Assembly (NCBI GenBank): GCA_963642885.1
Contig: CAVIJI010000005.1
Location: forward strand, 22,185 to 86,184
DNA from: a bacterium
GTDB taxonomy: Bacteria > Bacillota > Clostridia > Oscillospirales > CAG-272
Length of the DNA stretch: 64,000 nucleotides
Direction of reading: 5' to 3'
Program-made: the position numbers and the translations under genes
The notes under the pieces: model-generated
What the model was told of the DNA's origin: nothing
The model's database searches: none
Seen by the model: the letters and a program-made list of their open reading frames with translations, nothing else
In this document: piece by piece, positions 1-64,000 of the stretch
Layout: every line of letters begins with the position of its first letter
How positions within the stretch are numbered: the stretch's first letter is position 1

Positions 1-732
1 ATTGCTTATATCTATATTTTTCTCATCGACTCCCGCACTCACAAGCAGTTCGCGGTTCATCATTCCGAGATTTGCATGAGGCTTTTCATACGAGGAAAAG
101 TCTATATTTCTCATCACAAAGCCGTCGCCGCGCATAGCTCTTACCTTTTCGATAAAAGCGTCATCCACCTCATAGCAGCATACGCCGATATGTGCTCCGA
201 CAGCGGCGTGTATGCTGTCCGCGGCGGCACCGAGAGACAACATCTTTTCCACAGCCGTCACGACAATGCCCGCGACCGTTCCACGCCAGCCCGCGTGCAC
301 TGCCGAAACAACGGGCTCGTGATCTTTGTCGAGTCCGCAAAGCAAAACAGGCACGCAGTCCGCGGTTTTGATTATCGGAATCAAGGCGGCAGCTTTGGTG
401 GCGAAGCCGTCGCCGTCCTCTCCTCTTTCCTTTACGCATCCCTCTCCCGCGTTGGTACCGTCTATGATTCTGACGTTTGAAGAATGAATCTGCGAAAGCG
501 TAACGGCACGCTCCATGCCGTATTTACCGTCACTTACGGCACGCGAAAGAATCTCGAGATTGTGCCTTACCGTGTCATCGGAATCACCGAGATTGTACGA
601 TATATTCAGTGATTCGGTATGTTCAAGCGTGCTGACACCGCCCTCACGGCAGGCAAAGCCGTGACGTACTCCGTATGGGCGAAATTCATCGAGCAATGTT
701 GAACGATACAGTATTCCTTCTTTATAGAACAT
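1..732 (-). CDS. pgeF: PgeF/YfiH-family (DUF152, laccase-domain) purine nucleoside phosphorylase-like protein; the C-terminal end runs off the window
   Basis: Absent from the ORF track because the frame stays open to position 1. Manual minus-strand translation from the ATG at 732 gives MFYKEGILYRSTLLDEFRPYGVRHGFACREGGVS...TADCVPVLLCG...AVHAGWRGTVAGIV...GAHIGVCCYEVD. HAGWRG and CCYEV are family hallmarks. The plus-strand ORF 76..480 is its shadow. Confidence 0.8.
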   Translation of the reverse strand, partial: MFYKEGILYRSTLLDEFRPYGVRHGFACREGGVSTLEHTESLNISYNLGDSDDTVRHNLEILSRAVSDGKYGMERAVTLSQIHSSNVRIIDGTNAGEGCVKERGEDGDGFATKAAALIPIIKTADCVPVLLCGLDKDHEPVVSAVHAGWRGTVAGIVVTAVEKMLSLGAAADSIHAAVGAHIGVCCYEVDDAFIEKVRAMRGDGFVMRNIDFSSYEKPHANLGMMNRELLVSAGVDEKNIDISN

Positions 733-740
733 AACAGAAT

Positions 741-771
741 AAAGGGAAACCGTAATTTCAGGTTTCCCTTT
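741..771 (-). terminator. Hairpin between the repeat block and the pgeF start; a weak candidate terminator for gpmI
   Basis: Arms aaagggaaacc / ggtttcccttt with a 9-nt loop. On the minus strand it is followed by attctgtt, a poor U-tract. Confidence 0.3.
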
Positions 772-805
772 GTCCTTTCATAATTTTGTGAGGCCTTGTT
801 AACTT

Positions 806-911
806 GAGGCGGCGGTTGACTTAAGTGTTAAGCCAAAGTATATCCGCCCGCATCTCTGATTTAACATCGAGGCGGCGGTTGACTTAAGTGCTAAGCTAAA
901 GTATATCCGCC
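806..911 (-). repeat. Two copies (806-848, 869-911; 63-bp period) of hairpin repeat module A. Read on the minus strand: tgtcGGCGGatatacttt...agtcaaCCGCCgcc
   Basis: The two 43-bp copies differ at 3 positions. On the minus strand the 5' end matches 27284-27295 (tgtcggcggata). The arms GGCGG/CCGCC are complementary. Confidence 0.85.
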
Positions 912-915
912 GACA

Positions 916-2562
916 TTATTTCCGTTCGATCATGCTTTCGTCCCACATTTCGGGAGCTTCGTAGCCGAGAAGATTTACTACTGTTGCGGCTATATTGGAC
1001 AGGCCGAACTTGCCGTCCTTCTTTACTGTGTAGGTATCGGCGAATTTGTTGTCGTATATAATGCACGGTACGGGATTCAGTGTATGGCTTGTCTTCGCCT
1101 TAAGCGAACCGTCGGGATTGTGCTTTACGGCGTGAGTCTTCTTGTCGAATTCCGCCATTTCATCCGCGTTGCCGTGGTCGGCTGTGATTATCGCAACACC
1201 GCCCACCTTGTCTACTACGGGAAGGATTCTGCCGAGCTGAAGGTCAAGCGCTTCCATAGAGCAGATAGTAGCCTCAAGGCTTCCCGTGTGGCCTACCATG
1301 TCTCCGTTCGGGAAGTTTACTCTGATGTAGTCGTACTTTCCGCTTTCGAGCGCTTCGATAAGCTTATCCGTTATTTCTGCACACTTCATCCACGGGCGCT
1401 GCTCGAACGGTACGATATCGGAAGGAACCTCGACATAAGTCTCGTATTCCTCGGAGAATTTACCGCTGCGGTTTCCGTTCCAGAAATATGTAACATGTCC
1501 GTACTTCTGTGTTTCGGAAATCGCATACTGGGAAATCTTCATGTCCGCGAGGTACTCACCCATTGTGTTTGTGATTTCGGGCGGGGAAACAAGATAGCGT
1601 GACGGAATATGAAGGTCTCCGTCATATTCGAGCATACCGGAGTAAATTACCTTCGGTGCTCTGACTCTGTCGAACTTATCGAAGTCCGCGCCGCCCTCGA
1701 ATGCCTTCGAGATTTCAATCGCACGGTCGCCTCTGAAATTGTAGAACACTACCGAGTCGCCGTCGTTAATCGTTCCGACGGGCTTTCCGTCCTCTGCGAT
1801 AACGAACGGAGGAAGATCCTGGTCGATGGCGTGTGTTTCGGCTCTGTAGGTTTCGACAGCTTCATGTGCGGATGCGAAGTATCTGCCCTCACCGAGAACG
1901 TGAGTTTTCCAACCGCGTTCAACCATAGACCAGTTTGCTTCGTAACGGTCCATTGTTATAGCCATTCTTCCGCCGCCGGATGCGATCTTGATGTCGCAGC
2001 CGTCTGTCGAAAGCTCTGCGATAAACTTTTCGAAGGGATCGATATAATCAAGTGCCGTTGTCTCGCCTACGTCACGGCCGTCAAGGAGGATGTGTACTCT
2101 GATTGTTTTAACGCCCGCTTTCTTTGCTTCGACGAGCATTGCCTTGAGGTGGTCTATATGAGAGTGAACGTTTCCGTCGGAGAAAAGACCTATGAAGTGC
2201 AGAACGGAACCGTTATTCTTTACGTTTTCGGTTAAAAGTTTCCATGTATCGGATGTAAACATCTTGCCTGATTCGATGGAGTTGGAAACGAGCTTGGCTC
2301 CCTGAGCGAATACCTGACCGCTTCCCAATGCGTTATGTCCGACCTCCGAGTTTCCCATATCGTCGTCCGACGGAAGACCTACGGCTGTACCGTGAGCCTT
2401 GAGAGTGAGCATGGGATATTTAGCCATGAGCATGTCGAGTGTCTGGGTTTTTGCGAGTTTTACGGCGTTTGCTTCGGATTCGGGTGCAAGTCCCACGCCG
2501 TCCATTACGATTGTAAGAACGGGTCTGATGGGTGCGCTTTCGATTTTTTTCAGTGTTTTCAT
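916..2562 (-). CDS. gpmI: 2,3-bisphosphoglycerate-independent phosphoglycerate mutase
   Basis: 548 aa. Motifs include VMDGVGL, DDMGNSEVGHNALGSG, HFIGLFSDGNVHSH, NFPNGDMVGHTG and ITADHGNADEM, typical of cofactor-independent PGAM. Confidence 0.93.
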   Translation of the reverse strand: MKTLKKIESAPIRPVLTIVMDGVGLAPESEANAVKLAKTQTLDMLMAKYPMLTLKAHGTAVGLPSDDDMGNSEVGHNALGSGQVFAQGAKLVSNSIESGKMFTSDTWKLLTENVKNNGSVLHFIGLFSDGNVHSHIDHLKAMLVEAKKAGVKTIRVHILLDGRDVGETTALDYIDPFEKFIAELSTDGCDIKIASGGGRMAITMDRYEANWSMVERGWKTHVLGEGRYFASAHEAVETYRAETHAIDQDLPPFVIAEDGKPVGTINDGDSVVFYNFRGDRAIEISKAFEGGADFDKFDRVRAPKVIYSGMLEYDGDLHIPSRYLVSPPEITNTMGEYLADMKISQYAISETQKYGHVTYFWNGNRSGKFSEEYETYVEVPSDIVPFEQRPWMKCAEITDKLIEALESGKYDYIRVNFPNGDMVGHTGSLEATICSMEALDLQLGRILPVVDKVGGVAIITADHGNADEMAEFDKKTHAVKHNPDGSLKAKTSHTLNPVPCIIYDNKFADTYTVKKDGKFGLSNIAATVVNLLGYEAPEMWDESMIERK

Positions 2563-2610
2563 TCTTATATCCTTCTATATTTTAATTGAAATCAGGGTAA
2601 ACATCTTTAT

Positions 2611-2843
2611 ACTTCAGTGTACAGCGGATTATAGGTATACCGCTTCTGTACTTCAGTGTACAGCGGATTATATGTATACTGCTTCTGCACTTCGGTGCAC
2701 AGCGGACTATAGGTATACCGCTTCTGCACTTCAGTGACAGCGGACTATAGGTATACCGCTTCTGCACTTCGGTGCACAGCGGATTATAGGCATACCGCTT
2801 CTGTACTTCAGTGACAGCGGATTATAGGCATACTGCCGTCTGC
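2611..2843. repeat. Tandem array of six 38-39 bp units with no spacers
   Basis: Units start at 2611, 2650, 2689, 2728, 2766 and 2805. Consensus is acttcRgtg(y)acagcggaYtataggYataccgcttctgY. Each unit holds an imperfect hairpin, gcacagcgg-N12-ccgcttctgc. Confidence 0.9.
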
Positions 2844-2845
2844 GG

Positions 2846-3391
2846 CTACAGTGCCTCTCCGCGCAATGCGGAATGAAGATTCAGTACGTCGATACCCGCT
2901 CGGCAAGCCATACGGTATGTCTGACCGGAGCCGCTCGCGTACGCTCCGTTATAATACGCGACACAGAACGACGAAATATCAACCATATATTGATTTCTGT
3001 TCTTCATACAGTCATCGGTATGTACATCCGAGAGATACTCAATGGCGGCGGCATACCCCTTTATGCGTCTGTATTCACGTATGAGCTCGAGGTTTTTCCA
3101 CTTGCCTGTCTGGTCGGGGCATGGGAGGGCAAGCACGAGGCTTATATTCTCCGCACGTGACATCGAACGTATGACGGCGTTTTCCGCCATCATATCGAAT
3201 CCTATCGCACCTCCGCAGACAAAATATCTGTAGCCCAAATCAATCAGATACGACAATGTTGTATCAAGCAGGTCGGGCAGCCTGTCCGCGTCCGCGGATG
3301 AAATAATCCTGTGTCCCGTAAAACAGCAGGTATTCTCCCGTGTCATAAATTCAGGCAGAGGAGTCGATATATCACTTACAACATTTATCAT
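2846..3391 (-). CDS. SLOG-superfamily / DUF1273-like protein
   Basis: 181 aa. The N-terminal CCFTGHR motif followed by YFVCGGAIGFD matches my memory of DUF1273/SLOG proteins. Function is unknown. Confidence 0.55.
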   Translation of the reverse strand: MINVVSDISTPLPEFMTRENTCCFTGHRIISSADADRLPDLLDTTLSYLIDLGYRYFVCGGAIGFDMMAENAVIRSMSRAENISLVLALPCPDQTGKWKNLELIREYRRIKGYAAAIEYLSDVHTDDCMKNRNQYMVDISSFCVAYYNGAYASGSGQTYRMACRAGIDVLNLHSALRGEAL

Positions 3392-3504
3392 AGCCTTACC
3401 TGTTGTTCTGCGGCGCTGTCGCGGTTGACAACAGTACGCCGGTATGTTAAAATTACTCTACCGATCATCGGCTATTATTATATCACATCACGGTAGGCTT
3501 TTGT

Positions 3505-4086
3505 ATGGTAAGCTTGATTTTTGTGGATAAACAAATTGAAAATTTTTTGTTATCTTCGCTGGAACTGCTGTGTATCGACTGCACAGTCGGCGTAAGAAGC
3601 ACCGCGGACACGGTATTCTGTGATATGCCGAGCCTTGACGCACTTGATGCTTCGGTCGATGACGGGAAACGCATCTTCGCAGTGTCGCGCGATAAGTCGG
3701 ACAGAAAAAATTGTCCGCAGAATGTCGTATTCCTCCTTTATCCCATGAAAATCTCTTTTCTTTCTTCGGTTTTGGCGGAGGGCGGAGAAGCTCTCGGAGG
3801 CAACACGGTTTATCCCGAATATGACAGCGAAAGTCTCACGGTAACTTTCGGCTCTCTTTCCGTCTGCTTAACGGAAAGGGAAGGGAAGCTGTTCGAGTTT
3901 TTGTGGAATCGAAGGGGCGAATGCGTAAGCCGTGCCGATATACGCAAAGGTGTATGGGGCAGTGAAGGCGACACAAATGTAACGGATGTATATGTAACTT
4001 ATCTGAGACGCAAGCTCGCACCGCTTTTCGGAGACGGTGCAATACGCTCCGTCCGCGGACGCGGCTACATACTCGACATCCGCTGA
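3505..4086 (+). CDS. OmpR/PhoB-type winged-helix transcriptional regulator with a degenerate N-terminal domain
   Basis: The C-terminal LTEREGKLFEFLWNRRGECVSRADIRKGVWG...VTDVYVTYLRRKL...IRSVRGRGYIL is a clear Trans_reg_C domain. I cannot find the canonical DD...D...T...K receiver pattern in the N-terminal 95 aa. Confidence 0.7.
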   Translation: MVSLIFVDKQIENFLLSSLELLCIDCTVGVRSTADTVFCDMPSLDALDASVDDGKRIFAVSRDKSDRKNCPQNVVFLLYPMKISFLSSVLAEGGEALGGNTVYPEYDSESLTVTFGSLSVCLTEREGKLFEFLWNRRGECVSRADIRKGVWGSEGDTNVTDVYVTYLRRKLAPLFGDGAIRSVRGRGYILDIR

Positions 4087-4130
4087 AAGGCAAATTAAGG
4101 CAAATTCGGATATTTTTATCGAAAATAATG

Positions 4131-4159
4131 TTTACTTTTTCGCCATGCGGTTATATAAT
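4131..4159 (+). promoter_or_regulatory. Sigma-70-like promoter for the cysE operon
   Basis: TTTACT (4131-4136), 17-nt spacer, TATAAT (4154-4159). It lies about 70 nt upstream of the cysE ATG. Confidence 0.5.
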
Positions 4160-4228
4160 GTAATATGTATCGGTATACCATCCGCCGCGTGAGAAAACGA
4201 ATCGTTGCGGCAGATATAAAATAAGGAA

Positions 4229-4993
4229 ATGATTATGTCAAAAAAAGTGAAATATATAACGATTAAAGCAGGTAAGCTTCTTCGCACGGCATCGGATATC
4301 GCGGAAGACGTCGACTCCATTATGTCACGCGACCCTGCCGCGAAAAATCGTGCGGAGGTTGTGCTTCTGTATTCCGGCTTTCATGCTCTTCTGATGTACC
4401 GTCTCGCACACTCGATGAGTAAAAAGGGAATGGTGCTTCCCGCGCGAGCCGTTTCGCAGTTCGCGAAATTTCTGACAGGCATCGAAATACACCCCGGAGC
4501 AGAGATAGGCAAAGGATTGTTTATCGACCACGGTTCGGGTGTTGTAATCGGTGAAACCGCGATAATCGGAGACAACTGCACTATCTATCAGGGAGTGACA
4601 CTCGGCGGTACGGGCAAGGAAACGGGAAAACGCCACCCCACTCTCGGAAACAACGTAATGATAGGCGCGGGCGCGAAGCTGCTCGGAAACTTTACCGTCG
4701 GTGACAACTCCAAAATCGCCGCAGGCGCGGTGGTTCTCCACAATGTGCCCGCAAACTCAACCGCAGTCGGTATTCCCGCCCATGTTGTAAAGAAGAACGG
4801 AGAAAAGGTTGCAAAGCCGGAAAGCAAAGAAGAGGTGTGCTGCGACCTCGACCAGGTAAACATCCCCGACCCCGTTGAAATAGAATTCGAAGGTCTCGAG
4901 AAGAGAGTGGCGAATCTCGAAGAGCTGCTTGCGCGTTTTTCCGACGTAAGCGAAACAGATAATGACGAAAATCGGAAGGAGAACGACAATTGA
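4229..4993 (+). CDS. cysE: Serine O-acetyltransferase
   Basis: DPAAKN...LLYSGFHALLMYRLAH...IEIHPGAEIGKGLFIDHGSGVVIGETAIIGDNCTIYQGVTLGG...KRHPTLGNNVMIGAGAKLLG is a left-handed beta-helix hexapeptide SAT signature. There is an acidic C-terminal tail of about 60 aa. Confidence 0.92.
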   Translation: MIMSKKVKYITIKAGKLLRTASDIAEDVDSIMSRDPAAKNRAEVVLLYSGFHALLMYRLAHSMSKKGMVLPARAVSQFAKFLTGIEIHPGAEIGKGLFIDHGSGVVIGETAIIGDNCTIYQGVTLGGTGKETGKRHPTLGNNVMIGAGAKLLGNFTVGDNSKIAAGAVVLHNVPANSTAVGIPAHVVKKNGEKVAKPESKEEVCCDLDQVNIPDPVEIEFEGLEKRVANLEELLARFSDVSETDNDENRKENDN

Positions 4994-6180
4994 AATGCCC
5001 GAATTGCGGCAGAGACAATGACGACGGAGCGAAATTCTGTAAATTTTGCGGATGCACTCTGAACGTTTCGGACTCTCCCCCGTATTACAACATAGACATG
5101 AATCCGCCCGAGAAGCCTAAAAAAAGCAGATTTGCCGTCGGTCTTCGTGCGGTGCTTATATCGCTTGTTTTTGTTTTTCTTCTTTTCGGCTGTCAGTCAT
5201 GCGTTACAACGGGATACGCATTCTCTCTGACAAGCTCGATTACGTATCAGGATATTTCCTCCGAGGAAGCGCTGACCGCGTTTTACAATGAGCTGTATGC
5301 CATGGTCGCCGATAAAACCGAATTGATACTTTTTATCTCGAATCTGCTGACCGTGCTTATTACCTGCCTGTTCTTCCGTTTACGCGGCAAAAATCCTCGT
5401 ACCGAGGTTTCCTGCTACAAGGTAAACGTTCTCCGTACACCCTCGTTTGTGCTGTTCGGGTGCGCGCTGAATTTCTTTGTTTCCCTTACGATATCGATAG
5501 TTCCGTTTCCCGATACATGGATCGAGAATTTCAACAGCGCCTATGCCGAAATAAGTGTTTTTTCAGACCCGCTTGACCTCATTTTCACGCTGCTCAGCGT
5601 AGGTCTTGTCACGGGAATCACCGAGGAAATCGTTTTCCGCGGCGTTTCGCTGAAGCTGCTTGTTCCGGCCCTCGGTAAAATTCCGTCCGTTATCATTACC
5701 GCTCTGATATTCGGTCTCGCTCACGGTACGCCGATTGCGATGTGCTACTCTTTCGTTATCGGACTGATTTTCGGCGCACTTGACATAGCGTACGGTTCCG
5801 TGATTCCGAGTATAATCTGTCATGTTTTCTTTAATCTCTCATCGTATATACTGTCGTCCGTTCCGGAATCCTCCGGTATGTTCGGCGCGCTTTACGTAAT
5901 ATCCGCCGCACTGCTGATTCTTCTGACCTACCGCATTTTCATACGTCATCCCGTCTTTTCCGATGTTGTCGCCGACTCCGACAACAGGATAGAGCCGATA
6001 AACGAACGCGAAAAGGAAATCGTGGCATCGCTTAAGGAGCTGCAGAACAGACTTGACAGCGATGATGTCGAGAATATAGTCGATGACTGGGAAGAGCTGA
6101 AGCAAAAAAAGATAGATTTGGCCGAGGAATGGACGAAAAACCGCATCGATGCCAAACAAAACAAACATAATAAGAAATAA
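4990..6180 (+). CDS. Zinc-ribbon plus CPBP-family (CAAX/Abi) intramembrane glutamic endopeptidase
   Basis: N-terminal CPNCG-X11-CKFCG zinc ribbon. CPBP motifs are TGITEEIVFRG, FGLAHG and CHVFFN. The TTG start at 4990 overlaps the cysE TGA (4991-4993). Confidence 0.8.
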   Translation: MKCPNCGRDNDDGAKFCKFCGCTLNVSDSPPYYNIDMNPPEKPKKSRFAVGLRAVLISLVFVFLLFGCQSCVTTGYAFSLTSSITYQDISSEEALTAFYNELYAMVADKTELILFISNLLTVLITCLFFRLRGKNPRTEVSCYKVNVLRTPSFVLFGCALNFFVSLTISIVPFPDTWIENFNSAYAEISVFSDPLDLIFTLLSVGLVTGITEEIVFRGVSLKLLVPALGKIPSVIITALIFGLAHGTPIAMCYSFVIGLIFGALDIAYGSVIPSIICHVFFNLSSYILSSVPESSGMFGALYVISAALLILLTYRIFIRHPVFSDVVADSDNRIEPINEREKEIVASLKELQNRLDSDDVENIVDDWEELKQKKIDLAEEWTKNRIDAKQNKHNKK

Positions 6181-6197
6181 AAAAGGATATATACCAT

Positions 6198-7676
6198 ATG
6201 AAGCTTTACAATTCACTGACACACACCAGAGATGAATTCACAACGCATGAGAGCGGGAAATGCACCATGTACACCTGCGGTCCCACGGTGTATCATTTCG
6301 CTCATATCGGAAACCTTCGCTCCTACATAATGGAGGATGTACTCGAAAAATATCTGCGCCATACGGGACTCGACGTAAAACGCTGCATGAACATTACCGA
6401 TGTGGGACACCTTACAAGCGATGCCGACACGGGTGAGGATAAAATGCTCAAGGGCGCTAAGCGTGAGCACAAAACCGTTATGGAAATAGCGAAGTTCTAC
6501 ACCGATGCTTTCTTCTCCGATTGTGAAAAGCTCAACATCAAACGTCCCGATATAGTGGTTCCCGCTACGACATATATCCCGCAGTTCATAGAAATGATAC
6601 AGCGCCTTCTCGATAAGGGTTACGCGTATCTTTCCGAGGGCAATGTTTATTTCGATACGTCGAAGCTCGACGAATACTATGTATTCAACAAGCATGACGC
6701 GGAAGACCTCGAGGTAGGTGTCCGCGAAGGCGTAGAGGAGGATAAAGCAAAGCACAGCAAAACCGACTTTGTTCTCTGGTTCACAAAATCGAAATTCGAG
6801 GATCAGGAGCTCAAGTGGGACAGTCCGTGGGGTGTCGGTTATCCCGGATGGCATATAGAATGCTCCGCGATTTCCGTCAATAATCTCGGTGAGTACCTTG
6901 ATTTGCACTGCGGCGGTATCGACAACGCATTCCCGCACCATACAAACGAAATCGCGCAAAGCGAGGCTTATCTCGGTCACAAATGGTGCTCTCACTGGTT
7001 CCATGTACTTCATCTCAACACATCATCGGGAAAAATGTCAAAGTCGACGGGAGAATTTCTTACGCTTTCTCTGCTTGACGAAAAGGGCTATTCTCCGATG
7101 GTATACCGTTTCTTCTGCCTCCAGTCACATTACAGAAAAAATCTCGTTTTCTCATACGAGGCAATGGATTCAGCCAAGACCGCATACAATAAGCTGATAA
7201 CAAAAATCAGCGGACTTAATTTCGCCGACACAACTCCCGTTGACGCCGATAAATACGCGAAGCTCGAGAAAGATTTCACGGACGCAATGGACAACGATTT
7301 GAATACGGCACTTGCGGTTACCGCTATATATAATGTTTTGAAATCCGATATAAGCGATGCGGGCAAAATAAAGCTCATCGAGGATTTCGACTCCGTTCTT
7401 TCGCTCTCGCTCATAAAGGAAGCGAAAACACTTGCCGCGCACCTCGCCGAGGAGAAAAAAGCCGCATCGTCCGCTCCCGCCGCACTTACCGTTACGTGCC
7501 TGACTCCGGGAATCGAGCCCGAAAAACGTGCGGAAATCGAAAAGCTTATAAACGACCGTGCAGACGCGAAAAAGGCGAAGGACTTTGCCGCCGCGGATGC
7601 TATCCGCGATAAGCTCACTGAAATGGGAGTTACACTCAAGGACGGCAAAAACGAAGTAAAGTGGGAGCTTGCCTGA
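6198..7676 (+). CDS. cysS: Cysteine--tRNA ligase
   Basis: Class I signatures are CGPTVYHFAHIGN (HIGH) and KMSKS, plus GWHIECS zinc-binding. The protein is 492 aa. Confidence 0.95.
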   Translation: MKLYNSLTHTRDEFTTHESGKCTMYTCGPTVYHFAHIGNLRSYIMEDVLEKYLRHTGLDVKRCMNITDVGHLTSDADTGEDKMLKGAKREHKTVMEIAKFYTDAFFSDCEKLNIKRPDIVVPATTYIPQFIEMIQRLLDKGYAYLSEGNVYFDTSKLDEYYVFNKHDAEDLEVGVREGVEEDKAKHSKTDFVLWFTKSKFEDQELKWDSPWGVGYPGWHIECSAISVNNLGEYLDLHCGGIDNAFPHHTNEIAQSEAYLGHKWCSHWFHVLHLNTSSGKMSKSTGEFLTLSLLDEKGYSPMVYRFFCLQSHYRKNLVFSYEAMDSAKTAYNKLITKISGLNFADTTPVDADKYAKLEKDFTDAMDNDLNTALAVTAIYNVLKSDISDAGKIKLIEDFDSVLSLSLIKEAKTLAAHLAEEKKAASSAPAALTVTCLTPGIEPEKRAEIEKLINDRADAKKAKDFAAADAIRDKLTEMGVTLKDGKNEVKWELA

Positions 7677-7715
7677 GCTGACCGTTTATAAAAAATAAAG
7701 AAAAATAAAATCAAA

Positions 7716-7747
7716 GGCGTCTGACACACCGAAGTGCGTCAGACGCC
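7716..7747. terminator. Bidirectional rho-independent terminator (cysS / GH2 convergent)
   Basis: ggcgtctgac-N12-gtcagacgcc. It is A-rich on the left, giving a U-tract for the minus-strand GH2 gene. Confidence 0.65.
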
Positions 7748-7754
7748 TGTTCTA

Positions 7755-10073
7755 TTATCCGATTTCGATATCGACTCTTGCGGCCTGCAGACCGTCTGCG
7801 TATGCGTACAGACGAAGAGTGCCGTTTGCTTTGCATTTTACCGCGGCGGATATTTTTCCCGCGAACATACGGCGTATGTTTGATTTGAGAGGTTCGTGAT
7901 CGAATACGGCTGAGCCCGTTCCGGATATTTCTCCGCACTTGTTAACCTCGAAGCGTACGACGGGATCGGCGTTCGGTACCTCTCTTCCGTCGGAATCGAC
8001 GGTGTAACACGTGTATATCGCGGTGTCTCCCGGTTTAACATCGGGCGTTTCGCATCTCAGCATGAGCTTAACGGGAGCACCTGTCGTTTCGTGAGCGTCA
8101 CGACAGCATTCCACGCCGCCGTGATAGCCTATGACTTCGAGTTTTCCGGGATTATATTCGATTTCCCATGCGGCGTGATCGTGAGTGCCGAGCTCGACCT
8201 TGCCGCGGCTGATACCGTCGACAAATAACTCCGCACAATCACAGTTCGTGTAGGCCCAGACTCGCATTATTTCGCCCTCATGTCCGGGGTGAGTCCAATG
8301 CGGCATCAGATGTATCATGGGTTCCTGTGTCCACAAGGCTTTGTTCAGCCAGAACGCGTCTTTTTTCAGTAAGAACATATCGATGGCACCCGAGCATGAG
8401 CACAGCCGCGGCCATGTTGACTCTCCGCGGTGATCGAAGCCGATCCATTGGTATGAGCCCATTACCCATTCGCGTTCGTCGATGAACTTCCACGTTCTTT
8501 CACGTCCTCTGAACCAGTCGTTCGAGTCGCGGTCGTAGCAGTTTGTCAGCCCCATGGCGGGAAAATCGTCGTAATACCAGCCGCGGGTAGAGGATGTGGC
8601 ACAGCACTCGGTGGAAACAACCGCTTTGTTCGGGAATTTGGCATGAACGGCATCGTATGAATCGAGACCGTAGTTTATTCCGACAATATCGAGATTGTCA
8701 TAAACCGTGGAGTTGTCGGGGCGATCGCACGCCGCGGTTACGGGACGGGTATCGTCAAGCTGTCTTGTACGTGCGAGAAGCGATTCGAGAATGCGTTTTC
8801 CTCTTTCTTCGGCAAACAGCATTTCCTCGTTTCCGATGCACCAGAAAAAGACCGACGGACGGTTGCGGTCACGCTTGATAAGCATTTCAAGCTGTTTTAT
8901 GCCTTCGGGCGATGATGTGAACCAGCGTATTTCATCGAGTACGATAAATCCCGCCTCATCCAGTGCATCCATCAGCGCTTCGGCCTGCGGATAGTGACTT
9001 GTTCTGTAGCCGTTTGCTCCCATTTCCGCGAGAAGCTTTACCTTGTATCCGAAGATGTTGTCCGTAACGGCTTTTCCCACAAGACCGCAGTCATAATGTC
9101 CGCACACACCGCATATTTTTTCGTGATGTCCGTTTACGTAGAGACCGTGTTCCGAATCGCATATTACCTCACGGTACCCGTATCTGTCGCCGACACTGTC
9201 GATTTCTTTTCCGTCGGATATAACGGATGTGACTGCGGTGTAGAGATGACCGTCGCCCACCTGCCACAATATGGGTGAGAAAACGTCCGTGCCGTATTTG
9301 ACAACGGTGTCCGCACGTGCCTCAAGCACACATTCGGCGGAGCATTCACCCGCGCTTACACCGTTTTCGTCGTACAGCACCGTTTTTATCAAGGCGTTTG
9401 CCGCCGATGACGTTGTGTTTTTTACCGTAACTTCAATATCCGTACGCCAGTTGTCCGAGTCCGTTTTACGGGGCTTTATATATACACCCCATAAATCAAC
9501 GCAAATCGGAGAAGTTTTTACAAGCCATACATGACGATAAATGCCTCCGCCTTCGTACCACCAGCTTTCGTGGTGAGTCGAATCGATGTATACCGCTATA
9601 ATGTTGTCCTTATCGAATAAAACAAAGTCTGTGATATCGACCTCGAACGATGTGTAGCCGCTGTAGTTGTGGTACAAAGGACATCCGTTTACATACACTG
9701 TCGACTGTCCGCTGACGCCCTCGAAATACAGTGTAATGCGTTTTGTTCGGTCTTCTTCGCTTAAACGAAAATGACGGCGGTACCATGCGTTATCGTATTT
9801 GAAAAATCCGAGAGTGTTGTTTTCTTCCTTGTCGATATTTCCCTCAACGACAAAGTCGTGCGGAAGATTTACCGTATCCCAGCGATCGGAATTGTATTCC
9901 ACACCTTGTCTGTAGTCATCGGGATTGTCGTTGTAGTCGTAGGAAGCCGCGCCCCATCTTTCGCGTACTGTTTTCGCTCCCGTGTATATAGGGCCTTTGG
10001 ATGTGGGCCTTTTTTTGATTATGTCGCCTCTGTGAAACAGCCAACCGCCGTCGAGATTTATTTTTTGTCTCAT
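7755..10073 (-). CDS. Glycoside hydrolase family 2 (beta-galactosidase / beta-glucuronidase-like)
   Basis: 772 aa. N-terminal sugar-binding motifs are LDGGWLF, VNLPHDF and AWYRRHF. It also has YVNG and the TIM-barrel stretch GYRTSHYP...WCIGNEE. Confidence 0.85.
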   Translation of the reverse strand: MRQKINLDGGWLFHRGDIIKKRPTSKGPIYTGAKTVRERWGAASYDYNDNPDDYRQGVEYNSDRWDTVNLPHDFVVEGNIDKEENNTLGFFKYDNAWYRRHFRLSEEDRTKRITLYFEGVSGQSTVYVNGCPLYHNYSGYTSFEVDITDFVLFDKDNIIAVYIDSTHHESWWYEGGGIYRHVWLVKTSPICVDLWGVYIKPRKTDSDNWRTDIEVTVKNTTSSAANALIKTVLYDENGVSAGECSAECVLEARADTVVKYGTDVFSPILWQVGDGHLYTAVTSVISDGKEIDSVGDRYGYREVICDSEHGLYVNGHHEKICGVCGHYDCGLVGKAVTDNIFGYKVKLLAEMGANGYRTSHYPQAEALMDALDEAGFIVLDEIRWFTSSPEGIKQLEMLIKRDRNRPSVFFWCIGNEEMLFAEERGKRILESLLARTRQLDDTRPVTAACDRPDNSTVYDNLDIVGINYGLDSYDAVHAKFPNKAVVSTECCATSSTRGWYYDDFPAMGLTNCYDRDSNDWFRGRERTWKFIDEREWVMGSYQWIGFDHRGESTWPRLCSCSGAIDMFLLKKDAFWLNKALWTQEPMIHLMPHWTHPGHEGEIMRVWAYTNCDCAELFVDGISRGKVELGTHDHAAWEIEYNPGKLEVIGYHGGVECCRDAHETTGAPVKLMLRCETPDVKPGDTAIYTCYTVDSDGREVPNADPVVRFEVNKCGEISGTGSAVFDHEPLKSNIRRMFAGKISAAVKCKANGTLRLYAYADGLQAARVDIEIG

Positions 10074-10094
10074 TTCGTTCTCCTTGTGAGTAAG

Positions 10095-11162
10095 TTATTG
10101 CGGCTTTCCGAGTGCTTCCTCGACTGCTTTGCCTATGCCGCATGCCATTCTGAAAAATCCGAGATCGTTCGGATGGCATCCGTCGACAGTACAGCTGTCA
10201 CGCATTTCACCGTCAAACAGATGTGAGCCGTCGACGAAGTATACGTTTTCGTCTCCGTCGTCAAGTGCGGTTTTATACGTCCGCATGACAGTTTCTCTGC
10301 GTTTTATGTCGTCACAGCTCAACGGATTGAAGTCGGGTTTTGTGACGAAAATCACAGGTGTGGTCGGATGCTTTTCGCGGAACGTGCGGTAAAGCGGATA
10401 GTGAGTTTTTTCGAGATGCTCGGGAGAGGGAGCGTTGTGGTCATAGTCGCACACGAAAACGGAAACATCAAGTGAGGCAAGGTACTCGGCAATGGCCTTT
10501 TCTCCGCGCGCACTGCCCGAGAAGCCGAGATTTATGTGGTCACACGAGAGCTTACGTGAAATCATTGCCTGATATGAGTTGCCGGGTCTTGACGCGCACC
10601 CGCCCTGAGTGATGGAGGAACCGTAATACAGAACGGGCTTTTCATAGGCGTACGCATCGGGTTCGCGTATTTCCGCAGAGGAGGAGAGACCTATATATAA
10701 TTCATCTACGGGGTCATAAAGCGGCATATTTATCACATATGTACGCATTACGGAATCCGTAGGCTTCCATGACGAATAACCGTGATTACGGTTTCCGGGC
10801 ATGAACGAGCCCGCATAGCTTTCTCTGCCGTCAACTACGGCGTAAAGGTCGAATCCCGACTGTCCGAGCATTGTAATGTGGGGCATTGTGCCGTTGTCGG
10901 GCATATACGCACGTATGGCGATGTACGGTGAATTTGTCGCGAAGCGTATTCTTCCTCCTGCCGTGTGGGTATTGAGCGCGGCTACGGAATCGGAAACGGC
11001 TTTTGCGGCATCGGCGGGCATACGAAGAAACGGCTTCCCATGCTCATGAACTGCGAGACCGTGTATTTTTACGGGTGCGTCCTTTGCGTCGATCCATACT
11101 ATATCGTTAAACGGTATATCGGTGACGACGGCTAAGTTTTGGTCGATATCGCTTATTTTCAT
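10095..11162 (-). CDS. SGNH/GDSL-family hydrolase (putative carbohydrate esterase) with an N-terminal beta-sandwich domain
   Basis: Block I is YYGSSITQGG. The C-terminal D-x-x-H is DGCHPND. A 21-nt gap separates it from the downstream GH2 gene on the same strand. Confidence 0.75.
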   Translation of the reverse strand: MKISDIDQNLAVVTDIPFNDIVWIDAKDAPVKIHGLAVHEHGKPFLRMPADAAKAVSDSVAALNTHTAGGRIRFATNSPYIAIRAYMPDNGTMPHITMLGQSGFDLYAVVDGRESYAGSFMPGNRNHGYSSWKPTDSVMRTYVINMPLYDPVDELYIGLSSSAEIREPDAYAYEKPVLYYGSSITQGGCASRPGNSYQAMISRKLSCDHINLGFSGSARGEKAIAEYLASLDVSVFVCDYDHNAPSPEHLEKTHYPLYRTFREKHPTTPVIFVTKPDFNPLSCDDIKRRETVMRTYKTALDDGDENVYFVDGSHLFDGEMRDSCTVDGCHPNDLGFFRMACGIGKAVEEALGKPQ

Positions 11163-11260
11163 AACAATTATTCCTTTCGATAGGCCAATATGAAGTTATA
11201 ATTAAGCTTATCACATATTGACTAAATAATCAACAGTCAAATCGGATAATTTGTCAAAAA

Positions 11261-12037
11261 TTATCCGAGAGCAACGTCAAGCGTCATCATAAGACTGAAA
11301 CCGACCGCGAAAAAGATTGTTCCTATATTGGAATGACTGCCCTGAGACATTTCGGGAATAAGCTCCTCTACGACAACATAAAGCATCGCTCCCGCGGCAA
11401 AGCTCAGCAGGTACGGAAGTGCGGGAGCAATATATGCGGCGGCAAGTACGGTAAGTGCGGCTCCTATCGGTTCAACTATGCCCGAGAGAATACCTCCGAG
11501 AAAAGCACGGCGTTTTTTCATTCCCTCGCTTCTGAGCGGCATGGATATAATCGCCCCTTCGGGAAAATTCTGTATGGCAATACCGAGCGATAACGCCAAA
11601 GCACCCGCTGTGCTTATATCCGCTTGTGACGAAACCAATCCCGCGAGAACAACGCCGACCGCCATACCCTCGGGTATATTGTGCAGTGTTACCGCAAGCA
11701 CCATCATTGTTGTTTTTGTGAGAGAGCTTTTCATACCTTCCTCTGTTCCGCTCATGGCGTGCAGATGAGGAATGATTTTATCAAGAGAAAGCAAGAACAG
11801 TATTCCGAGCCAGAAGCCCGTGACGGCCGGAATAAACGACAGCTTTCCCATCGAATCTGCTTGTTCGAGCGAGGGGATGAGAAGGCTCCACACCGATGCG
11901 GCAACCATTACACCCGCGGCAAAACCCGTAAGAGAACGGCGCAGATGCTCGCTCATTTCACGCTTCATGAAAAATACGCATGCGGCACCGAGAGAGGTCC
12001 CGAGAAAAGGAATAAGTATGCCGAGAAAGACTTCCAT
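11261..12037 (-). CDS. ZIP-family zinc/metal transporter (ZupT-like)
   Basis: The protein is polytopic. It has HNIPEGMAVG and IAIQNFPEGA motifs. Confidence 0.85.
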   Translation of the reverse strand: MEVFLGILIPFLGTSLGAACVFFMKREMSEHLRRSLTGFAAGVMVAASVWSLLIPSLEQADSMGKLSFIPAVTGFWLGILFLLSLDKIIPHLHAMSGTEEGMKSSLTKTTMMVLAVTLHNIPEGMAVGVVLAGLVSSQADISTAGALALSLGIAIQNFPEGAIISMPLRSEGMKKRRAFLGGILSGIVEPIGAALTVLAAAYIAPALPYLLSFAAGAMLYVVVEELIPEMSQGSHSNIGTIFFAVGFSLMMTLDVALG

Positions 12038-12277
12038 ATATATATGTATCCTTTCGAAAGATATGTTGTGGATTTAAGGATATGCCGTTAAGTATCCGAC
12101 AGCCCCATTATCATTATAACATTCCGAAAAGACAAATTCCGCTCCGATAGGATATAAACGGCGGTAAAATTACATATACAAAACAATTGTTTGCTTTCGT
12201 AAGTATATTTATTCATGAATACAATGTATAATATAATCGGAACGCGGATTCCGAAATAAAACGAAGGGGGGATGTAG

Positions 12278-12424
12278 TTGAAAATCAAAAGCAAAGCTGT
12301 GCTTCAGCTCGCGCTTATTGCACTCGGAGCGGTGCTTGTCACTGCGGGAGCAATGAGAGGAGAGGTTCAAACCGTTCTGTCTAAGGCGGTAAAGCTATGT
12401 CTCGAGTGTGTCGGAATTGGCTGA
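12278..12424 (+). CDS. Small membrane-anchored CXXC-motif protein (resembles the CD1871A family)
   Basis: Absent from the ORF track (48 aa). TTG start 7 nt after the GAAGGGGGG Shine-Dalgarno. Translation: [48 protein letters not shown]. It has one TM helix followed by C-L-E-C. Confidence 0.65.
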
Positions 12425-13328
12425 GAAACATAATTCTTTTTCGCGTATTTTGAGCAGGTACCGCCTGTTGGTACAAACGTGCTCGACCATTGTGACAAAC
12501 ATACATATCCCGAATTTTTTCGGCGGAGAAATATACCGCGGTAATTTTAAAAAGCTGTGTGTGCCGGTGCTTAACTGCTATTCGTGCCCGGGAGCCGCGG
12601 GTGCCTGCCCTATAGGTGCGTATCAGGCGGTTGCGGGATCCTCGAAATACGGCATATCGATGTATATTATCGGTTTTCTTATCCTTGTCGGAATGCTCCT
12701 CGGAAGGTTCGTGTGCGGTTTTCTGTGTCCCTTCGGTTTGCTCCAGGGCCTGATACACAAGATTCCTTTCAAGAAGTTTTCGACGAAAAAGCTGCATATT
12801 TTAACATATTCGAAGTATATTGTCCTGGTACTTATGGTGTTCACCCTCCCCGCCGTTGTCACGAACGAACTCGGAATGGGAAATCCGTTCTTTTGCAAAT
12901 ACCTGTGTCCGCAGGGAGTAATAGAGGGGGCGATTCCGCTTGCGCTGGCAAACGAAAGTATAAGAGGTGCGCTCGGAACACTGTTTACATGGAAGCTCGG
13001 AATACTTCTTGCGGTTGTTTTCGCAAGTCTTGTTTGGTACAGACCGTTCTGCAAGTGGCTGTGTCCTCTCGGCGCGTTTTACGCCGTGATGAACAAATTC
13101 ACACTTCTCGGAATGAAGGTGGACGGAGACAAATGCGTGTCCTGCGGAAAATGCGCGAAATCATGCCCGATGGATGTCGATATCACAAAGAATACGAATA
13201 GTGCCGAATGCATAAGATGCGGAAAATGCGTAACGGCTTGTCCGACAGAAGCGATAAAATACAGGTACGGTATCGGCGAAAAGGTAATCATACATAATGC
13301 CGACAAAGGAATAATTCGAAAAAAATAA
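12408..13328 (+). CDS. Polytopic 4Fe-4S-binding membrane protein (NapH/NosR-like polyferredoxin)
   Basis: Repeated CX3CP motifs are [27 protein letters not shown] and CKWLCPLG. The C-terminal 2x[4Fe-4S] motifs are [12 protein letters not shown] and [12 protein letters not shown]. The start overlaps the small CXXC ORF by 17 nt. Confidence 0.8.
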
Positions 13329-13358
13329 AATTCGTTTGCCGAAAAAAGGAGTAAAATC

Positions 13359-14249
13359 ATGAAAACGAAGAAAATAGCGGCTGTTATACTGTCCGTGCTG
13401 ATGCTTATAACAGCGGTATCATGCGCGAAGAAAGAAGAAAGCATGACGGAGGAAGAAATACAGAACGCCATGAATGAGCTTTATGCGGAAGAAAACGAGC
13501 TGTTCGGCACTCATGCGGAACAGTGGGAGGTTGTTTTCGCGAACATGGACAAAGAGTCCGTTATGAACAACACCGACGATTACGCAACGTTTCTCGGTAA
13601 GAGTATAGATGCGTGTCAAAGTCTGTTCACCGCCGATGATCTGGCGATTCTCAAAGAGGATGTCGAAAAAATAAGGGAAATCGAAGAACAAATATCCGAA
13701 CTCAGTGAAAAAACGGCATCGGCATCGGATTCGTCATCGGTTTCCATGACAGCTTTTCCGAGCTTTGTCGGCAAGGATTTTGACGGCAACGATGTCGACA
13801 GCGGAATTTTCGCCGAAAATTCCGTCACGGTAATTAACTTCTGGTTCAACGGCTGTTCTCCGTGCGTGAATGAACTCGGAGATTTGAACGCGCTGAACGA
13901 ATCACTTAAGGAACGCGGCGGCGAGCTTATCGGAATAAACGTCGAAGCGTTTGACGGAAACGAAAGCATCATAACCGAAGCGAAATCGATTCTCGCATCG
14001 AAAAACGCGTCTTACAGAAACATATACTTTGACTCGAACAGCGAGGCGGGACAATACGCGGCGCAGATTATGGCGTTCCCGACGACTGTATTCGTCGACA
14101 GACAGGGGAATATCATCGGCGACCCGATAGTCGGAAGCATTAACGATGATGAGGGCATGAAAAAAGTGAACGAACGTATCGACGAGATAATCGCGGCGGA
14201 TGAAGTGAGTGCAAACGCGACTGTTATATCGGGCTATGTGGAAGGATAA
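13359..14249 (+). CDS. Lipoprotein with a TlpA/ResA-like thioredoxin-fold domain (thiol:disulfide oxidoreductase)
   Basis: The signal peptide plus lipobox is MKTKKIAAVILSVLMLITAVSC. The Trx-fold motif is VINFWFNGCSPCVNELGDL, with active site C-S-P-C. Confidence 0.8.
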   Translation: MKTKKIAAVILSVLMLITAVSCAKKEESMTEEEIQNAMNELYAEENELFGTHAEQWEVVFANMDKESVMNNTDDYATFLGKSIDACQSLFTADDLAILKEDVEKIREIEEQISELSEKTASASDSSSVSMTAFPSFVGKDFDGNDVDSGIFAENSVTVINFWFNGCSPCVNELGDLNALNESLKERGGELIGINVEAFDGNESIITEAKSILASKNASYRNIYFDSNSEAGQYAAQIMAFPTTVFVDRQGNIIGDPIVGSINDDEGMKKVNERIDEIIAADEVSANATVISGYVEG

Positions 14250-14583
14250 CCGTACGAAACAATATAAAACCGAGCATTACGTATTCAATTACAATGCCGA
14301 TTCGAAGGCGGAAGAGGATATTTCGAAAATATCGCGGCTTCAGGAATCATGCTTCGGTTATATATGTAATGTTTTAAAGACCGAGCCGACGTTTAAAATC
14401 GAATATTACCTATGCGAAACGCCCGAGGAGGTCGGACGTCTTTACGGAGACAACGAACCGTGCAACGGATTTGCTTCCTCACCGAATGAAATATACGCCG
14501 TATACAACGAAAAGACAAAATGCGTCGGCTTTCACGAGGATGACCACATAATAAGCTATACCGTAAGACACCGAATGAGCTGA
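14236..14583 (+). CDS. HExxH-motif (HEDDH) hypothetical protein, probably truncated or frameshifted
   Basis: The internal ATG at 14236 overlaps the upstream gene by 14 nt. The ORF ends 10 aa after the HEDDH motif. The +1 frame continues PNELNAMFTDYVKIFETDETLKHRMGELLSLYSNK* to 14677. Confidence 0.45.
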   Translation: MWKDNRTKQYKTEHYVFNYNADSKAEEDISKISRLQESCFGYICNVLKTEPTFKIEYYLCETPEEVGRLYGDNEPCNGFASSPNEIYAVYNEKTKCVGFHEDDHIISYTVRHRMS

Positions 14584-14688
14584 ATGCGATGTTTACCGAT
14601 TATGTGAAGATATTCGAAACAGACGAAACGCTGAAGCACAGAATGGGTGAATTATTAAGCCTGTACTCGAATAAATAAAGACAAGGAA

Positions 14689-14730
14689 AATCCGACCTGC
14701 GGTTAAATTTCACAGGTCGGATTTTCGTTT
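14689..14730 (+). terminator. Rho-independent terminator
   Basis: atccgacctg-N13-caggtcggat followed by tttcgtttt. Confidence 0.7.
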
Positions 14731-14843
14731 TACTCAAAATATATTTATAACATCAATCGAAGAATTCGGCATTGGTTTTATCAAGCACCTTTGATACAAA
14801 AATAGGTTTCAATTCGACACCGAAAAAGACGAAAATGTTAATA

Positions 14844-15368
14844 TTATTGCTTTTTGCGAGCTTCAACGTATTCCGCTATCTTTGACGCGCAGATTTCACT
14901 CGGTTCATCGGTTGAAACTATGATATCATACGCGCTGTCGTCCTTCGGTGTTATGTGCTCGTTTTGCCACAACGCTTTGCCGATGGTGCGGTTTCCTCTT
15001 TCTTTTTCACGGCGTACGAGGTTTTCCTCGGATATTTTTATTCTTACGAAAACGGTGGCGCATTCCTTCATTATTTCCCGCGATATTTCGTATATATCCT
15101 GCGTGTCGAACAGGCAGTTGTCTATAACAACGTCACGTCCGGTGTTTGCTATGGCGGCGGCGGATGAATACATTACGGTCAGAAAATCATGCTCGGCTTC
15201 GTTTTCGTCGGCAAAGGGAAACGAGTGCGGTGTCATATATCCGTCTACGATGTCGTATGAAAGATGATACAGCGGTGTTTTCCATATTTTCTGCAGATTT
15301 TTCGATAATGTGGTCTTGCCGCAGCTTGACGGGCCGTTTAAAACGATTATGATGCCTTTATTTTTCAT
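14844..15368 (-). CDS. P-loop kinase, chloramphenicol-phosphotransferase-like (CPT) family
   Basis: MKNKGIIIVLNGPSSCGKTTLSK contains the Walker A motif. The start is chosen at the internal ATG at 15368, which has GGAGG 10 nt upstream. The substrate is unknown. Confidence 0.6.
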   Translation of the reverse strand: MKNKGIIIVLNGPSSCGKTTLSKNLQKIWKTPLYHLSYDIVDGYMTPHSFPFADENEAEHDFLTVMYSSAAAIANTGRDVVIDNCLFDTQDIYEISREIMKECATVFVRIKISEENLVRREKERGNRTIGKALWQNEHITPKDDSAYDIIVSTDEPSEICASKIAEYVEARKKQ

Positions 15369-15570
15369 TGATACTGTTCCTCCGAATAATGGTGTGATTT
15401 GAATGATATCACCCGGGTGCACACGAAAATACTTTATAATGTGAATAAAAAGTAAAAAAGAAATGAGAACTGTCGGCTGACTGCATTTTCATTATGAAAA
15501 AATCTGCTTCTGTATCGCAAACAGCTACATATGTCATTCAAAACCGCACTAAATTGTTAAATTTATATAA

Positions 15571-15648
15571 TTGTGATTATTTTGTGATAAATGAACGTGA
15601 ATTTGTGATATAATTTTAACATCATAAAGAGATCGAATAATTTATCAC
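15571..15648 (+). promoter_or_regulatory. Extended -10 promoter embedded in phased TTGTGAT repeats
   Basis: TTGTGAT occurs at 15571, 15582 and 15603 (spacing 11 and 21 bp), and an inverted copy tttatcac lies at 15641. TGaTATAAT at 15606-15614 overlaps the third copy. Confidence 0.4.
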
Positions 15649-15658
15649 GGAGGTTTTA

Positions 15659-17167
15659 ATGAATAAAAGACTTACAGCTCTGATACTTGCCGGCATTATT
15701 CTGTGCTCGACGGTAGCATGCTCGAGCGGAACCGAAAATTCCGATAGCGGCAGCGAAACGACAGCGGATACCGCGGTGGCAGACACGCAGACCGAAACCG
15801 AAACGGCGGAACCGGACAATATGACGCCTGCGGAGGAACGCGCCCTTATTCCGGATGATCTTCCCGAGAAATCATTTGACGGACGCACATTCTCGATGGC
15901 TGTTGAAGCTAATAAGGCGTATGAAATAGTTTCCGATGAGCTTATAGGTGAGGCTACATCGGATGCGGTATACGACAGAAACATTAGAATCGAAGACCGT
16001 TTCGATGTTAAAATCAATGCCATTCCGACGAGTGAGCCGCACAACAAGATGAAAACCGAGGTAACGGCGGGAACAAATTCATTTCAGGCGGCGGGATTCT
16101 GGAATTTCGTGTCCTATGTACCGATTATGGCAAAGGTTGTATACAACTGGTGCGACATACCGTATATAAACCTCGATCAGCCCTGGTACAACAAGATGTC
16201 AAATGACGATGCAACGATAAACGGTAAGCTTTACGTTATAAACGGCGACCTTTCCATATCCACGCTTCTGTATACATACGGTATGTTCTTCAATTACAAT
16301 ATTATGGACAGATACGGCTATACCGGAGATGACCTTTACAATATGGTATTCGACGGCACATGGACCGTAGACAAAATGCACTCGATTACAACCAATATCT
16401 ACGAGGACACAAACGGTGACGGCTTGCATGACCGCGATGACGTTCACGGATATTCGGTATACCTCGGTTTAAACACGAGTGACGTATGGCTTGCCGCGTT
16501 TGATCTTGATGTTATTGATGTACATGATGACGGTACATTCGAAATCACATTTCTCAACGAAAAGACTGTTTCAGCACTTGAAAAGGCAATTACTCTGACA
16601 TATGATGAGAACGGCACGTACTGTAACACCAATGACTGGCGTGATGTACCGAAGGCATTCGGAGAGGGTAAAATCGCCATGTCCCAGCTTTATTTCGGTG
16701 AAACTACGGAATCTCTGAGTGATATGGAAGATAAATACGGTATTCTTCCTCTTCCGAAGTTCGATGAGGCTCAGACGGATTACTACACCAATGCGTGGGA
16801 CCAGTTCTCCGTATTCGCTATTCCGAAGACGATTTCAGAGGAAGACAAGGAGCTTCTCGGTGTGATTTTCGAAGCACTTAACGCGGAATCGTATAAAACC
16901 GTTTATCCGGCATATTACGACCAGGCACTCAAGAGCCGTTACTCGGCAGAAGCTACCACTGCCGAAATCATCGATATAATCATGAGAGGACGTAAGCTTG
17001 AGTTTGCATTCCAGTTCGGCGAACAGACGGCATCTCTTCCGTATAAGTTCCGTCAGCTCCTTCAGCAAAACAAAACTGATCTTGCGTCTACATTCAAAAC
17101 TATAGAAAAAACGGCAACCAAGACATTCCAGAAGGTTATGGATGTTTACTACGGCTCGGAAGAATAA
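15659..17167 (+). CDS. Extracellular solute-binding lipoprotein (ABC-type sugar-binding family), paralog 1
   Basis: The lipobox is LCSTVAC. Motifs shared with 33965..35467 and 41039..42556 are DAVYxRNI, QPWY/PWW, DGTWT/EGKWT, the DxNGDG calcium-like loop and LPLPKFDEAQ. Confidence 0.75.
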   Translation: MNKRLTALILAGIILCSTVACSSGTENSDSGSETTADTAVADTQTETETAEPDNMTPAEERALIPDDLPEKSFDGRTFSMAVEANKAYEIVSDELIGEATSDAVYDRNIRIEDRFDVKINAIPTSEPHNKMKTEVTAGTNSFQAAGFWNFVSYVPIMAKVVYNWCDIPYINLDQPWYNKMSNDDATINGKLYVINGDLSISTLLYTYGMFFNYNIMDRYGYTGDDLYNMVFDGTWTVDKMHSITTNIYEDTNGDGLHDRDDVHGYSVYLGLNTSDVWLAAFDLDVIDVHDDGTFEITFLNEKTVSALEKAITLTYDENGTYCNTNDWRDVPKAFGEGKIAMSQLYFGETTESLSDMEDKYGILPLPKFDEAQTDYYTNAWDQFSVFAIPKTISEEDKELLGVIFEALNAESYKTVYPAYYDQALKSRYSAEATTAEIIDIIMRGRKLEFAFQFGEQTASLPYKFRQLLQQNKTDLASTFKTIEKTATKTFQKVMDVYYGSEE

Positions 17168-17174
17168 ACATTAA

Positions 17175-17219
17175 AGATAAGAAAGGGACTTCCTTTAAAG
17201 GAAGTCCCTTTTCTTATCT
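17175..17219. terminator. Bidirectional terminator (long near-perfect palindrome)
   Basis: agataagaaagggacttcc-tttaaa-ggaagtcccttttcttatct, between convergent genes. Confidence 0.7.
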
Positions 17220-17228
17220 TAGTTAAAA

Positions 17229-18623
17229 TCAGAACGAAAGATATTTTGCCCAGAATTCTTTAATCTGTCCGTTGAGGAATTCGAGCATGCGCAGACCCTT
17301 TTCACGGTCGCCGCAGTAGTATTCCTTCATCGCTATGCCCTGCTCGATGCAGAGGTCGTCATGAAGCGGGAAATAGTTTTCGGTAAGGAACCATGCGTAT
17401 TTGCACAGACGGTATTCGCCTACGACTCTCAGCTCTTTGCTGATGCCGTCAACGGCTACGGTATGTCTTGCGCGGATGGCCTCGAGAATCGAGGGAGTGG
17501 TGTTTTCCTTCGCGAAGGTTATCGTCCATGTTACGTCCGAGTTGCGGTTGTTCACGGAGCTGTGGCTGTCGGAGCTGCCCACTATCGGGAAGTTCATGCC
17601 GTGAGCGCGTGCCTCGTCATAATGCAGTGTCTGGAAGCCGTTTTGCTCGAAGTAGTGCTCGCCGCCGAGAACCTCGAACGCATCGAATTTCTGCTGCTGG
17701 AAGATATACCATGTGAGTCTTTCGTCAACATGATAAATGTCGTATATCCAATAAGGATGAGCGAATATTGCCAAACCGCCTGCCTTGCGAATCTGGTCGC
17801 ATACCCACGCAAAGGAAGCATAGGTGAATTTCGGCAGGTCATCGGGAATCGGAGAAAGTGTTTTCGCGTAATCCTCGACTAATTCATGGAATTTTTCATC
17901 TGAAACGGTACCGGGGAAGTCGGAGTTTTCGCCTGCTTTCCACGCAGAGGGGAAGCGCTCGGTCATGCCCGGTGTGCGCTGGTCTATGCAGTCGTAGTTC
18001 GATTGTGCTATTGCGTTTACACTGTAGTGTCCGCCCATATGAACAATGTGAATCGGGCAGTCCGGCATATGAACCTCTTCACCTGTCATAAGATGCATTT
18101 CAATCGGAGCATCCTTGTATGCGTCAATTGCTTCAAGTGAACCTGCGAAATTGTTGTGGTCGGTGATGGCAATATAGTCATAGCCCAATCTGCGCAGATG
18201 AGCCGCAACGATAGCGGGGTCCTCGCGTCCGTCGGAACGTATTGTGTGCAGGTGCTGGTCGCCCTTCAGCGGGATGAGACCCGCTAAGTCCTCGAGAACG
18301 GAGTAAACCGAGAGCTGAGCACGGCGCTTTCCGCCGTAATAAATTCTGAGGTAATGCTCCTGTTCGCCGTGGAAGGTGTGCTTGAAACGGAGGCATCCGT
18401 CCTCACACGGGGTAATGTTGTATTCGGTTATGGCCGAGGGAATATCGCACAGAGGGTAGGATCTCTCGTGCAGGGGGCAAACCTGAAGCAGAACACCGTC
18501 CTTCGGGAATGCGCACTGCAGTCCGAGAGGGCGAATTGTTATCTCGACTTCTTTGTTTTCTACTATGACCTTGGGATAAACGTCATAATAGTACAGCTCG
18601 GTTTTCATGTTTTCAAGTCTCAT
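17229..18623 (-). CDS. PHP-domain metal-dependent phosphoesterase with an N-terminal domain of unknown function
   Basis: GDQHLHTIRSDGREDP...YDYIAITDHNNF...FAHPYW...GSSDSH are PHP histidine/aspartate motifs. Confidence 0.7.
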   Translation of the reverse strand: MRLENMKTELYYYDVYPKVIVENKEVEITIRPLGLQCAFPKDGVLLQVCPLHERSYPLCDIPSAITEYNITPCEDGCLRFKHTFHGEQEHYLRIYYGGKRRAQLSVYSVLEDLAGLIPLKGDQHLHTIRSDGREDPAIVAAHLRRLGYDYIAITDHNNFAGSLEAIDAYKDAPIEMHLMTGEEVHMPDCPIHIVHMGGHYSVNAIAQSNYDCIDQRTPGMTERFPSAWKAGENSDFPGTVSDEKFHELVEDYAKTLSPIPDDLPKFTYASFAWVCDQIRKAGGLAIFAHPYWIYDIYHVDERLTWYIFQQQKFDAFEVLGGEHYFEQNGFQTLHYDEARAHGMNFPIVGSSDSHSSVNNRNSDVTWTITFAKENTTPSILEAIRARHTVAVDGISKELRVVGEYRLCKYAWFLTENYFPLHDDLCIEQGIAMKEYYCGDREKGLRMLEFLNGQIKEFWAKYLSF

Positions 18624-18666
18624 ATCAAAGCTCCTTTATATAAAGTAATATTGTACAGACGGGATT

Positions 18667-20268
18667 TTACTCCGCGATTTCCGCGTTTACGATGCCGTCC
18701 GTGAATTTAAAGGTAAATTTAACTACACAGTTGTCGCGCGTGGTAACGAACCTGCTCTTGCAGCCCGAACCGCTTCCGGGATGCCGTGTTCCTTCTCTGT
18801 ATACGGAGGACAGAGTACCGTAGGTCGAAATTCCGTAATTGTATTCACCCGCAAACGGAATTACGACGCTTAACATATAGGTATTGTCTCCCACATAGTA
18901 CATACGTGTGATTTCGCTGTTCGAGTCATCCTCGACGGCGCCGACGAACGGCTGGAAGCTGCCGAATACCACAACCTTTTCGGGAAGCTTGTATCCCGTT
19001 TCGGAGTCGTAAACCTCACATCCTCCGTAATGAATAAGCTCCGCGGGATTGGCGTACTTTTCACGCAGACGGTCTCCGTCATCCCAGCACGCTTTCATGA
19101 CGTCTTCCTGATCGAAGCCCATGGGACAGGATGCGGATTTGTTGTTTATCTGATAATACGGGTTTGTTCCCATTTCGCCGTTGTCGCCGCGCTCCATCGT
19201 GACGCGGGCATCGCTCAGCATACGTCTGAGCGGCATTTCGAAGAAGCCGTGAGGGTTGTTTACCTGCATCCAGCGATATGTATATTCGATGAAGTGGTTG
19301 CGGACATCCTCGTTTTGGTTTGCAAACCAGCCGATTTGGTCGTAACCCCACCATTGCCACAGTGCCATTTGGTGTCTTGAGTATTTCGGGAGATCCTCGT
19401 CACGGAACATTTTTCCGCCCCAGTTGTCGTATTCCATAAGGTACGGCATTTGTTCGCAGTACCAGCCGTTGGGGTTCATTCCGCCCTCGCTGAAACCCTC
19501 GCGTACGAGCACGAGACGTGTGCCTTCGTAATTCTCCAGAGGAGCGCGCGTGAGCGGCATGGCGTGATAGTCGAACATCAGATTTCCGTTAATGCTGACT
19601 CCGTGAGTGTGAGCGTCAAGCAATACCTTGTGACGGCGTGCGTGTTCGGACGCATATGAACGTATCATACCGAACAGCTCCCATGTTTTCTTCATGCCGC
19701 GGTCTTCCGCCGTGTACAGATGAACCTGACCCATGTGCAATGCTTCGTAGCCGCAGTCGATGTATTTAGTGGCACGGTAATAGAACCACATACGTGCTTC
19801 GTCTCGGTTGAGGTCGGGCATGCATCCTCTTTTGCCGAGCGGTCTGTCGGGCGGGAATTCACCCGGCTTGCTTCCGTCCTCCGGCATCATACGTGCATCC
19901 TCGAAGCGGAAACAGCGGTCCTCGACAGGCTTACCGAATGCTTCGAAAACGTATGCGGGGATTTTCTGCTCGTTTATGCGCTGTGTGACGATTTCGAACA
20001 CACATGCCTGAAGAATTATCTCGGGGTCCTGCTCGTGTATTCTGTCGGCCAAAGCCTTGGATTTAGCGAAATGTACGTCGTCATCCTCGAGCATGTACCA
20101 GATTCCCGACGCGCGGCCTATGAACTTAACGCCGAGACGCTTTATCACACGCAAATCATCCTCAAGCGTGTCCGTGTCGAACAGCGAGCTTGCGGTAACG
20201 GCGCGTGAGAGATAGCTTTCGAGTACCTCGAGCGACATATTTCCGTCGAATTTAAAATTAAGATTCAT
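18667..20268 (-). CDS. Hypothetical protein (533 aa); possibly glycoside-hydrolase-like with a C-terminal beta-sandwich, unassigned
   Basis: The start is moved to the ATG at 20268 (MNLNFKFDGN...). The track ORF start at 20370 would overlap the GH4 gene end. I recognise no diagnostic motif. Confidence 0.6.
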   Translation of the reverse strand: MNLNFKFDGNMSLEVLESYLSRAVTASSLFDTDTLEDDLRVIKRLGVKFIGRASGIWYMLEDDDVHFAKSKALADRIHEQDPEIILQACVFEIVTQRINEQKIPAYVFEAFGKPVEDRCFRFEDARMMPEDGSKPGEFPPDRPLGKRGCMPDLNRDEARMWFYYRATKYIDCGYEALHMGQVHLYTAEDRGMKKTWELFGMIRSYASEHARRHKVLLDAHTHGVSINGNLMFDYHAMPLTRAPLENYEGTRLVLVREGFSEGGMNPNGWYCEQMPYLMEYDNWGGKMFRDEDLPKYSRHQMALWQWWGYDQIGWFANQNEDVRNHFIEYTYRWMQVNNPHGFFEMPLRRMLSDARVTMERGDNGEMGTNPYYQINNKSASCPMGFDQEDVMKACWDDGDRLREKYANPAELIHYGGCEVYDSETGYKLPEKVVVFGSFQPFVGAVEDDSNSEITRMYYVGDNTYMLSVVIPFAGEYNYGISTYGTLSSVYREGTRHPGSGSGCKSRFVTTRDNCVVKFTFKFTDGIVNAEIAE

Positions 20269-20326
20269 TAATCGGTTTCTCCGTGTATTCTGTGTTATAG
20301 TGATTTTTTGTAAAGCCGGAAACGCA

Positions 20327-21688
20327 TCAGCCCAAAATAGGTTCGCCGTATGCCTCGTTGTAATCGGCAATCAGCTTTTTCGCGAGTGAATAAGAATTAA
20401 TGAGCGGGTGCATCATGAGCGCTTCTACCGCCTTGTCCTCGCTGTGCTCGCGTACGGCTTCGACCGTAAGTCTTTCGTAACGCTTTATGAGACGGATGTA
20501 AAGCTCACACATTTCGGGTATGGATGTCTGAGCCACGGGTTCGATTCCGTTTTTCGTTACCTTGCAGGTAACCTCGACTACGTCATCGTCCGAAAGGAAG
20601 GGAATAGAGCCGTTGTTCAGTATGCTGAGCACGAGAGTGCGTCCCTCTTCGCTTTGCATTCCTTCGATGCAGTCGAGCATAACACCCGCATAACCCATGC
20701 CTTCGGGAACGGGCAGACTGCCCTTTTCAAGCATCGGACGGTTTGCGGTACCCGATTCGATAGACATATAGCTGTTTTCGCGCAACTGCATGTAGTACAG
20801 GAAGGTTTGCAGAGCTTCCTCGGGATTTGCGTCGATATCCATAGCCTTCAGCTCACGCATCATGGCGATGTTGACCTTTTCTATGGTCTGACCGCGCGTC
20901 ATTTCGGATTTTTCGATGTTGGCGAGCGCGCGTTCACGGTGGTAATAGTAGTAAAGATATTCGTTCGGAAGCATTCCCGTCTTGCGGATTACGTCGCGGT
21001 CGAATATTTCAAGCTCCTGTATACTCGAAAGGAATGCGTCGTCTGCTATCAGCTTAGGCATGATTTCCTCGCCGTGCAGCTGTACGCTCTTTATCCACGA
21101 CAGGTGATTGAGCCCGAAGAATTCGACGTAAAGCTCTTCCTCCGTAACGCCGAGATTGTTTGCCATGCGGTATTTCATGCTGCTGGGAGCGTCACAGATG
21201 CCGATTATACGGTGGTATCCCGCACTGTGCAGAGCCTGTGTAACGAGTCCCGATGGATTTGTGAAATTGAATATCCACGCATTGGGAGCGTATTTCTCGA
21301 TAAGCTCGCAGTAGTCTATCAGTATCGGTATGGTACGCACCGCCATAGAAAATCCGCCGACACCCGTGGTTTCCTGACCTATGACGCCGTTTTTCAGTGC
21401 CACCGCTTCGTCAATCACGCGGGAATGGTCGCCGCCGACACGCAGCGTGGTAACTATGTAGTCCATTCCGCGTATAGCCTCCACGGGGTCGTACACCTCA
21501 CGTACCTCGAGGTCCATGCCCTCTCTCGCCACAACGTGACGGCAAAGCTTTCCGATTATCGCAAGCTTTTCGAAATCGGTGTCGTAAAGTACAACCGAGT
21601 CTATGTCGAGCTTTTTGTATCTTTTGAGAAGGCCGTTTATGAATATTACGGTACGGACACCCGCACCGCCGATAACTCCGATTTTCAT
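20327..21688 (-). CDS. Glycoside hydrolase family 4 (NAD+/Mn2+-dependent; 6-phospho-glycosidase or alpha-glycosidase)
   Basis: MKIGVIGGAGVRT is a Rossmann motif. NFTNPSGLVTQAL, IIGICDAPSS and FGLNHLSW fit GH4. Confidence 0.85.
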   Translation of the reverse strand: MKIGVIGGAGVRTVIFINGLLKRYKKLDIDSVVLYDTDFEKLAIIGKLCRHVVAREGMDLEVREVYDPVEAIRGMDYIVTTLRVGGDHSRVIDEAVALKNGVIGQETTGVGGFSMAVRTIPILIDYCELIEKYAPNAWIFNFTNPSGLVTQALHSAGYHRIIGICDAPSSMKYRMANNLGVTEEELYVEFFGLNHLSWIKSVQLHGEEIMPKLIADDAFLSSIQELEIFDRDVIRKTGMLPNEYLYYYYHRERALANIEKSEMTRGQTIEKVNIAMMRELKAMDIDANPEEALQTFLYYMQLRENSYMSIESGTANRPMLEKGSLPVPEGMGYAGVMLDCIEGMQSEEGRTLVLSILNNGSIPFLSDDDVVEVTCKVTKNGIEPVAQTSIPEMCELYIRLIKRYERLTVEAVREHSEDKAVEALMMHPLINSYSLAKKLIADYNEAYGEPILG

Positions 21689-21720
21689 TGTTTATTTCTC
21701 CTTGATTCGAGCATAATTGA

Positions 21721-22656
21721 TTATTCGTGGGCGGAAATCCATTTTTTCATTTCGTCACGGAACGGGAATCCCGTATTGCCGCCAAGCTTTGTCACGGACA
21801 GTGCGCCGCACGTGTTTCCGCATTTCAGGCATTCCTCCATCGGCAGACCGTTCAGGAAACCGTAAACAAAGCCCGCGTTGAAGGAATCCCCCGCACCCGT
21901 TGTGTCAACGGCACTAACCTTGTACGCGGGGGCGAAATATTTAATTCCGTCGCGTATAGCCAAAGCACCGGTTTTGCCGAGCTTGATTACCGCCATGCCG
22001 ACACCTGCATCGGCGAGCTTGCGGGCACCCTCTTCGATGTCGTCGCAGCGTGTATAATGAGCACATTCCGTTTCGTTCATAAACAACACGTCAATCATCG
22101 GCAGAAGCTCGAATATTCCCTCGTACCATACGCCGGTCGTATCCCAGCCCACATCAAACGAAACCGTAACGTCTCCCATTTCGTGTGTTTTTTTCAGTAC
22201 GGACAGGTACTCACCGTGGTTTGAAAGTCCTTCGTAGCCTGTGACGTGTACATGTCTCGCTTCCTTCAGCTTTTCGAGATCCATGTATCGCAGAGACAAA
22301 CCCTCGTTCGTTCCGCGATATGTAAGGAAACAGCGTTCCTTTTCCGTTGTAAAGCTGATGGAAATACCGGTTTTTTTGGTTTCACTGTCGGTGAGAAGAC
22401 TGTCGTCGGCACCGAGCTCTCTGAACAGTCCCCGAATATAGCTGCCGTACATGTCCTTGCCGATGCTTCCCTGAAGCACGGATTTCAAGCCGAGCTTGGC
22501 GGTACCGAGTGTGAATAACGCAGCGCCGCCGCCGACAAAGGTTTCCATAGTCGGTACGTCAACCTCGCTGCCTGGGTCGGGCAGCTGTTCGACACCGGGA
22601 ACCACAAGGTCGATATTGACGTCGCCGTATACGTATACATCCCATTTTTTCTGCAT
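21721..22656 (-). CDS. PfkB-family carbohydrate kinase
   Basis: The N-terminal motif is GGGAALF. The C-terminal ribokinase-family signature is DTTGAGDSFNAGFVYG. Confidence 0.85.
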   Translation of the reverse strand: MQKKWDVYVYGDVNIDLVVPGVEQLPDPGSEVDVPTMETFVGGGAALFTLGTAKLGLKSVLQGSIGKDMYGSYIRGLFRELGADDSLLTDSETKKTGISISFTTEKERCFLTYRGTNEGLSLRYMDLEKLKEARHVHVTGYEGLSNHGEYLSVLKKTHEMGDVTVSFDVGWDTTGVWYEGIFELLPMIDVLFMNETECAHYTRCDDIEEGARKLADAGVGMAVIKLGKTGALAIRDGIKYFAPAYKVSAVDTTGAGDSFNAGFVYGFLNGLPMEECLKCGNTCGALSVTKLGGNTGFPFRDEMKKWISAHE

Positions 22657-23056
22657 GTGCGTTTCTCCTTAACTGTTGCCTTCAGGGTAAATTATACCAT
22701 TTATTCGGCATTCTTTCAATAGTTAAATGACATACGGCAGAATATTTGCATGTGAAAACGTTTTGCGCCTCGGCGGCTCGGATTATGCGGATACGATCCG
22801 ATGCCGAATAGGTTTGCCGTGCAAGATTTATCATGAAAAATGAAGAAAAATACAAATGTAGCTGTTTTGTACGGGTAAATATGTGTTTTCGGGTGATTCC
22901 GAGTTTGTTTAAAAATTCAAAAAAAGACCGTATATTCGGTTTGTAAACACCGTTTGAAGTATAAATATGCGTTTGAAAGCAACTGCGAAAAGATGAATTT
23001 GCCAAAATCAACAATCATTACGATAAAGTGTCGGGAAATAATGTAGAAATGGTGAA

Positions 23057-23085
23057 TTGACTTTTATATGAATTTTTATTACAAT
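23057..23085 (+). promoter_or_regulatory. Sigma-70-like promoter for the liv operon
   Basis: TTGACT (23057-23062), 17-nt spacer, TACAAT (23080-23085). A leader hairpin caaaggtta-tgag-taaccttttg follows. Confidence 0.5.
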
Positions 23086-23182
23086 GATACAAAGGTTATG
23101 AGTAACCTTTTGTCTGTCGTTTTTATAATGTTTTGCAGCTTTGTTAATGTCGGACTTCAATTTTAAGAGAAGGTGTATGTTT

Positions 23183-24349
23183 ATGAAAACAGGAAATAAA
23201 ACAGTATCGCGTATATTTACGGCTGTGCTTGCGTGCACAATGCTTACATTCGGCATGAGCTCATGCGGCTCGAGTGCCGGTTATACGGAAAACAATACGG
23301 AATTCTTCATAGGTGCGACAGGTCCTCTCACGGGTGATGCTTCCTCCTACGGAACATCGGTCGAAAAAGGTGCCGAGCTCGCCATCGAGGAAATAAACAA
23401 CGCGGGCGGGCTGAACGGTGTGAAGATTCACTTCGAGATGCTCGATGACGTAGCCACCGCGGATAAGGCGGCTACCGCTTATACAACACTTTACGAAAAG
23501 GGAATGCAGATTTCCATCGGCAGTGTTACCTCGGGCTCTTGCGCTTCCTTCGCTTCGACATCCGCCGAGGATAAAATGCTGTTCATGACTCCTTCGGCAT
23601 CGGCTGCCGATGTAATCGCGGCAAGCGATTACGGCTTCAGAGTATGCTTCGGCGACCCTCAGCAGGGCACGATAGCCGCAAACACTCTTACCGCCGAATA
23701 CTCGAAGATAGGCGTAATCTACGACAGCAGTGATACATATTCATCGGGTATATACGAGGCATTCGAGGATGAGATGACCAACCTCGGCAAGACAGTCGGA
23801 ACGGACTATATCGTATATACATTCACAAAGGAAACCAATAAGGACTTCTCCACACAGGTTGACGGTTTATCGGCAGAGAACTGCGATGTTATTTTCCTTC
23901 CGATTTACTACACCGAAGCGGGACTTATCGCAAAGAGAGCCGCCGCAGGCAACTACAATGTTCCGATATTCGGCTGTGACGGACTTGACGGCATAGCAGA
24001 CCAGCTTGACAGCTCCGTAACGGCTACGGTTCGTTATATCACTCCTTTCGACGTAAACAGCACAGACCCCGATGTTGTCGCGTTTGTTGCCGCTTATACC
24101 GAAAAATACGGTGAGTCTCCCGACCAGTTCGCGGCTGACGGATATGACGCGGTAAAGATTCTTTGCTCAGCTATGAGTACCGCAGGAGTAAGCGATACCA
24201 CAATAACACCCGCCGAGCTTACCGATATAATCAAGCCGATTCTTACGGGCGGAACATTCAGCTACTCCGGAGTTACCGGTAAAAATATGACATGGACAGA
24301 AGACGGTTCCTGCAACAAGGATGCCAATATTGTTACTCTCGACAGATAA
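23183..24349 (+). CDS. livJ: Branched-chain amino acid ABC transporter substrate-binding lipoprotein (LivJ/K-like)
   Basis: The lipobox is FGMSSCGS. FIGATGPLTGDASSYG...AIEEINNAGGLNG is a Peripla_BP_6-type pattern. The start is set at 23183, 8 nt after GAAGGTG. Confidence 0.8.
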   Translation: MKTGNKTVSRIFTAVLACTMLTFGMSSCGSSAGYTENNTEFFIGATGPLTGDASSYGTSVEKGAELAIEEINNAGGLNGVKIHFEMLDDVATADKAATAYTTLYEKGMQISIGSVTSGSCASFASTSAEDKMLFMTPSASAADVIAASDYGFRVCFGDPQQGTIAANTLTAEYSKIGVIYDSSDTYSSGIYEAFEDEMTNLGKTVGTDYIVYTFTKETNKDFSTQVDGLSAENCDVIFLPIYYTEAGLIAKRAAAGNYNVPIFGCDGLDGIADQLDSSVTATVRYITPFDVNSTDPDVVAFVAAYTEKYGESPDQFAADGYDAVKILCSAMSTAGVSDTTITPAELTDIIKPILTGGTFSYSGVTGKNMTWTEDGSCNKDANIVTLDR

Positions 24350-24493
24350 TAGATTATTATAGGACACGGGGAACAGAATAAAGACTGTGCCGCCGATGTG
24401 CGGCAACGCCTATACCTTATGCGATGATACCAAGGCTCTGACTATGATAAACAGGGTCTTGGTATTGCTGTTATAAAACAGGAGAGATAAATC

Positions 24494-25360
24494 ATGATTA
24501 ACACATTGATAAACGGGCTTTGTCTCGGCGGTATCTATGCACTTATAGCTCTCGGCTATACGATGGTTTACGGTATTGCCAAGATGCTTAACTTTGCCCA
24601 CGGCGACATAATTATGGTCGGAGCATATACGATATTAACAACGCTGTCACTGACGGGACACGCACTGCCTGCAGTGATTGTCGCCGTCATTGTCTGCACT
24701 CTCCTGGGCATACTCACCGAAAAGGTGGCATACAAGCCCCTGAGAGGAGCTTCTCCGCTGGCAGTGCTTATAACTGCGATAGGTGTCAGCTATTTTCTGC
24801 AGAGTATTGCGCAGCTGATATACGGAACAAAATCACGTTCGATTTCAATAGGAAATTTCGGTGCCGTTGAATTCTGCGGCGTTTCCGTAAGTATTTCGTC
24901 TATCATAACCCTTGCTTTATGCGTCGTTATAATGGTTTCTCTTACGTTATTCATAAACAAAACACGAGTAGGATGTGCTATGCTTGCGGTATCGGAGGAT
25001 AAAGGTGCCGCACAGCTTATGGGAATAAACGTTAACGGAATCATCACCCTGACATTCGCAATCGGTTCGGCTCTCGCCGCATTTGCCAGTACCTTCTATC
25101 TTATGCAGATACCGAGCGTGACGCCGACACTCGGCTCGATGCCCGGTATAAAAGCGTTCACCGCTGCGGTTATCGGCGGTATCGGTTCGATTCCCGGAGC
25201 TATGGTCGGAGGAATTCTTCTCGGTGTAATAGAAAAGCTTGCACTCAGTGTTCCCGTACTCGCGCCGTACACGACGGCGATAGAGTTCGGACTGCTTATA
25301 GTGATACTGCTTGTGAAACCCACGGGCATACTCGGTAAAAAGACAAGAGAGAAGGTATAA
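24494..25360 (+). CDS. livH: Branched-chain amino acid ABC transporter permease
   Basis: 288 aa and polytopic. LINGLCLGGIYALIALGYTMVYGI...NFAHGD is typical of LivH. Confidence 0.88.
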   Translation: MINTLINGLCLGGIYALIALGYTMVYGIAKMLNFAHGDIIMVGAYTILTTLSLTGHALPAVIVAVIVCTLLGILTEKVAYKPLRGASPLAVLITAIGVSYFLQSIAQLIYGTKSRSISIGNFGAVEFCGVSVSISSIITLALCVVIMVSLTLFINKTRVGCAMLAVSEDKGAAQLMGINVNGIITLTFAIGSALAAFASTFYLMQIPSVTPTLGSMPGIKAFTAAVIGGIGSIPGAMVGGILLGVIEKLALSVPVLAPYTTAIEFGLLIVILLVKPTGILGKKTREKV

Positions 25361-25362
25361 GT

Positions 25363-26520
25363 ATGAAAAAGCCAACCAATTTCAAATTAAAGTATGTAAT
25401 AAACTACATTCTCGTTCTTGCTCTGCTTATTCCGACCGCTGTTCTGGGACTGACGGGCGGACTCAAGGGTTCATCCGCACTTTTGCTCACTCAGATCGCG
25501 TACAGTATAATTCTTGCGGTATCGCTCAACCTTGTTGTCGGATTTTTGGGTGAGCTCAGCCTCGGCCATGCGGGATTCATGTGCGTAGGCGCATACATAG
25601 GCTGTTTATGCGCGAATTATATGCATAACGTTATTCCGTCGAAGCTTGTCGTACTTATAATATCCATGCTGATAGGCGGCATTTGCGCCGCGGTATTCGG
25701 CTTGATTATCGGTCTTCCCTGCCTCAGGCTGAAGGGTGACTATTTGGCGATAGTCACGCTCGCGTTCGGTGAAATCATGAGAACGGTTTTCATGAACCAG
25801 GAAATATTCGGCGGTGCGCTCGGACTTACTACCAAAAAGTACGGTAAAATGCTGTATATAATCGCTTTTATCGTAGTGCTTCTTACTGTTTTCGTATCTC
25901 AGAATCTGATGCGAAGCAAGCACGGCAGAGCTATTCAGTCAATCAGAGACAACGAGATAGCGTCACGTGCTATGGGTGTAAACGTAACGTACTACAAGCT
26001 TATTGTATTTGTTGTATCCGCGTTTTTCGCGGGAGTTGCCGGAGTAATATACGGCCACAACACGTCTCCCGTCGACTACAGCTTTTTCTCGTTCAACTAT
26101 TCGATTGAAATACTCGTAATGGTAGTTCTCGGCGGTATGGGAAACATCAGCGGTTCGATAATAGCCGCGGCGATCCTTACGTTCATAAACGTAAAGCTTC
26201 AGACACAGCTGTCCGGTGACCTTGCGGCACTGAAGCAGCTGATATACGCGCTTATATTGATTATCATGGTAATGTGGAACAATGCGCCCGCACTCAGGGG
26301 TGCTCGTGAAAAAATAAACATAAGAAATCTGACGGTGAAAATCAAAGAAAAACTTCTCGGAAAGAACAAAAATACTCCCGACGGAGGAATAGATCCTCCC
26401 TCGAACGCCGCATGGGATAAGATACCCACGAAAATTCCGATGGATGCTATTTTATCGACGGATTTAAGTCCCGACAATCCGTATGAGGCGCAAGCCCCGA
26501 AAAAGGAGGAGCGTAAATGA
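25363..26520 (+). CDS. livM: Branched-chain amino acid ABC transporter permease (C-terminal extension of about 80 aa)
   Basis: NLVVGFLGELSLGHAGFMCVGAY...LRLKGDYLAIVTLAFGEI is the LivM pattern. Confidence 0.88.
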   Translation: MKKPTNFKLKYVINYILVLALLIPTAVLGLTGGLKGSSALLLTQIAYSIILAVSLNLVVGFLGELSLGHAGFMCVGAYIGCLCANYMHNVIPSKLVVLIISMLIGGICAAVFGLIIGLPCLRLKGDYLAIVTLAFGEIMRTVFMNQEIFGGALGLTTKKYGKMLYIIAFIVVLLTVFVSQNLMRSKHGRAIQSIRDNEIASRAMGVNVTYYKLIVFVVSAFFAGVAGVIYGHNTSPVDYSFFSFNYSIEILVMVVLGGMGNISGSIIAAAILTFINVKLQTQLSGDLAALKQLIYALILIIMVMWNNAPALRGAREKINIRNLTVKIKEKLLGKNKNTPDGGIDPPSNAAWDKIPTKIPMDAILSTDLSPDNPYEAQAPKKEERK

Positions 26521-27281
26521 GCGAATACATTCTCGAAACAGAAGGTCTCGGAATTACATTCGGCGGTTTAAAGGCCGTACAGAGTGTGGATCTCAAGATA
26601 AAGAAAAATCAATTATACGGCTTAATCGGACCGAACGGTGCGGGAAAAACCACGGTATTCAATATGCTGACGGGAGTATACAAGCCTACCACCGGAAAAA
26701 TCAAGCTATGCGGTGAGGATATAACGGGAAAGTCATCTATAGAGATAAACAAAAAAGGAATAGCGAGAACATTCCAGAATATAAGACTTTTCTCGAACAT
26801 GTCCGTTATCGACAATGTTCTCGTGGGTTTGGGAAATCAATCCTCCTGCAATTTATTCGAAAGCATATTCCGTCTTCCGAGATACTGGTCGACGGAAAAG
26901 GAATTGAGAGCGAAGGCACGCGAACTGCTGCGGGTATTCGGACTTGATGAAGAAAGACGCACGGAAGCATCGAATCTTCCGTACGGAAAGCAAAGAAAGC
27001 TTGAAATAGCAAGAGCACTTGCGACAAATCCGAAAATACTGTTGCTTGACGAGCCTGCCGCGGGTATGAATCCGCAGGAGACAGCCGAACTTACGGAGAC
27101 CATACGTTTTGTCAGAGACAAATTCGACATGACTGTGCTGTTAATCGAGCATGACATGAGTCTTGTATCGAAGCTTTGCGATGAGCTTACGGTTTTGAAT
27201 TTCGGAACGGTTCTTGCTCAGGGAAATGTGGAAAATGTTTTAAACGATCCGGAGGTTGTGAGGGCGTATTTGGGAGAATAG
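26517..27281 (+). CDS. livG: Branched-chain amino acid ABC transporter ATP-binding protein
   Basis: Walker A is GPNGAGKTT. The signature motif is LPYGKQRKLEIARAL and Walker B is LLLDEPAAGMNP. The start overlaps the livM stop. Confidence 0.9.
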   Translation: MSEYILETEGLGITFGGLKAVQSVDLKIKKNQLYGLIGPNGAGKTTVFNMLTGVYKPTTGKIKLCGEDITGKSSIEINKKGIARTFQNIRLFSNMSVIDNVLVGLGNQSSCNLFESIFRLPRYWSTEKELRAKARELLRVFGLDEERRTEASNLPYGKQRKLEIARALATNPKILLLDEPAAGMNPQETAELTETIRFVRDKFDMTVLLIEHDMSLVSKLCDELTVLNFGTVLAQGNVENVLNDPEVVRAYLGE

Positions 27282-27283
27282 TG

Positions 27284-27429
27284 TCGGCGGATAAACTTAC
27301 AGCATAAATAGTAAAGACAACCGCCGCCGACTCGAGAATTTCACTTGCGGTGAAATTCTCCGACGGAAAGGCTTGAGATATTCTCGGCGGATAAGCCTAC
27401 AGCATAAATTGTAAGACAACCGCCGCCGA
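27284..27429 (+). repeat. Mosaic hairpin repeat: A (27284-27330), B (27331-27362), C (27363-27383), A (27384-27429), inserted between livG and livF
   Basis: A is tCGGCGGataaacttacagcataaatagtaaagacaaCCGCCGccga, present twice. B is ctcGAGAATTTCACttgcgGTGAAATTCTCcg. C is acggaaaGGCTTGAGatattc. Confidence 0.85.
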
Positions 27430-27460
27430 CGAAAGAGCGGACATAGAAAGAAGGAGAAGT

Positions 27461-28171
27461 ATGGCATTACTCGAAGTTACGGATCTGAAAGTCAATTACG
27501 GATTGATTCAGGCGATAAAGGGAGTTTCCTTCACGGTTAATGAAGGGGAGATAGTTTCTCTTATAGGTGCAAACGGAGCGGGAAAAACCACAATTATGCA
27601 CTCGGTGTGCAATCTGATACCCAAGTCCGGCGGTAAAGTCGTTTTCGACGGAAATGATGTAACCGTTCTGCCTGCGCACAAGCTTGTTACGCTCGGAATT
27701 TCTCAGGTGCCGGAGAGAAGAAGAATATTTCAGGAGCTGACTGTTGCCGAAAACCTGAAAATGGGTGCGTATACGAGACGCGACAAAAAAGAAACAGAGG
27801 AAACACTCGAGAAAATGTACGAGAGATTTCCCATACTCAAGGAAAGAGCAAAGCAGATTGCGGGCACGTTATCGGGCGGAGAACAGCAGATGCTCGCGAT
27901 GAGCCGTGCGCTTATGTCGCATCCCAAGCTGCTTCTTCTCGATGAACCCAGCATGGGTTTATCTCCTCTTTACGTGAACACGATATTCGATATGATAAAA
28001 AAGGTCAACGAAGAGGGCACGACGGTATTTCTTGTGGAACAAAACGCAAAGAAGGCTCTTAACATTGCCGACAGAGCATATGTACTTGAGACGGGCAACA
28101 TGGTTAAGGAAGGCTCGGGACAAGCTCTGCTTGAGGATGACAGCATTAAGAAGGCATACCTCGGTGGTTAA
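27461..28171 (+). CDS. livF: Branched-chain amino acid ABC transporter ATP-binding protein
   Basis: Walker A is GANGAGKTT. The signature motif is LSGGEQQMLAMSRAL and Walker B is LLLDEPSMGLSP. Confidence 0.9.
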   Translation: MALLEVTDLKVNYGLIQAIKGVSFTVNEGEIVSLIGANGAGKTTIMHSVCNLIPKSGGKVVFDGNDVTVLPAHKLVTLGISQVPERRRIFQELTVAENLKMGAYTRRDKKETEETLEKMYERFPILKERAKQIAGTLSGGEQQMLAMSRALMSHPKLLLLDEPSMGLSPLYVNTIFDMIKKVNEEGTTVFLVEQNAKKALNIADRAYVLETGNMVKEGSGQALLEDDSIKKAYLGG

Positions 28172-28197
28172 CGAGCGATAATATGGGGAAAATCAAG

Positions 28198-28225
28198 AGA
28201 GAACGGATATACCGTTCTCTTTTTT
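28198..28225 (+). terminator. Rho-independent terminator of the liv operon
   Basis: agagaacgg-atata-ccgttctct followed by ttttt. Confidence 0.8.
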
Positions 28226-28282
28226 CACTTTTCCGACACATAATCGTTTCACAAAAATCGTATTGAAATTTATATAAATAGC

Positions 28283-28311
28283 TTGACAAAAGATATAAAA
28301 CGTGAGATAAT
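28283..28311 (+). promoter_or_regulatory. Consensus sigma-70 promoter for the RHH gene and clpB
   Basis: TTGACA (28283-28288), 17-nt spacer, GATAAT (28306-28311). The track ORF start at 28283 is this -35 box. Confidence 0.6.
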
Positions 28312-28348
28312 ATATGTGTCAGATGAAGAAAGGAACGGTACATATGAA

Positions 28349-29005
28349 ATGAAAAAAACTTTATACAGTCTGATGCTCTCCGATGATGTAATGCGGGAGA
28401 TAGATGCCTTGGCTCATAGAATGGGGACTAATCGTTCTAATCTGGTGAACATGATTCTTGCCGAAAAGGTACAGGTTCGCACACCCGAACAGCAGATGAA
28501 CGATATATTCAGCGGCATCGAGCAGCTGCTCGCATCATCTCGTGAGCTGATTCCGCTCTTTGCCCCAAATACACAGAGAGTCACGGTTCGTTCGAGCCTC
28601 GAATACAAATATCATCCGACGGTGCGTTACGAAGTTGAGCTTGTGAACGGATTTGTGCCCGGTGAGCCCATAGGTACGCTTACCGCGAATTTCCGAACAC
28701 AATCGCAGGCACTTATCGAGCTGCTCGGAAGATTTTTCCGCTGTCTGACGAGGATAGAGGGAGCGATGCTGCCGATAGATGCCGCTTATTCGATTGAAAA
28801 CGGAAGGTTCACGAGAACACTCGCGTATCCTTCGAGAAAAAACGGTGAAAACAGTATTTTAAACGCCGAAGAAATATCAAAAGCAATAACGGATTACGTC
28901 AGCTTGATTGACAGGATGATGAAGGCTTGCGTGGGAGGCGCGGATTCGCGTGTTCTTACAGATATGTATTCCGCAGATCTTGCCGAGCGTGAAATATTGT
29001 TGTAA
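28349..29005 (+). CDS. Ribbon-helix-helix (CopG/Arc-like) domain protein with a C-terminal domain of about 170 aa and unknown function
   Basis: The start is set at the ATG at 28349. MKKTLYSLMLSDDVMREIDALAHRMGTNRSNLVNMILAEKV fits a beta-strand/helix/helix RHH pattern. Confidence 0.55.
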   Translation: MKKTLYSLMLSDDVMREIDALAHRMGTNRSNLVNMILAEKVQVRTPEQQMNDIFSGIEQLLASSRELIPLFAPNTQRVTVRSSLEYKYHPTVRYEVELVNGFVPGEPIGTLTANFRTQSQALIELLGRFFRCLTRIEGAMLPIDAAYSIENGRFTRTLAYPSRKNGENSILNAEEISKAITDYVSLIDRMMKACVGGADSRVLTDMYSADLAEREILL

Positions 29006-29053
29006 ATAAGGAGAAAATTTACATCCGAAATCAGAATGAAAGGATGATGATAT

Positions 29054-31690
29054 ATGAACGCCGAAAAATTCACACAGAAAACTATAGAAGTAATTAATAA
29101 CGCGCAGAATCTCGCGAGGGACAGACAGAACCAGACACTTGCGGCAGAGCACCTTCTGTACTCGCTTCTCGATATGGACGGGGGATTGGTACGTACACTG
29201 ATTATGCGTATCGGTCAGAAATCGGGCAAAAACGATATAATCGACTCAATGCTGAACGATACAGATGCCGCAATCGAACGTCTTCCGAAGGTCAGCGGTG
29301 CGAGCGGTGAACTGTATCCCTCGGGCGAGGTTTCATCGGTGCTTCGCTTTGCGGAAAAAGCGGCTTCGGGCATGAAGGACGAGTATATTTCGGTAGAACA
29401 TATTATGCTCGGACTTTTATCGGAAGGCGGAAGAGGAGTACGCGATATTTGTGCGAGATACGGGGTCGGAACAAAAAGCTTTACCGATGAGCTTGCCAAG
29501 GTAAAAACATCACCCGTGACAAGCGATAATCCCGAGGATACATACGATGTACTCGAAAAATACGGTACGGATCTTGTCGAGAGGGCAAGAGAACAAAAGC
29601 TTGATCCCGTTATAGGCCGAGACAGCGAAATAAGAAGTGTCGTAAGAATACTTTCACGCAAGAGCAAGAATAACCCCGTATTGATAGGCGAACCGGGTGT
29701 CGGTAAAACCGCAATAGCCGAAGGTCTCGCACAGCGTATTGTCCGCGGCGATGTACCCGACGGACTCAAGGATAAAACGATATTCTCACTCGACATGGGT
29801 GCTCTTGTGGCGGGAGCGAAATACCGCGGAGAGTTCGAGGAAAGACTGAAGGCCGTGCTCAATGAAATCAAAAAGGCCGAGGGAAAGATTATTCTGTTTA
29901 TCGATGAGCTTCATACTATCGTTGGTGCAGGCAAGACGGAAGGCTCCATGGACGCAGGCAACCTGCTCAAGCCGATGCTGGCGCGCGGCGAGCTCCATTG
30001 TATAGGTGCTACGACGCTTGACGAATACAGAAAATATATTGAAAAGGATGCCGCTCTCGAAAGACGTTTTCAGCCCGTAATGGTAGACGAACCGACGGTT
30101 GAGGACACGATTTCCATACTTCGCGGACTGAAAGAGAGATATGAAATATTCCACGGAGTAAGAATTCACGATAACGCTCTTGTTTCGGCGGCACTGCTTT
30201 CGCATCGTTACATAACAGACCGTTTTCTTCCCGATAAAGCCATAGACCTTGTGGATGAAGCGTGCGCAATGATAAGAACGGAGATTGATTCGATGCCGAG
30301 CGAGCTTGACGATCTCAGACGTGACATCATGCAGCTCGAAATCGAGGAAATGTCGCTGAAGAAGGAAGAAGACAAGCTTTCACAGGACAGACTGGAAAAG
30401 CTGAGAGAAGAGCTTTCCGAGAAAAAAGAAAAATTCAACGAAATGAAGGCTCGCTGGGAGTCCGAGAAGGATGCCGCGGAGAATGTTAAAAAGCTTAAAG
30501 CCGATATCGAAAAGATGACGGGAGATATCGAGCACGCACAGCTTAACGGCGAATACGAAAAGGCCGCGAGACTGAAGTATTCCGAGCTGCCCGCTTTACA
30601 GAAGAAGCTCGGTGAAACAGAAGAACTGACCGAAAAGCAAAACCAGAATCTTCTTGTACGCTCTACGGTTACGGAAGAGGAGATTGCGGAGGTAGTGGCA
30701 CGCTGGACGGGTATTCCCGTTTCAAAGCTGGTTGAGGGAGAAAGAGAAAAGCTTCTTCACCTTGAGGACATCCTTCATAAACGTGTTATAGGCCAGAACG
30801 AAGCCGTAAGACTTGTCAGCGAAGCAATTCAGCGTTCACGTGCGGGTATATCCGATCCGAACAGACCTATAGGAAGCTTTCTGTTCCTCGGCCCTACCGG
30901 TGTCGGCAAGACGGAGCTGGCGAAAACTCTTGCGGAGTGCCTGTTCGACGATGAACACAATATTGCGAGAATCGATATGACGGAGTACATGGAGAAATTC
31001 AGCGTATCCAGACTCATCGGAGCGCCTCCGGGATATGTGGGATACGATGAAGGCGGTCAGCTTACGGAAGCCGTGAGACGCCATCCGTACAGTGTCGTAT
31101 TGTTCGATGAGGTCGAAAAAGCACATCCCGATGTGTTCAATATTCTCCTTCAGATACTCGACGACGGAAGAATTACCGACAGTCAGGGAAGAACCGTTGA
31201 CTTCAAGAATACGATAATCATACTGACATCGAATATAGGAAGCCAGTATCTGCTTGACGGAATCACCGCAGACGGTGAAATAAGCGATGATGCGCGTGCT
31301 AAGGTTATGGCGGATCTCAGAGCATCATTCAGACCGGAATTTCTTAACAGACTTGACGAAACGATAATGTTCAAGCCTCTTACAAAGGATAACCTCGGCG
31401 GAATCATCGAAAATCTGCTTTCGGGTCTCAGAAAACGTCTTGCGGACAGAACAGCGGGCGGCGGACTTAATCTTGAAGTAACGGATGCGGCAAAGGATGT
31501 AATAATCGACAACGGATATGATCCCGTTTACGGTGCGCGTCCGTTAAAGAGATATCTGCAGGGAACAGCAGAGACGTTGATTGCCAAGGAAATCCTTGCG
31601 GGAAACCTCAGTGCGGGAACTACTCTGGTACTCGATGCCGAAAACGGAAAGCTCACCTGCCATCCCGTTTTCAATCCGGAAATCAAATAA
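29054..31690 (+). CDS. clpB: ATP-dependent chaperone/disaggregase ClpB
   Basis: 878 aa. It has a Clp N domain and two AAA+ modules (GEPGVGKTA; GPTGVGKTE) separated by a long coiled-coil M-domain. GARPLKR lies near the C-terminus. Confidence 0.95.
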
Positions 31691-31725
31691 TAAATACTGC
31701 GGCAATCTGCCGTAAAAAATAAAAA

Positions 31726-31784
31726 ATACCGTCCTCGTGATATGTACGCAAACGGCACATTGTCACGGAGACGGTATTTTTTTA
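31726..31784. terminator. Bidirectional terminator (clpB / transketolase convergent)
   Basis: The outer stem is ataccgtc...gacggtat with internal pairing. It is followed by ttttttt on the plus strand and preceded by an A-run. Confidence 0.7.
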
Positions 31785-31797
31785 TTTTACGAAAAAA

Positions 31798-32739
31798 TTA
31801 TTTCTTGAGAGCGACAGCGGCTTTTGCTTTTTCGGCAATAGCGACAGCGTCGAGATGGAAGAAGGATACAAGCTCCTTAGCGGGACCGCTGCGTCCGAAT
31901 TCATCGTTTACGCCTACTCTGAGAACGGGTGTGGGTCTCTTCTCGGAGAGAAGCTCGCATACCGCACCGCCAAGACCGCCGATTATGTTGTGCTCTTCGC
32001 ATGTTACGATGCATCCGCACTTTTCGGCTTCGGCAATTACAAGCTCATTGTCAAGAGGCTTGATTGTAGCCATGTTCACTACGGAAGCGGAAATTCCTTC
32101 GTTTGCGAGAAGCTCGCGCGCGAGAAGAGCCTGTTCGACTTCGATACCGGTTGCGATGAGAGATACATCGTTTCCGTCGGCCATTTTTACGCCTTTTCCG
32201 ATTTGGAACTGATACTTGTCATCGAAATATGTGGGCACTGCCATTCTGCCGAAACGGAGATAAACGGGACCCACATATTCGATAGCGGCTTTAACGGCGA
32301 GTCTTGCCTCGACGGCGTCCGCGGGATTGATGATTGTCATTCCGGGAATTGTGCGCATAAGTGCGATGTCTTCACAGCACTGGTGTGTGGCACCGTCTTC
32401 ACCGACGGTGATTCCGGCATGAGTTGCACCGATTTTTACGTTTGTGTGGGGATAACCTATTGAGTTTCTTACCTGCTCGAAGCTTCTGCCTGCCGCGAAC
32501 ATAGCGAATGTGGAAGCAAACGGTATTTTACCGCAGAGTGACATGCCTACCGCAACACACATAAGGTTGTTTTCGGCAATACCGCAGTCAAAGAATCTAT
32601 CGGGGAACGCTTTCTTAAAGGTGCCCGTTTTGGTGGCAGCCGCAAGGTCTGCGTCAAGAACCACAAGATTGTCGTATATGGCGCCAAACTCGGCAAGCGC
32701 TTTACCGTACGCTTCACGGGTAGCAATTTTATCTGCCAT
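31798..32739 (-). CDS. Transketolase, C-terminal (pyrimidine-binding) subunit of a split enzyme
   Basis: 313 aa. Motifs are TREAYGKAL, FFDCGIAENN, GPVYLRFGR and EEHNIIGGLG. Confidence 0.9.
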   Translation of the reverse strand: MADKIATREAYGKALAEFGAIYDNLVVLDADLAAATKTGTFKKAFPDRFFDCGIAENNLMCVAVGMSLCGKIPFASTFAMFAAGRSFEQVRNSIGYPHTNVKIGATHAGITVGEDGATHQCCEDIALMRTIPGMTIINPADAVEARLAVKAAIEYVGPVYLRFGRMAVPTYFDDKYQFQIGKGVKMADGNDVSLIATGIEVEQALLARELLANEGISASVVNMATIKPLDNELVIAEAEKCGCIVTCEEHNIIGGLGGAVCELLSEKRPTPVLRVGVNDEFGRSGPAKELVSFFHLDAVAIAEKAKAAVALKK

Positions 32740-32837
32740 GATATTTTATCCTTTCGATATTATGTGGAAGAACATTCGGACTGCTCGTCCGTGTTCGGGT
32801 GTATTCGGGTTTACTGTTTGATATTCTGTGTCGATGC

Positions 32838-32916
32838 TTATCTTTCGCCGAGGTCTTTCATGGCGATTTCGACGAAATGAGTTTATCTTTCGCCGAGGTC
32901 TTTCATGGCGATTTCG
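32838..32916 (-). repeat. 34-bp perfect direct repeat (32838-32871 and 32883-32916) duplicating the last 10 codons plus the stop of the transketolase N-subunit gene
   Basis: ttatctttcgccgaggtctttcatggcgatttcg occurs twice, 45 bp apart. On the minus strand it reads EIAMKDLGER*. Confidence 0.9.
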
Positions 32917-33707
32917 TACTGTTCATCATTCGGAGCGGCACCGTGCCATGCAACATTGTTTTCCATGTAGGAAACGCCCTTGCCCTTTGTGGAGTGGCTG
33001 ATGATTACAGAGGGCTTGTCTGTGCATTCTCTTGCTGCCTTGTATGCCGCCTCGATTGAATCGAAGTCATGCGCACAGCATTCGATTACGTTCCAGCCGA
33101 AAGCCTTGAACTTTGTGTCGTACGGAGTAGGATTCATTACCTCTGCAATAGGGCCGTCGATCTGGAGACCGTTGAAGTCGATGAGCCAGCAGAGATTTGA
33201 GAGATGATAGTGAGATGCGAACATAGCCGCTTCCCATACCTGACCTTCTTCGGTTTCACCGTCACCGAGAATAGCATAGATACGAACCGATGTGTTGTCA
33301 AGCTTGTTGGCAAGAGCCATACCGCACGATGTAGATGCACCCTGGCCGAGAGAACCCGAGGTCATTTCAACACCGGGAGTGTGCTTCATGTCGGGATGTC
33401 CCTGAAGATAGCTGTCCGTGTGACGGAAGGTCTTAAGATCCTCAACGGGGAAGTATCCTCTGTGAGCGAGGGCGGAGTAAAGACCGGGGGCGCAATGTCC
33501 TTTGGAAAGAACAAGACGGTCACGATCGGGCTTCTTCGGATCCTTGGGATCGATGTTCATTTCTTCGAAGTACAGATATGTCAGTACATCGGCGATGGAC
33601 AGGCTTCCGCCGGGATGTCCGCTTTTCGCTGAGTGAACGGCGTCAATGATGCCGACACGTATTTGGCGAGCGATTTCGGTGAGCTCGCATTTTCTTTTTG
33701 AATCCAT
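32883..33707 (-). CDS. Transketolase, N-terminal (thiamine diphosphate-binding) subunit
   Basis: 274 aa. Motifs are SGHPGGSLS, DRLVLSKGH, GSLGQG and GDGETEEGQVWEA. Confidence 0.9.
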   Translation of the reverse strand: MDSKRKCELTEIARQIRVGIIDAVHSAKSGHPGGSLSIADVLTYLYFEEMNIDPKDPKKPDRDRLVLSKGHCAPGLYSALAHRGYFPVEDLKTFRHTDSYLQGHPDMKHTPGVEMTSGSLGQGASTSCGMALANKLDNTSVRIYAILGDGETEEGQVWEAAMFASHYHLSNLCWLIDFNGLQIDGPIAEVMNPTPYDTKFKAFGWNVIECCAHDFDSIEAAYKAARECTDKPSVIISHSTKGKGVSYMENNVAWHGAAPNDEQYEIAMKDLGER

Positions 33708-33772
33708 GATTTATTTACCTTTCATGAGAATTGTGCCGCTTATTAATATAAGTTACATTTTTATATGGTTTT

Positions 33773-33801
33773 ATTTTAATATATTTTGCTCTCAATGTCA
33801 A
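33773..33801 (-). promoter_or_regulatory. Sigma-70-like promoter for the split transketolase genes
   Basis: Minus strand: TTGACA (33801-33796), 17-nt spacer, TAAAAT (33778-33773). Confidence 0.45.
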
Positions 33802-33897
33802 GTGAAATTCGACTAAGATTTATGGCATTGCCGTGCAAAGGTCGTTTTCATTGCTCGGTTTATACCTGATTACGCCCGCATAGGTGAAATAAGCATA

Positions 33898-33928
33898 AAA
33901 TCGCTCCGTCAAGTGAACGGAGCGATTT
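33898..33928 (-). terminator. Hairpin downstream of solute-binding protein paralog 2
   Basis: aaatcgctccg-N9-cggagcgattt, with 11-bp arms. There is no clean U-tract beyond the A/T in the stem. Confidence 0.4.
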
Positions 33929-33964
33929 CATAATGTCACATTATTCGAGCACCTTTACCGCATG

Positions 33965-35467
33965 TCAGTTTGCGGTATTTGCGTCAATCAGTGCAAGCAT
34001 TTCATCAAGTGCGGTCTGAGAGCTTTCGTAATATTTTTCGATCTGAGATACCATTACAAAATCCTTCTTGTTCGTTTGGTACGAGAAAATACTGCTCAGC
34101 TTGCTGAACCAACCGAAGCCTTCCGCCCAGTCGTATACCTTGGATGCGAGAACATAGTCGAGCATTTCCTTCGTTTCCTCGTCGCGTATCAGCTTTGAAC
34201 CGAGAATGAGCTCGTACAAGGTGTTGTTGACAGTATCGGTGGAATAGCCGCTCATTACATCAAGCACAACGGCGCTGAGCTCGGGATCCGAGACAGATGT
34301 GGGAATCGACATTGAGGTACACCAAATCGGGTTTACAAGAGAACTGTAGGCTTCCTGTTCCTCGGAATATTTCGGAAGCGGAAGAAGAGTGAAGTCGGAT
34401 TCCATATCGCGGAATTCGTTTATGCATCCGAGCAGCTCGTAATAAAGAACATTGCGGTCTTCCTTCATCATCGTACAGCAGGTTCCGTTGTCGCCCTGGT
34501 AGATTGAGCTTGAACTGACGACGGTGTTGTATATTTTTTCAGCCGCATTCAGGTAAGATTCTTCCTTGCACGCAATAACGGGAACGCCGTTTTCGTCCAT
34601 ATGCGTGTTGAGCGCACCGGAGCCGCTCATAAGATGGTAGAGCGCGCCGCCGTTGTCGCAGAAGCCCCATGCATCGGTTTTGTCCATCTTACCGTCGCCG
34701 TTTATATCGTTCGTTACGGCATCGGCAATGCTCATCATGTTGTCAAGTGTCCACTTGCCTTCACGGACAAGCTCTTTCGGATTGGTTAACGAATTCTGCC
34801 CGATAACGTTCATATTGCAGAAAATAACCGGTACCGCATAGTCATCGAAAACATTGTAGTGCCCTGCTACCGTGTAGAGAACCTCGTTTTTGTAGGTGAA
34901 GTTCGAGATAATGTTCTGATCCCACCACGGTGCGGATAAGTCCATTCCCGAGAGGGATTTCAAATTATAGACTTTGCTGTTTATTCCGAGCGTTATATTA
35001 TAACTCAGACTGTACAGTACAAGGTCGCAGTTGTCGTCTCCGGACATGACGGAGTTGGTTACATAAGTCGAGATGTCGCCCACATCGAATACGGGACTTA
35101 TTTTTACGTTCAATAGGTCTTCCGTGAGAATGTTGCGCTTGTACACGGCATCGTTGTAGCTGTCGCCTGTTTCCGATTCATAGTATACCTCGTTGGCATC
35201 GGAGCTTATCTTGCCGTAGAAAAAGGTTCCGGGTGAGTATGCGAGAATGCGGTAGCCGTATCCCATGTAGTCGTGGTCACCGTATTTTGCCGCAACGGTG
35301 TCTGTGACGGTTGTTTCGGATTCAACCGCGGGTGTCTCATCAACCGATGCGATACTGCTGTCGTCTGTCTGTGACTGCACCTCGGACGTATCGCCGCACG
35401 ATGCAAACGTTCCGCAGAGCATAAGGGCAGCGAGCAAAAGTGAAACTCGTGATCTTGCGTTTGCCAT
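33965..35467 (-). CDS. Extracellular solute-binding lipoprotein, paralog 2
   Basis: The start is set at 35467 (AAAGGAG 8 nt upstream). MANARSRVSLLLAALMLCGTFASCG carries the lipobox. Paralog motifs are NDAVYKRNI, APWW, VREGKWT, DINGDGKMD and LPLPKYSEEQ. Confidence 0.75.
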   Translation of the reverse strand: MANARSRVSLLLAALMLCGTFASCGDTSEVQSQTDDSSIASVDETPAVESETTVTDTVAAKYGDHDYMGYGYRILAYSPGTFFYGKISSDANEVYYESETGDSYNDAVYKRNILTEDLLNVKISPVFDVGDISTYVTNSVMSGDDNCDLVLYSLSYNITLGINSKVYNLKSLSGMDLSAPWWDQNIISNFTYKNEVLYTVAGHYNVFDDYAVPVIFCNMNVIGQNSLTNPKELVREGKWTLDNMMSIADAVTNDINGDGKMDKTDAWGFCDNGGALYHLMSGSGALNTHMDENGVPVIACKEESYLNAAEKIYNTVVSSSSIYQGDNGTCCTMMKEDRNVLYYELLGCINEFRDMESDFTLLPLPKYSEEQEAYSSLVNPIWCTSMSIPTSVSDPELSAVVLDVMSGYSTDTVNNTLYELILGSKLIRDEETKEMLDYVLASKVYDWAEGFGWFSKLSSIFSYQTNKKDFVMVSQIEKYYESSQTALDEMLALIDANTAN

Positions 35468-35506
35468 AATGAAATCTCCTTTGCATAAAATAAATTTGTT
35501 GAAAAC

Positions 35507-35535
35507 AGTATAACATAACGAAAATTCCTTGTCAA
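35507..35535 (-). promoter_or_regulatory. Sigma-70-like promoter for paralog 2
   Basis: Minus strand: TTGACA (35535-35530), 17-nt spacer, TATACT (35512-35507). Confidence 0.5.
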
Positions 35536-35629
35536 GCACCTATATAAAAATAAAAAAACGCACAAAATAAAATTAACTATAAAATAGTTGTACCGAATCA
35601 TGCGACACAAATCAGGATTATACGTAAGA

Positions 35630-36070
35630 GCAGGAGGATTAACGAACAATTATAACTGAACTGAATCCTGCGAGACAATTGGGATAAACTTTGGAGAATG
35701 CTTCATTGTATGAAGCATTCTCGAGGAGCAGGCGGATAACGAACAATTATAACTGAACTGAATCCTGCGACACGATTGGTAGAAACTTTGGAGAATGCTT
35801 CATTGTATGAAGCATTCTCGAGGAGCAGGCGGATAACGAACAATTATAACTGAACTGAATCCTGCGACACGATTGGTAGAAACTTTGGAGAATGCTTCAT
35901 TGTATGAAGCATTCTCGAGGAGCAGGCGGATTAACGAACAATTGTAACTGAACTGAATCCTGCGACACGATTGGTAGAAACTTTGGAGAATGCTTCATTG
36001 TATGAAGCATTCTCGAGGAGCAGGCGGATAACGAACAATTACAGCTGAGGTATATCCTGCGACACTTGAC
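35630..36070 (+). repeat. Tandem array of about 4.5 units of 97-98 bp (mosaic hairpin repeat, variant with GCAGG/CCTGC arms)
   Basis: Units start at 35630, 35728, 35825, 35922 and 36020. Each carries GCAGGcggataacgaacaattataactgaactgaatCCTGC and the perfect hairpin GAGAATGCTTCAttgtaTGAAGCATTCTC. Confidence 0.9.
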
Positions 36071-36094
36071 AAAAAAAGCATAATTTACTATAAT
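36066..36094 (+). promoter_or_regulatory. Consensus sigma-70 promoter for the GH38 gene, with the -35 box formed at the end of the last repeat unit
   Basis: TTGACA (36066-36071), 17-nt spacer, TATAAT (36089-36094). Confidence 0.6.
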
Positions 36095-36131
36095 CATAGT
36101 CGGAAAACAATATTCTGCTTTGGAGGTAGAA

Positions 36132-38987
36132 ATGGCTACATTATTTCAGAAATATGCCGCACTGAAGGTGCGCATAGGAGGCAACCGTGAAATCCACGGC
36201 TATGAGGAAACGTTCGGTATGCCGCGCGAGGAGCAGCAGCGTATCACTCCCGTTCCGCGTTATGTCGTTCGTATTTTGTCGGAAATCGAATTTTCGATTC
36301 GTCTGTCGAATTCTCTCGGCGGCAAATATGACAGCGTAATCGATTCCGCACTCGATTATCTTTCATCCGTGGTCGATGAGGAAGGCTGCATAACAAAATC
36401 CGCCGCAGCAGGGGCGGAAAAAATGCTCATGCCTCTCGCATCCGACGCAAAGGAGTATAAGCTTATTCTCGCCGGTCATGCACATATAGATATGAACTGG
36501 ATGTGGAGCTGGCATGAAACCGTTGCCGCTACCATAGCAACATTCACGACAATGCTCAATATTATGGATGAGTATCCCGAATTCTGCTTCAGCCAATCTC
36601 AAACAGCGGTTTATAAAATAATAGACGACTACGCTCCCGAGCTTCACGACAGAATCAAGGCACGTATCGACGAGGGCAGATGGGAGGTAACCTCATCAGC
36701 TTGGGTTGAAAACGATAAGAATATGCCGAATACGGAATCTATCGTTCGTCATATAGGCTATTCTAAGAAGTATCTCGCCGAAAAATGGGGCATCGCGGCC
36801 GATCGCCTTGAGGTTGATTTCTCTCCCGATACATTCGGTCACAGCGCGTTCCTTCCCGAACTCGATAATTACGGCGGAGTCAAATACTATTATCATTGCC
36901 GTGCTCTCGACGGAAACAACGCACTCTATCGTTGGAAGGCTCCGTCCGGTAAGGAACTGATCGTTTACCGCGAACAGCACTGGTATAACAGCGGTATTTC
37001 CCCGAAGCCCGCTATGTCGCTTATAGACATTTCCGAAAGAAGCGGCGGACTTAAAACCGGACTCGTTGTGTACGGCGTGGGCGACCACGGCGGCGGACCT
37101 ACAAGACGTGACGTGGAGAGAGGCATAGAGATGCAGGGCTGGCCTGTATTCCCGACAATTAAATTCGGTACGGTGCGCGAATTCTTCAAGGAAGCTGAAA
37201 CAGTACGCGAAAAGCTCCCCGTAGTGGATCACGAGCTGAACTTTATCTTCCCCGGATGCTATACCACTCAGTCAAGAGTCAAGAAGGGAAATCGTCAGGC
37301 GGAAGGAGCTCTTTCGGAGGCCGAAACGGCACTTGCTTTTGCACATGTGCGTGCAGGCGCTCAGGTGCATTCCGAAGCAATAGAGAACGCATGGCAGAAG
37401 GTTCTCTTCACACATTTCCACGATATTCTGACAGGCTCTTGCGTACAGGACAGCCGTGAACACGCAATGGGACTGTTCCAGGATGCTCTCGCAACGGCAA
37501 ATACCGAGACATCTCTCGCATTGGGTAAGCTTTCCGCGAAAATCGATACTTCTATGATTAAAACCGTATGCGATCCGAATTCACAGGCCGAGGGCGCAGG
37601 CGCGGGCTACAATGTCGAACATTTCGCAGGCCGTGCCGCAGACGAAAGAGGATGCGGCTTAACGAGAATCTGGAACGTGTTCAATAATACATATGCGGAC
37701 CGCGAGGAGCCTGTCGAAATTACGGTATGGGACTGGGTCGGCGATATGCGCTATATCAAGGTAACCGACGCGTACGGCAAGGATATCGAATTCCAGCTCA
37801 TCGACGGCGGACTCCAACAGTATTGGGATCATAAATATTTCCGCTTCCTCGCATATCTTAAGGTTCCCGCGATGGGATATACCACGGTTGTACTTAAGCA
37901 GGGCGAGATGGGCGATTACCCCGTATACCTCCAGCCGCAGGGAAGAACAAGCGGAGAAGACAGAAACTATGTACTCGAAAACGAGTATGTGCGTTATGAA
38001 TTCGACTACGCTACAGGTGAAATGCTTTCACTCAAAGATAAAGAAAGCGGCATGGAATATATCGCTCCCGGCAAACGCGGCGGCGTTGTGCTGATTGACA
38101 CCAACCGTCATAACTCGAACGCATGGAATATCGGCACACATCTCGAATTCTATCCCGTAACCTCCGTAAATAATATTCACCGTTCAATCGGCGGAGGACT
38201 TCGTAAGGGCTTTAAATTCGACGCTAAAATAAGAAATTCGAATGTGTCGGTAGAATATACCCTCGATAAGGGCGCCAAGGCGGTTAAGGCTCATATCAGA
38301 GTCGACTGGAGTGAGGTCGGCGGAGAGAAAATTCCCGTGCTTTCATATGTACTTCCGACAAACACGGAATGTGATAAGTTCGCATATAATGTTCCCGGAG
38401 GACGCATGGTACGTGACGCCGCGGAAGCCGACAGACCCGGACTCACATACATTACAACGTACGCGGGAGAGGGCAGCGTCAACCCCGGTATAATTTCCGA
38501 CAGCAAATACGGCTTCAGAGGTATTGTCAGAGACGGTAAGGCAGTGGCGGAATGCACGCTTATCAATACCGCGACGAGCCCCGATCCGTATCCCGAAAGA
38601 GGCATACACGAGATTAATCTCACAATCGGTTTGTTCCCGTCAGATCCGTGCGAGGCGGAAAAGTGCTCTGTTCGTGCCGTGCATAATATGACTCCCGTAA
38701 GCACGGGCTCTCATAACGGCGAGCTCAAGCCCGACGGCGAATTTTTGAAGTTCGGCGGTGACGGAGTCGTTCTGTCATCCGTATACGCCGAGGACGATAA
38801 GCTCTGCGTGCGCTGCTACTCTGTATCGGAAAAAGAGACCGAGGTAACAATCGATGCTCTGTCCGATGTAAAGGAAGCATACACGGCCGATTTGTTAGAG
38901 AACAAGACAGGTGACGCCGCCGTAAACGGCTCGACGGTAAAGGCAAAGCTTGCACCCTACACAACCGCTACAATTGTTATTAAATAA
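36132..38987 (+). CDS. Glycoside hydrolase family 38 alpha-mannosidase
   Basis: GHAHIDMNWMW and PDTFGHSAFLP are GH38 catalytic-domain motifs. The start is set at the ATG at 36132, 5 nt after GGAGG. Confidence 0.88.
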   Translation: MATLFQKYAALKVRIGGNREIHGYEETFGMPREEQQRITPVPRYVVRILSEIEFSIRLSNSLGGKYDSVIDSALDYLSSVVDEEGCITKSAAAGAEKMLMPLASDAKEYKLILAGHAHIDMNWMWSWHETVAATIATFTTMLNIMDEYPEFCFSQSQTAVYKIIDDYAPELHDRIKARIDEGRWEVTSSAWVENDKNMPNTESIVRHIGYSKKYLAEKWGIAADRLEVDFSPDTFGHSAFLPELDNYGGVKYYYHCRALDGNNALYRWKAPSGKELIVYREQHWYNSGISPKPAMSLIDISERSGGLKTGLVVYGVGDHGGGPTRRDVERGIEMQGWPVFPTIKFGTVREFFKEAETVREKLPVVDHELNFIFPGCYTTQSRVKKGNRQAEGALSEAETALAFAHVRAGAQVHSEAIENAWQKVLFTHFHDILTGSCVQDSREHAMGLFQDALATANTETSLALGKLSAKIDTSMIKTVCDPNSQAEGAGAGYNVEHFAGRAADERGCGLTRIWNVFNNTYADREEPVEITVWDWVGDMRYIKVTDAYGKDIEFQLIDGGLQQYWDHKYFRFLAYLKVPAMGYTTVVLKQGEMGDYPVYLQPQGRTSGEDRNYVLENEYVRYEFDYATGEMLSLKDKESGMEYIAPGKRGGVVLIDTNRHNSNAWNIGTHLEFYPVTSVNNIHRSIGGGLRKGFKFDAKIRNSNVSVEYTLDKGAKAVKAHIRVDWSEVGGEKIPVLSYVLPTNTECDKFAYNVPGGRMVRDAAEADRPGLTYITTYAGEGSVNPGIISDSKYGFRGIVRDGKAVAECTLINTATSPDPYPERGIHEINLTIGLFPSDPCEAEKCSVRAVHNMTPVSTGSHNGELKPDGEFLKFGGDGVVLSSVYAEDDKLCVRCYSVSEKETEVTIDALSDVKEAYTADLLENKTGDAAVNGSTVKAKLAPYTTATIVIK

Positions 38988-39011
38988 GATGAACCGTTAA
39001 GCTCGGTTTTC

Positions 39012-39041
39012 GAACGGCATCCTCACGTGAGGATGCCGTTC
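39012..39041 (+). terminator. Perfect 30-bp palindrome downstream of GH38 (terminator-like; weak U-tract)
   Basis: gaacggcatcctcac|gtgaggatgccgttc. Confidence 0.5.
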
Positions 39042-39078
39042 TTATGTAAAAATTATTATATTTCGTAATGTTTTGGAA

Positions 39079-39119
39079 TTGCATTTACGAAAGACATGTG
39101 CTATAATACACATGTCTTT
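39079..39119 (+). promoter_or_regulatory. fucI promoter with an overlapping palindromic operator candidate
   Basis: TTGCAT (39079-39084), 17-nt spacer, TATAAT (39102-39107). Perfect 11-bp inverted repeats aaagacatgtg (39090-39100) and cacatgtcttt (39109-39119) bracket the -10 box. Confidence 0.55.
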
Positions 39120-39150
39120 AAGAAATCTTTAAAGAGAGAGGTAAATTAAA

Positions 39151-40956
39151 ATGGCTGAATCAAGACTTGTCGGAAGCTATCCCGTTATAGGTATTCGTCC
39201 GACTATCGACGGAAGACGCGGAGCACTTAAGGTTCGCGAATCCCTCGAAGAACAGACAATGAACATGGCAAAAAGCGCAGCTAAGCTTTTTACCGAAAAT
39301 CTCCGTTATACAAACGGTGAGCCCGTTAAGGTAGTTATTGCCGATACAACCATTGGTCGTGTAGGCGAAAGCGCGGCTTGTGCGGACAAATTCAAGAAGG
39401 AAGGCGTAGATATTACGCTTACCGTTACTCCCTGCTGGTGCTACGGCTCCGAAACAATGGACCAGGATCCCAATACCATTAAGGCCGTATGGGGCTTCAA
39501 CGGAACAGAGCGTCCCGGCGCCGTATATCTCGCATCCGTTCTCGCCACACACGCTCAGAAGGGACTCCCCGCATTCGGTATTTACGGTCATGACGTTCTC
39601 GATGCCGACGACACATCTATTCCCGCAGACGTAGAAGAAAAGCTTCTCCGTTTCGGACGTGCCGCTGTAGCCGCAGCTACAATGAGAGGTAAGTCGTACC
39701 TCCAGATAGGCTCTATCTGCATGGGTATCGGCGGCTCCATCATGGACTCCCGCTTCATGGAAGAATATCTCGGCATGAGAGTAGAATCCGTTGACGAGGT
39801 TGAAATCATCCGCCGTATGACAGAAGGCATCTATGACGAAGCCGAATATCAGAAGGCTCTCGCATGGACAAAGGCTAAGTGCAAGGAATCCTTCGACAAG
39901 AATCCTCCCGAACTTCAGAAGACACGTGAGGTTAAGGATGAACAGTGGGAATTCGTTGTTAAGATGATGGTTATTATCAAAGACCTCATGAACGGCAATA
40001 AGAACCTTCCCGAAGGACGCGAAGAAGAAATGGTCGGCCATAACGCTCTCGCAGCAGGATTCCAGGGCCAGAGACAGTGGACAGACTTCTATCCGAACGG
40101 CGACTTCTCCGAAGCGCTTCTCAACTCCTCGTTCGACTGGAACGGCGCACGTGAACCGTACGTTCTCGCAACCGAAAACGATATTCTGAACGGTCTCGGA
40201 ATGATGTTCATGAAGCTTCTTACAAACCGTGCTCAGATTTTCGCCGACGTTCGTACATATTGGTCGGGCGAATCCGTTAAGAGAGTTACAGGCTACGAAA
40301 TCGAAGGACACGCAAAGGAAGCTAACGGCTTCATCCACCTCATCAACTCCGGTGCTGCCTGCCTTGATGCCTGCGGTGAAGTTACGGATGAAAACGGCAA
40401 TGCCGTTATTAAGCCGTGGTATGACATGACCGACGAAGATTGCGAAAAGGTTCTCGCAGCCACAGAGTGGGCTCCCGCAGACCTCGGATACTTCAGAGGC
40501 GGCGGATATTCTTCACGTTTCTCCACCAGAGCCGAAATGCCCGCTACAATGATCAGACTTAACCTCGTAGAAGGTCTCGGCCCGATGCTTCAGATCGCAG
40601 AAGGCTGGACTGTAAAGCTTCCCGAAGAAGTTAACGATGCTCTTTGGAAGAGAACAGACTATACATGGCCTTCAACATGGTTCACACCCAGATGCACAGG
40701 CAAGGGTGCGTTCAAGACAGCATACGATGTAATGAACAACTGGGGCGCTAACCACGGTGCCATCAGCTACGGTCATGTAGGTGCAGACCTTATCACACTC
40801 TGCTCAATCCTCAGAATACCGGTAGCAATGCACAATGTTCCCGAAGAAAAGATTTTCCGTCCCGCATGCTGGAACGCATTCGGTATGGATAAGGAAGGCG
40901 CCGACTTCAGAGCCTGCGCTAACTACGGCCCTCAGTTCAAGAGAGTAGCAAAATAA
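39151..40956 (+). CDS. fucI: L-fucose isomerase
   Basis: The 601-aa protein is collinear with E. coli FucI as I recall it: [11 protein letters not shown]...[14 protein letters not shown]...[13 protein letters not shown]...[15 protein letters not shown]...FADVRTYWS...[15 protein letters not shown]. Confidence 0.95.
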
Positions 40957-40971
40957 TCAAAGCATAAAATA

Positions 40972-41023
40972 ACGCCGAAGCTGTGATGCGGTTCATCACG
41001 CTTCGGCGTATTTTTTATTTTTT
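40972..41023. terminator. Bidirectional rho-independent terminator (fucI / paralog 3 convergent)
   Basis: acgccgaagc...gcttcggcgt with an inner gtgatg/catcac stem, followed by attttttatttttt. Confidence 0.8.
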
Positions 41024-41038
41024 CGGTATATTAAGAGT

Positions 41039-42556
41039 TTATTCCTCGCCTAATAAGCCTTCGAGATTCTTGTTAAGCAGTATTTTCGCGGATCTCATCG
41101 ATTTTTCGTATGCGGACGCTATGTCTGTTTTTCCGTCGTTCGCATTGGATTCGATTGCATCACTCAGAACGGAGATACCGAGAGTGTCGGAAAGACTGAA
41201 TGTACCCGTATCGAATACTATGTTAAGCATTTCCGAGCTGTCCTCATCGCGAATATACTTGAAGTTAAGTGTGGTCTCGGTGTAAGCAGAGCGCATATCA
41301 CCGTAAGATTCCGCACAAAGATTTTCGAGAATAACGCCTGTTCTTTCGGTATCGAGATTGGTTTTGGGAATACCGCAGACGGCGGCGTATGCCGCTATAA
41401 GGCTTACGTAATTTTCCTGAGCCTCATCGTATTTCGGGAAAGGAACCACACCGAATTCCGCATCCATATCACGCAGACTCTTGAGAGAGCCTACGGGGTC
41501 GGCATAGAACATTGCGTGTTCCTGTGTGAACAGTCCCATGAATCCACCGTATTGAGCGTCGACTTCGCTTATTATTTTACCGCAATAATGTCCGTCATTT
41601 ACGGCGGTGAGCATGTTTACAAGGCTGTCGTATACGGAATAGAATCTGTCGCCGAGAGTTATGAATTCGGGAATTCCTTCGCTGTTCTTTTCCATAATGG
41701 TCTCGCCTGTGCTGTAAACGAATGCTTTTATACAGCCACTGTATGCGGCAAGACCGTATCGGTCGTCTACATCAATCTCGCCGTTTCCGTTGAGGTCAAG
41801 CACGGCTGCGGACAGATATTGAGAAAACATATCGTAAGTCCATTTGCCCTCACGTACAAGATCGTACGGTACACTGAGATTAACAGAATCCATGATGTTC
41901 TTGTTGAAGCCGAGCAGCCAGTACGATTCTCTGAACATAAGATGCAAATCGCCTACAAGGAAGTACAGCTTGTCCTTTACTTCGATATCTTCCATTGCAT
42001 TTGCCGACCACCACGGTTTTTCGAGATTCAGTGATTCGATTTCGTTTACATTCACGAGAGAACCTTTGGTCGCGAACGGTGCCACAAATTTGCTTTCGTT
42101 CCAGAAACAGTCGTAGGTGTTGGTGTTAGCCGCAATTTCTTTGTTCATCGCCGACGTAACATCATTGTAGTCGAGCAGGTTTTCATTCAAGACTATTCCG
42201 AGCTTGTCGGCAACCTTAATATTTCTGTTGTAAACGGCATCGTTAAGGATTTCTCCGGTGAGCTCCTCGGTAGTCATGAACGTGTAGGCAAAGTTGCTGA
42301 TGTTGTTCAGAAACGTGAATTCATATCCGTCGTAATTTCCGCTCGGAACATCGGCATAAAGCGCGGCGAGCTCGGAGTCCTCTGTTTCTTCCGTTACGGC
42401 TTCTGTTTCGGCTTCCGTTTCGGCTGCGGCAGTCTCGACAACCGCAGTGGAATCGGTATCGCCGCCGTCACTGTTATCGGATGCTTTTTCGGAGCACGAC
42501 GCGAGCGGCATGAGCATAAGTGCGGCGAGTATTAATGTGAATAATCTCTTTTTCAT
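41039..42556 (-). CDS. Extracellular solute-binding lipoprotein, paralog 3
   Basis: The start is set at 42556 (AAGGAG upstream). MKKRLFTLILAALMLMPLASC carries the lipobox. Paralog motifs are NDAVYNRNI, KPWW, VREGKWT, DLNGNGEID and VPFPKYDEAQ. Confidence 0.75.
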   Translation of the reverse strand: MKKRLFTLILAALMLMPLASCSEKASDNSDGGDTDSTAVVETAAAETEAETEAVTEETEDSELAALYADVPSGNYDGYEFTFLNNISNFAYTFMTTEELTGEILNDAVYNRNIKVADKLGIVLNENLLDYNDVTSAMNKEIAANTNTYDCFWNESKFVAPFATKGSLVNVNEIESLNLEKPWWSANAMEDIEVKDKLYFLVGDLHLMFRESYWLLGFNKNIMDSVNLSVPYDLVREGKWTYDMFSQYLSAAVLDLNGNGEIDVDDRYGLAAYSGCIKAFVYSTGETIMEKNSEGIPEFITLGDRFYSVYDSLVNMLTAVNDGHYCGKIISEVDAQYGGFMGLFTQEHAMFYADPVGSLKSLRDMDAEFGVVPFPKYDEAQENYVSLIAAYAAVCGIPKTNLDTERTGVILENLCAESYGDMRSAYTETTLNFKYIRDEDSSEMLNIVFDTGTFSLSDTLGISVLSDAIESNANDGKTDIASAYEKSMRSAKILLNKNLEGLLGEE

Positions 42557-42604
42557 TGTTTTCTCCTTATATTTAAAATAATATTTTCGTACATCGGACT
42601 TTAC

Positions 42605-42633
42605 ATTGTACAACAAAGCGCGGGAAAAGTCAA
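42605..42633 (-). promoter_or_regulatory. Sigma-70-like promoter for paralog 3
   Basis: Minus strand: TTGACT (42633-42628), 17-nt spacer, TACAAT (42610-42605). Confidence 0.5.
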
Positions 42634-42693
42634 CGAGAATATGAAAAGACTTTTTGCGGGTATGGTCTCGGTCGGATATCATCGGAAAAATAT

Positions 42694-43134
42694 TTAAATG
42701 ATATCGAAACCGTCACCGTGATACCAAAGCTCCGATGGCTTGTCAGATGTGTATGTTCGATACAATTCATCGAATCCGCTGACTGTTTCAAGGTCGGATA
42801 GAGTGCTTTCTTCAATCCAAAGAGCTTCGCCTTCGTCGGATGAGCACAGCTCGCCTTCGTATTCATTTGCCTTGAACAGGAAAACGATGTATCTCTCGCC
42901 GCGGGATGTGTAAAAGTTTTTGATGCCGCACAATTGCGGGGCCTTTACCGTGATTCCCGTTTCTTCTTTTACCTCTCGAATAACGGATGCCGTTATCGAT
43001 TCGCCGTCTTCCACATGTCCGCCGGGAAATATGGCACCGCTGTAATTTTTGTCACTGCGTATCTGGATAAGAACCCGACTGCCGTCGTGCACCAGACACA
43101 TATTGGTAAGTATAACCTTCTTCGCCTCTGCCAT
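42694..43134 (-). CDS. NUDIX hydrolase
   Basis: The Nudix box is GGHVEDGESITASVIREVKEETGI. Confidence 0.85.
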   Translation of the reverse strand: MAEAKKVILTNMCLVHDGSRVLIQIRSDKNYSGAIFPGGHVEDGESITASVIREVKEETGITVKAPQLCGIKNFYTSRGERYIVFLFKANEYEGELCSSDEGEALWIEESTLSDLETVSGFDELYRTYTSDKPSELWYHGDGFDII

Positions 43135-43311
43135 GGATAGCTCCCGTATTAAAAATTATATGATTTAAACCACTTGACATTATTATATCAGAGTTGCGTT
43201 TTCGTTGCAAGTGTGATGTTTCAAGCTCGCAACAATCCGTTAATAACGTAAATTATAAAATTTCATTATTAACGCATACCTTTTTTTGGCGACTATTGCA
43301 CCGTATTTGTA

Positions 43312-43340
43312 TTGACACCTTACGCACGTTGTGATATACT
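43312..43340 (+). promoter_or_regulatory. Consensus sigma-70 promoter for the uracil permease leader
   Basis: TTGACA (43312-43317), 17-nt spacer, TATACT (43335-43340). Confidence 0.6.
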
Positions 43341-43373
43341 ATGTCGAATGAAAAAATACGGTTTGCGCTAAGG

Positions 43374-43484
43374 AAGCTCTATCTTTAATCCGATACAGAG
43401 ATGTCGGCAAGGTCAGCTTAATTTATAGGCGTTTTACGCATAAGTGAGGTTGTGTCTTGCCCGGATGAACGGCAGGACTTTTTT
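43374..43484 (+). ncRNA. PyrR-binding-site-like attenuator leader (binding hairpin plus intrinsic terminator)
   Basis: 43384-43412 reads UUUAAUCCGAUACAGAGAUGUCGGCAAGG, which resembles the PyrR loop consensus (UUUAA...UCC..AGAGA..GG..CAAGG). A terminator gtcttgcc-N9-ggcaggac plus tttttt lies at 43454-43484, 34 nt before the permease ATG. Confidence 0.5.
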
Positions 43485-43517
43485 AATGCAAAAAATTAAA
43501 AAACATCGGAGGAAGTT

Positions 43518-44918
43518 ATGAAACTGTATTATCAACCCGGCGATAAGCCCAAGTTCGGTCAGCTGATAGTTTTCGCTATTCAGCAGCTCCTTGCTATAAT
43601 GGCGGCAACACTTGTTGTTCCCGTTATCACAGGCAACGGAATGAGCCCCGCAGCAGCATTGTTCGGAGCGGGAGCGGGCACACTCGTATACATTCTTTTC
43701 ACATTAAGAAAGAGTCCCGTATTCCTCGGTTCGTCCTTTGCGTTCCTCGGTTCGATGGCAGCCGCATTCGCAGGTGCCGCTACGACGGAGGTAGGTTATC
43801 TCGGATTAATTCTCGGTGCGATTTTCGCAGGTCTCGTTTATGTTGTTATCGCCGTTCTCGTTAAGGCTCTCGGCGTTGATTGGCTTAACAAGCTCATGCC
43901 CGCTGTTGTTATCGGCCCCACGGTTGCCATAATCGGTCTTTCCCTTTCCGGCAATGCTATCGGCGATATTCAGTCAAGCGGCACAGGCACAGCGGCTACA
44001 AACCTCTGCATCCTCTGCGGTATCGTAACACTGTTTGTAACGATTCTCTGCTCCACATTCGGTAAGAAAATGGTTCGCCTCATTCCCTTCATCATCGGTA
44101 TTCTCGCAGGCTACGCGGTAGCGGCTGTATTTACCGTAATCGGACTTGCAACAGGCAACGAAGCACTTCAGGTTATCAACTTCGGTGCGTTTGATGTTCT
44201 GGTTGAAGGCGGTATCGGTCTTCACACATTCTTCTCGGTTCCCGAATTCACATTCATCAGAGCTCTCGGCGGCTTCAGCGGCATAACAGGTCAGTATATC
44301 GGCTCCATAGCCGTTGCGTACATTCCCGTTGCTCTCGTAGTATTCGCCGAGCACGTTGCCGACCACAAGAACATTTCTTCAATCATCGAAAAAGACCTTC
44401 TCGTTGATCCCGGCCTTTCACGTACACTTCTCGGTGACGGTGTCGGCTCGATGGTAGGTGCGTTCTTCGGCGGCTGCCCCAACACTACATACGGCGAATC
44501 CGTAGCGTGTGTTGCTATTACAGGTAATGCATCCGTTGCCACAATCGTTGCGACGGCTGTTCTCGCAATAATCATTTCCTTCCTTTCTCCCTTCGTTGCA
44601 TTCGTTAACTCCATTCCTTCATGCGTAATGGGCGGCGTTTGCATCGCGCTTTACGGATTCATCGCCGTATCGGGTCTTAAGATGGTTCAGAAGGTTGACC
44701 TCGAGGACAACAAGAACCTCTTCGTTGTATCCACAATACTCGTTTGCGGTATCGGCGGCCTTTCCGTAACATTCGGCGAGTTTCCCATCACAGCCACAGC
44801 TACAGCGCTTATCCTCGGTATTATAGTAAACCAGATGCTCGGCGGAACCAAGTCGGAGAACAATGACGGCTTGAGCGAAGTTAAGACCGGCAAAAACATT
44901 AAAGCACAGAATAAATAA
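43518..44918 (+). CDS. pyrP: NCS2-family nucleobase permease (uracil permease)
   Basis: 466 aa with about 14 TM segments. It has the QQLLAIMAATLVVP N-terminal motif and GESVACVAITG. The uracil assignment rests on the PyrR-like leader. Confidence 0.75.
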   Translation: MKLYYQPGDKPKFGQLIVFAIQQLLAIMAATLVVPVITGNGMSPAAALFGAGAGTLVYILFTLRKSPVFLGSSFAFLGSMAAAFAGAATTEVGYLGLILGAIFAGLVYVVIAVLVKALGVDWLNKLMPAVVIGPTVAIIGLSLSGNAIGDIQSSGTGTAATNLCILCGIVTLFVTILCSTFGKKMVRLIPFIIGILAGYAVAAVFTVIGLATGNEALQVINFGAFDVLVEGGIGLHTFFSVPEFTFIRALGGFSGITGQYIGSIAVAYIPVALVVFAEHVADHKNISSIIEKDLLVDPGLSRTLLGDGVGSMVGAFFGGCPNTTYGESVACVAITGNASVATIVATAVLAIIISFLSPFVAFVNSIPSCVMGGVCIALYGFIAVSGLKMVQKVDLEDNKNLFVVSTILVCGIGGLSVTFGEFPITATATALILGIIVNQMLGGTKSENNDGLSEVKTGKNIKAQNK

Positions 44919-44940
44919 TCGATAAAGCGTATATGAAAAA

Positions 44941-44971
44941 CTGCCGACGGTCTTGCCGTCGGCAGTTTTTT
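44941..44971. terminator. Bidirectional rho-independent terminator
   Basis: ctgccgacgg-tctt-gccgtcggcag flanked by aaaaa and tttttt. Confidence 0.8.
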
Positions 44972-44998
44972 ACATATTTGAGTGAAAGCCGAATCTGT

Positions 44999-45493
44999 TT
45001 AAAATTCGCCCCGAGCTTTTTCGATTACGAGACTCATGGCGTGCTCTGCTGTCATATGCCTGATTTCACTTCTCGAATATTGCTTTTCGCGGCAGAAATG
45101 CATGGTTTCGGTATAAACGCCTTTTTCGTCTGCGACACCGAAGCATACGGTTCCGACGGGCTTCTCCGGTGTTCCGCCGCCCGGACCCGCTATACCCGTA
45201 ACGGAAACCGCTATATCACAGCGGAGCTTTTTCAGTGCGCCGAGTGCCATATACCCCGCGCATTTCTCCGACACCGCACCTACGGTTTCTATAACATCGA
45301 CGGGTACATCGAGAAGATCTTCCTTGACCTCGTTTGCGTATGATACAATGCCGCCGAGCAGTACATCGGATGCTCCCGGAACATCGGCTATCAATGCGGC
45401 TATCATACCCGCGGTACAGCTTTCGGCTGTTCCGACAGTCAATCTGCGATGTCTGAGCTCTTCGGTGAGCTCTGCGGCAATATTGTTTTCCAT
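44999..45493 (-). CDS. pncC: CinA C-terminal-domain protein / nicotinamide-nucleotide amidase
   Basis: LTVGTAESCTAGMIAALIADVPGASDVLLGGIVSYANEVK...SVTGIAGPGGGTPEKPVGTV. Confidence 0.88.
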   Translation of the reverse strand: MENNIAAELTEELRHRRLTVGTAESCTAGMIAALIADVPGASDVLLGGIVSYANEVKEDLLDVPVDVIETVGAVSEKCAGYMALGALKKLRCDIAVSVTGIAGPGGGTPEKPVGTVCFGVADEKGVYTETMHFCREKQYSRSEIRHMTAEHAMSLVIEKARGEF

Positions 45494-45509
45494 AAATTAC
45501 ACCTCACAC

Positions 45510-45541
45510 AAAAAGTCCGATGACAGGCATCGGACTTTTTT
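45510..45541 (-). terminator. Rho-independent terminator after the Gfo/Idh/MocA gene
   Basis: agtccgatg-acagg-catcggact with flanking A and T runs. Confidence 0.7.
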
Positions 45542-45555
45542 AATCTAATCACAAA

Positions 45556-46602
45556 TTACCAAACGATCTTTTCTCCGCCGTTTTCGGCTGACTTGAACGC
45601 GTCAAGTATAATCTTGAGAACGCATCTCATCTGGTCGTGGGTTACCATCTGTTCTTCGATACCGTCGATGGCGCGAACGAAGTTGCGGTAATAATCGTGT
45701 ACGTCTGATACGGGCTTTTCGAGATCGTATTCGTCTACGGTGATACTGTCTCTGGGAGCCATTGTCTTTGTAAGACCGCTGGCGTTCTGAACGGGAAGAA
45801 CATCCGCTTCATTCCAAGCCTTGCACTTAACAACGTGAGCGGGAACTCTCCAGTCTGTTATGATTGCACTGCCGCCCTTTGCTCTCATGTAGAAACGAGG
45901 CATAGCGATGAAATTGTATGTTCCGACTTCGAGATAAGCCTTCTGACCGTTTTTGAATTCAAGCCAAAGCTGGAAGCCGTCGTCAACCTCGTCGTTTGTT
46001 ATGTGGTCGAATGTGCAGCGAACGGAAGCGATATCGTATCCGAGAATCATGCAGGCCTGGTCGATGATGTGTACACCCCAGTCATAGAGCATACCGCCGC
46101 CGTATTTCTTGATTCCTCTCCAGTCGGAGGGAATACCGCGGCTTCCGTGAATTCTCGACTCGATGTTGATTACCTCGCCGATTTCACCGCTGTCGTGAAT
46201 CTTCTTCATTGCGAGAGCGTCGACGTCAAAGCGTCTGTTCTGGTGAACGGAGAAGATTTTGTGGTTCTTGTTGGCAACGGCAATCATTCTTTCCAAACTG
46301 TCCATGGAAAGAGTAACGGGCTTTTCGCTGATTACGTTCTTGCCGTGGTTAAGAGCATCTACGGCGATTTCCTCGTGAACGTCGTTCGGAGTAGCTACGG
46401 TTACCATGTCGATTGTCGGGTCGGACAAAAGCTCTTCGCGTGTCGAGTAAACCTTGATACCGTTCTTTTTGGCAAGCTCGCGCTTCTTTTCGTCGATATC
46501 GTAAATTCCCGCGAGGTTGCAGACATCACTTGTGAGCAGGTTCTTTACATGGAAACCCGCACCCATTCCTCCGTATCCTATAACGGCAGCATTCTTTTTC
46601 AT
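45556..46602 (-). CDS. Gfo/Idh/MocA-family NAD(P)-dependent oxidoreductase
   Basis: The start is set at 46602. MKKNAAVIGYGGMGAGFH is a Rossmann motif, and VISEKP is present. Confidence 0.8.
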   Translation of the reverse strand: MKKNAAVIGYGGMGAGFHVKNLLTSDVCNLAGIYDIDEKKRELAKKNGIKVYSTREELLSDPTIDMVTVATPNDVHEEIAVDALNHGKNVISEKPVTLSMDSLERMIAVANKNHKIFSVHQNRRFDVDALAMKKIHDSGEIGEVINIESRIHGSRGIPSDWRGIKKYGGGMLYDWGVHIIDQACMILGYDIASVRCTFDHITNDEVDDGFQLWLEFKNGQKAYLEVGTYNFIAMPRFYMRAKGGSAIITDWRVPAHVVKCKAWNEADVLPVQNASGLTKTMAPRDSITVDEYDLEKPVSDVHDYYRNFVRAIDGIEEQMVTHDQMRCVLKIILDAFKSAENGGEKIVW

Positions 46603-46833
46603 ATTAAGCTCCATTCTCCGTGCCCATAACGCTCGAAGCACGGTAAAAATAATGTATTATACAGAATATCATAATCGATACTCATTGGTTACTGAGTGGT
46701 TACGGTAACACTAATCTCTCTACTTATATTATATTGAAAAAACGGTGATTGTCAAGAGGATTAGTTAATCATAATTACATGCGAGCAAAAAAAATCGGAC
46801 AAAATTTTACTTTACGGCACGTGTAATTGATTA

Positions 46834-46862
46834 TTGATTTCATTACGTTTTTCGTATATAAT
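46834..46862 (+). promoter_or_regulatory. Sigma-70-like promoter for the sulfatase gene
   Basis: TTGATT (46834-46839), 17-nt spacer, TATAAT (46857-46862). Confidence 0.45.
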
Positions 46863-46912
46863 ATAACGGTAACATAAAGATAAATCTGCGGATAATGCAA
46901 GCGGGGAATGAA

Positions 46913-48334
46913 ATGAGTACAAAGAAACCTAATTTAATTTATATGTTTGCCGATCAGCTCAGGCTGTGCAGCATGGGTTATTACGGTGATAAAAGGGCGA
47001 TTACGCCGAATATAGATGCTCTGGCCGAAAACAGCTGCAATCTTATCAATGCGGTATCGGGGCATCCGGTATGCGCACCGTACAGAGCGTCATTGTTCAC
47101 GGGTAAGTACACGACAAGCACGGGAATGGTTATTAACGAAATAAGACTGAACCCGAATCATCGCTCATTCGCGAATGTATTGGACGACGAGGGCTATAAC
47201 ACCGCGTACATCGGCAAGTGGCATATGTACGCAAATCAGCTCGGACACCATGCGGATCCGAAAAACTCGTATATTCCCGAAGGGGAGAATCGTCTCGGAT
47301 TCAACGGACTTTTCGCGGCGTACAATTTCCATCATGAAAATTACGGAGACACATCGTACTACCATCTCGATTCGCCGGAAAAAATTCATTACGACGGATT
47401 CGAACCCGACTGCCAGACGGACATGGCAATTGAGGAGATGAAGCGTCTTGCCGCAGACGACAAGCCGTTTGCGCTGTTTTTGTCCATAGGCATACCGCAC
47501 GACCCATGGGACGAGTGGAACTGTGATCCCGAGGCATACAAGATGTTCGAGAATACACGGTTTGAACTGCCCGAAAACTATCTTCCCGACAACGATCCGT
47601 ATGCCGACGACTGGGCAAAGCTGTCCGATGAGGAAAGAAAGCTCCTTCCGTACTGGATGAAGGGATACTATTCAATGGCGGAAAAGGTTGACGAGGAGGT
47701 CGGCCGCATGCTTAACGCGGTGAAGGATGCGGGACTGGAGGACGACACGATATTTGTGTTCACATCCGACCACGGTGAGCTGTTCGGTGCTCACGGAAGA
47801 CGTGCGAAGAATATCTTTTACGAGGAGGCTGTGAGGGTGCCGTTCCTTGTAAGATATCCTGATAAGCTGAAAAACGGCGAGAGGGACGTTTGTCTCAATA
47901 CCGTCGACATAATGCCCACGCTTCTTTCGATGATGGGCATGAAGGATGATATTCCCGCGGATGTCGAAGGAAGAGATTTGTCCGACGCGGTATTCGGCTG
48001 TGATGACGCATATAAGCCCACGGGTGCACTTATGATGGGAACGGGTGCTACTGCGGCATGGGAAGACGGGCATGAATGGAGAGCGTACAGAACGGACAGA
48101 TACACATATGCGATATACCTGAGAGACGGAGCGGAGCTTTTGTTCGACAACGAGAACGATCCGCTGCAGATGAATAACCTTTCCATGAATCCCGAATATT
48201 TCGATAAAAAGGTTGAAATAAGGAACGAAATGTATGCCGAGATGAACCGCATCGGAGACCGTTTCCACATCAGCAGCTATTATCGTGACAACTGGACACA
48301 GGACAGAATAATACTCAAGACCAAGGCAGACTGA
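46913..48334 (+). CDS. Cys-type sulfatase (formylglycine-dependent)
   Basis: PNLIYMFADQLR is present. The C-x-P-x-R maturation motif is VCAPYRASLFTG, and GKWH and TSDHG are also present. An alternative start lies at 46895. Confidence 0.85.
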   Translation: MSTKKPNLIYMFADQLRLCSMGYYGDKRAITPNIDALAENSCNLINAVSGHPVCAPYRASLFTGKYTTSTGMVINEIRLNPNHRSFANVLDDEGYNTAYIGKWHMYANQLGHHADPKNSYIPEGENRLGFNGLFAAYNFHHENYGDTSYYHLDSPEKIHYDGFEPDCQTDMAIEEMKRLAADDKPFALFLSIGIPHDPWDEWNCDPEAYKMFENTRFELPENYLPDNDPYADDWAKLSDEERKLLPYWMKGYYSMAEKVDEEVGRMLNAVKDAGLEDDTIFVFTSDHGELFGAHGRRAKNIFYEEAVRVPFLVRYPDKLKNGERDVCLNTVDIMPTLLSMMGMKDDIPADVEGRDLSDAVFGCDDAYKPTGALMMGTGATAAWEDGHEWRAYRTDRYTYAIYLRDGAELLFDNENDPLQMNNLSMNPEYFDKKVEIRNEMYAEMNRIGDRFHISSYYRDNWTQDRIILKTKAD

Positions 48335-48488
48335 AGATGAAAAACAGCGGAGCTTACCGAAAATCCGTATGCGGGACGGTAAGGCTCCGTTTTTGTGTTT
48401 TCGTGTGTATTTGCGTGAAAAGCTTGACACGGCGTGATATATTGTGTATAATAAACATGATTATTTATATTTGGGGAGGACGACGCAC

Positions 48489-49214
48489 ATGACACAATTC
48501 AAACATACGCGCCAACTCCTGACCTCGCAAATAATACTTGTTCATCCTGCAAGCGCCGCTCACTATCTACTCGAGGGAAGGGCGCTTGTTTGTCTTGTCA
48601 GGCATGGACAGACGGACTGGAATATTATAAAACGTCTTCAGGGCAGGGAAAATATCCCTCTTAACGAAAACGGTCACGATCAGGCAAGGCTTATTTCCAC
48701 AGTCATGAAGCGTACGAAGAAAAGCGGCGTCGCGTATGCCGCCGTGTGCACATCACCTCTTTCGAGGGCTGTTGTTACCGCGGAATACATTGCGGAATCG
48801 GTAGGCGTAGAAGAACCGACCGTGGTCGACAGACTGATCGAACGTGACTACGGAGCGTTATCGGGGCTTACGCTGGATGAGAGAAAAAAGATGTTTCCGA
48901 ACGGCGAAAAGCACGCCGATGATGTCGAGACAGTTCCGCAGGCTGCCGCACGCATGCTCGGTGCCATAGATGATATGCTTGAGGTGTCGGAACGGAAAAC
49001 CGTTATCGGGGTAACACACGGAGGCTTGATTAACGCGGTTTTTTCTCGTCTTACCTCCGGTGAGATAGGTACGGGAAAAACGCTGACGGTGAACTGCAGT
49101 GTCAGCTGTATTGCGGCGGGAATAGGCGAGCCTATACCGCTCGCGTATAATCTGCAGAACGATTATGCGGCGGAATACATAAACAAGCTGCTCTGGTGCG
49201 GAGCGGAAATATAG
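48489..49214 (+). CDS. Histidine phosphatase family protein (phosphoglycerate-mutase-like)
   Basis: The LVRHGQTDWN catalytic RHG motif and VTHGG are present. The start is set at the ATG at 48489, 8 nt after GGAGGA. The N-terminal extension is unusually long, about 40 aa. Confidence 0.75.
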   Translation: MTQFKHTRQLLTSQIILVHPASAAHYLLEGRALVCLVRHGQTDWNIIKRLQGRENIPLNENGHDQARLISTVMKRTKKSGVAYAAVCTSPLSRAVVTAEYIAESVGVEEPTVVDRLIERDYGALSGLTLDERKKMFPNGEKHADDVETVPQAAARMLGAIDDMLEVSERKTVIGVTHGGLINAVFSRLTSGEIGTGKTLTVNCSVSCIAAGIGEPIPLAYNLQNDYAAEYINKLLWCGAEI

Positions 49215-49575
49215 CGGGGATTTCTTTACGGTGAGTAGTGGAGACAACCGCCCCGCTATCGAGATTGCCTTTTTTCAAACTTTGAAAAGTTTGAAAATTG
49301 CCTTCGGCAAGCAGTCAATCTCCGAATATGAGGCTTGGAAATATAGCGGGGATTCACTGCAGCTTGGCAGTGGAGACAACCGCCCCGCTATCGAGATTGC
49401 CTTTTTCAAACTTTGAAAAGTTTGAAATTGCCTTCGGTAAGCAGTCAATCTCCGAATATGAGGCTTGGGAATACAGTGGGGATTTCTTTACGGTGAGCAG
49501 TGGAGGCAACCGCCCCGCTATGAGGCTTGGGAATATAGCGGGGATTTCTTTACGGTGAGTAGTGGAGACAACCGT
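49212..49575 (+). repeat. Mosaic hairpin repeat array: A-B-C, A-B-C, A-C, then a truncated A (module A at 49212, 49344, 49474, 49536)
   Basis: A is tAGCGGGGatttctttacggtgagtagtggagacaaccgCCCCGCTa. B is the long hairpin GAGATTGCC...ttcaaactttgaaaagtttgaa...CAATCTC. C is gaatatgaGGCTTGGaaata. The first A starts on the TAG stop of the upstream gene. Confidence 0.9.
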
Positions 49576-49721
49576 CATACTTCGGAAAATTTTGCATTCC
49601 GAAAGGCTGACGTACCGCTTGCTTGCGGACGGTGACAAGGACGAGCTCGGCGAAGAGAGAACGTGTCATTCATATTATTATACAAATAAAACCAAATAAA
49701 TTTATTCGGGAGGAAAACAGA

Positions 49722-49940
49722 ATGCTTTTCGGAAAGAAAAAAACAATCGATTTGCTTATCAGCGGCATGCACTGTGAAAAGTGCGTCGAAAAAGTGGTTA
49801 AGGTAATCAAAGAGCTCGGCGGCTCCGCAATCGTCGATCTCGCTACGGGAAAAGCCAAGATTACGTGCTCGGAGCTTCTCGACACTAATCTCATATGCGA
49901 AGCAATAAAGAAGCTCGGATTCGACTGCAAAGCCGAATGA
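49722..49940 (+). CDS. Heavy-metal-associated (HMA) domain protein, CopZ-like
   Basis: 72 aa, starting at 49722 after GGGAGG. LLISGMHCEKCVEKV contains the GMxCxxC metal-binding motif. Confidence 0.8.
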   Translation: MLFGKKKTIDLLISGMHCEKCVEKVVKVIKELGGSAIVDLATGKAKITCSELLDTNLICEAIKKLGFDCKAE

Positions 49941-49945
49941 GTGTG

Positions 49946-49982
49946 AAAGTCCGACAAAACGAAGGTTTTGTCGGACTTTTCT
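49946..49982 (+). terminator. Rho-independent terminator
   Basis: aaagtccgacaaaac-gaag-gttttgtcggacttt, a 15-bp stem. Confidence 0.7.
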
Positions 49983-50094
49983 CGTGTATCGAAAAAACTA
50001 CTCAAGGTACATGTAAAATAATTTTTCAAACCCTTGAAAACAGAGGTATGCTTTTGATATAATACATAGGAATTTTGCTTTCAGAGGATGAAAA

Positions 50095-51294
50095 ATGACT
50101 ATCTTACTTCTTGTGATTATATACATCACATACATAGGTCTCGGTATTCCCGATTCGCTTTTCGGAACGGCATGGCCTGTGATGTACCAGGATTTCGGAC
50201 TTTCCGTTGACGTCGCGGGATATCTGACGCCGTTGTTTTCGCTTTTCAGTGTTGCCTCCAGCCTTGCGAGTACGAGAGTGATTAATCGCTTCGGTACGGG
50301 ACGTGTCGCCGCGGTGAGTACGGCTCTTACCGTTATCGGTTTGTTCGGAAACTCCGTTTCGGGCAACATTCTGTGGATTATCTTTTTTGCGATACCGCTC
50401 GGCTTCGGAGCGGGATGCATTGATGCCGCAATGAATTCATATGTGGCGCTGCACTACAAGGCTATGCACATGAGCTTTTTGCATTGTGCGTACGGTGTCG
50501 GCGTATCGCTCAGCCCTCTGTTTATGTCAAAGGCTCTGGAAAAATACGGAAGCTGGCAGACAGGATACAGAAATGCGGGTATAGTTCAGCTTGTCATAGC
50601 GATTATAGTAATCGCGTCACTCCCGCTATGGACGCGTGTTAAGTTCGGAAAACAATACGGCAGTACGGAAGAGGTCGCGCCCAAAACCGTCGGTATGAAA
50701 GAGCTGGCGAAGGACCCCGCTATCAGAGTAGTATGGGTATGCTTTTTCTCATCGTGTACTCTCGAATATTTATGCAACACATGGGGAAGCTCTTTCCTTG
50801 TGGAGTGCAAAAACATAACGGCGGACAGAGCCGCTTTTATTATCACATTCTATTTTGTGGGCCTTGCACTCGGAAGATTTATGTCGGGCATACTTTCGAT
50901 TAAGCTTAATTCATGGCAGATTATCAAGCTCGGACTTATTCTTCTTATTCCCGCTACCGCGTTGATTCTGCTTCCGCTGCCGTCGATATTCGCATGCATA
51001 GGGTTATTCCTTATAGGATTCGGCAACGGACCGATGTACCCGAATTTCATGCATCTTACTCCGTCATGCTTCGGTGCGGACATCGCGCAATCGGTTATAA
51101 GCTCTCAGATGGCGGCGGCTTATGTAAGCTTTACTCTGATGCCGTTTGTGTTCGGCGGTATAGTAAAGCTGTTCGGAATGATATCGTTCCCCGTATATTT
51201 TACCGTTATATATGCTTTGCTTGCAGTGTCCGTGATGAAATTCTCGGCGAAAAAAAGAAAAACATCCGAGGCAGTTATGAAAGGAAACGAATAA
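50095..51294 (+). CDS. MFS transporter
   Basis: 399 aa with about 12 TM segments. It has an MFS-like loop motif, SLASTRVINRFGTGR. Confidence 0.75.
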   Translation: MTILLLVIIYITYIGLGIPDSLFGTAWPVMYQDFGLSVDVAGYLTPLFSLFSVASSLASTRVINRFGTGRVAAVSTALTVIGLFGNSVSGNILWIIFFAIPLGFGAGCIDAAMNSYVALHYKAMHMSFLHCAYGVGVSLSPLFMSKALEKYGSWQTGYRNAGIVQLVIAIIVIASLPLWTRVKFGKQYGSTEEVAPKTVGMKELAKDPAIRVVWVCFFSSCTLEYLCNTWGSSFLVECKNITADRAAFIITFYFVGLALGRFMSGILSIKLNSWQIIKLGLILLIPATALILLPLPSIFACIGLFLIGFGNGPMYPNFMHLTPSCFGADIAQSVISSQMAAAYVSFTLMPFVFGGIVKLFGMISFPVYFTVIYALLAVSVMKFSAKKRKTSEAVMKGNE

Positions 51295-51295
51295 A

Positions 51296-51787
51296 ATGGA
51301 AATAAGACAAGCCATCCGGGAGGATGTACCCGCTCTCCTCGAAATATACAATTACGAAGTCGTAAACGGCGTTGCGACACTTGATTTGAATAAACGCACG
51401 GAGGGTGAGTGGAACGAGTGGTTTGACGAGCACAATCGTGACAACCATCCGTTGTATGTGGCTGTGGAAAACGGAGAAATACTCGGATACGCCAGTCTGT
51501 CTGAGTATCGTACGAAGGAAGCATACAAAACTACGGTGGAGCTGTCGATATATGTTGCGCCGAATCACAGAAAAAAAGGCGTCGGCAGAACTCTTATGGG
51601 GTATATACTCGATATAGCAAAGCAAGACGAACGCACACACTGCGTGGTTTCGGTTATAACATCAGGCAACGAGGCAAGCAGAAAGCTTCACTCCGAGTTC
51701 GGCTTTACCTACTGCGGTTCGATTCCCGAGGTGGGAAGCAAATTCGGCAAAATGCTCGACATCGATAATTACGCGCTGATTGTGTGA
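51296..51787 (+). CDS. GNAT-family N-acetyltransferase (phosphinothricin/MSO acetyltransferase-like)
   Basis: IREDVPALLEIYNYEV...YVAPNHRKKGVGRTLM...N.AS.KLH..FGF is the pattern. The start is 1 nt after the MFS stop. Confidence 0.75.
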   Translation: MEIRQAIREDVPALLEIYNYEVVNGVATLDLNKRTEGEWNEWFDEHNRDNHPLYVAVENGEILGYASLSEYRTKEAYKTTVELSIYVAPNHRKKGVGRTLMGYILDIAKQDERTHCVVSVITSGNEASRKLHSEFGFTYCGSIPEVGSKFGKMLDIDNYALIV

Positions 51788-51803
51788 ATTCATAATTATA
51801 GTG

Positions 51804-51832
51804 TTGACATCACGAAAATAAACTGCTATACT
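51804..51832 (+). promoter_or_regulatory. Consensus sigma-70 promoter with a leader of about 170 nt
   Basis: TTGACA (51804-51809), 17-nt spacer, TATACT (51827-51832). Confidence 0.55.
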
Positions 51833-52008
51833 TAGCGTAGTGCCGACGGATTCATGCCATCGGAAATTGTTGTTTCGTTTGGGAAGGCTCTGATTTAAGG
51901 CCGTTTTTGCGATAAAAGCCTCTATAATTCAGCCCTTTGTCGCAAAAATCCGATTTATTCAGAGTATCCTTAAATATATTTTACTTCGTTACACGGCGGA
52001 GGTTTATT

Positions 52009-52743
52009 ATGGAATACACATATTCTGATTTTTGCGGCTATAAACAGCTTAATTTTAAGTTTGAAGACCGCGACGCGATACTTGTTGTACCGAGCACCGA
52101 ATCGAACGGCAAGTGGATGATGAAGATGGAATACTTCGGTGCGTTTCCGGAGCTTGAAACGGAAATGCTCTCACGCGGATGGCATCTCGCTTACATTAAG
52201 AACAGAGATCGTTGGGGTACGGATGACGACTCCGATCTCAAGGTAAGATTCGCCGAATTTCTTTCGGGTGAATTCGGTTTGGAAAAGCGTTTTTGCTGTA
52301 TAGGAATGAGCTGCGGAGGTATCTGTTCGGTGAATTTCGCGGCGAGACACCCCGATTATGTTTCGTTCCTGTATCTTGACGCACCCGTGATGAATTTATA
52401 CAGCTGTCCGATGGGATTCGGAGCAGGCGATTCGCTCGGCGAAAACAGCTGGAACGAGCTGGTTGAAGCGTACGGATTCGATGTTCCCGCATTCATGGTA
52501 TACAGACAGCACCCGATTGACAAGGTTGATATTCTCGCCGACAACAAGCTTCCCGTCGCGCTTGTGTACGGGGACTCGGATACGTGCGTTCCGTACAACG
52601 AAAACGGAATAGTGCTCGAGAAATGCTACAGGGAGCGCGGAATAACGCTCATCGTAGACGAAAAGAAGGGCTGCGGCCATCATCCTCACGGACCGAAGGA
52701 CATCAAAGCAATGGCGGATTTCATAGAGAAAAACGCTCTCTGA
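52009..52743 (+). CDS. Alpha/beta-hydrolase-fold protein
   Basis: The start is set at 52009, after GGCGGAGG. The nucleophile elbow is IGMSCGG, and a C-terminal GCGHHPHG carries the catalytic His candidate. Confidence 0.65.
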   Translation: MEYTYSDFCGYKQLNFKFEDRDAILVVPSTESNGKWMMKMEYFGAFPELETEMLSRGWHLAYIKNRDRWGTDDDSDLKVRFAEFLSGEFGLEKRFCCIGMSCGGICSVNFAARHPDYVSFLYLDAPVMNLYSCPMGFGAGDSLGENSWNELVEAYGFDVPAFMVYRQHPIDKVDILADNKLPVALVYGDSDTCVPYNENGIVLEKCYRERGITLIVDEKKGCGHHPHGPKDIKAMADFIEKNAL

Positions 52744-52783
52744 TTATAAAATATATTAAGAATAAAATTTACGGAGGTAAATT

Positions 52784-53773
52784 ATGTTAAAGGTTGCTAT
52801 GCTTTCAAAATGGCATGTTCACGCAGGCGGATATGCTTCACAGCTTAAGAACAGCGGAAAGGTTGAAATCGTTGCCGTATGGGACGATGATAAAGAACGC
52901 GGAGAAAACTGGGCGAAAGAGCTCGGATGCGAATTCATTCCCTGCCTTGACACACTTCTCGCAAGAGATGATATAGAGGCGGTTTTCTGTGACGCTCCCA
53001 CAACAGCTCACCATGATATTCTTGTTAAAGCCGCCAAAGCGGGCAAGCATATCTTCACCGAAAAGGCTCTCTGCCCGACAGTAGCGGAATGCCTTGACGT
53101 TAAGAAGGCAGTTGAAGAAGCAGGCGTTACATTCGCCATCAGCTATCCTCAGAGAGGAAGACCTTCCGTACAGTTCGCAAAGAAGATGCTTGATGAAGGT
53201 GCTTTCGGTAAGGTAACATACGTAAGAGTAAGAGACGCGCACAACGGTGTATCCGGCAATTGGCTCCCCGACTACTGGTTTGACAAGAGTGCTGCGGCAG
53301 GCGGAGCCATGATGGACCTCGGATGCCATCCGATGTATCTTCTCGCATACTTCCTCGGCAAGCCGAAGAGAATTTCCGGTATGTTTACCGCTCCTTACGG
53401 AAAGCCGGTTGACGAGAATGCGGTAGCTGTCGCAGAATTCGACGGCGGAGCTCTCGGCGTAGGCGAAACGGGATTCATTTCCGTCGGTTCACCTCAGACT
53501 ATCGAAATTTACGGTACAGAAGGTTCGCTTATAGCACACGGTGAGGATGTTAAATTCTCCAGCAGAAAGCTTGACGGCATTTTCAACGGATTCGTAAAGC
53601 CCGACCTTCCGAAGGCTAAGGATGCTCCCATCATGCAATTTGTCGATGCATGCATCAACAAGACAGGTTCGCCGAAGGATCTCGGTATCGATGATGCTAT
53701 AGCTCTTACCGAATTGCTTGAAAATTCTTATAAGAGCGACGAAACAGGCACAATCGTTAAGATTGACGACTGA
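52784..53773 (+). CDS. Gfo/Idh/MocA-family oxidoreductase
   Basis: The N-terminal Rossmann stretch is MLKVAMLSKWHVHAGGYA. IFTEKALC is an EKP-like motif. Confidence 0.75.
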   Translation: MLKVAMLSKWHVHAGGYASQLKNSGKVEIVAVWDDDKERGENWAKELGCEFIPCLDTLLARDDIEAVFCDAPTTAHHDILVKAAKAGKHIFTEKALCPTVAECLDVKKAVEEAGVTFAISYPQRGRPSVQFAKKMLDEGAFGKVTYVRVRDAHNGVSGNWLPDYWFDKSAAAGGAMMDLGCHPMYLLAYFLGKPKRISGMFTAPYGKPVDENAVAVAEFDGGALGVGETGFISVGSPQTIEIYGTEGSLIAHGEDVKFSSRKLDGIFNGFVKPDLPKAKDAPIMQFVDACINKTGSPKDLGIDDAIALTELLENSYKSDETGTIVKIDD

Positions 53774-53934
53774 AAAATAATATGACTTGCCTTATATTGT
53801 CGGTCACGCTGCTGTGATCGGACGATACAAGGGTAAAAACACATATTGAGAGTGACAGAGAACTCACGGCAGCAAACCAATTCGTGGGTTCTCTTTACTT
53901 TTTATAAACAAATGTAATCCTGCGGAGAGAGTTA

Positions 53935-54459
53935 ATGATATTCGAGAAACTTCTTATGCCGAATGAGGTTTATTCATCATTCGAAGAGCTTACCCCGGAG
54001 CACGTGAAAAAGCTCGGTAAAAAATATATCTTTTCGGATATAGACAACACCTTGGCGACATATGATGATATGTATCCGCCCGAGAACGTAATAAAGTGGT
54101 GTTCTCTGATGGCGGAGAACGGGATAAAAGTCGCGTTTGTGTCAAACAACAACGCCGAAAGAGTGGAAAAATTCAATTCGGCTTTCGGTTATGCCGCATA
54201 TGCGGACGCGGGAAAGCCGAAAACGAAGAAGCTGAGGCTTGCCATGTGCGAATACGGTGCGGATGCCGAGAATTCGATACTGCTGGGGGATCAGCTGCTG
54301 ACGGACGCGGCCTGTGCAAACCGTGCAAAGCTATACTGCATTATAGTTCCGCCGATTAAGGATAAAAAGACTCTTTTCTTCCGCTTCAAGAGATTACTCG
54401 AAAAGCCGTACATGAAGAAGTTCATGGAAAGCCGAAAGACTGATTACGATAAAAAATGA
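53935..54459 (+). CDS. yqeG: YqeG-family HAD-IIIA phosphatase
   Basis: FSDIDNTLA is HAD motif I. VSNN and the GDQLLTD motifs are also present. Confidence 0.8.
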   Translation: MIFEKLLMPNEVYSSFEELTPEHVKKLGKKYIFSDIDNTLATYDDMYPPENVIKWCSLMAENGIKVAFVSNNNAERVEKFNSAFGYAAYADAGKPKTKKLRLAMCEYGADAENSILLGDQLLTDAACANRAKLYCIIVPPIKDKKTLFFRFKRLLEKPYMKKFMESRKTDYDKK

Positions 54460-55556
54460 AAGGAACATATATAAAAATGTCAATTGTATCAAATCGAATC
54501 AACAATCTGCAGAATGAAATGAAAAAGCTGGGTATCGATGCCGTTTACATCAACTCACCCGAGAACCATCTGTATTTTTCGGGCTTCGACAACCCCGACG
54601 GATATATTGTTGTAATGTGCGACAAGACGTATCTGTTTGCCGACTTCCGTTATATCGAGGCTGCTAAGGAGGAATCCGACCCGTCCATTATTGTTTGTCT
54701 TCCCGGTCAGCCGTCCGTTAAGGAGCTTGTTCATGACTACGGAATTAAGTCTATCGGCTATGAGGATCAGAGAATGACCTGTGCGGAGCTTGAAGGACTT
54801 AAGCGTTCCGCTGGAGACGACAGCATCGAATACAAGCCCATGGGCGGACTCTTTGTAGAGATTCGTTCATACAAGACCGAGGATGAGGTCGAAAACATAG
54901 TTGCGGCACAGAGAATCGCGGAAGGTGCATTTGAGCACATTTTAAAGACAATAACAAGAGATATGACGGAGATCGAGGTTGCGGCCGAGCTTGAATACTA
55001 CATGAAGAAACACGGCAGTCAGAAGCCGTCGTTTGACACTATCTGTGTATCGGGCACTGCTTCGTCGAGACCTCACGGTGTTCCGAGAAATGTCAGACTC
55101 GAGAGCGGATTCTTGACGATGGATTACGGTGCAATGGTAAACGGATACCATTCCGACATGACAAGAACGATTGTTGTAGGCAAAGCCGATGATGACATGA
55201 AAAAGCTGTACAACACTGTATTAAAGGCTCAGCTTGCCGCTATCGATGCGATTACGGAAGGTGCTAACAATGCCGCCATGGATAAGGTAGCGAGAGACAT
55301 TATCGACAATGCGGGATACAAGGGATGCTTCGGACACTCACTCGGTCACGGTGTAGGTCTTGAAATACACGAACAACCCGGACTTCACGCAAGAATGGGA
55401 GATGCTACTCTTAAGGTAGGTCAGATTGTTACGGATGAGCCCGGCATATACATTGAAGGCAAATACGGCTGCCGTATCGAGGACATGATTCTTATAACAA
55501 AGGGTGGCAAGAGAAATCTTACAAACTGCCCGAAGGAGCTTATTGAGGTCTGCTGA
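54456..55556 (+). CDS. M24-family Xaa-Pro aminopeptidase/dipeptidase
   Basis: DYGAMVNGYHSDMTRT, GHSLGHGVGLEIHE and EPGIY...G.RIED are pita-bread metal ligands. ATGA overlaps the yqeG stop. An alternative start lies at 54477. Confidence 0.85.
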   Translation: MKGTYIKMSIVSNRINNLQNEMKKLGIDAVYINSPENHLYFSGFDNPDGYIVVMCDKTYLFADFRYIEAAKEESDPSIIVCLPGQPSVKELVHDYGIKSIGYEDQRMTCAELEGLKRSAGDDSIEYKPMGGLFVEIRSYKTEDEVENIVAAQRIAEGAFEHILKTITRDMTEIEVAAELEYYMKKHGSQKPSFDTICVSGTASSRPHGVPRNVRLESGFLTMDYGAMVNGYHSDMTRTIVVGKADDDMKKLYNTVLKAQLAAIDAITEGANNAAMDKVARDIIDNAGYKGCFGHSLGHGVGLEIHEQPGLHARMGDATLKVGQIVTDEPGIYIEGKYGCRIEDMILITKGGKRNLTNCPKELIEVC

Positions 55557-55762
55557 GTGGGGATGTACTTCAGCCGAGCAGGAGAGAGATACACCCCACA
55601 CCCGTGAATTTCACGGGTGTGAAATTCTCCGTTATGAAAGCTTAGGCTTGATGTGGGGATGTACTTCAGCCGAGTAGGAGAGAGATACACCCCACACCCG
55701 TGAATTTCACGGGTGTGAAATTCTCCGATATGAAGGCTTAGGCTTGAGGTGGGGATATATTC
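55557..55762 (+). repeat. Mosaic hairpin repeat array: A-B-C, A-B-C, then a truncated A (96-bp period)
   Basis: A is GTGGGGatgtacttcagccgagcaggagagagatacaCCCCAC at 55557 and 55653. B is acccgtgaatttcacgggtgtgaaattctccg. C is tatgaaRgcttaGGCTTGAg. The array starts directly after the pepP-like TGA. Confidence 0.9.
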
Positions 55763-55769
55763 AAACAAT

Positions 55770-55801
55770 AAAGCTGTGCGTCGTAATCGACGCACAGCTT
55801 T
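55770..55801. terminator. Bidirectional rho-independent terminator
   Basis: aaagctgtgcgtcg-taat-cgacgcacagcttt. Confidence 0.75.
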
Positions 55802-55803
55802 AC

Positions 55804-56163
55804 TTATGCTATTGTGGCTCCGAAGGGGGAGAGGGCGAGGCGTGCCATTTTAAAGCACTGTTTACCGAAAGGAATTCCGACTATTGTAATGCACAACAGC
55901 AGGCCGTTTGTTATTGCGGATATCGCAAGCGGTATACCGCTGACGATTATCCAGATGATATTGGCGATGAGAGAAACAGCGCCGCCCCCGTAAACTATTT
56001 CTTTGCCGAACGGGAAGAAAGCAAGGGATGCGAATTTAAAGCATTGAAGTCCGATGGGAATTCCCACTATTGTGATACACCAAAGGCATCCCGCGAGAGT
56101 CCACGAAAGTCCCTGCCAAAATCCTCAGAACAAAAACCATATTATATTACCGAATAAGCTCAT
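55804..56163 (-). pseudogene. yccF: YccF-family inner-membrane protein interrupted by an in-frame TGA at codon 13
   Basis: ATG at 56163 has AGGAG 7 nt upstream. Translation is MSLFGNIIWFLF*GFWQGLSWTLAGCLWCITIVGIPIGLQCFKFA..., in frame with track ORF 55804..56067. The TGA is at 56127-56125. Confidence 0.6.
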
Positions 56164-56218
56164 TTTATTACTCCTATATTATGTATTTTATATGTTAATT
56201 ATTTGCGGTTATGCGGAA

Positions 56219-57067
56219 TCAGCGTTTTCCGAGAGATTTTTTCTTTTTCGAATAGACGATCATGCCGACTATCGCACACACTGCGGAAATTCCGATTACG
56301 GTTCCCGCCAACCAATAATTACCGCCTGCAAGGGCATCACCGCTAAGTGTGGATGTAAGAATGGACGGCAAGCGTGCAATCATGGTGATGAATATAAACG
56401 AAAGATAATCTATATCGGAAAGTGCCGCACAGTAGGTTAAAATATCTTTGGGAGTTCCGGGAATGAAAAACAGAATAAACATCATTCTGAAGACGTTTCC
56501 GGAATCATGAAAGAATTTCACCGAGTCCGCTTTCGATTTCGGGATGAACAAATCAAGTGCGTGTCTGCCGAATTTCCTGATAATAAGGAAAACAAGCGAC
56601 TGACCTATTGCGATGCCCGATATTGCGAGCAGCGTTCCGCCGAACCAGCCGAACGCGTATCCCGCGGCGATTTCGAACGGCTCACCGGGAATGATTGGCG
56701 CGAAAACCTGCAGAGCGGACATGAGCACGTATATGACATATCCTGCGGCGCCATGTGATTGTATCCATGCTTTGAATTGACCGTGGTCGTTCAGCATTTT
56801 TACGAACGGCTTGCCGATATAGATGAATATCAGCGCAAGCAAGGCGAGATATGCTGCGGTTATGACACACGCTATTATTCTTTTTTGCGTCAGACTGAGA
56901 TGCCTTTGTGCGTGCTTCACATGCGCTTGTTCCTTCGTTTCGTATTCGTTTACAGGCGTATATTTAACACGGCGTCGAAAGGAGGCATTCCTTCTGTCCG
57001 CGGCTTTATATCCGGACTTTTTCGTGAAAATAAGAGGTTTACTCGACTTAACCTTTGTATCGTTCAT
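56219..57067 (-). CDS. TVP38/TMEM64 (DedA-related, SNARE-associated) family membrane protein
   Basis: FIPGTPKDILTYCAALSDI and IPGEPFEIAAGYAFG are family motifs. The N-terminal tail of about 65 aa is basic. Confidence 0.75.
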   Translation of the reverse strand: MNDTKVKSSKPLIFTKKSGYKAADRRNASFRRRVKYTPVNEYETKEQAHVKHAQRHLSLTQKRIIACVITAAYLALLALIFIYIGKPFVKMLNDHGQFKAWIQSHGAAGYVIYVLMSALQVFAPIIPGEPFEIAAGYAFGWFGGTLLAISGIAIGQSLVFLIIRKFGRHALDLFIPKSKADSVKFFHDSGNVFRMMFILFFIPGTPKDILTYCAALSDIDYLSFIFITMIARLPSILTSTLSGDALAGGNYWLAGTVIGISAVCAIVGMIVYSKKKKSLGKR

Positions 57068-57302
57068 GTCAGTGCTCCTTATGATGTGACATAATCACTG
57101 CCGAATTGACACCGATATTATACACCACCGAAAAATAAAATACAATAAAACGCGAATTAAGTCTATGCATGTCACATTAAAATTACATTAAATTTGTTTT
57201 CAGAAGATTTCGAATTTAGTATTGCGAATGCATGTTGACGTATGGTATAATTTAAAATATCCCGATACAGGGAAAATCGATATTATAATGGGGTGATGTA
57301 GG

Positions 57303-57866
57303 GTGTCAAAATGTTGTAACTGTGGCTGTGATATAGAATCCGATGACAAAACGAGGCTTTGCGATAAATGCGTAAGGATAATATTCCCGTTTTTGAAGCT
57401 TGTTGACGCATCTACTTCATCGGCAGTCAGAAGACTTATCCAAAACGAGCGAAACCTGAGAAATATGGGTATAACGGACAGCGGCATGGAATACATGCTG
57501 AAGATCTGCGAAATACACGACAAAAGGAAGCTGCAAGAAAGAGAAGAAAGAGAAAACAAAAAAGCCGCCGAAGCCGAGAATATTGCGCATAACGACGGTA
57601 ATTACAGCGAGTTTGAACTGCCCGAGGAAGAACCGCTGAATTTTACAAAGAAGCAGTACGGTACTTTCCTACCCGCCGCCGAGGCTGTTCTCGCAGCGGC
57701 AGCCGCTGTGCTTATTGCGGTGACGGTATACGAATATGCCGCAAATCAATGTCTCGATGCCGCATCGCTCGCGGGAGCTATAGCGTCATTCGCGGGAACA
57801 TATGCGGTTGACTGCACACGAAAGATTTTCCGAGATTTGAATGAAATAAAGAAGAAGTTCAGATAA
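57303..57866 (+). CDS. Hypothetical protein: N-terminal zinc ribbon, charged coiled-coil and C-terminal TM segment
   Basis: GTG start. CCNCGC-X11-CDKC is followed by an ERE/K-rich segment and then the hydrophobic AVLAAAAAVLIAVTV. Confidence 0.5.
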   Translation: MSKCCNCGCDIESDDKTRLCDKCVRIIFPFLKLVDASTSSAVRRLIQNERNLRNMGITDSGMEYMLKICEIHDKRKLQEREERENKKAAEAENIAHNDGNYSEFELPEEEPLNFTKKQYGTFLPAAEAVLAAAAAVLIAVTVYEYAANQCLDAASLAGAIASFAGTYAVDCTRKIFRDLNEIKKKFR

Positions 57867-57918
57867 ACATAAAAGATACCGCAGGTCATACTGCGGTATC
57901 TTTGCTTATTATCGGAAT

Positions 57919-58176
57919 TTATTTTTTCAGGAACGAAAACAGGCCCTTTTTTTCATACGGTTCAGAGTTCGAAGAAATGAGGGTATAGCCTGTTTTTTTG
58001 ATCACATCAGCCAGCTTGCCATCGTCAATGCCGCTGTCGCTGATTATGATGCACTCACCCTTTGTGTGTGATGAGCTGACTTTTTTCACGGGGAACGCGG
58101 CTCTGACGGCATCGTTGATATGAGCCTCGCACATTCCGCACATCATACCGTCTATTTTAAGAGTTGTTTTTACCAT
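57919..58176 (-). CDS. Heavy-metal-associated (HMA) domain protein
   Basis: The start is set at 58176, after GGGAGG. MVKTTLKIDGMMCGMCEAHIN contains the GMxCxxC motif. Confidence 0.8.
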   Translation of the reverse strand: MVKTTLKIDGMMCGMCEAHINDAVRAAFPVKKVSSSHTKGECIIISDSGIDDGKLADVIKKTGYTLISSNSEPYEKKGLFSFLKK

Positions 58177-58324
58177 ATAATACGAATCCTCCCGATACAA
58201 ATGCATATAGGGTTAGAGACTGCTAACCGATACAATTGTACCACCGTCATGCGGAAAAGTCAATATCGTACGTGAAAAACAGGTGAATATTGCATTGAGA
58301 TGAACTGAATTTTTTCCATAACGA

Positions 58325-58353
58325 TTGAAAAGCGGAAATTAATATGATATAAT
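58325..58353 (+). promoter_or_regulatory. Sigma-70-like promoter with a leader of about 150 nt upstream of the PPIase gene
   Basis: TTGAAA (58325-58330), 17-nt spacer, TATAAT (58348-58353). Confidence 0.5.
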
Positions 58354-58507
58354 TACAAAGTGTATCAGTCTGTGTTCGTTCTCTCGGTACGGTGAGGATG
58401 AACGCAAAGGCATTTTTCTTATATTTTGCGGATACCGCAGGTCGGCGTTCTGCCGCTCGGTACCGTTTAAAAGAAACTTGATAAGAATCGAAAGGAGTTA
58501 CCTTAAA

Positions 58508-59980
58508 ATGGGTAATAACAAGAATGCTCTGACGGCTCAACAGCAGTCAGAAAAGAAAAAGTCAATAATAACCACAATATGTGTTATTGTTGCGGCGGTT
58601 ATCGTTCTTTCGCTTGTCGTATATGCGCGTCTTTCGACAAACGGTGCTCTGCTTCGCTCTAAAACAGCGGCGGAGAGCGAAAATTATAAAGTTACCGGCA
58701 CTATGATGGCGTACTACTTCAGCCAGAACTACCAGTCTTATTACAGCTATCTCAGCTACCTCGGCGTTGATACAACACAGAAGCTGAAGAGTCAGGCATG
58801 CGCGTACACCACGGAAGCCAACGGCACATGGTTTGACTATTTCAACGCCATGACAAAGGACTACGCTACACAGATTCTCGCACTCTGCGAGGGCGCGAAG
58901 GCGGCGGGTGTTGAGCTTGACGATGAAGACGAAGCCGAAATCGACACCGCAATCCAGGAGATGAAAACAACGGCGACCACATACGGTTATTCCTTCAGCC
59001 AGTATTTGAGTGCATTGACCGGTGTCGGCGTAAACGAAAATGATGTCAAGAAATGCATGGAGCTTGCTTCTCTCGCGTCCAAGTATTCCACCGAATATCA
59101 GAACGGTCTTACCTATACGGACGATGAGCTTGAAAGCTACTATGCATCGAATACCGATTCGTTCGAAGGCGTAGACTACTATGTATACACAATTAACTCC
59201 ACTGACTTCATGGAAAAGGATGTTGACGGAAATCCCGTAGGCGACACCTCCACGGCTACCGCAGCAGCATATGAAGCGGCACAGAGAATTCTCGCCGCAA
59301 ACAGTGAGGAAGAATATCTCCTGCTCATCCGTGATTACATGAAGAGCAACCTCGGCATGGAAGACAGCGATATCGACACCGCGGTAGAGAGTGCGTTTAC
59401 AAGACACGCTCTTGCTTCTACTATTTCCTCCGTATCCGAATGGGCATTCTCCGCTAATCCCGGCGATGTATACACAGCCGCTGAAGAAGGCGACTCGTCA
59501 TACGCTATTTACTGCCTCACAAAGTCTTCGTACAGAGATGAGACTACCACAAGAAACGTAAGACACATTCTCTTCTCCAACGAAACATATACAGACGACT
59601 CAAAGGCTCAGGATGTTTACGCAGAGCTTCAGCAGCAGAATTTCTCGGAAGAGGCGTTTAAAACTCTTGCCGCGGAATACAGCTACGACACAGGTTCCGC
59701 TGACAACGGCGGTCTGTATGAGAATATAACATACGGTTCCACAACAACGGAATTCAACGCATGGCTTTTCGATGACGCGAGAGTTCCCGGAGACAGCGGC
59801 ATAATCGAGTCCTCCGCTTATGGTTGGCACATCATGTACTATGTAGGCGAGGGCGATTCCTGCACATGGAAAGAAACCGCGATATCCGCTTTGAAGGAAA
59901 GCGATGTTACCGAAATGATAGAAGAATATTCCGCGGGAGTAAGTGTAAACGCGAATGTTCTCGACAGCTTGGATATATAA
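58508..59980 (+). CDS. Membrane-anchored parvulin-type peptidyl-prolyl isomerase (PrsA/SurA-like)
   Basis: The start is set at 58508, after AAGGAG. There is an N-terminal TM segment. The C-terminal PpiC domain reads VRHILF...AEYSYDTGSADNGGLY...GWHIMYY. Confidence 0.8.
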   Translation: MGNNKNALTAQQQSEKKKSIITTICVIVAAVIVLSLVVYARLSTNGALLRSKTAAESENYKVTGTMMAYYFSQNYQSYYSYLSYLGVDTTQKLKSQACAYTTEANGTWFDYFNAMTKDYATQILALCEGAKAAGVELDDEDEAEIDTAIQEMKTTATTYGYSFSQYLSALTGVGVNENDVKKCMELASLASKYSTEYQNGLTYTDDELESYYASNTDSFEGVDYYVYTINSTDFMEKDVDGNPVGDTSTATAAAYEAAQRILAANSEEEYLLLIRDYMKSNLGMEDSDIDTAVESAFTRHALASTISSVSEWAFSANPGDVYTAAEEGDSSYAIYCLTKSSYRDETTTRNVRHILFSNETYTDDSKAQDVYAELQQQNFSEEAFKTLAAEYSYDTGSADNGGLYENITYGSTTTEFNAWLFDDARVPGDSGIIESSAYGWHIMYYVGEGDSCTWKETAISALKESDVTEMIEEYSAGVSVNANVLDSLDI

Positions 59981-60000
59981 TCGGTGATTAAATAATAATA

Positions 60001-60047
60001 AAAAAGCAGGGACTGCGTGCAACGGTGCACAGCGGTCTCTGCTTTTT
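60001..60047. terminator. Bidirectional rho-independent terminator
   Basis: aaaaa-gcagggac...gtctctgc-ttttt, with an inner gtgca/tgcac stem. Confidence 0.7.
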
Positions 60048-60062
60048 ATTATTCGGTGAAAA

Positions 60063-60779
60063 TTACTTTTCGTCTACTGCCGGGGGAACCCAACCGTATT
60101 TGTATGTGTTGGACTTGGGGGTGCATACATACTTGGCGGCGTTAATGAGAACCTTCTGAACTTCCTTGTTGTGGTAGGTCGGAACGGACTCGTGACCCGG
60201 ACGGAAGTAGAATATCTTACCGCGGCCTCTCTTGTAAACGCATCCGCTGCGGAATACTTCGCCGCCTGTGAACCAGCTTATGAATAAGAGCTCATCGGGA
60301 GCGGGAACTCTGAAGTGCTCGCCGTAGGTTTCCTCGTGTTCGAGAACTATTTTCTCGCCTAATCCTTCGGTGATGGGGTGACCCTGCTCTATAACCCAAA
60401 GGATTTCCTTATCGCCGGATTCACGCCATTTAAGGTCGTATGACGGTGTTCCGCATAGACGTGCGAACACTTTCGATGCGTGTCCGGAGTGGAGAACAAC
60501 AAGTCCCATGCCCTCGTATACGTGACGGCATACTCGCTCGACTACGTCATCGGGTACGTCACCGTGTCTCATGTGGCCCCACCAGAAAAGTACGTCTGTA
60601 TCATCGAGTACTTCATCGGTAAGTCCGCAATCGGGATCGTCGAGTGTAGCTGTTCTTACATCGTAGCCTGCTTCGTCGAGGAAACGCTTAATGCACATAT
60701 GAATGCCGTCGGGGTATATGGCCTTAACGGCTTCGTCTGTCTTTTCATGTGCGAATTCGTTCCAAACTGTGATTTTCAT
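60063..60779 (-). CDS. ThuA-domain (trehalose-utilisation-like) protein
   Basis: MKITVWNEFAHEK...YPDGIH...DVLFWWGHMRHGDV...GMGLVVLHSGHASK is the ThuA family pattern. Confidence 0.8.
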   Translation of the reverse strand: MKITVWNEFAHEKTDEAVKAIYPDGIHMCIKRFLDEAGYDVRTATLDDPDCGLTDEVLDDTDVLFWWGHMRHGDVPDDVVERVCRHVYEGMGLVVLHSGHASKVFARLCGTPSYDLKWRESGDKEILWVIEQGHPITEGLGEKIVLEHEETYGEHFRVPAPDELLFISWFTGGEVFRSGCVYKRGRGKIFYFRPGHESVPTYHNKEVQKVLINAAKYVCTPKSNTYKYGWVPPAVDEK

Positions 60780-60864
60780 TTTATTACCTCCGAAAAGTCA
60801 GTATTGAACTGCATCTATTTTAACACAGGCCACTGCCGAAATCAATACAAAATTGTTCACTCGC

Positions 60865-62685
60865 TTATGAAAATTGAGCGTTGTGAAGGGAGTAATAGAA
60901 TCCTTTTTGCTTCATTAAGCTGTCGTGGTTTCCCGACTCGATAACTCTTCCGTCACGAAGTACGAAAATTACATCGGCGTTTCGCACCGTAGACAGACGG
61001 TGAGCTATTACTATCGATGTTTTTTTGCTCATGAGCTCGTTCATGGCACGCTGAATACGCATTTCGGTCATGCTGTCGACATTAGATGTGGCTTCATCGA
61101 GTATCAGTATCGGAGACGACGATATCATGGCGCGTGCAATGGTAATAAGCTGTTTTTGCCCCTTTGAAATGTTAACTCCGTCGTCTGTGAGAACAGTATC
61201 GTATCCGTTGGGCAGTCCCGCTATAAACGAGTGTATGCCCGCCGCTTTTGCGGCTTTTTCTATTTCCTCACGAGCTACATCATGATCGGCTCCGTATGCT
61301 ATATTTTCGGCAATCGTTCCGCTGAACAGCCATGTATCCTGCAGAACCATGGTGTATGAACGGCGTACGCTTTTTCGTGCGGCATGGAGTATGTCGTTGC
61401 CTTCAAGCATGATTTTGCCCGAATTCGGATCGTAGAATCGCATCAGCAGATTTATGATCGTGGTTTTACCGGCACCTGTCGGGCCGACAATCGCCGCGGT
61501 GGTTCCCGGGGTTATATTTATTGTGAGATCGTGGATGACATGGTGTCCCGTATAATAGCTGAAATTTACGTTATCGGTATCAAGCCTGCCGTCTACGAAT
61601 ATTCCGTCGTTAGCCTTGTCTCCGACGAATACCACGGCATCGCTGTCATCCGCGGTTTCCTCCTCCTCGTCTAAAAGACGGAAAACTCTTTCGGCGGCGG
61701 CAGCTGCGGACTGCAGTTCATTCAGAATATTGGCGGTCTCGTTTATCGGGCCGCTGAATTTTCTCGAGTACAGAACGTATGACGAGACATTTCCGATGGA
61801 AATTTTACCCGCAAGGTAAAGCAGTGAGCCGAATACGGATACCAATGTAAGCGAAATGTTGTTTATAAAGTTTACGGTAGGACCGACTAATGTGCCGTGA
61901 TAATCCGCGTTGTAATAAGCATCGGCGGCGTTTTTGTTCTTTCCTGCGAAACGCTTTATCATTGTCGGCTCTTCATTGTAGGCGCGAACGGTTTTTTGAC
62001 CGCTCAGACATTCTTCGGCGTATCCGTTAAGCTCTCCGAGTTTTCCGCTTCTCGCACGGAACAGCGGTCGGAACATGTGAGCCATCTTTCCCGTTGTGAT
62101 TATGGAAAGAGGTACGGTAAATGCGAAAACTATGCACAGGCGCGGAGATATCGTCAGCATCATGACGAGAGAACCGACAACCGTGACAACGCTTGAGGCT
62201 ATCTGAACGAGGTCTGTCGAAAGCGTGGAGTTGATTGTATCTATGTCATACGAGATGCGCGATATAATATCACCTGTTTGGTTTTTATCGAAATATTCGA
62301 CCTTCATACGCATGAGTTTGGAAAAAATATCCTCACGCATATTTCTGACTATGCCGCGCGAGAGATTTATCATGATTATCTGCAGAAGATACGCAAGTAT
62401 GCTGGAGACGGCATATGCTATGGCCATGAGCACACACTTTTTCGCTACAATCGTGAAGTCGGCTTCTCCCGCATGTATACCTATGGCATCAATTGCCTCA
62501 CCCGAGAGCTTTGGCCCGATGAGCGACAGCAGATTCGAAATGACGGAGACGAGTACAGCCGCAAGATATCCCCATTTGAAGCGGTACATGTATTTTCCGA
62601 GCCTGAGCAGCACCTTCAGCCTCTTCTTCGGCATATTTCCGACTACTACGTCCTCGGGACGTGTAACTTTAACACCTTTATTCAA
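60865..62685 (-). CDS. ABC exporter, fused permease/ATPase subunit (second half of a heterodimer)
   Basis: Six-TM domain. Walker A is GPTGAGKTT, the signature is ISKGQKQLITIARAM and Walker B is ILILDEATS. The start is proposed at the TTG at 62685, 8 nt after GGAGG. It overlaps the upstream stop by 8 nt. The track start at 62733 is less likely. Confidence 0.8.
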   Translation of the reverse strand: MNKGVKVTRPEDVVVGNMPKKRLKVLLRLGKYMYRFKWGYLAAVLVSVISNLLSLIGPKLSGEAIDAIGIHAGEADFTIVAKKCVLMAIAYAVSSILAYLLQIIMINLSRGIVRNMREDIFSKLMRMKVEYFDKNQTGDIISRISYDIDTINSTLSTDLVQIASSVVTVVGSLVMMLTISPRLCIVFAFTVPLSIITTGKMAHMFRPLFRARSGKLGELNGYAEECLSGQKTVRAYNEEPTMIKRFAGKNKNAADAYYNADYHGTLVGPTVNFINNISLTLVSVFGSLLYLAGKISIGNVSSYVLYSRKFSGPINETANILNELQSAAAAAERVFRLLDEEEETADDSDAVVFVGDKANDGIFVDGRLDTDNVNFSYYTGHHVIHDLTINITPGTTAAIVGPTGAGKTTIINLLMRFYDPNSGKIMLEGNDILHAARKSVRRSYTMVLQDTWLFSGTIAENIAYGADHDVAREEIEKAAKAAGIHSFIAGLPNGYDTVLTDDGVNISKGQKQLITIARAMISSSPILILDEATSNVDSMTEMRIQRAMNELMSKKTSIVIAHRLSTVRNADVIFVLRDGRVIESGNHDSLMKQKGFYYSLHNAQFS

Positions 62686-64000
62686 GGAGAGCACCTCCCA
62701 TCTGTGATTCACTGATTTCCCTGTACAGCGCACATGACTTGATTAAGTCATCGTGACATCCGCTTCCCGTTATATTTCCATCCTCTATAACCAGAATCAG
62801 ATCGCTGTGCTTTATAGATGATATACGCTGTGCCACGATTACCGATGTGGTCTTGCTGCTGTAGTTTTCACGTATGGCCTTGCGAAGCTTTGCATCCGTC
62901 GCGTAGTCGAGGGCGCTTGACGAGTCGTCGAGTACGAGTATTTCCGGATTTCCCGCAAGAGCACGGCTGAGAATTACTCTCTGCTTCTGTCCGCCTGAAA
63001 GGTTGGCTCCTTTTATCGACAATTCGAAGTCGAGTCCTCCGGGCTTTTCTTCGATAAACTGCAATGCCTGTGCGTTTTTCGCACCCTCGAGCAGTGCCGA
63101 GTCGTCAAGATTTCTGCCGAAAGCGATATTCGTTCTCAGCGAGTCGGCAAACAGAAAATCGTTTTGGAATGCCGCTCCGAATTTTCGGGATATTTCCGCA
63201 CGGCTCATTGAACGAACATCGCGTCCGTCTATAAGTATGCGGCCGCTGTCTGCGTCATATTGCCGCATCATCAGAGCGATGAGTGTGGTTTTTCCCGAAC
63301 CCGTAGGCCCGATAATGCCCAATGTTTCGTTTTCGTATAATTTAAATGAGACATTGTTTAAGTCGTTCTTTATTCCGTTATACGAGAAGGATACGTTTTC
63401 GAATTCTATTTTCGGTATTCTTTCGTTCGGAGCATATTCCTTTGGCTTGTATGAGGTGTCAGGCTCCATGTCATACGGTGTGTCGAGAACCTCGCCGATA
63501 CGATTAGCGGAGGCGATACCTCTTGAGGAATTTACGAAAATTCTCGTAACACTCATTAAGGCGTTGAGGATTATTGTAAAGTAAGAAGTAAAAGCGATGA
63601 TTTTGCCGGTTTCGGAAATGCCGGCGTTGACACGGTATGCACCGACGGCGATTACGGCTACGAGACCGAGATTGAGAAACAGATTCATCATAGGGCTTGA
63701 GAGAGCCATAGTGAGGGCGGCTTTCTTTTCGGCCCGGTTCAGTGAAATGTTGGCTTTATCGAAACGTGCTTTTTCCGTGTCTTCTTTTCCGAGAGCTTTG
63801 ATTATTCGGACTCCTTGTGCGTTCTCACGTACTATACGAGTCATATTATCGGTTTGAGTCTGCTGTTCGGTGTACAACGGCACACCCTTTTTCGTAATAA
63901 AATATACGGCCGTGGTTATGAACGGCATCACGGCTATAAGGACAAGCGTAAGTACAGGCTCGAGAGAGAAAGCTATCATGATTCCTCCTATCAGAAGACA
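62678..64000 (-). CDS. ABC exporter, fused permease/ATPase subunit (first half of the heterodimer); the N-terminus lies beyond the window
   Basis: The frame stays open to position 64000 (CLLIGGIMIAF...). Walker A is GPTGSGKTT, the signature is LSGGQKQRVILSRAL and Walker B is ILVLDDSSS. Confidence 0.85.
   Translation of the reverse strand, partial: CLLIGGIMIAFSLEPVLTLVLIAVMPFITTAVYFITKKGVPLYTEQQTQTDNMTRIVRENAQGVRIIKALGKEDTEKARFDKANISLNRAEKKAALTMALSSPMMNLFLNLGLVAVIAVGAYRVNAGISETGKIIAFTSYFTIILNALMSVTRIFVNSSRGIASANRIGEVLDTPYDMEPDTSYKPKEYAPNERIPKIEFENVSFSYNGIKNDLNNVSFKLYENETLGIIGPTGSGKTTLIALMMRQYDADSGRILIDGRDVRSMSRAEISRKFGAAFQNDFLFADSLRTNIAFGRNLDDSALLEGAKNAQALQFIEEKPGGLDFELSIKGANLSGGQKQRVILSRALAGNPEILVLDDSSSALDYATDAKLRKAIRENYSSKTTSVIVAQRISSIKHSDLILVIEDGNITGSGCHDDLIKSCALYREISESQMGGALLE

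Follow-up and report, generated by a model that had tools for sequence, protein, structure and literature searches.

Intergenic loci of the window, i.e., the whole 64-kb stretch of DNA analysed here, harbour a genuine family of short hairpin-forming repeats which are organized in head-to-tail arrays and belong to one genus of uncultured Clostridia. The family is best regarded as a novel relative of the REP/BIME/BOX-type bacterial intergenic repeats, not as a new kind of system. Its units entered the short untranslated stretch directly behind stop codons, the arrays vary in unit number and module content, and compensatory change maintains the stem. That the repeats are, all taken together, a lineage-restricted, non-coding, modular family of the REP/BIME/BOX kind, stop-codon-adjacent, co-transcribed and growing by local tandem duplication, has a somewhat better than even chance of being correct.

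The family was seen in two species-level lineages only. A wide scan of genomes yielded chance matches only among the matches listed, and a metagenome scan likewise gave nothing beyond chance. Searches of Rfam, phages and plasmids gave no match to the repeats, in agreement with the sequence-only reading, which recognized no named family and whose likening of the repeats to REP/BIME and BOX elements is apt. With regard to a RAYT-like gene, the 64-kb window contains no transposase gene, and neither recombinase nor reverse transcriptase genes were found within it.

All five originally reported loci contain repeats (Table 1). The estimate of about 15 copies of module A resolves into 14 complete copies (2 + 2 + 5 + 3 + 2), a copy in array 4 truncated before the 3' arm, and a stub of 8 nt (GTGGGGAT, 55749-55756) at the end of array 5.

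Table 1 Position and composition of the repeat arrays in the window
Feature	Position	Strand	Adjoining gene	Composition
Array 1	806-916	-	follows gpmI TAA (916-918)	TGTC tag, A (871-911), 22-nt linker containing TTAAATCAGAG, A (808-848)
Array 2	27282-27431	+	between livG (TAG 27279-27281) and livF	A 27286-27328 (extended stem 27283-27331), B 27334-27360, C linker with GGCTTGAG 27361-27385, A 27386-27427
Array 3	35628-36065	-		five A (36020-36060, 35922-35963, 35825-35865, 35728-35768, 35630-35671), four B (35986-36014, 35888-35916, 35791-35819, 35694-35722), 22-nt linkers
Array 4	49211-49574	+	begins on TAG (49212-49214) of histidine-phosphatase gene	A 49215-49255 (extended stem 49211-49259), long B 49261-49322, C, A 49347-49387, B 49393-49452, C, A 49477-49517 (one U-G pair), C, truncated A 49536-49574
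Array 5	55557-55762	+	adjoins TGA (55554-55556) of M24 peptidase gene	two A-B-C units; A 55558-55598 and 55654-55694, B 55604-55629 and 55700-55725
39-nt array (possibly related)	2611-2843	undecided		5.8 units of 39 nt

The unit comprises three modules. Module A had been described as a hairpin of 41-47 nt with a loop of about 25 nt; the hairpin is present, but it is better described as a variable 5-bp core stem (up to 9 bp) enclosing a loop, divergent in sequence, that measures 31 nt in 16 of 20 copies (32 nt in three others and 33 nt in the remaining one). The stem is free in sequence, while the unpaired tags flanking it are fixed: (C/T)GTC 5' of the 5' arm (missing at arrays 4 and 5), AT behind the 5' arm and TCC behind the 3' arm. 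Most copies display GGAU at the stem-loop junction; as a signature, however, neither GGAT nor CAACC is universal, the GG being lost in a sister species (GCCGC-AT) and CAACC being confined to one subfamily. Module B, a strong hairpin with 9-13 bp whose closing sequences are GAGAAT/ATTCTC, was recovered in arrays 2, 4 and 5 as well as in four minus-strand copies at 35694-36014, and is lacking in array 1. Module C, a linker with GGCTTG, is present at three arrays, but absent from those at 806 and 35630. Loci with differing stems have in common the tags, the TC-GAGAAT...ATTCTC-CG frame and GGCTTG. The module A hairpin is weak, with no more structure in its loop than in shuffled loops; module A alone is a poor exonuclease block.

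The stop codons of gpmI (TAA), livG (TAG), the histidine-phosphatase gene (TAG) and the M24 peptidase gene (TGA), all of which are ordinary or housekeeping genes, each adjoin the first unit of an array, as had been noted from the sequence. These four arrays share the orientation of the upstream gene and are located ahead of its terminator (at about positions 741-778 for array 1 and 55770-55800 for array 5) or of the next cistron. Judged by this placement, four of the five arrays should be transcribed, presumably together with the upstream gene.

Array 3 differs in both respects. Its repeats were correctly recognized, but their strand had to be corrected to minus, on which alone the order A, TC, B, 22-nt linker, A matches the other arrays; covariance model R2, built without copies from array 3, likewise matched this array on the minus strand only. 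The array is flanked by two divergent promoters (-35 box at 36066 of the GH38 promoter, -35 box at 35535 of the promoter of a minus-strand gene), which is why it is not stop-codon-adjacent and is probably part of neither neighbouring mRNA. This position counts against the favoured explanation.

The arm sequences originally named for module A are present and complementary. Across 19 copies from two species, all 95 stem cells (100%) are paired, as compared to 66% in shuffles and 40-68% with the partner column slid, and four of the five stem pairs show double changes, i.e., on both sides. RNAalifold independently recovered the identical stem. Pairing thus lies far above chance (95/95 versus 66% shuffled), in line with the original claim that compensatory change keeps the stem within one homologous family. 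About seven distinct arm types underlie this covariation, and the concern that they reduce to a few diverged founders amplified locally is partly answered by arm differences within one array and between orthologous arrays: in the sister species, GCGGG/CCCGC is found adjacent to GGCGG/CCGCC in a single array, and orthologous arrays of the two species possess GCAGG/CCTGC and GCCGC/GCGGC, respectively, with the same flanks and B hairpin. The further step from conserved structure to a transcribed RNA instead of debris is not supported, since covariation leaves RNA and single-stranded DNA undistinguished and complementary stem changes are normal in REP families (PMC3733652). Also put forward for RNA was a G-U-compatible arm variant, which is indeed present (one U-G pair, array 4); the sense-strand G-U pairs total two, a hint at the strand and too few to decide. 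The weak A hairpin and the one array outside both neighbouring transcription units lend a transcribed RNA no support either.

On comparison with relatives, in which the arrays are absent at ~78% nucleotide identity, the arrays are to be regarded as insertions. Relatives L125 and L126 lack an insert at the gpmI site, which in L122 is occupied by a palindromic insert of another kind. The livG-livF spacer measures only 13 nt in L143 (~78%); array 2 is identical in L001, and the sister species (~83%) has an orthologous livG-livF array of 1-2 units. The empty M24 site of L146 (TGA directly followed by ATATAAAATAAG, in short TGA-ATAT) indicates that array 5 was inserted exactly behind the stop codon without target-site duplication. 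No precursor hairpin was detected at the relatives' empty sites. Two arrays have been retained at orthologous sites across ~83% nucleotide identity, among them that of array 3 (L139, L142 and L149, all with arms GCCGC/GCGGC); in these the arms have changed yet remain complementary, unit numbers vary and hairpins are nested. Copies within an array are 90-100% alike, and linker tails duplicate the local gene end, e.g., GGAAATATAG within array 4, a copy of the last 10 nt of the gene. Since no two arrays share near-identical copies, there is no sign of recent movement. Separately, positions 32838-32916 contain a tandemly duplicated gene end that is unrelated to the repeats.

A sixth tandem array at 2611-2843, overlooked in the first inspection, also begins directly behind a stop codon. 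It is possibly related to the family: its 39-nt unit combines the small hairpin AGCGG-12 nt-CCGCT with the motif GTACTTCAG, present in module A loops as well. Read on the minus strand, the array starts right behind the TAG (2846-2848) of a YpsA-like gene; its tags (arm-AT ... arm-TC) agree with a plus-strand reading. Models R1 and R2 did not match this array, and it is absent from relatives L122, L125 and L126.

Under the favoured reading, tandem duplication would multiply units on the spot and carry a few gene-end bases along, and the element would be read as a folded single strand. The host would be affected mainly through RNA structure in the 3' UTR or between cistrons. A hairpin starting 0-4 nt behind the stop codon could impede ribosomes at termination, and the strong B hairpins could stop 3' exonucleases or act as processing sites. 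In E. coli, REPs at ≤15 nt from the stop codon stall ribosomes, according to Liang 2015 as cited in PMC12306157. REP stems differ by complementary changes, and the ends of REPs frequently adjoin a stop codon or provide it (PMC3733652); BOX elements are modular with inner modules in tandem and co-transcribed (PMC3049150). Besides the position of array 3, the weak A hairpin, the lack of near-identical copies at different loci, the absence of transposase, recombinase and reverse transcriptase genes from the window, the restriction to two species-level lineages and the head-to-tail order, unusual for REPs, weigh against this reading.

The most serious competitor, though clearly the less probable explanation, is purely selfish DNA moved in single-stranded form by an enzyme that is specific for structure and whose gene lies elsewhere in the genome (a RAYT- or IS200/IS605-like HUH/Y1 transposase, or some other recombinase); transcription and any effect as RNA would then be incidental. 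Such an enzyme would recognize the A hairpin and its fixed tags regardless of stem sequence, which agrees with exact insertion without target-site duplication, a stem of free sequence between fixed unpaired tags, a (C/T)GTC tag reminiscent of CGTC-tagged REPs, a loop length kept without loop structure as if measured by a protein, and one array outside transcription units. However, neither the window nor ~300 kb of related loci yielded a gene for such an enzyme, no identical copies are shared between loci, both orientations occur within 64 kb and track gene direction rather than replication direction, and the CGTC REPs are also without a known transposase. Unlikely is a dedicated RNA tag, in which module A would be bound by a single RNA-binding protein (one candidate is a CsrA-like protein recognizing GGA) that reads tags and measured loop and thereby marks a set of mRNAs for common post-transcriptional control. 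The strict maintenance of a thermodynamically marginal stem, loop ends and loop length conserved across ~83% identity, GGAU at the junction of most copies and the sense orientation of four arrays in transcripts would suit such a protein; an array of the sister species without GGA (GCCGC-AU), flanking genes without common function, presence and absence of arrays differing between close species, and the array outside mRNA do not.

That there is neither a family nor mobility, each locus having multiplied its own local hairpin or terminator remnant through replication slippage, with likeness due to convergence or chance, is very improbable. Near-identical copies within arrays, local gene ends in linker tails and the unrelated duplication at 32838-32916 point in this direction, but module order, tags and the strings TCGAGAAT, ATTCTCCG and GGCTTG are common to unlinked loci, the empty sites of relatives are devoid of a precursor hairpin, and a model trained on four loci recovers the fifth; shared modules and tags together with this cross-locus match already contradict convergence. 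Hardly credible at all is a known functional array, i.e., CRISPR, type III antitoxin RNA or integron attC sites. A constant 31-nt segment lies between repeated parts, the 5.8 units of the 39-nt array formally resemble antitoxin arrays, and attC sites, too, follow stop codons and keep structure rather than sequence. These identities are already contradicted by 31-nt segments that are near-identical within an array instead of unique, by the absence of cas, toxN-like and integrase genes nearby, and by flanking conserved strings that are non-complementary and lack RYYYAAC/GTTRRRY boxes.

Among known systems, type III antitoxin (toxI-like) arrays are composed of tandem RNA units of 36-45 nt. Only the 39-nt array resembles them, and only in form, its neighbours being gpmI and the YpsA-like gene with no ToxN-like gene behind it. 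Integron attC sites are recombination-type hairpins behind gene stop codons, with structure and length kept while stem sequence drifts, as observed here; they possess complementary R''/R' boxes (RYYYAAC and GTTRRRY) and flank mobile cassettes beside an integrase, whereas the present conserved flanks are non-complementary and the arrays adjoin housekeeping genes without an integrase. REP/BIME elements of Enterobacteria and Pseudomonas are likewise short hairpin repeats of intergenic regions and lie for the most part downstream of genes or between cistrons (PMC3733652, PMC12306157), often a few bases from a stop codon, with complementary stem variation, mosaics with linkers and co-transcription, the last being predicted for the present arrays. 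REP stems measure 6-13 bp and their loops 2-20 nt, as compared to 5-9 bp and 31 nt here, and REPs pair head-to-head or tail-to-tail, so that head-to-tail arrays are unusual for them; moreover, stem sequence is here free even inside one array, no RAYT gene was seen in the window, and the host belongs to a Clostridia lineage, Firmicutes being nowhere mentioned in the 2013 REP survey (PMC3733652). CGTC-tagged REPs (Di Nocera et al. 2013) share the unpaired (C/T)GTC tag 5' of the stem and an unpaired 3-nt tail after it, and a dedicated transposase is known for neither. Their stems of 8-9 bp start with A-T pairs, enclose loops of 4-5 nt, end in a CCA tail and form head-to-head dimers, in contrast to the GC-rich 5-bp stems, 31-nt loop, TCC tail and tandem arrays found here, where, moreover, arrays 4 and 5 lack the tag. 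The BOX elements (boxA-boxB(n)-boxC) of Streptococcus pneumoniae are also modular, reside in Firmicutes, differ between strains in their number of modules, are predicted to form a fold upon transcription and are expressed with neighbouring genes (PMC3049150). The repeated module of BOX is boxB alone; it stands between one boxA and one boxC, which pair with each other as terminal inverted repeats. The present arrays repeat the entire A-B-C unit, and their ends do not pair.

All five intergenic repeat loci of the sequence-only reading were found to hold the content described for them, and 14 full copies of module A (a variable-stem hairpin) lie in these five arrays within 64 kb, every one intergenic and all units inside any one array sharing one direction. 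The window has a G+C content of 47.6 % and an ordinary set of housekeeping and sugar-use genes (gpmI, cysE/cysS, livJHMGF, clpB, transketolase, GH38 enzyme, fucose isomerase, M24 peptidase and ABC transporters); named proteins at 82–85 % identity place it among uncultured 'Ruminococcaceae/Clostridia bacterium' genomes. No transposase, recombinase or reverse transcriptase genes were detected in the 64-kb window, and no RAYT (Y1 transposase) gene in the window or in the gene tables of the retrieved related loci. Two of the four ORFs without family assignment share 24 % identity over 508 aa, their aligned N-terminal stretch reading as lipoprotein-like (a hydrophobic run ending in Ser-Cys), and one of the four adjoins array 3; judged from sequence, these ORFs may encode secreted or binding proteins of a single family specific to the lineage.

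Repeat arrays and neighbouring features of the window
Feature	Position	Strand	Description	Source
Array 1 (gpmI)	806-916		two copies	repeat finder
39-nt array, missing from the sequence-only reading	2611-2843		period 39, 5.8 copies	Tandem Repeats Finder
ORF without Pfam or NCBIfam family	15659-17167	plus	500-570 aa
ORF without Pfam or NCBIfam family	18667-20370	minus	500-570 aa
Array 2 (livG-livF)	27278-27436		two copies	repeat finder
Tandem duplication at transketolase N-subunit gene end	32838-32916	minus	two copies
ORF without Pfam or NCBIfam family	33965-35539	minus	500-570 aa
Promoter of minus-strand gene	35535-35507	minus	TTGACA-17-TATACT, strong
Terminator-like hairpin, weak, then T-rich run	35588-35610	minus	directly after last unit of array 3
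Array 3 (near GH38 gene)	35628-36065	minus	period 97, 4.5 copies	Tandem Repeats Finder
Promoter of GH38 gene	starts 36066		perfect TTGACA-17-TATAAT
ORF without Pfam or NCBIfam family	41039-42682	minus	500-570 aa
Array 4 (histidine phosphatase)	49205-49574		periods 130 and 62	Tandem Repeats Finder
Array 5 (M24 peptidase)	55557-55763		period 96, 2.2 copies	Tandem Repeats Finder

With all arrays set in the orientation of the element and all stem-loops having a perfect 5-bp stem catalogued, module A runs from a tag, mostly (C/T)GTC, via a usually G-rich 5' arm of at least 5 nt, AT and the remaining loop to the complementary 3' arm and TC(C), the core stem comprising 5 bp and reaching up to 9 bp. 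In the 20 copies compared across two species the loop, AT included, has 31 nt in 16 cases, 32 nt in three and 33 nt in the remaining one. Partial conservation is seen in its first third (ATWYACTTCAG), the pattern A-W-N-C-N marks its final five positions, and the middle is freely variable. TGTC, CGTC or TCTC directly precedes the stem in arrays 1–3 and in the sister species (~83 % nucleotide identity), the (C/T)GTC-type tag being missing in array 4 (ATAG) and array 5 (TGAG/TGATG). Module B, following TC, is a strong hairpin closed by GAGAAT/ATTCTC, whose inner 5–7 bp vary by locus and stay complementary in three stem types (TTCAC/GTGAA, GCTTC/GAAGC and, in the sister species, TTCCG/CGGAA); one sequence came out of register in a MAFFT alignment of B, and covariation in this module is taken from direct reading only. 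A second B type, GAG(A/T)TT...ATTGCCTT(A)CGGCAAGC...CTC, is common to array 4 and the liv array of the sister species and can hold extra nested hairpins. The GGCTTG linker (module C), earlier counted among the shared modules, is present in arrays 2, 4 and 5 and confined to these three.

The complementary arm changes proposed for module A withstood quantification: in an alignment of 19 copies, chosen by array membership and not by pairing, 95 of 95 stem cells are standard pairs, compared with 66 % in shuffles and 40–68 % with a sliding partner column. Four of the five stem pairs show changes on both sides, the covariation score amounts to 0.76 versus 0.15 in shuffles and was reached by 0 of 500 shuffles, and RNAalifold recovered from this alignment exactly the 5-bp stem and no other helix, a conserved inner helix of the loop included. 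Independent arm types are few (GGCGG, GCGGG, CGGGG, TGGGG, GCAGG and GCCGC, plus one U-G variant). A CRISPR-repeat-like pairing of the 3' arm with the 5' arm of the next unit was rejected, since neighbouring units with different arms each fit their own partner only. In constrained folds the loop interior was no more structured than shuffled loops (z -1.5 to +0.9), so that A on its own forms a hairpin of marginal stability; complete units are more stably folded than their shuffles (z about -3 to -4), with B contributing most of this. Searched as guides against the window and related loci, the A loops gave chance-level matches only.

In the plus-strand reading of array 3, a long linker separates A from B and a short one follows B; in the minus-strand reading the order is A, TC, B and a 22-nt linker, as in the other arrays, with a 31-nt loop. 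A covariance model built from the other loci only matched the array 3 copies and their orthologues exclusively on the minus strand (E = 5e-4 to 5e-3), and these matches together with the unit order place the element on the strand opposite to that originally given. The array occupies the space between the -35 boxes of two divergent promoters, has no stop codon in front of it and is probably part of neither flanking mRNA. With a terminator-like hairpin behind its last unit, array 3 may be an independent transcription unit; the sequence upstream of it showed no convincing promoter. The neighbouring ORF (33965..35539, 524 aa from a GTG start) has probably been annotated with too early a start (35467–35539), as the strong minus-strand promoter lies inside the ORF and its orthologues measure 500 aa.

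Anchoring at stop codons holds for four arrays and does not extend to array 3. Each of the four lies behind a co-oriented gene, with 0–1 nt between stop codon and array start and 0–4 nt between stop codon and core stem; the 39-nt array, read on the minus strand, likewise begins directly after a TAG (YpsA-like gene). With 13 to about 25 nt available behind the stop at empty sites, five starts at positions 0–1 would, by our estimate, be very unlikely under uniform placement. For the livG–livF array, selection by itself could account for the position, as the remainder of the spacer is taken up by a ribosome-binding site. REPs of Escherichia coli within 15 nt of a stop codon are cited as stalling ribosomes (Liang 2015, as cited in PMC12306157), and all four stop-anchored arrays lie within this distance, module A being a much weaker hairpin than the E. 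coli REP. By analogy, an effect on the ribosome at the stop codon would be a testable mode of action.

Syntenic DNA of relatives was gathered by exact-protein and homologue look-ups, covering ~350 kb of the genus in all; nucleotide identity to the window (blastn) is 100 % for L001, about 83.5 % for the sister species (L139–L142, L149–L151), about 78 % for L143–L146 and about 75 % for L122, L125 and L126. The livG–livF spacer measures 13 nt in the 78 % relative, 179 nt in the window and 239–376 nt in the sister species, whose liv arrays have the window's architecture, start with TAG-CGTC and hold one or two units by strain, unit numbers in metagenome assemblies being uncertain and not to be trusted. 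Adjacent A modules of the L139 liv array have the arms GCGGG/CCCGC and then GGCGG/CCGCC with different loops of 31 nt each, and one 3' arm in L151 is CTGCC, yielding a G-U pair on the sense strand. The sister species also carries an array at the place and in the orientation of array 3, which keeps the left flank (ttttgtcaagtgtc) and the B hairpin (GAGAATGCTTC...GAAGCATTCTC); all its loops are 31 nt, and a run of N in L142 (~8480–8580, minus-strand view) marks where the assembler did not settle its unit number. Its arms are GCCGC/GCGGC as against GCAGG/CCTGC in the window, which on sequence comparison is a compensatory change at an orthologous site and shows that the GG of GGAT, formerly taken as a fixed part of module A, is not required.

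At the M24 peptidase site, the 78 % relative L146 reads TGA directly followed by ATATAAAATAAG and then a terminator; in the window, an insert of 206 nt that starts and finishes with GTGGGGAT sits precisely at the TGA/ATAT junction, and comparison with L146 revealed no target-site duplication. Behind gpmI, the terminator follows the stop codon after about 25 nt in L125 and L126, with no insert. Another insert of ~105 nt occupies the same spot in L122 (11651–11760; also L124): a long imperfect palindrome with 28-nt arms (82 % complementary), preceded by CCTAAGGAT and followed by GAGGCTTCC, which has TTAAATCAGAG in common with the array 1 linker and GAGGCTT with module C. A model of module A run over 278 kb (window and related loci) matched the array copies only and gave zero matches in the 75–78 % relatives; the repeat family is homologous across loci and two species. 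Between two ABC-transporter genes that lie ~40 nt apart in L122 and L125, L126 has a ~410-nt non-coding stretch (13610–14021), non-repetitive and unrelated to the A-B-C family.

Copies are 90–100 % alike within an array and ~50–70 % alike between loci. Internal linker tails copy the local gene end (GGAAATATAG in array 4; GGAAATAG versus the livG end GGAGAATAG in the sister liv array; CAATCGTGTC versus CAAGTGTC in array 3), and partial units stand at array ends (an 8-nt stub in array 5, an A without 3' arm in array 4). From these gene-end copies, the partial units and the strain differences in unit number we infer local tandem duplication after a first insertion, by slippage or unequal exchange; the arrays are dynamic insertions. 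The tandem duplication at the transketolase N-subunit gene is a separate case, comprising the last 33 nt of the gene including the stop codon and a 12-nt spacer (ACTCATTTCGTC) that can pair with the gene end across the stop codon (CGGCGAAA / TTTCGTCG); L139 has 2.8 copies (13836–13961), so the lineage shows the same process at further gene ends. The 39-nt array is built of ACAGCGGATTATAGGTATACCGCTTCTGYACTTCRGTG; in each unit AGCGG and CCGCT, 12 nt apart, form a small hairpin, and every unit also has GTACTTCAG, a motif shared with A loops. It is absent from L122, L125 and L126, would by its tags be antisense to the flanking genes and may be akin to the A family.

The A stem is under structural constraint, and RNA and single-stranded DNA fit the data in hand alike as the constrained molecule. 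On balance we lean towards a co-transcribed repeat of the REP/BIME/BOX kind, any action of which would be exerted as an RNA structure at 3' ends. The main rival, a purely selfish repeat mobilised in single-stranded DNA form, appears unlikely; were the family only selfish DNA, its practical value would be modest, as a strain-typing marker and as a warning that such arrays collapse in metagenome assemblies. Considerably more doubtful is a reading in which the A hairpin is recognised by an undescribed protein, either a structure-specific enzyme or an RNA-binding protein, and in which the family is not a passive REP-like repeat but a mobile element targeting stop codons or a system that tags 3' ends genome-wide. 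Such a putative protein would ignore the stem sequence, read the fixed tags, measure the 31-nt loop, and position units, or act on them, precisely at the stop codon.

Interest in the family arises from its combination of exact post-stop placement without target duplication, a stem sequence that is free even within one array, the 31-nt loop and head-to-tail growth. Two related species with the same loci and different arms and unit numbers provide a natural series for the arrival, spread and upkeep of a repeat, and, such effects having been reported for the REPs of E. coli, the family also allows one to ask whether hairpins at the stop codon modulate termination or mRNA decay in Firmicutes. Proteobacterial REP-type repeats have been studied extensively, with far fewer families described in Firmicutes; those met here are BOX, RUP and SPRITE of streptococci (PMC3049150).

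The earlier impression that the element belongs to no named family agrees with Rfam, which yielded no matches at gathering score and, in E-value searches with every array, chance-level matches only. Two arrays had no blastn match in plasmid and phage collections. A genome-collection scan with GGATN{18,24}AGWCAACCGCC, a pattern too loose to be informative, gave chance matches only among the at least 120 listed; a metagenome scan with a B-C pattern was likewise uninformative (12 matches, all chance), and two viral pattern scans produced one chance match only. Among other candidates, a CRISPR array was rejected, the 31-nt segments being near-identical within an array and not unique, with no cas genes. 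Integron attC sites, which have complementary R''/R' core boxes (RYYYAAC and GTTRRRY) and accompany gene cassettes beside intI, were rejected too: here the flanks (C/T)GTC and TCC lack complementarity, GTTG(A/T)C, read from the other strand, deviates from GTTRRRY, and the genes are housekeeping ones. The same applies to a type III antitoxin array, in which tandem RNA repeats immediately precede a ToxN-type endoribonuclease gene, no such gene lying beside any array (neighbours are gpmI, the YpsA-like gene, livG/livF, histidine phosphatase, an HMA protein, M24 peptidase and the GH38 enzyme).

REP elements are the closest described, sharing with the present family the tail, the contact with stop codons and the stem behaviour, along with the tag of arrays 1–3 and the sister species, and, as REP/BIME, the short imperfect palindrome with many intergenic copies. 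A survey distinguished GTAG- and CGTC-tagged superfamilies, the CGTC REPs often having TGTC or CCTC as tag, a 3-nt unpaired tail after the stem and no known dedicated transposase; REP stems vary through complementary changes, and the flanking gene frequently takes its stop codon from the REP terminus (PMC3733652). However, REP stems comprise 6–13 bp and loops 2–20 nt, versus a core stem of 5 bp (up to 9 bp) and loops of 31–33 nt here, and CGTC REPs in particular have an 8–9-bp stem starting A-T, a 4–5-nt loop and a CCA tail instead of 5 GC-rich bp, 31 nt and TCC. REPs and BIMEs are mostly organised as inverted pairs, head-to-head or tail-to-tail and alternating in BIMEs, whereas all units within an array here point the same way; a cognate RAYT gene, usually with REPs on its flanks, is a further mark of REP/BIME systems. 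As the stem and loop sizes and the dimer organisation that define REPs are not those seen here, the family was not assigned to the REPs. The nearest Firmicute analogue in modular build and co-transcription is the pneumococcal BOX element (PMC3049150), compared by architecture: BOX has a single boxA and a single boxC, which pair with each other, and repeats only the middle boxB (PMC3049150), whereas here the whole A-B-C unit is repeated and the two array ends do not pair.

Follow-up and report, generated by a model that had tools for sequence, protein, structure and literature searches.

A CXXC peptide, a NapH-like iron-sulfur protein and a thioredoxin-like lipoprotein as a candidate transmembrane thiol-reducing relay

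ResA, TlpA, CcmG, StoA and Etrx1/2 are extracytoplasmic reductants that are usually fed by CcdA or DsbD, whose own input is cytoplasmic thioredoxin. Beyond DsbD/CcdA, it is poorly understood how strict anaerobes keep the cysteines of their surface and envelope reduced, and likewise how they repair oxidized envelope proteins after exposure to oxygen. Precedents for iron-sulfur-dependent disulfide reduction are provided by heterodisulfide reductase and by ferredoxin:thioredoxin reductase (FTR), which has six cysteines in CP/CxC-type motifs. Transfer of electrons through the membrane is the business of the NapH-like proteins, modular transmembrane conduits that have many different partners (PMC8238504) and whose general role is to serve an extracytosolic redox partner (PMC8238504, PMC5928378). 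For their CX3CP motifs, which have no settled function, a thioredoxin-like disulfide has been proposed (PMC5928378).

The stretch of DNA that we analysed (64,000 nucleotides, hereafter the window) contains three linked genes that encode a 48-amino-acid peptide (12278–12424, TTG start), a 306-amino-acid NapH-like polytopic iron-sulfur protein with four predicted transmembrane (TM) helices (12408–13328, GTG start) and a 296-amino-acid exported thioredoxin-like lipoprotein (13359–14249); these and the other genes and motifs located below are on the + strand. A preliminary description of the sequence had reported this layout, with an overlap of 17 nt between the first two genes (12408–12424) and a gap of 30 nt between the last two (13329–13358), and on rereading the ORFs we found all three to be real. 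Public gene calls for the source genome omit the peptide and place the start of the iron-sulfur gene 28 codons late; we favour the long ORF with the GTG start because homologues conserve that N terminus. The operon is divergent from a gene for a ZIP/ZupT metal transporter.

The iron-sulfur protein belongs to the NapH-like superfamily, matching Pfam Fer4_5 (PF12801) over two stretches at 73.7 bits (gathering score 22) and carrying two Fer4 motifs besides. Like NapH, NosR, RdhC (PceC), MauN and YccM, it has a core of four TM helices, a CX3CP motif after each of TM2 and TM4 and a C-terminal ferredoxin domain (13134–13244), whose two CX2CX2CX3CP motifs are predicted to bind two [4Fe-4S] clusters; matches to Pfam Fer4, Fer4_10 and Fer4_7 bore out the two ferredoxin motifs noticed earlier. 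The inner pair of CX3CP motifs, CGFLCP where TM2 meets the cytoplasm (12714–12731) and CKWLCP at the corresponding end of TM4 (13050–13067), aligns with the first and second CX3CP of NapH; in alignments with E. coli NapH and YccM their cysteines (C103/C107 and C215/C219) have counterparts, as do the eight of the ferredoxin domain. The protein fell far short of the NapH cutoffs (71.8 bits versus 213.05 for TIGR02163, NapH/MauN; 61.9 versus 234 for NF007013), with matches only in its C-terminal third, and nap genes were absent both from the window and from the surroundings of 241 related loci. Unlike the described NapH-like proteins, it also has no nos or rdh neighbours and no FMN-binding domain, and where those work with NapG, a flavodomain or a respiratory reductase, it is partnered by a CXXC peptide and a thioredoxin-fold protein.

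What further sets the protein apart is a group of extra invariant cysteines in its two outer loops. Three of the four CX3CP motifs originally attributed to it are present (C103–C107, C163–C167 and C215–C219), whereas the fourth is instead a cluster of the form C51-x5-C57-x2-C60-P-x5-C67-P in outer loop 1 (12558–12611), which is family-specific and invariant in A1, A2 and A3. The motif of outer loop 3, CKYLCP (12894–12911), is likewise family-specific and invariant. Across 131 sequences 18 cysteines are invariant, including the six outer ones (C51, C57, C60, C67, C163 and C167), which are still kept at 38–47% identity; E. coli NapH and YccM, when aligned, have none of the six and keep only the proline of loop 3. 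Matches in the PDB sequence search were restricted to the ferredoxin domain (polyferredoxins, FwdF and HdrA), and neither that search nor Foldseek found a solved relative of the membrane domain, the matches covering only the ferredoxin and thioredoxin domains. An AlphaFold2 (AF2) model of the window protein, built from 35 sequences at 63–81% identity, was unusable (pLDDT 37), whereas one of a homologue fused to its thioredoxin domain (P0155), built from the 131-sequence alignment, reached a pLDDT of 81 and a pTM of 0.71.

The peptide consists of a K-rich N terminus, a single TM helix (approximately residues 7–26) and a conserved tail with a CXXC (12398–12409). It had been described as ending in C-L-E-C, but its actual C terminus is CLECVGIG, and the CXXC therefore lies four residues short of the end. 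Residues 12–48 matched the whole 38-position model of NCBIfam NF040920, 'CD1871A family CXXC motif-containing protein', at 62.9 bits (cutoff 32, E 1.8e-17), and the peptide has the C-terminal CXXC after a hydrophobic helix that characterizes this family. None of its cysteines varies among 36 distinct homologous sequences or in any of the three locus sets, its last 22 residues are nearly invariant across phyla, and its C-terminal motif occurs only once in the six-frame translation of the window. Among the 36 sequences the invariant residues use up to six different codons, a mark of purifying selection, and judged by such conservation the small ORF is a genuine coding gene. In the clade of thioredoxin fusions the same motif stands at the C terminus of a 5-TM protein of ~265 amino acids, as its final TM helix and tail. 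The CD1871A family has no assigned function, NF040920 carrying a name only; our literature search found no paper on the family and no description of a trio of CD1871A, NapH-like and thioredoxin-like proteins. One match to 'CD1871' was dismissed, as it follows R20291 numbering and refers to an ABC permease. To what is recorded of the family, our comparisons add a constant pairing with a six-cysteine NapH-like protein, a form in which it is the C-terminal domain of a 5-TM protein, and a predicted outside orientation.

The third gene encodes a lipoprotein signal peptide and lipobox (residues 1–22; MKTKKIAAVILSVLMLITAVSC, ending LITAVSC, with LAAC or LVAC in homologues), a helical, clade-specific N-domain (approximately residues 25–130) for which a Pfam search returned zero matches, and a TlpA/ResA-like thioredoxin domain (approximately residues 131–265) with CSPC at residues 166–169 (13854–13865). 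The protein is predicted to be exported and anchored in the membrane. Its thioredoxin fold, already given in the preliminary description along with the C-S-P-C active site and export as a lipoprotein, was recovered by Pfam AhpC-TSA (45.5 bits versus 26) and Redoxin (40.6 versus 26.6), and C-x-P-C is conserved among homologues, with x variable. The closest PDB relatives of the domain by both sequence and fold, the latter compared with the fused homologue P0155, are ResA, TlpA, StoA, Etrx (Etrx1/2) and CcmG. Scoring below the equivalog cutoffs (ResA 40.6 bits versus 170, TlpA 38.9 versus 230, StoA 32.4 versus 210), the lipoprotein is a family relative of ResA, TlpA and StoA and no orthologue of any of them.

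The sidedness of these parts can be read from the fusions. In fused homologues a K/R-flanked TM helix (305–347 in the AF2 model of P0155) lies between the ferredoxin and thioredoxin domains, and because the fusions thereby fix sidedness, the ferredoxin domain is placed inside and the thioredoxin domain, the CXXC of the peptide and the six loop cysteines outside. Loop 2, which is K-rich and follows inner CX3CP motif 1, has a net charge of +5.2; given this charge and a cytoplasmic C terminus, loops 1 and 3 are assigned to the outside. Loop 1 itself is positively charged too (net +4), making a simple positive-inside reading less secure, and its outside placement rests on TM parity; the AF2 model is at its least confident there (pLDDT 47–66). 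The CXXC of the peptide is predicted to face outward, as the N-in helix with its K-rich N terminus in the 48-amino-acid form and the 5-TM form agree on this. Cysteines are thus placed on both membrane faces, the outcome on which the relay first proposed for this locus had been made to depend. The unfused thioredoxin partner is a lipoprotein, which is consistent with an outside thioredoxin domain.

Linkage of the three genes, the other check named when the relay was proposed, is kept across genomes in three independent arrangements. Within the window's clade, at least 72 of 82 loci carry the thioredoxin gene on the downstream side, usually at a spacing of 23 nt or with a 4-nt overlap; it is immediately upstream in 32 of 79 loci of deeper clades, including that of Clostridioides difficile 630 (L273), where the trio runs thioredoxin, peptide, iron-sulfur protein; and in a large clade of Clostridia, with at least 570 loci at species level, a thioredoxin domain is fused to the C terminus of the iron-sulfur protein via one extra TM helix. 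Flanking genes vary among loci while the trio remains together, and none of the three neighbourhood sets showed comparable enrichment of any other partner family. Rare fusions (P0251, L167) carry an N-terminal NAD(P)H/FAD module (Pyr_redox_2 + Fer4_20, GltD/NfnB-like) on the iron-sulfur protein, and a Planctomycetota metagenome-assembled genome with such a GltD-like fusion retains the order peptide, iron-sulfur protein, CSPC lipoprotein. Four longer 'homologues' (P0002, P0004, P0005 and P0011) were rejected as fusions, being assembly artefacts with internal duplications.

The association of peptide and iron-sulfur protein is tighter still. In 235 of 241 related loci (80/80, 80/80, 2/2 loci with the GltD fusion and 73/79 deeper loci) the peptide gene lies directly 5′ of the iron-sulfur gene and shares its strand. 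The pair had been said to be conserved in Clostridia; it is conserved, but over a far wider range of at least seven phyla, and its carriers include gut Clostridia, Collinsella and C. difficile. Because only 34 of the 79 deeper loci (43%) have any adjoining thioredoxin gene, the conserved core is the peptide with the iron-sulfur protein, and the thioredoxin may be only one client of this pair.

No ccdA or dsbD had been seen nearby, and we likewise found no such ORF in the window. A tblastn search (E ≤ 0.01) found no DsbD/CcdA TM domain in the window or in 271 related loci totalling 2.5 Mb, a result that concerns these loci and depends on a single E. coli DsbD query with limited sensitivity for distant CcdA. 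The job proposed for the window system resembles that of DsbD/CcdA with ResA, TlpA, CcmG or Etrx, namely to keep a TlpA/ResA-like CXXC protein, anchored in the membrane outside the cytoplasm, supplied with reducing power, and both systems have proline-adjacent cysteines at the ends of membrane helices. Unlike DsbD/CcdA, to whose membrane domain it has no sequence relationship (a Pfam search gave no match to PF02683), the iron-sulfur protein has 18 invariant cysteines, a ferredoxin domain and an obligatory CXXC peptide or domain as partner, and the proposed input is iron-sulfur clusters at the level of ferredoxin or NAD(P)H instead of cytoplasmic thioredoxin. The proposal is that it works like DsbD/CcdA, without being a member. 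In chemical terms the precedent is FTR and heterodisulfide reductase, which likewise turn one-electron iron-sulfur chemistry into two-electron disulfide reduction beside a [4Fe-4S] cluster; those are soluble or peripheral cytoplasmic enzymes, and homology to the window protein was not detected.

Together, linkage and topology lend comparative support to the transmembrane thiol-reducing relay of the preliminary description. On balance we think it probable that the trio is a membrane unit that passes cytoplasmic reducing equivalents outward and keeps the lipoprotein reduced, in the stead of DsbD/CcdA. Our inferences on which way the electrons flow, in what order the cysteines relay them, what the peptide does, which cofactors the CX3CP motifs hold and what the clients are run as follows. 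A donor, either reduced ferredoxin or an NAD(P)H-flavoprotein, would load the pair of [4Fe-4S] clusters that the NapH-like protein is predicted to hold in the cytoplasm. The inner CX3CP motifs, where TM2 and TM4 meet the cytoplasm, would take up the electrons next, and may do so with a further bound cluster or with a cluster-adjacent disulfide as in FTR. Electrons would then traverse the membrane domain to the six family-specific cysteines of the two outer loops, which would reduce the CXXC of the CD1871A peptide, the CxPC of the lipoprotein or both by thiol-disulfide exchange, and the lipoprotein would in turn reduce client proteins of the envelope. The electrons would have ~30 Å of membrane to cross, which we count against the model. 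The GltD/NfnB-like module is reversible in principle, and this we count against a fixed direction.

More broadly, the chances seem to us slightly better than even that this is a third bacterial route, unrelated to DsbD/CcdA and widespread in anaerobes, by which reducing power reaches envelope thiol-disulfide oxidoreductases across the membrane, with a NapH-like iron-sulfur protein bearing six outward cysteines and an obligatory CXXC mini-subunit forming a direct link from ferredoxin or NAD(P)H to the redox state of surface thiols. If so, extracytoplasmic thiol chemistry would have a new input at the level of ferredoxin or NAD(P)H, the CD1871A family would have its first function, and the long-unexplained CX3CP motifs of NapH-like proteins would have a concrete role. 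A module so widespread in gut commensals and C. difficile could also affect oxygen tolerance, spore or envelope biogenesis, or colonization. The natural fusions are ready-made constructs for biochemistry.

The contrast in deeper loci between the peptide, present in 73 of 79, and an adjoining thioredoxin gene, present in only 34 of 79, is also what would be expected if the pair were a general reductase of the outer face, acting on a metal ion, a small-molecule disulfide or another envelope acceptor, with the thioredoxin an accessory or one client among others. CXXC peptides are able to bind metals, a cupric reductase is known within the NapH superfamily (CcoG), the window operon is divergent from a metal transporter, and NapH-like conduits have many different partners (PMC8238504). 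However, thioredoxin domains have joined the pair in three independent ways, one of them covalent fusion in hundreds of species, and no rival partner family was similarly enriched in the three neighbourhood sets. Relatives do not keep ZIP next to the operon, and we dropped this adjacency as a functional clue. We consider such a general reductase unlikely, if the most serious of the alternatives.

The thiol-reducing relay also presupposes a direction that the fold class of the lipoprotein does not set, because some CcmG-like proteins, such as mycobacterial DsbE and DsbF, are described as oxidants. The lipoprotein could then be a DsbA-like oxidase that introduces disulfides into exported proteins and that the peptide and iron-sulfur protein re-oxidize, as an analogue of DsbB/VKOR in quinone-poor anaerobes, delivering electrons to cytoplasmic acceptors. 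DsbF was among the Foldseek fold matches, the fused GltD/NfnB-like module could run either way, and many carriers are probably fermentative anaerobes for which no DsbB/VKOR route is known. Yet a typical thioredoxin-fold CXXC couple is less reducing than NAD(P)H or a ferredoxin-type [4Fe-4S] cluster, so that reverse flow would need uphill transfer; the best scores of the domain were to the reductants ResA, TlpA and StoA and to redoxin-type families; and neither Pfam nor fold searches detected the alpha-helical insertion domain of the DsbA type. Flow in this direction therefore strikes us as distinctly improbable.

Within the window's clade the module often adjoins an OmpR-type two-component system (divergent response regulator, 74 of 80 loci; HAMP histidine kinase, 55 of 80), and it might accordingly be an envelope redox sensor that signals through this system rather than a bulk supplier of electrons. 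But a two-component system of that type is absent from the whole 64-kb window, the fusion clade likewise has none beside the module, and adjacent two-component systems regulate operons more often than they depend on them, which together make a sensor very hard to credit. Since there is none in the window, the two-component regulation seen in relatives is not transferable to the source genome. Finally, the small cysteine-containing peptide beside an iron-sulfur protein, and an ABC ATPase-FtsX fusion downstream in Collinsella, might recall a RiPP or bacteriocin precursor with its maturase and a thioredoxin that aids disulfide formation, but the C-terminal 22 residues are near-invariant across phyla, unlike core peptides, the conserved core has no radical-SAM motif, leader protease or dedicated exporter, and in another clade this segment closes a 5-TM membrane protein as its final helix and tail, which effectively refutes this reading.

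Upstream of the window operon, the peptide gene has a Shine-Dalgarno sequence (GAAGGGGGG, 12263–12271) 6 nt 5′ of its TTG start, and we read from the sequence a candidate extended −10 promoter element (TGTATAAT, 12225–12232), which is absent from the output of a consensus scan because a good −35 is missing. Between this element and the ribosome-binding site lies an inverted repeat, TCGGAA-N6-TTCCGA (12237–12254, with no strand assigned), which a stem-loop scan scored on the minus strand and which may be an operator or a 5′ hairpin.

Three ORFs occupy positions 12278–14249 of the window on one strand. The first (12278–12424, plus strand), with GAAGGGGGG located six bases 5′ of its TTG start, encodes a 48-amino-acid peptide comprising a lysine-rich N terminus, one hydrophobic helix, and a conserved tail; it belongs to NCBIfam NF040920, 'CD1871A family CXXC motif-containing protein' (62.9 bits; the cutoff is 32), and has no match in Pfam. 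The second (12408–13328, plus strand, GTG start) shares 17 nt with the first and encodes a 306-amino-acid protein in which Pfam identified Fer4_5 in two stretches, along with a pair of classical ferredoxin motifs, CX2CX2CX3CP. The third (13359–14249, plus strand), reached after 30 nt, encodes a 296-amino-acid lipoprotein with a lipoprotein-type signal peptide, an N-terminal domain of ~105 amino acids that matched no family, and an AhpC-TSA/Redoxin domain with CSPC. These ORFs, read from the window, agreed with the preliminary description in their overlap and spacing and, apart from two details, in their protein features: instead of four CX3CP motifs the iron-sulfur protein has three and a C-x5-C-x2-CP-x5-CP cluster, and the peptide, said to end in C-L-E-C, has its CXXC four residues short of the end. 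In the public annotation of this MAG the peptide gene is absent and the iron-sulfur gene begins 28 codons downstream of the conserved GTG, which overlaps the peptide stop; we favor the longer form because its N terminus is conserved among homologues. Public gene calls lacked the 48-amino-acid CD1871A gene in all annotated contigs inspected (window 12278–12491; related loci L081–L083 and L190–L193).

The peptide gene is real and constrained, and its product is an obligatory partner of the iron-sulfur protein. It lies directly upstream of the iron-sulfur gene in all 80 of the closest loci, mostly with the 17-nt overlap; these loci were drawn from one-genome-per-species contigs and represent Clostridia, many Collinsella, Eggerthellaceae, a spirochaete, and Flexilinea. 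Twelve residues (R27, E29, V33, L34, K36, A37, C41, E43, C44, G46, I47, and G48) are invariant while using up to six different codons, which indicates that selection acts on the protein. When the motif scan was refined, it located the peptide once in the window, at all 80 loci of a second clade, and at both rare-fusion loci; with the motif relaxed to C-x-[E/D/S/N/A]-C-[IV]-G-[IVL]-G, it was located at 73 of the 79 loci of a deeper, multi-phylum set, which spans Aminicenantes/Acidobacteriota, Gaiellales, Desulfobacterota, Thermodesulfobacteriota, Syntrophales, Clostridium species, and Clostridioides difficile. The pairing is thus conserved in Clostridia, as had been proposed, but is not confined there. 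A ~265-amino-acid protein of the second clade, with five predicted TM helices, has this helix and tail at its C terminus, so CD1871A is a domain rather than a secreted peptide; it may serve as a shuttle or as a structural or assembly subunit.

The linkage of the pair to a thioredoxin-like protein took three forms. In the window's clade the gene for a homologous C-x-P-C lipoprotein (x being K, N, S, G, A, or P) comes directly after the pair in at least 72 of 82 loci when a strict rule is applied. Among the ten failing loci, four are contigs ending within 900 nt, and the gene is present with a different ORF start in at least three more (L002, L003, and L036); the trio stays together despite varying flanking genes. 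In the deeper set, 34 of 79 loci have an adjoining thioredoxin gene, immediately upstream in 32, downstream in 4, and on both sides in two, with the order in C. difficile (L273) being thioredoxin (CGPC), peptide, iron-sulfur protein. An exhaustive search over 50%-identity representatives yielded 527 clusters (E ≤ 1e-30); many are 430–820 amino acids long, and in these Pfam placed one or two AhpC-TSA/Redoxin domains C-terminal to the iron-sulfur membrane protein. In Clostridia, at least 570 species-level genomes encode the fusion. Three arrangements, one of them covalent, argue for functional coupling more strongly than fixed synteny would, and we consider such coupling of the three genes very likely.

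Between the ferredoxin and thioredoxin domains, the fusions have in succession a K/R-rich stretch, a single hydrophobic helix, and an acidic stretch, and an AF2 model of one such protein, P0155 (131 sequences; pLDDT 81.4, pTM 0.71), has the linking segment as one long helix (residues 305–347). A 2x[4Fe-4S] domain that lacks a Tat signal has to reside in the cytoplasm, so the thioredoxin domain, one helix away, should be outside, in agreement with the lipoprotein form. TM2 is followed by a strongly basic loop (net +5.2), which with the cytoplasmic C terminus would by parity place loop 1 (C51, C57, C60, and C67; net charge +4, and the lowest-confidence region of the model) and loop 3 (C163 and C167) on the outer side. 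A GltD-like cytoplasmic domain fused right before the first helix in two relatives (P0251 and L167) confirms the N-in start, and CGFLCP and CKWLCP lie at the cytoplasmic ends of TM2 and TM4, where the CX3CP motifs of NapH are reported. For the peptide, three lysines precede the helix in the 48-amino-acid form, and in the five-TM form, with its N-in first helix and arginine-rich even-numbered loops, the CD1871A helix is the fifth; both layouts put the CXXC outside. Judged from sequence, the CX3CP and CXXC cysteines would therefore not all be cytoplasmic, with the six loop cysteines and the peptide CXXC predicted to face outward.

All 18 cysteines of the iron-sulfur protein are invariant across the 131 sequences. 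The six outer ones, kept down to 38% identity, are missing from E. coli NapH and YccM, which have no cysteines in common with it beyond the inner CX3CP pairs and those of the ferredoxin motifs, and they are the defining novelty of this NapH-like subfamily. Although it shares the NapH-like (Fer4_5) superfamily with NapH, the protein is not NapH, as it scores 71.8 bits against a cutoff of 213, has extra cysteines, and has no nap genes nearby. Some relatives (P0146, P0161, P0183, P0212, P0222, P0135, and P0140) extend the six-cysteine core, N-terminally by extra TM helices or a soluble domain behind one TM helix, or C-terminally by multi-TM segments that matched no family, a further modularity of this core. 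Five others of 347–431 amino acids (P0002, P0004, P0005, P0011, and P0022), considered as domain fusions, contain exact internal duplications of the membrane domain and look like metagenome assembly artefacts.

The thioredoxin domain is nearest, in sequence and fold, to ResA, TlpA, StoA, CcmG, and Etrx1/2, reductants usually fed by CcdA or DsbD. That no such feeder is encoded nearby was borne out: the multi-TM ORFs of the window encode an Rce1-like protease, a ZIP protein, ABC permeases, a xanthine/uracil permease, an MFS transporter, and a DedA/VTT protein, and tblastn with E. coli DsbD found no match to its membrane domain in the window or 271 related loci (2.5 Mb). A possible cytoplasmic source of electrons appears in a rare architecture (P0251; two genomic loci) that carries an N-terminal Pyr_redox_2 + Fer4_20 module, which in GltD, SudA, and NfnB is the NAD(P)H/FAD/iron-sulfur unit; where this fusion occurs in a Planctomycetota MAG, the peptide is still upstream and a CSPC lipoprotein downstream. 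Because such CXXC couples are less reducing than NAD(P)H and ferredoxin-type clusters, outward reduction should be favored, and electrons probably flow in this direction, of which the fold class and the reversible GltD-like module are no proof. On balance we lean toward the relay proposed initially, with outward electron supply to the thioredoxin-like lipoprotein through the iron-sulfur protein. Its main rival is a broader outer-face reductase formed by the peptide/iron-sulfur pair, with thioredoxin as one client: 45 of the 79 deeper loci have no adjacent thioredoxin gene, which makes the pair the invariant core, while the covalent fusions speak for the coupling to thioredoxin that the relay entails.

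The relay would work like DsbD/CcdA with ResA/TlpA while being unrelated to DsbD, and its chemistry recalls ferredoxin:thioredoxin reductase and heterodisulfide reductase. The parts of the trio are of known kinds, in a new combination. Méheust et al. (PMC8238504) described NapH-like proteins as modular conduits whose extracytosolic partners are flavinylated, as well as DsbD systems that include a small secreted protein with CXC, and did not report a system that combines a NapH-like protein, thioredoxin, and a CXXC peptide. For the CX3CP motifs, Buttet et al. (PMC5928378) note no known role and raise the possibility of a thioredoxin-like one. Our literature search found no paper mentioning CD1871A. 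The trio lends itself readily to testing and is widespread among anaerobes, with gut taxa and C. difficile among its carriers.

Within the window's clade, a divergent OmpR-type regulator accompanies 74/80 loci and a HAMP kinase 55/80. Neither occurs anywhere in the 64-kb window, where a divergent ZIP/ZupT-type metal transporter gene (11261–12037, minus strand) holds the position of the two-component system. In the intergenic region shared with this gene, a perfect inverted repeat with 6-bp arms (TCGGAA-N6-TTCCGA, 12237–12254), which may be an operator, sits between the −10-like element TGTATAAT and the peptide ribosome-binding site. A 124-amino-acid ORF (14209–14583, plus strand; 115 amino acids in the public call) shares 41 nt with the 3′ end of the lipoprotein gene, matches nothing in Pfam or NCBIfam, and is not conserved beside the module in other loci. 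Upstream of the trio lies a cysteine-related neighborhood (4229–7676) encoding a serine acetyltransferase-like hexapeptide protein (4229–4993), an Rce1-like CAAX protease with an N-terminal zinc-ribbon-like CxxC (4990–6180), and cysteinyl-tRNA synthetase (6198–7676); a small heavy-metal-associated (HMA, MxCxxC) protein (57919–58206, minus strand) and a chloramphenicol-phosphotransferase-like P-loop kinase (14844–15422, minus strand) bear no relation to the trio.

In the fusion clade (L084–L163; for example, L113:8793–11426, L089:6696–9449, and L122:6529–6999, all minus strand), the products of convergent downstream genes are often large secreted proteins, one type having a redoxin domain (CSWC) of its own, while others are Ig-like or carboxypeptidase-regulatory-like lipoproteins with paired cysteines; all these are candidate clients or further relay members. 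In Collinsella (Actinomycetota; L015–L080), the whole cassette of kinase, regulator, peptide, iron-sulfur protein, and lipoprotein is present, and its proteins have ~64% identity to their Clostridia counterparts, suggestive of horizontal transfer between gut bacteria; a gene for a fused ABC-ATPase/FtsX permease of ~1090 amino acids comes after the module.
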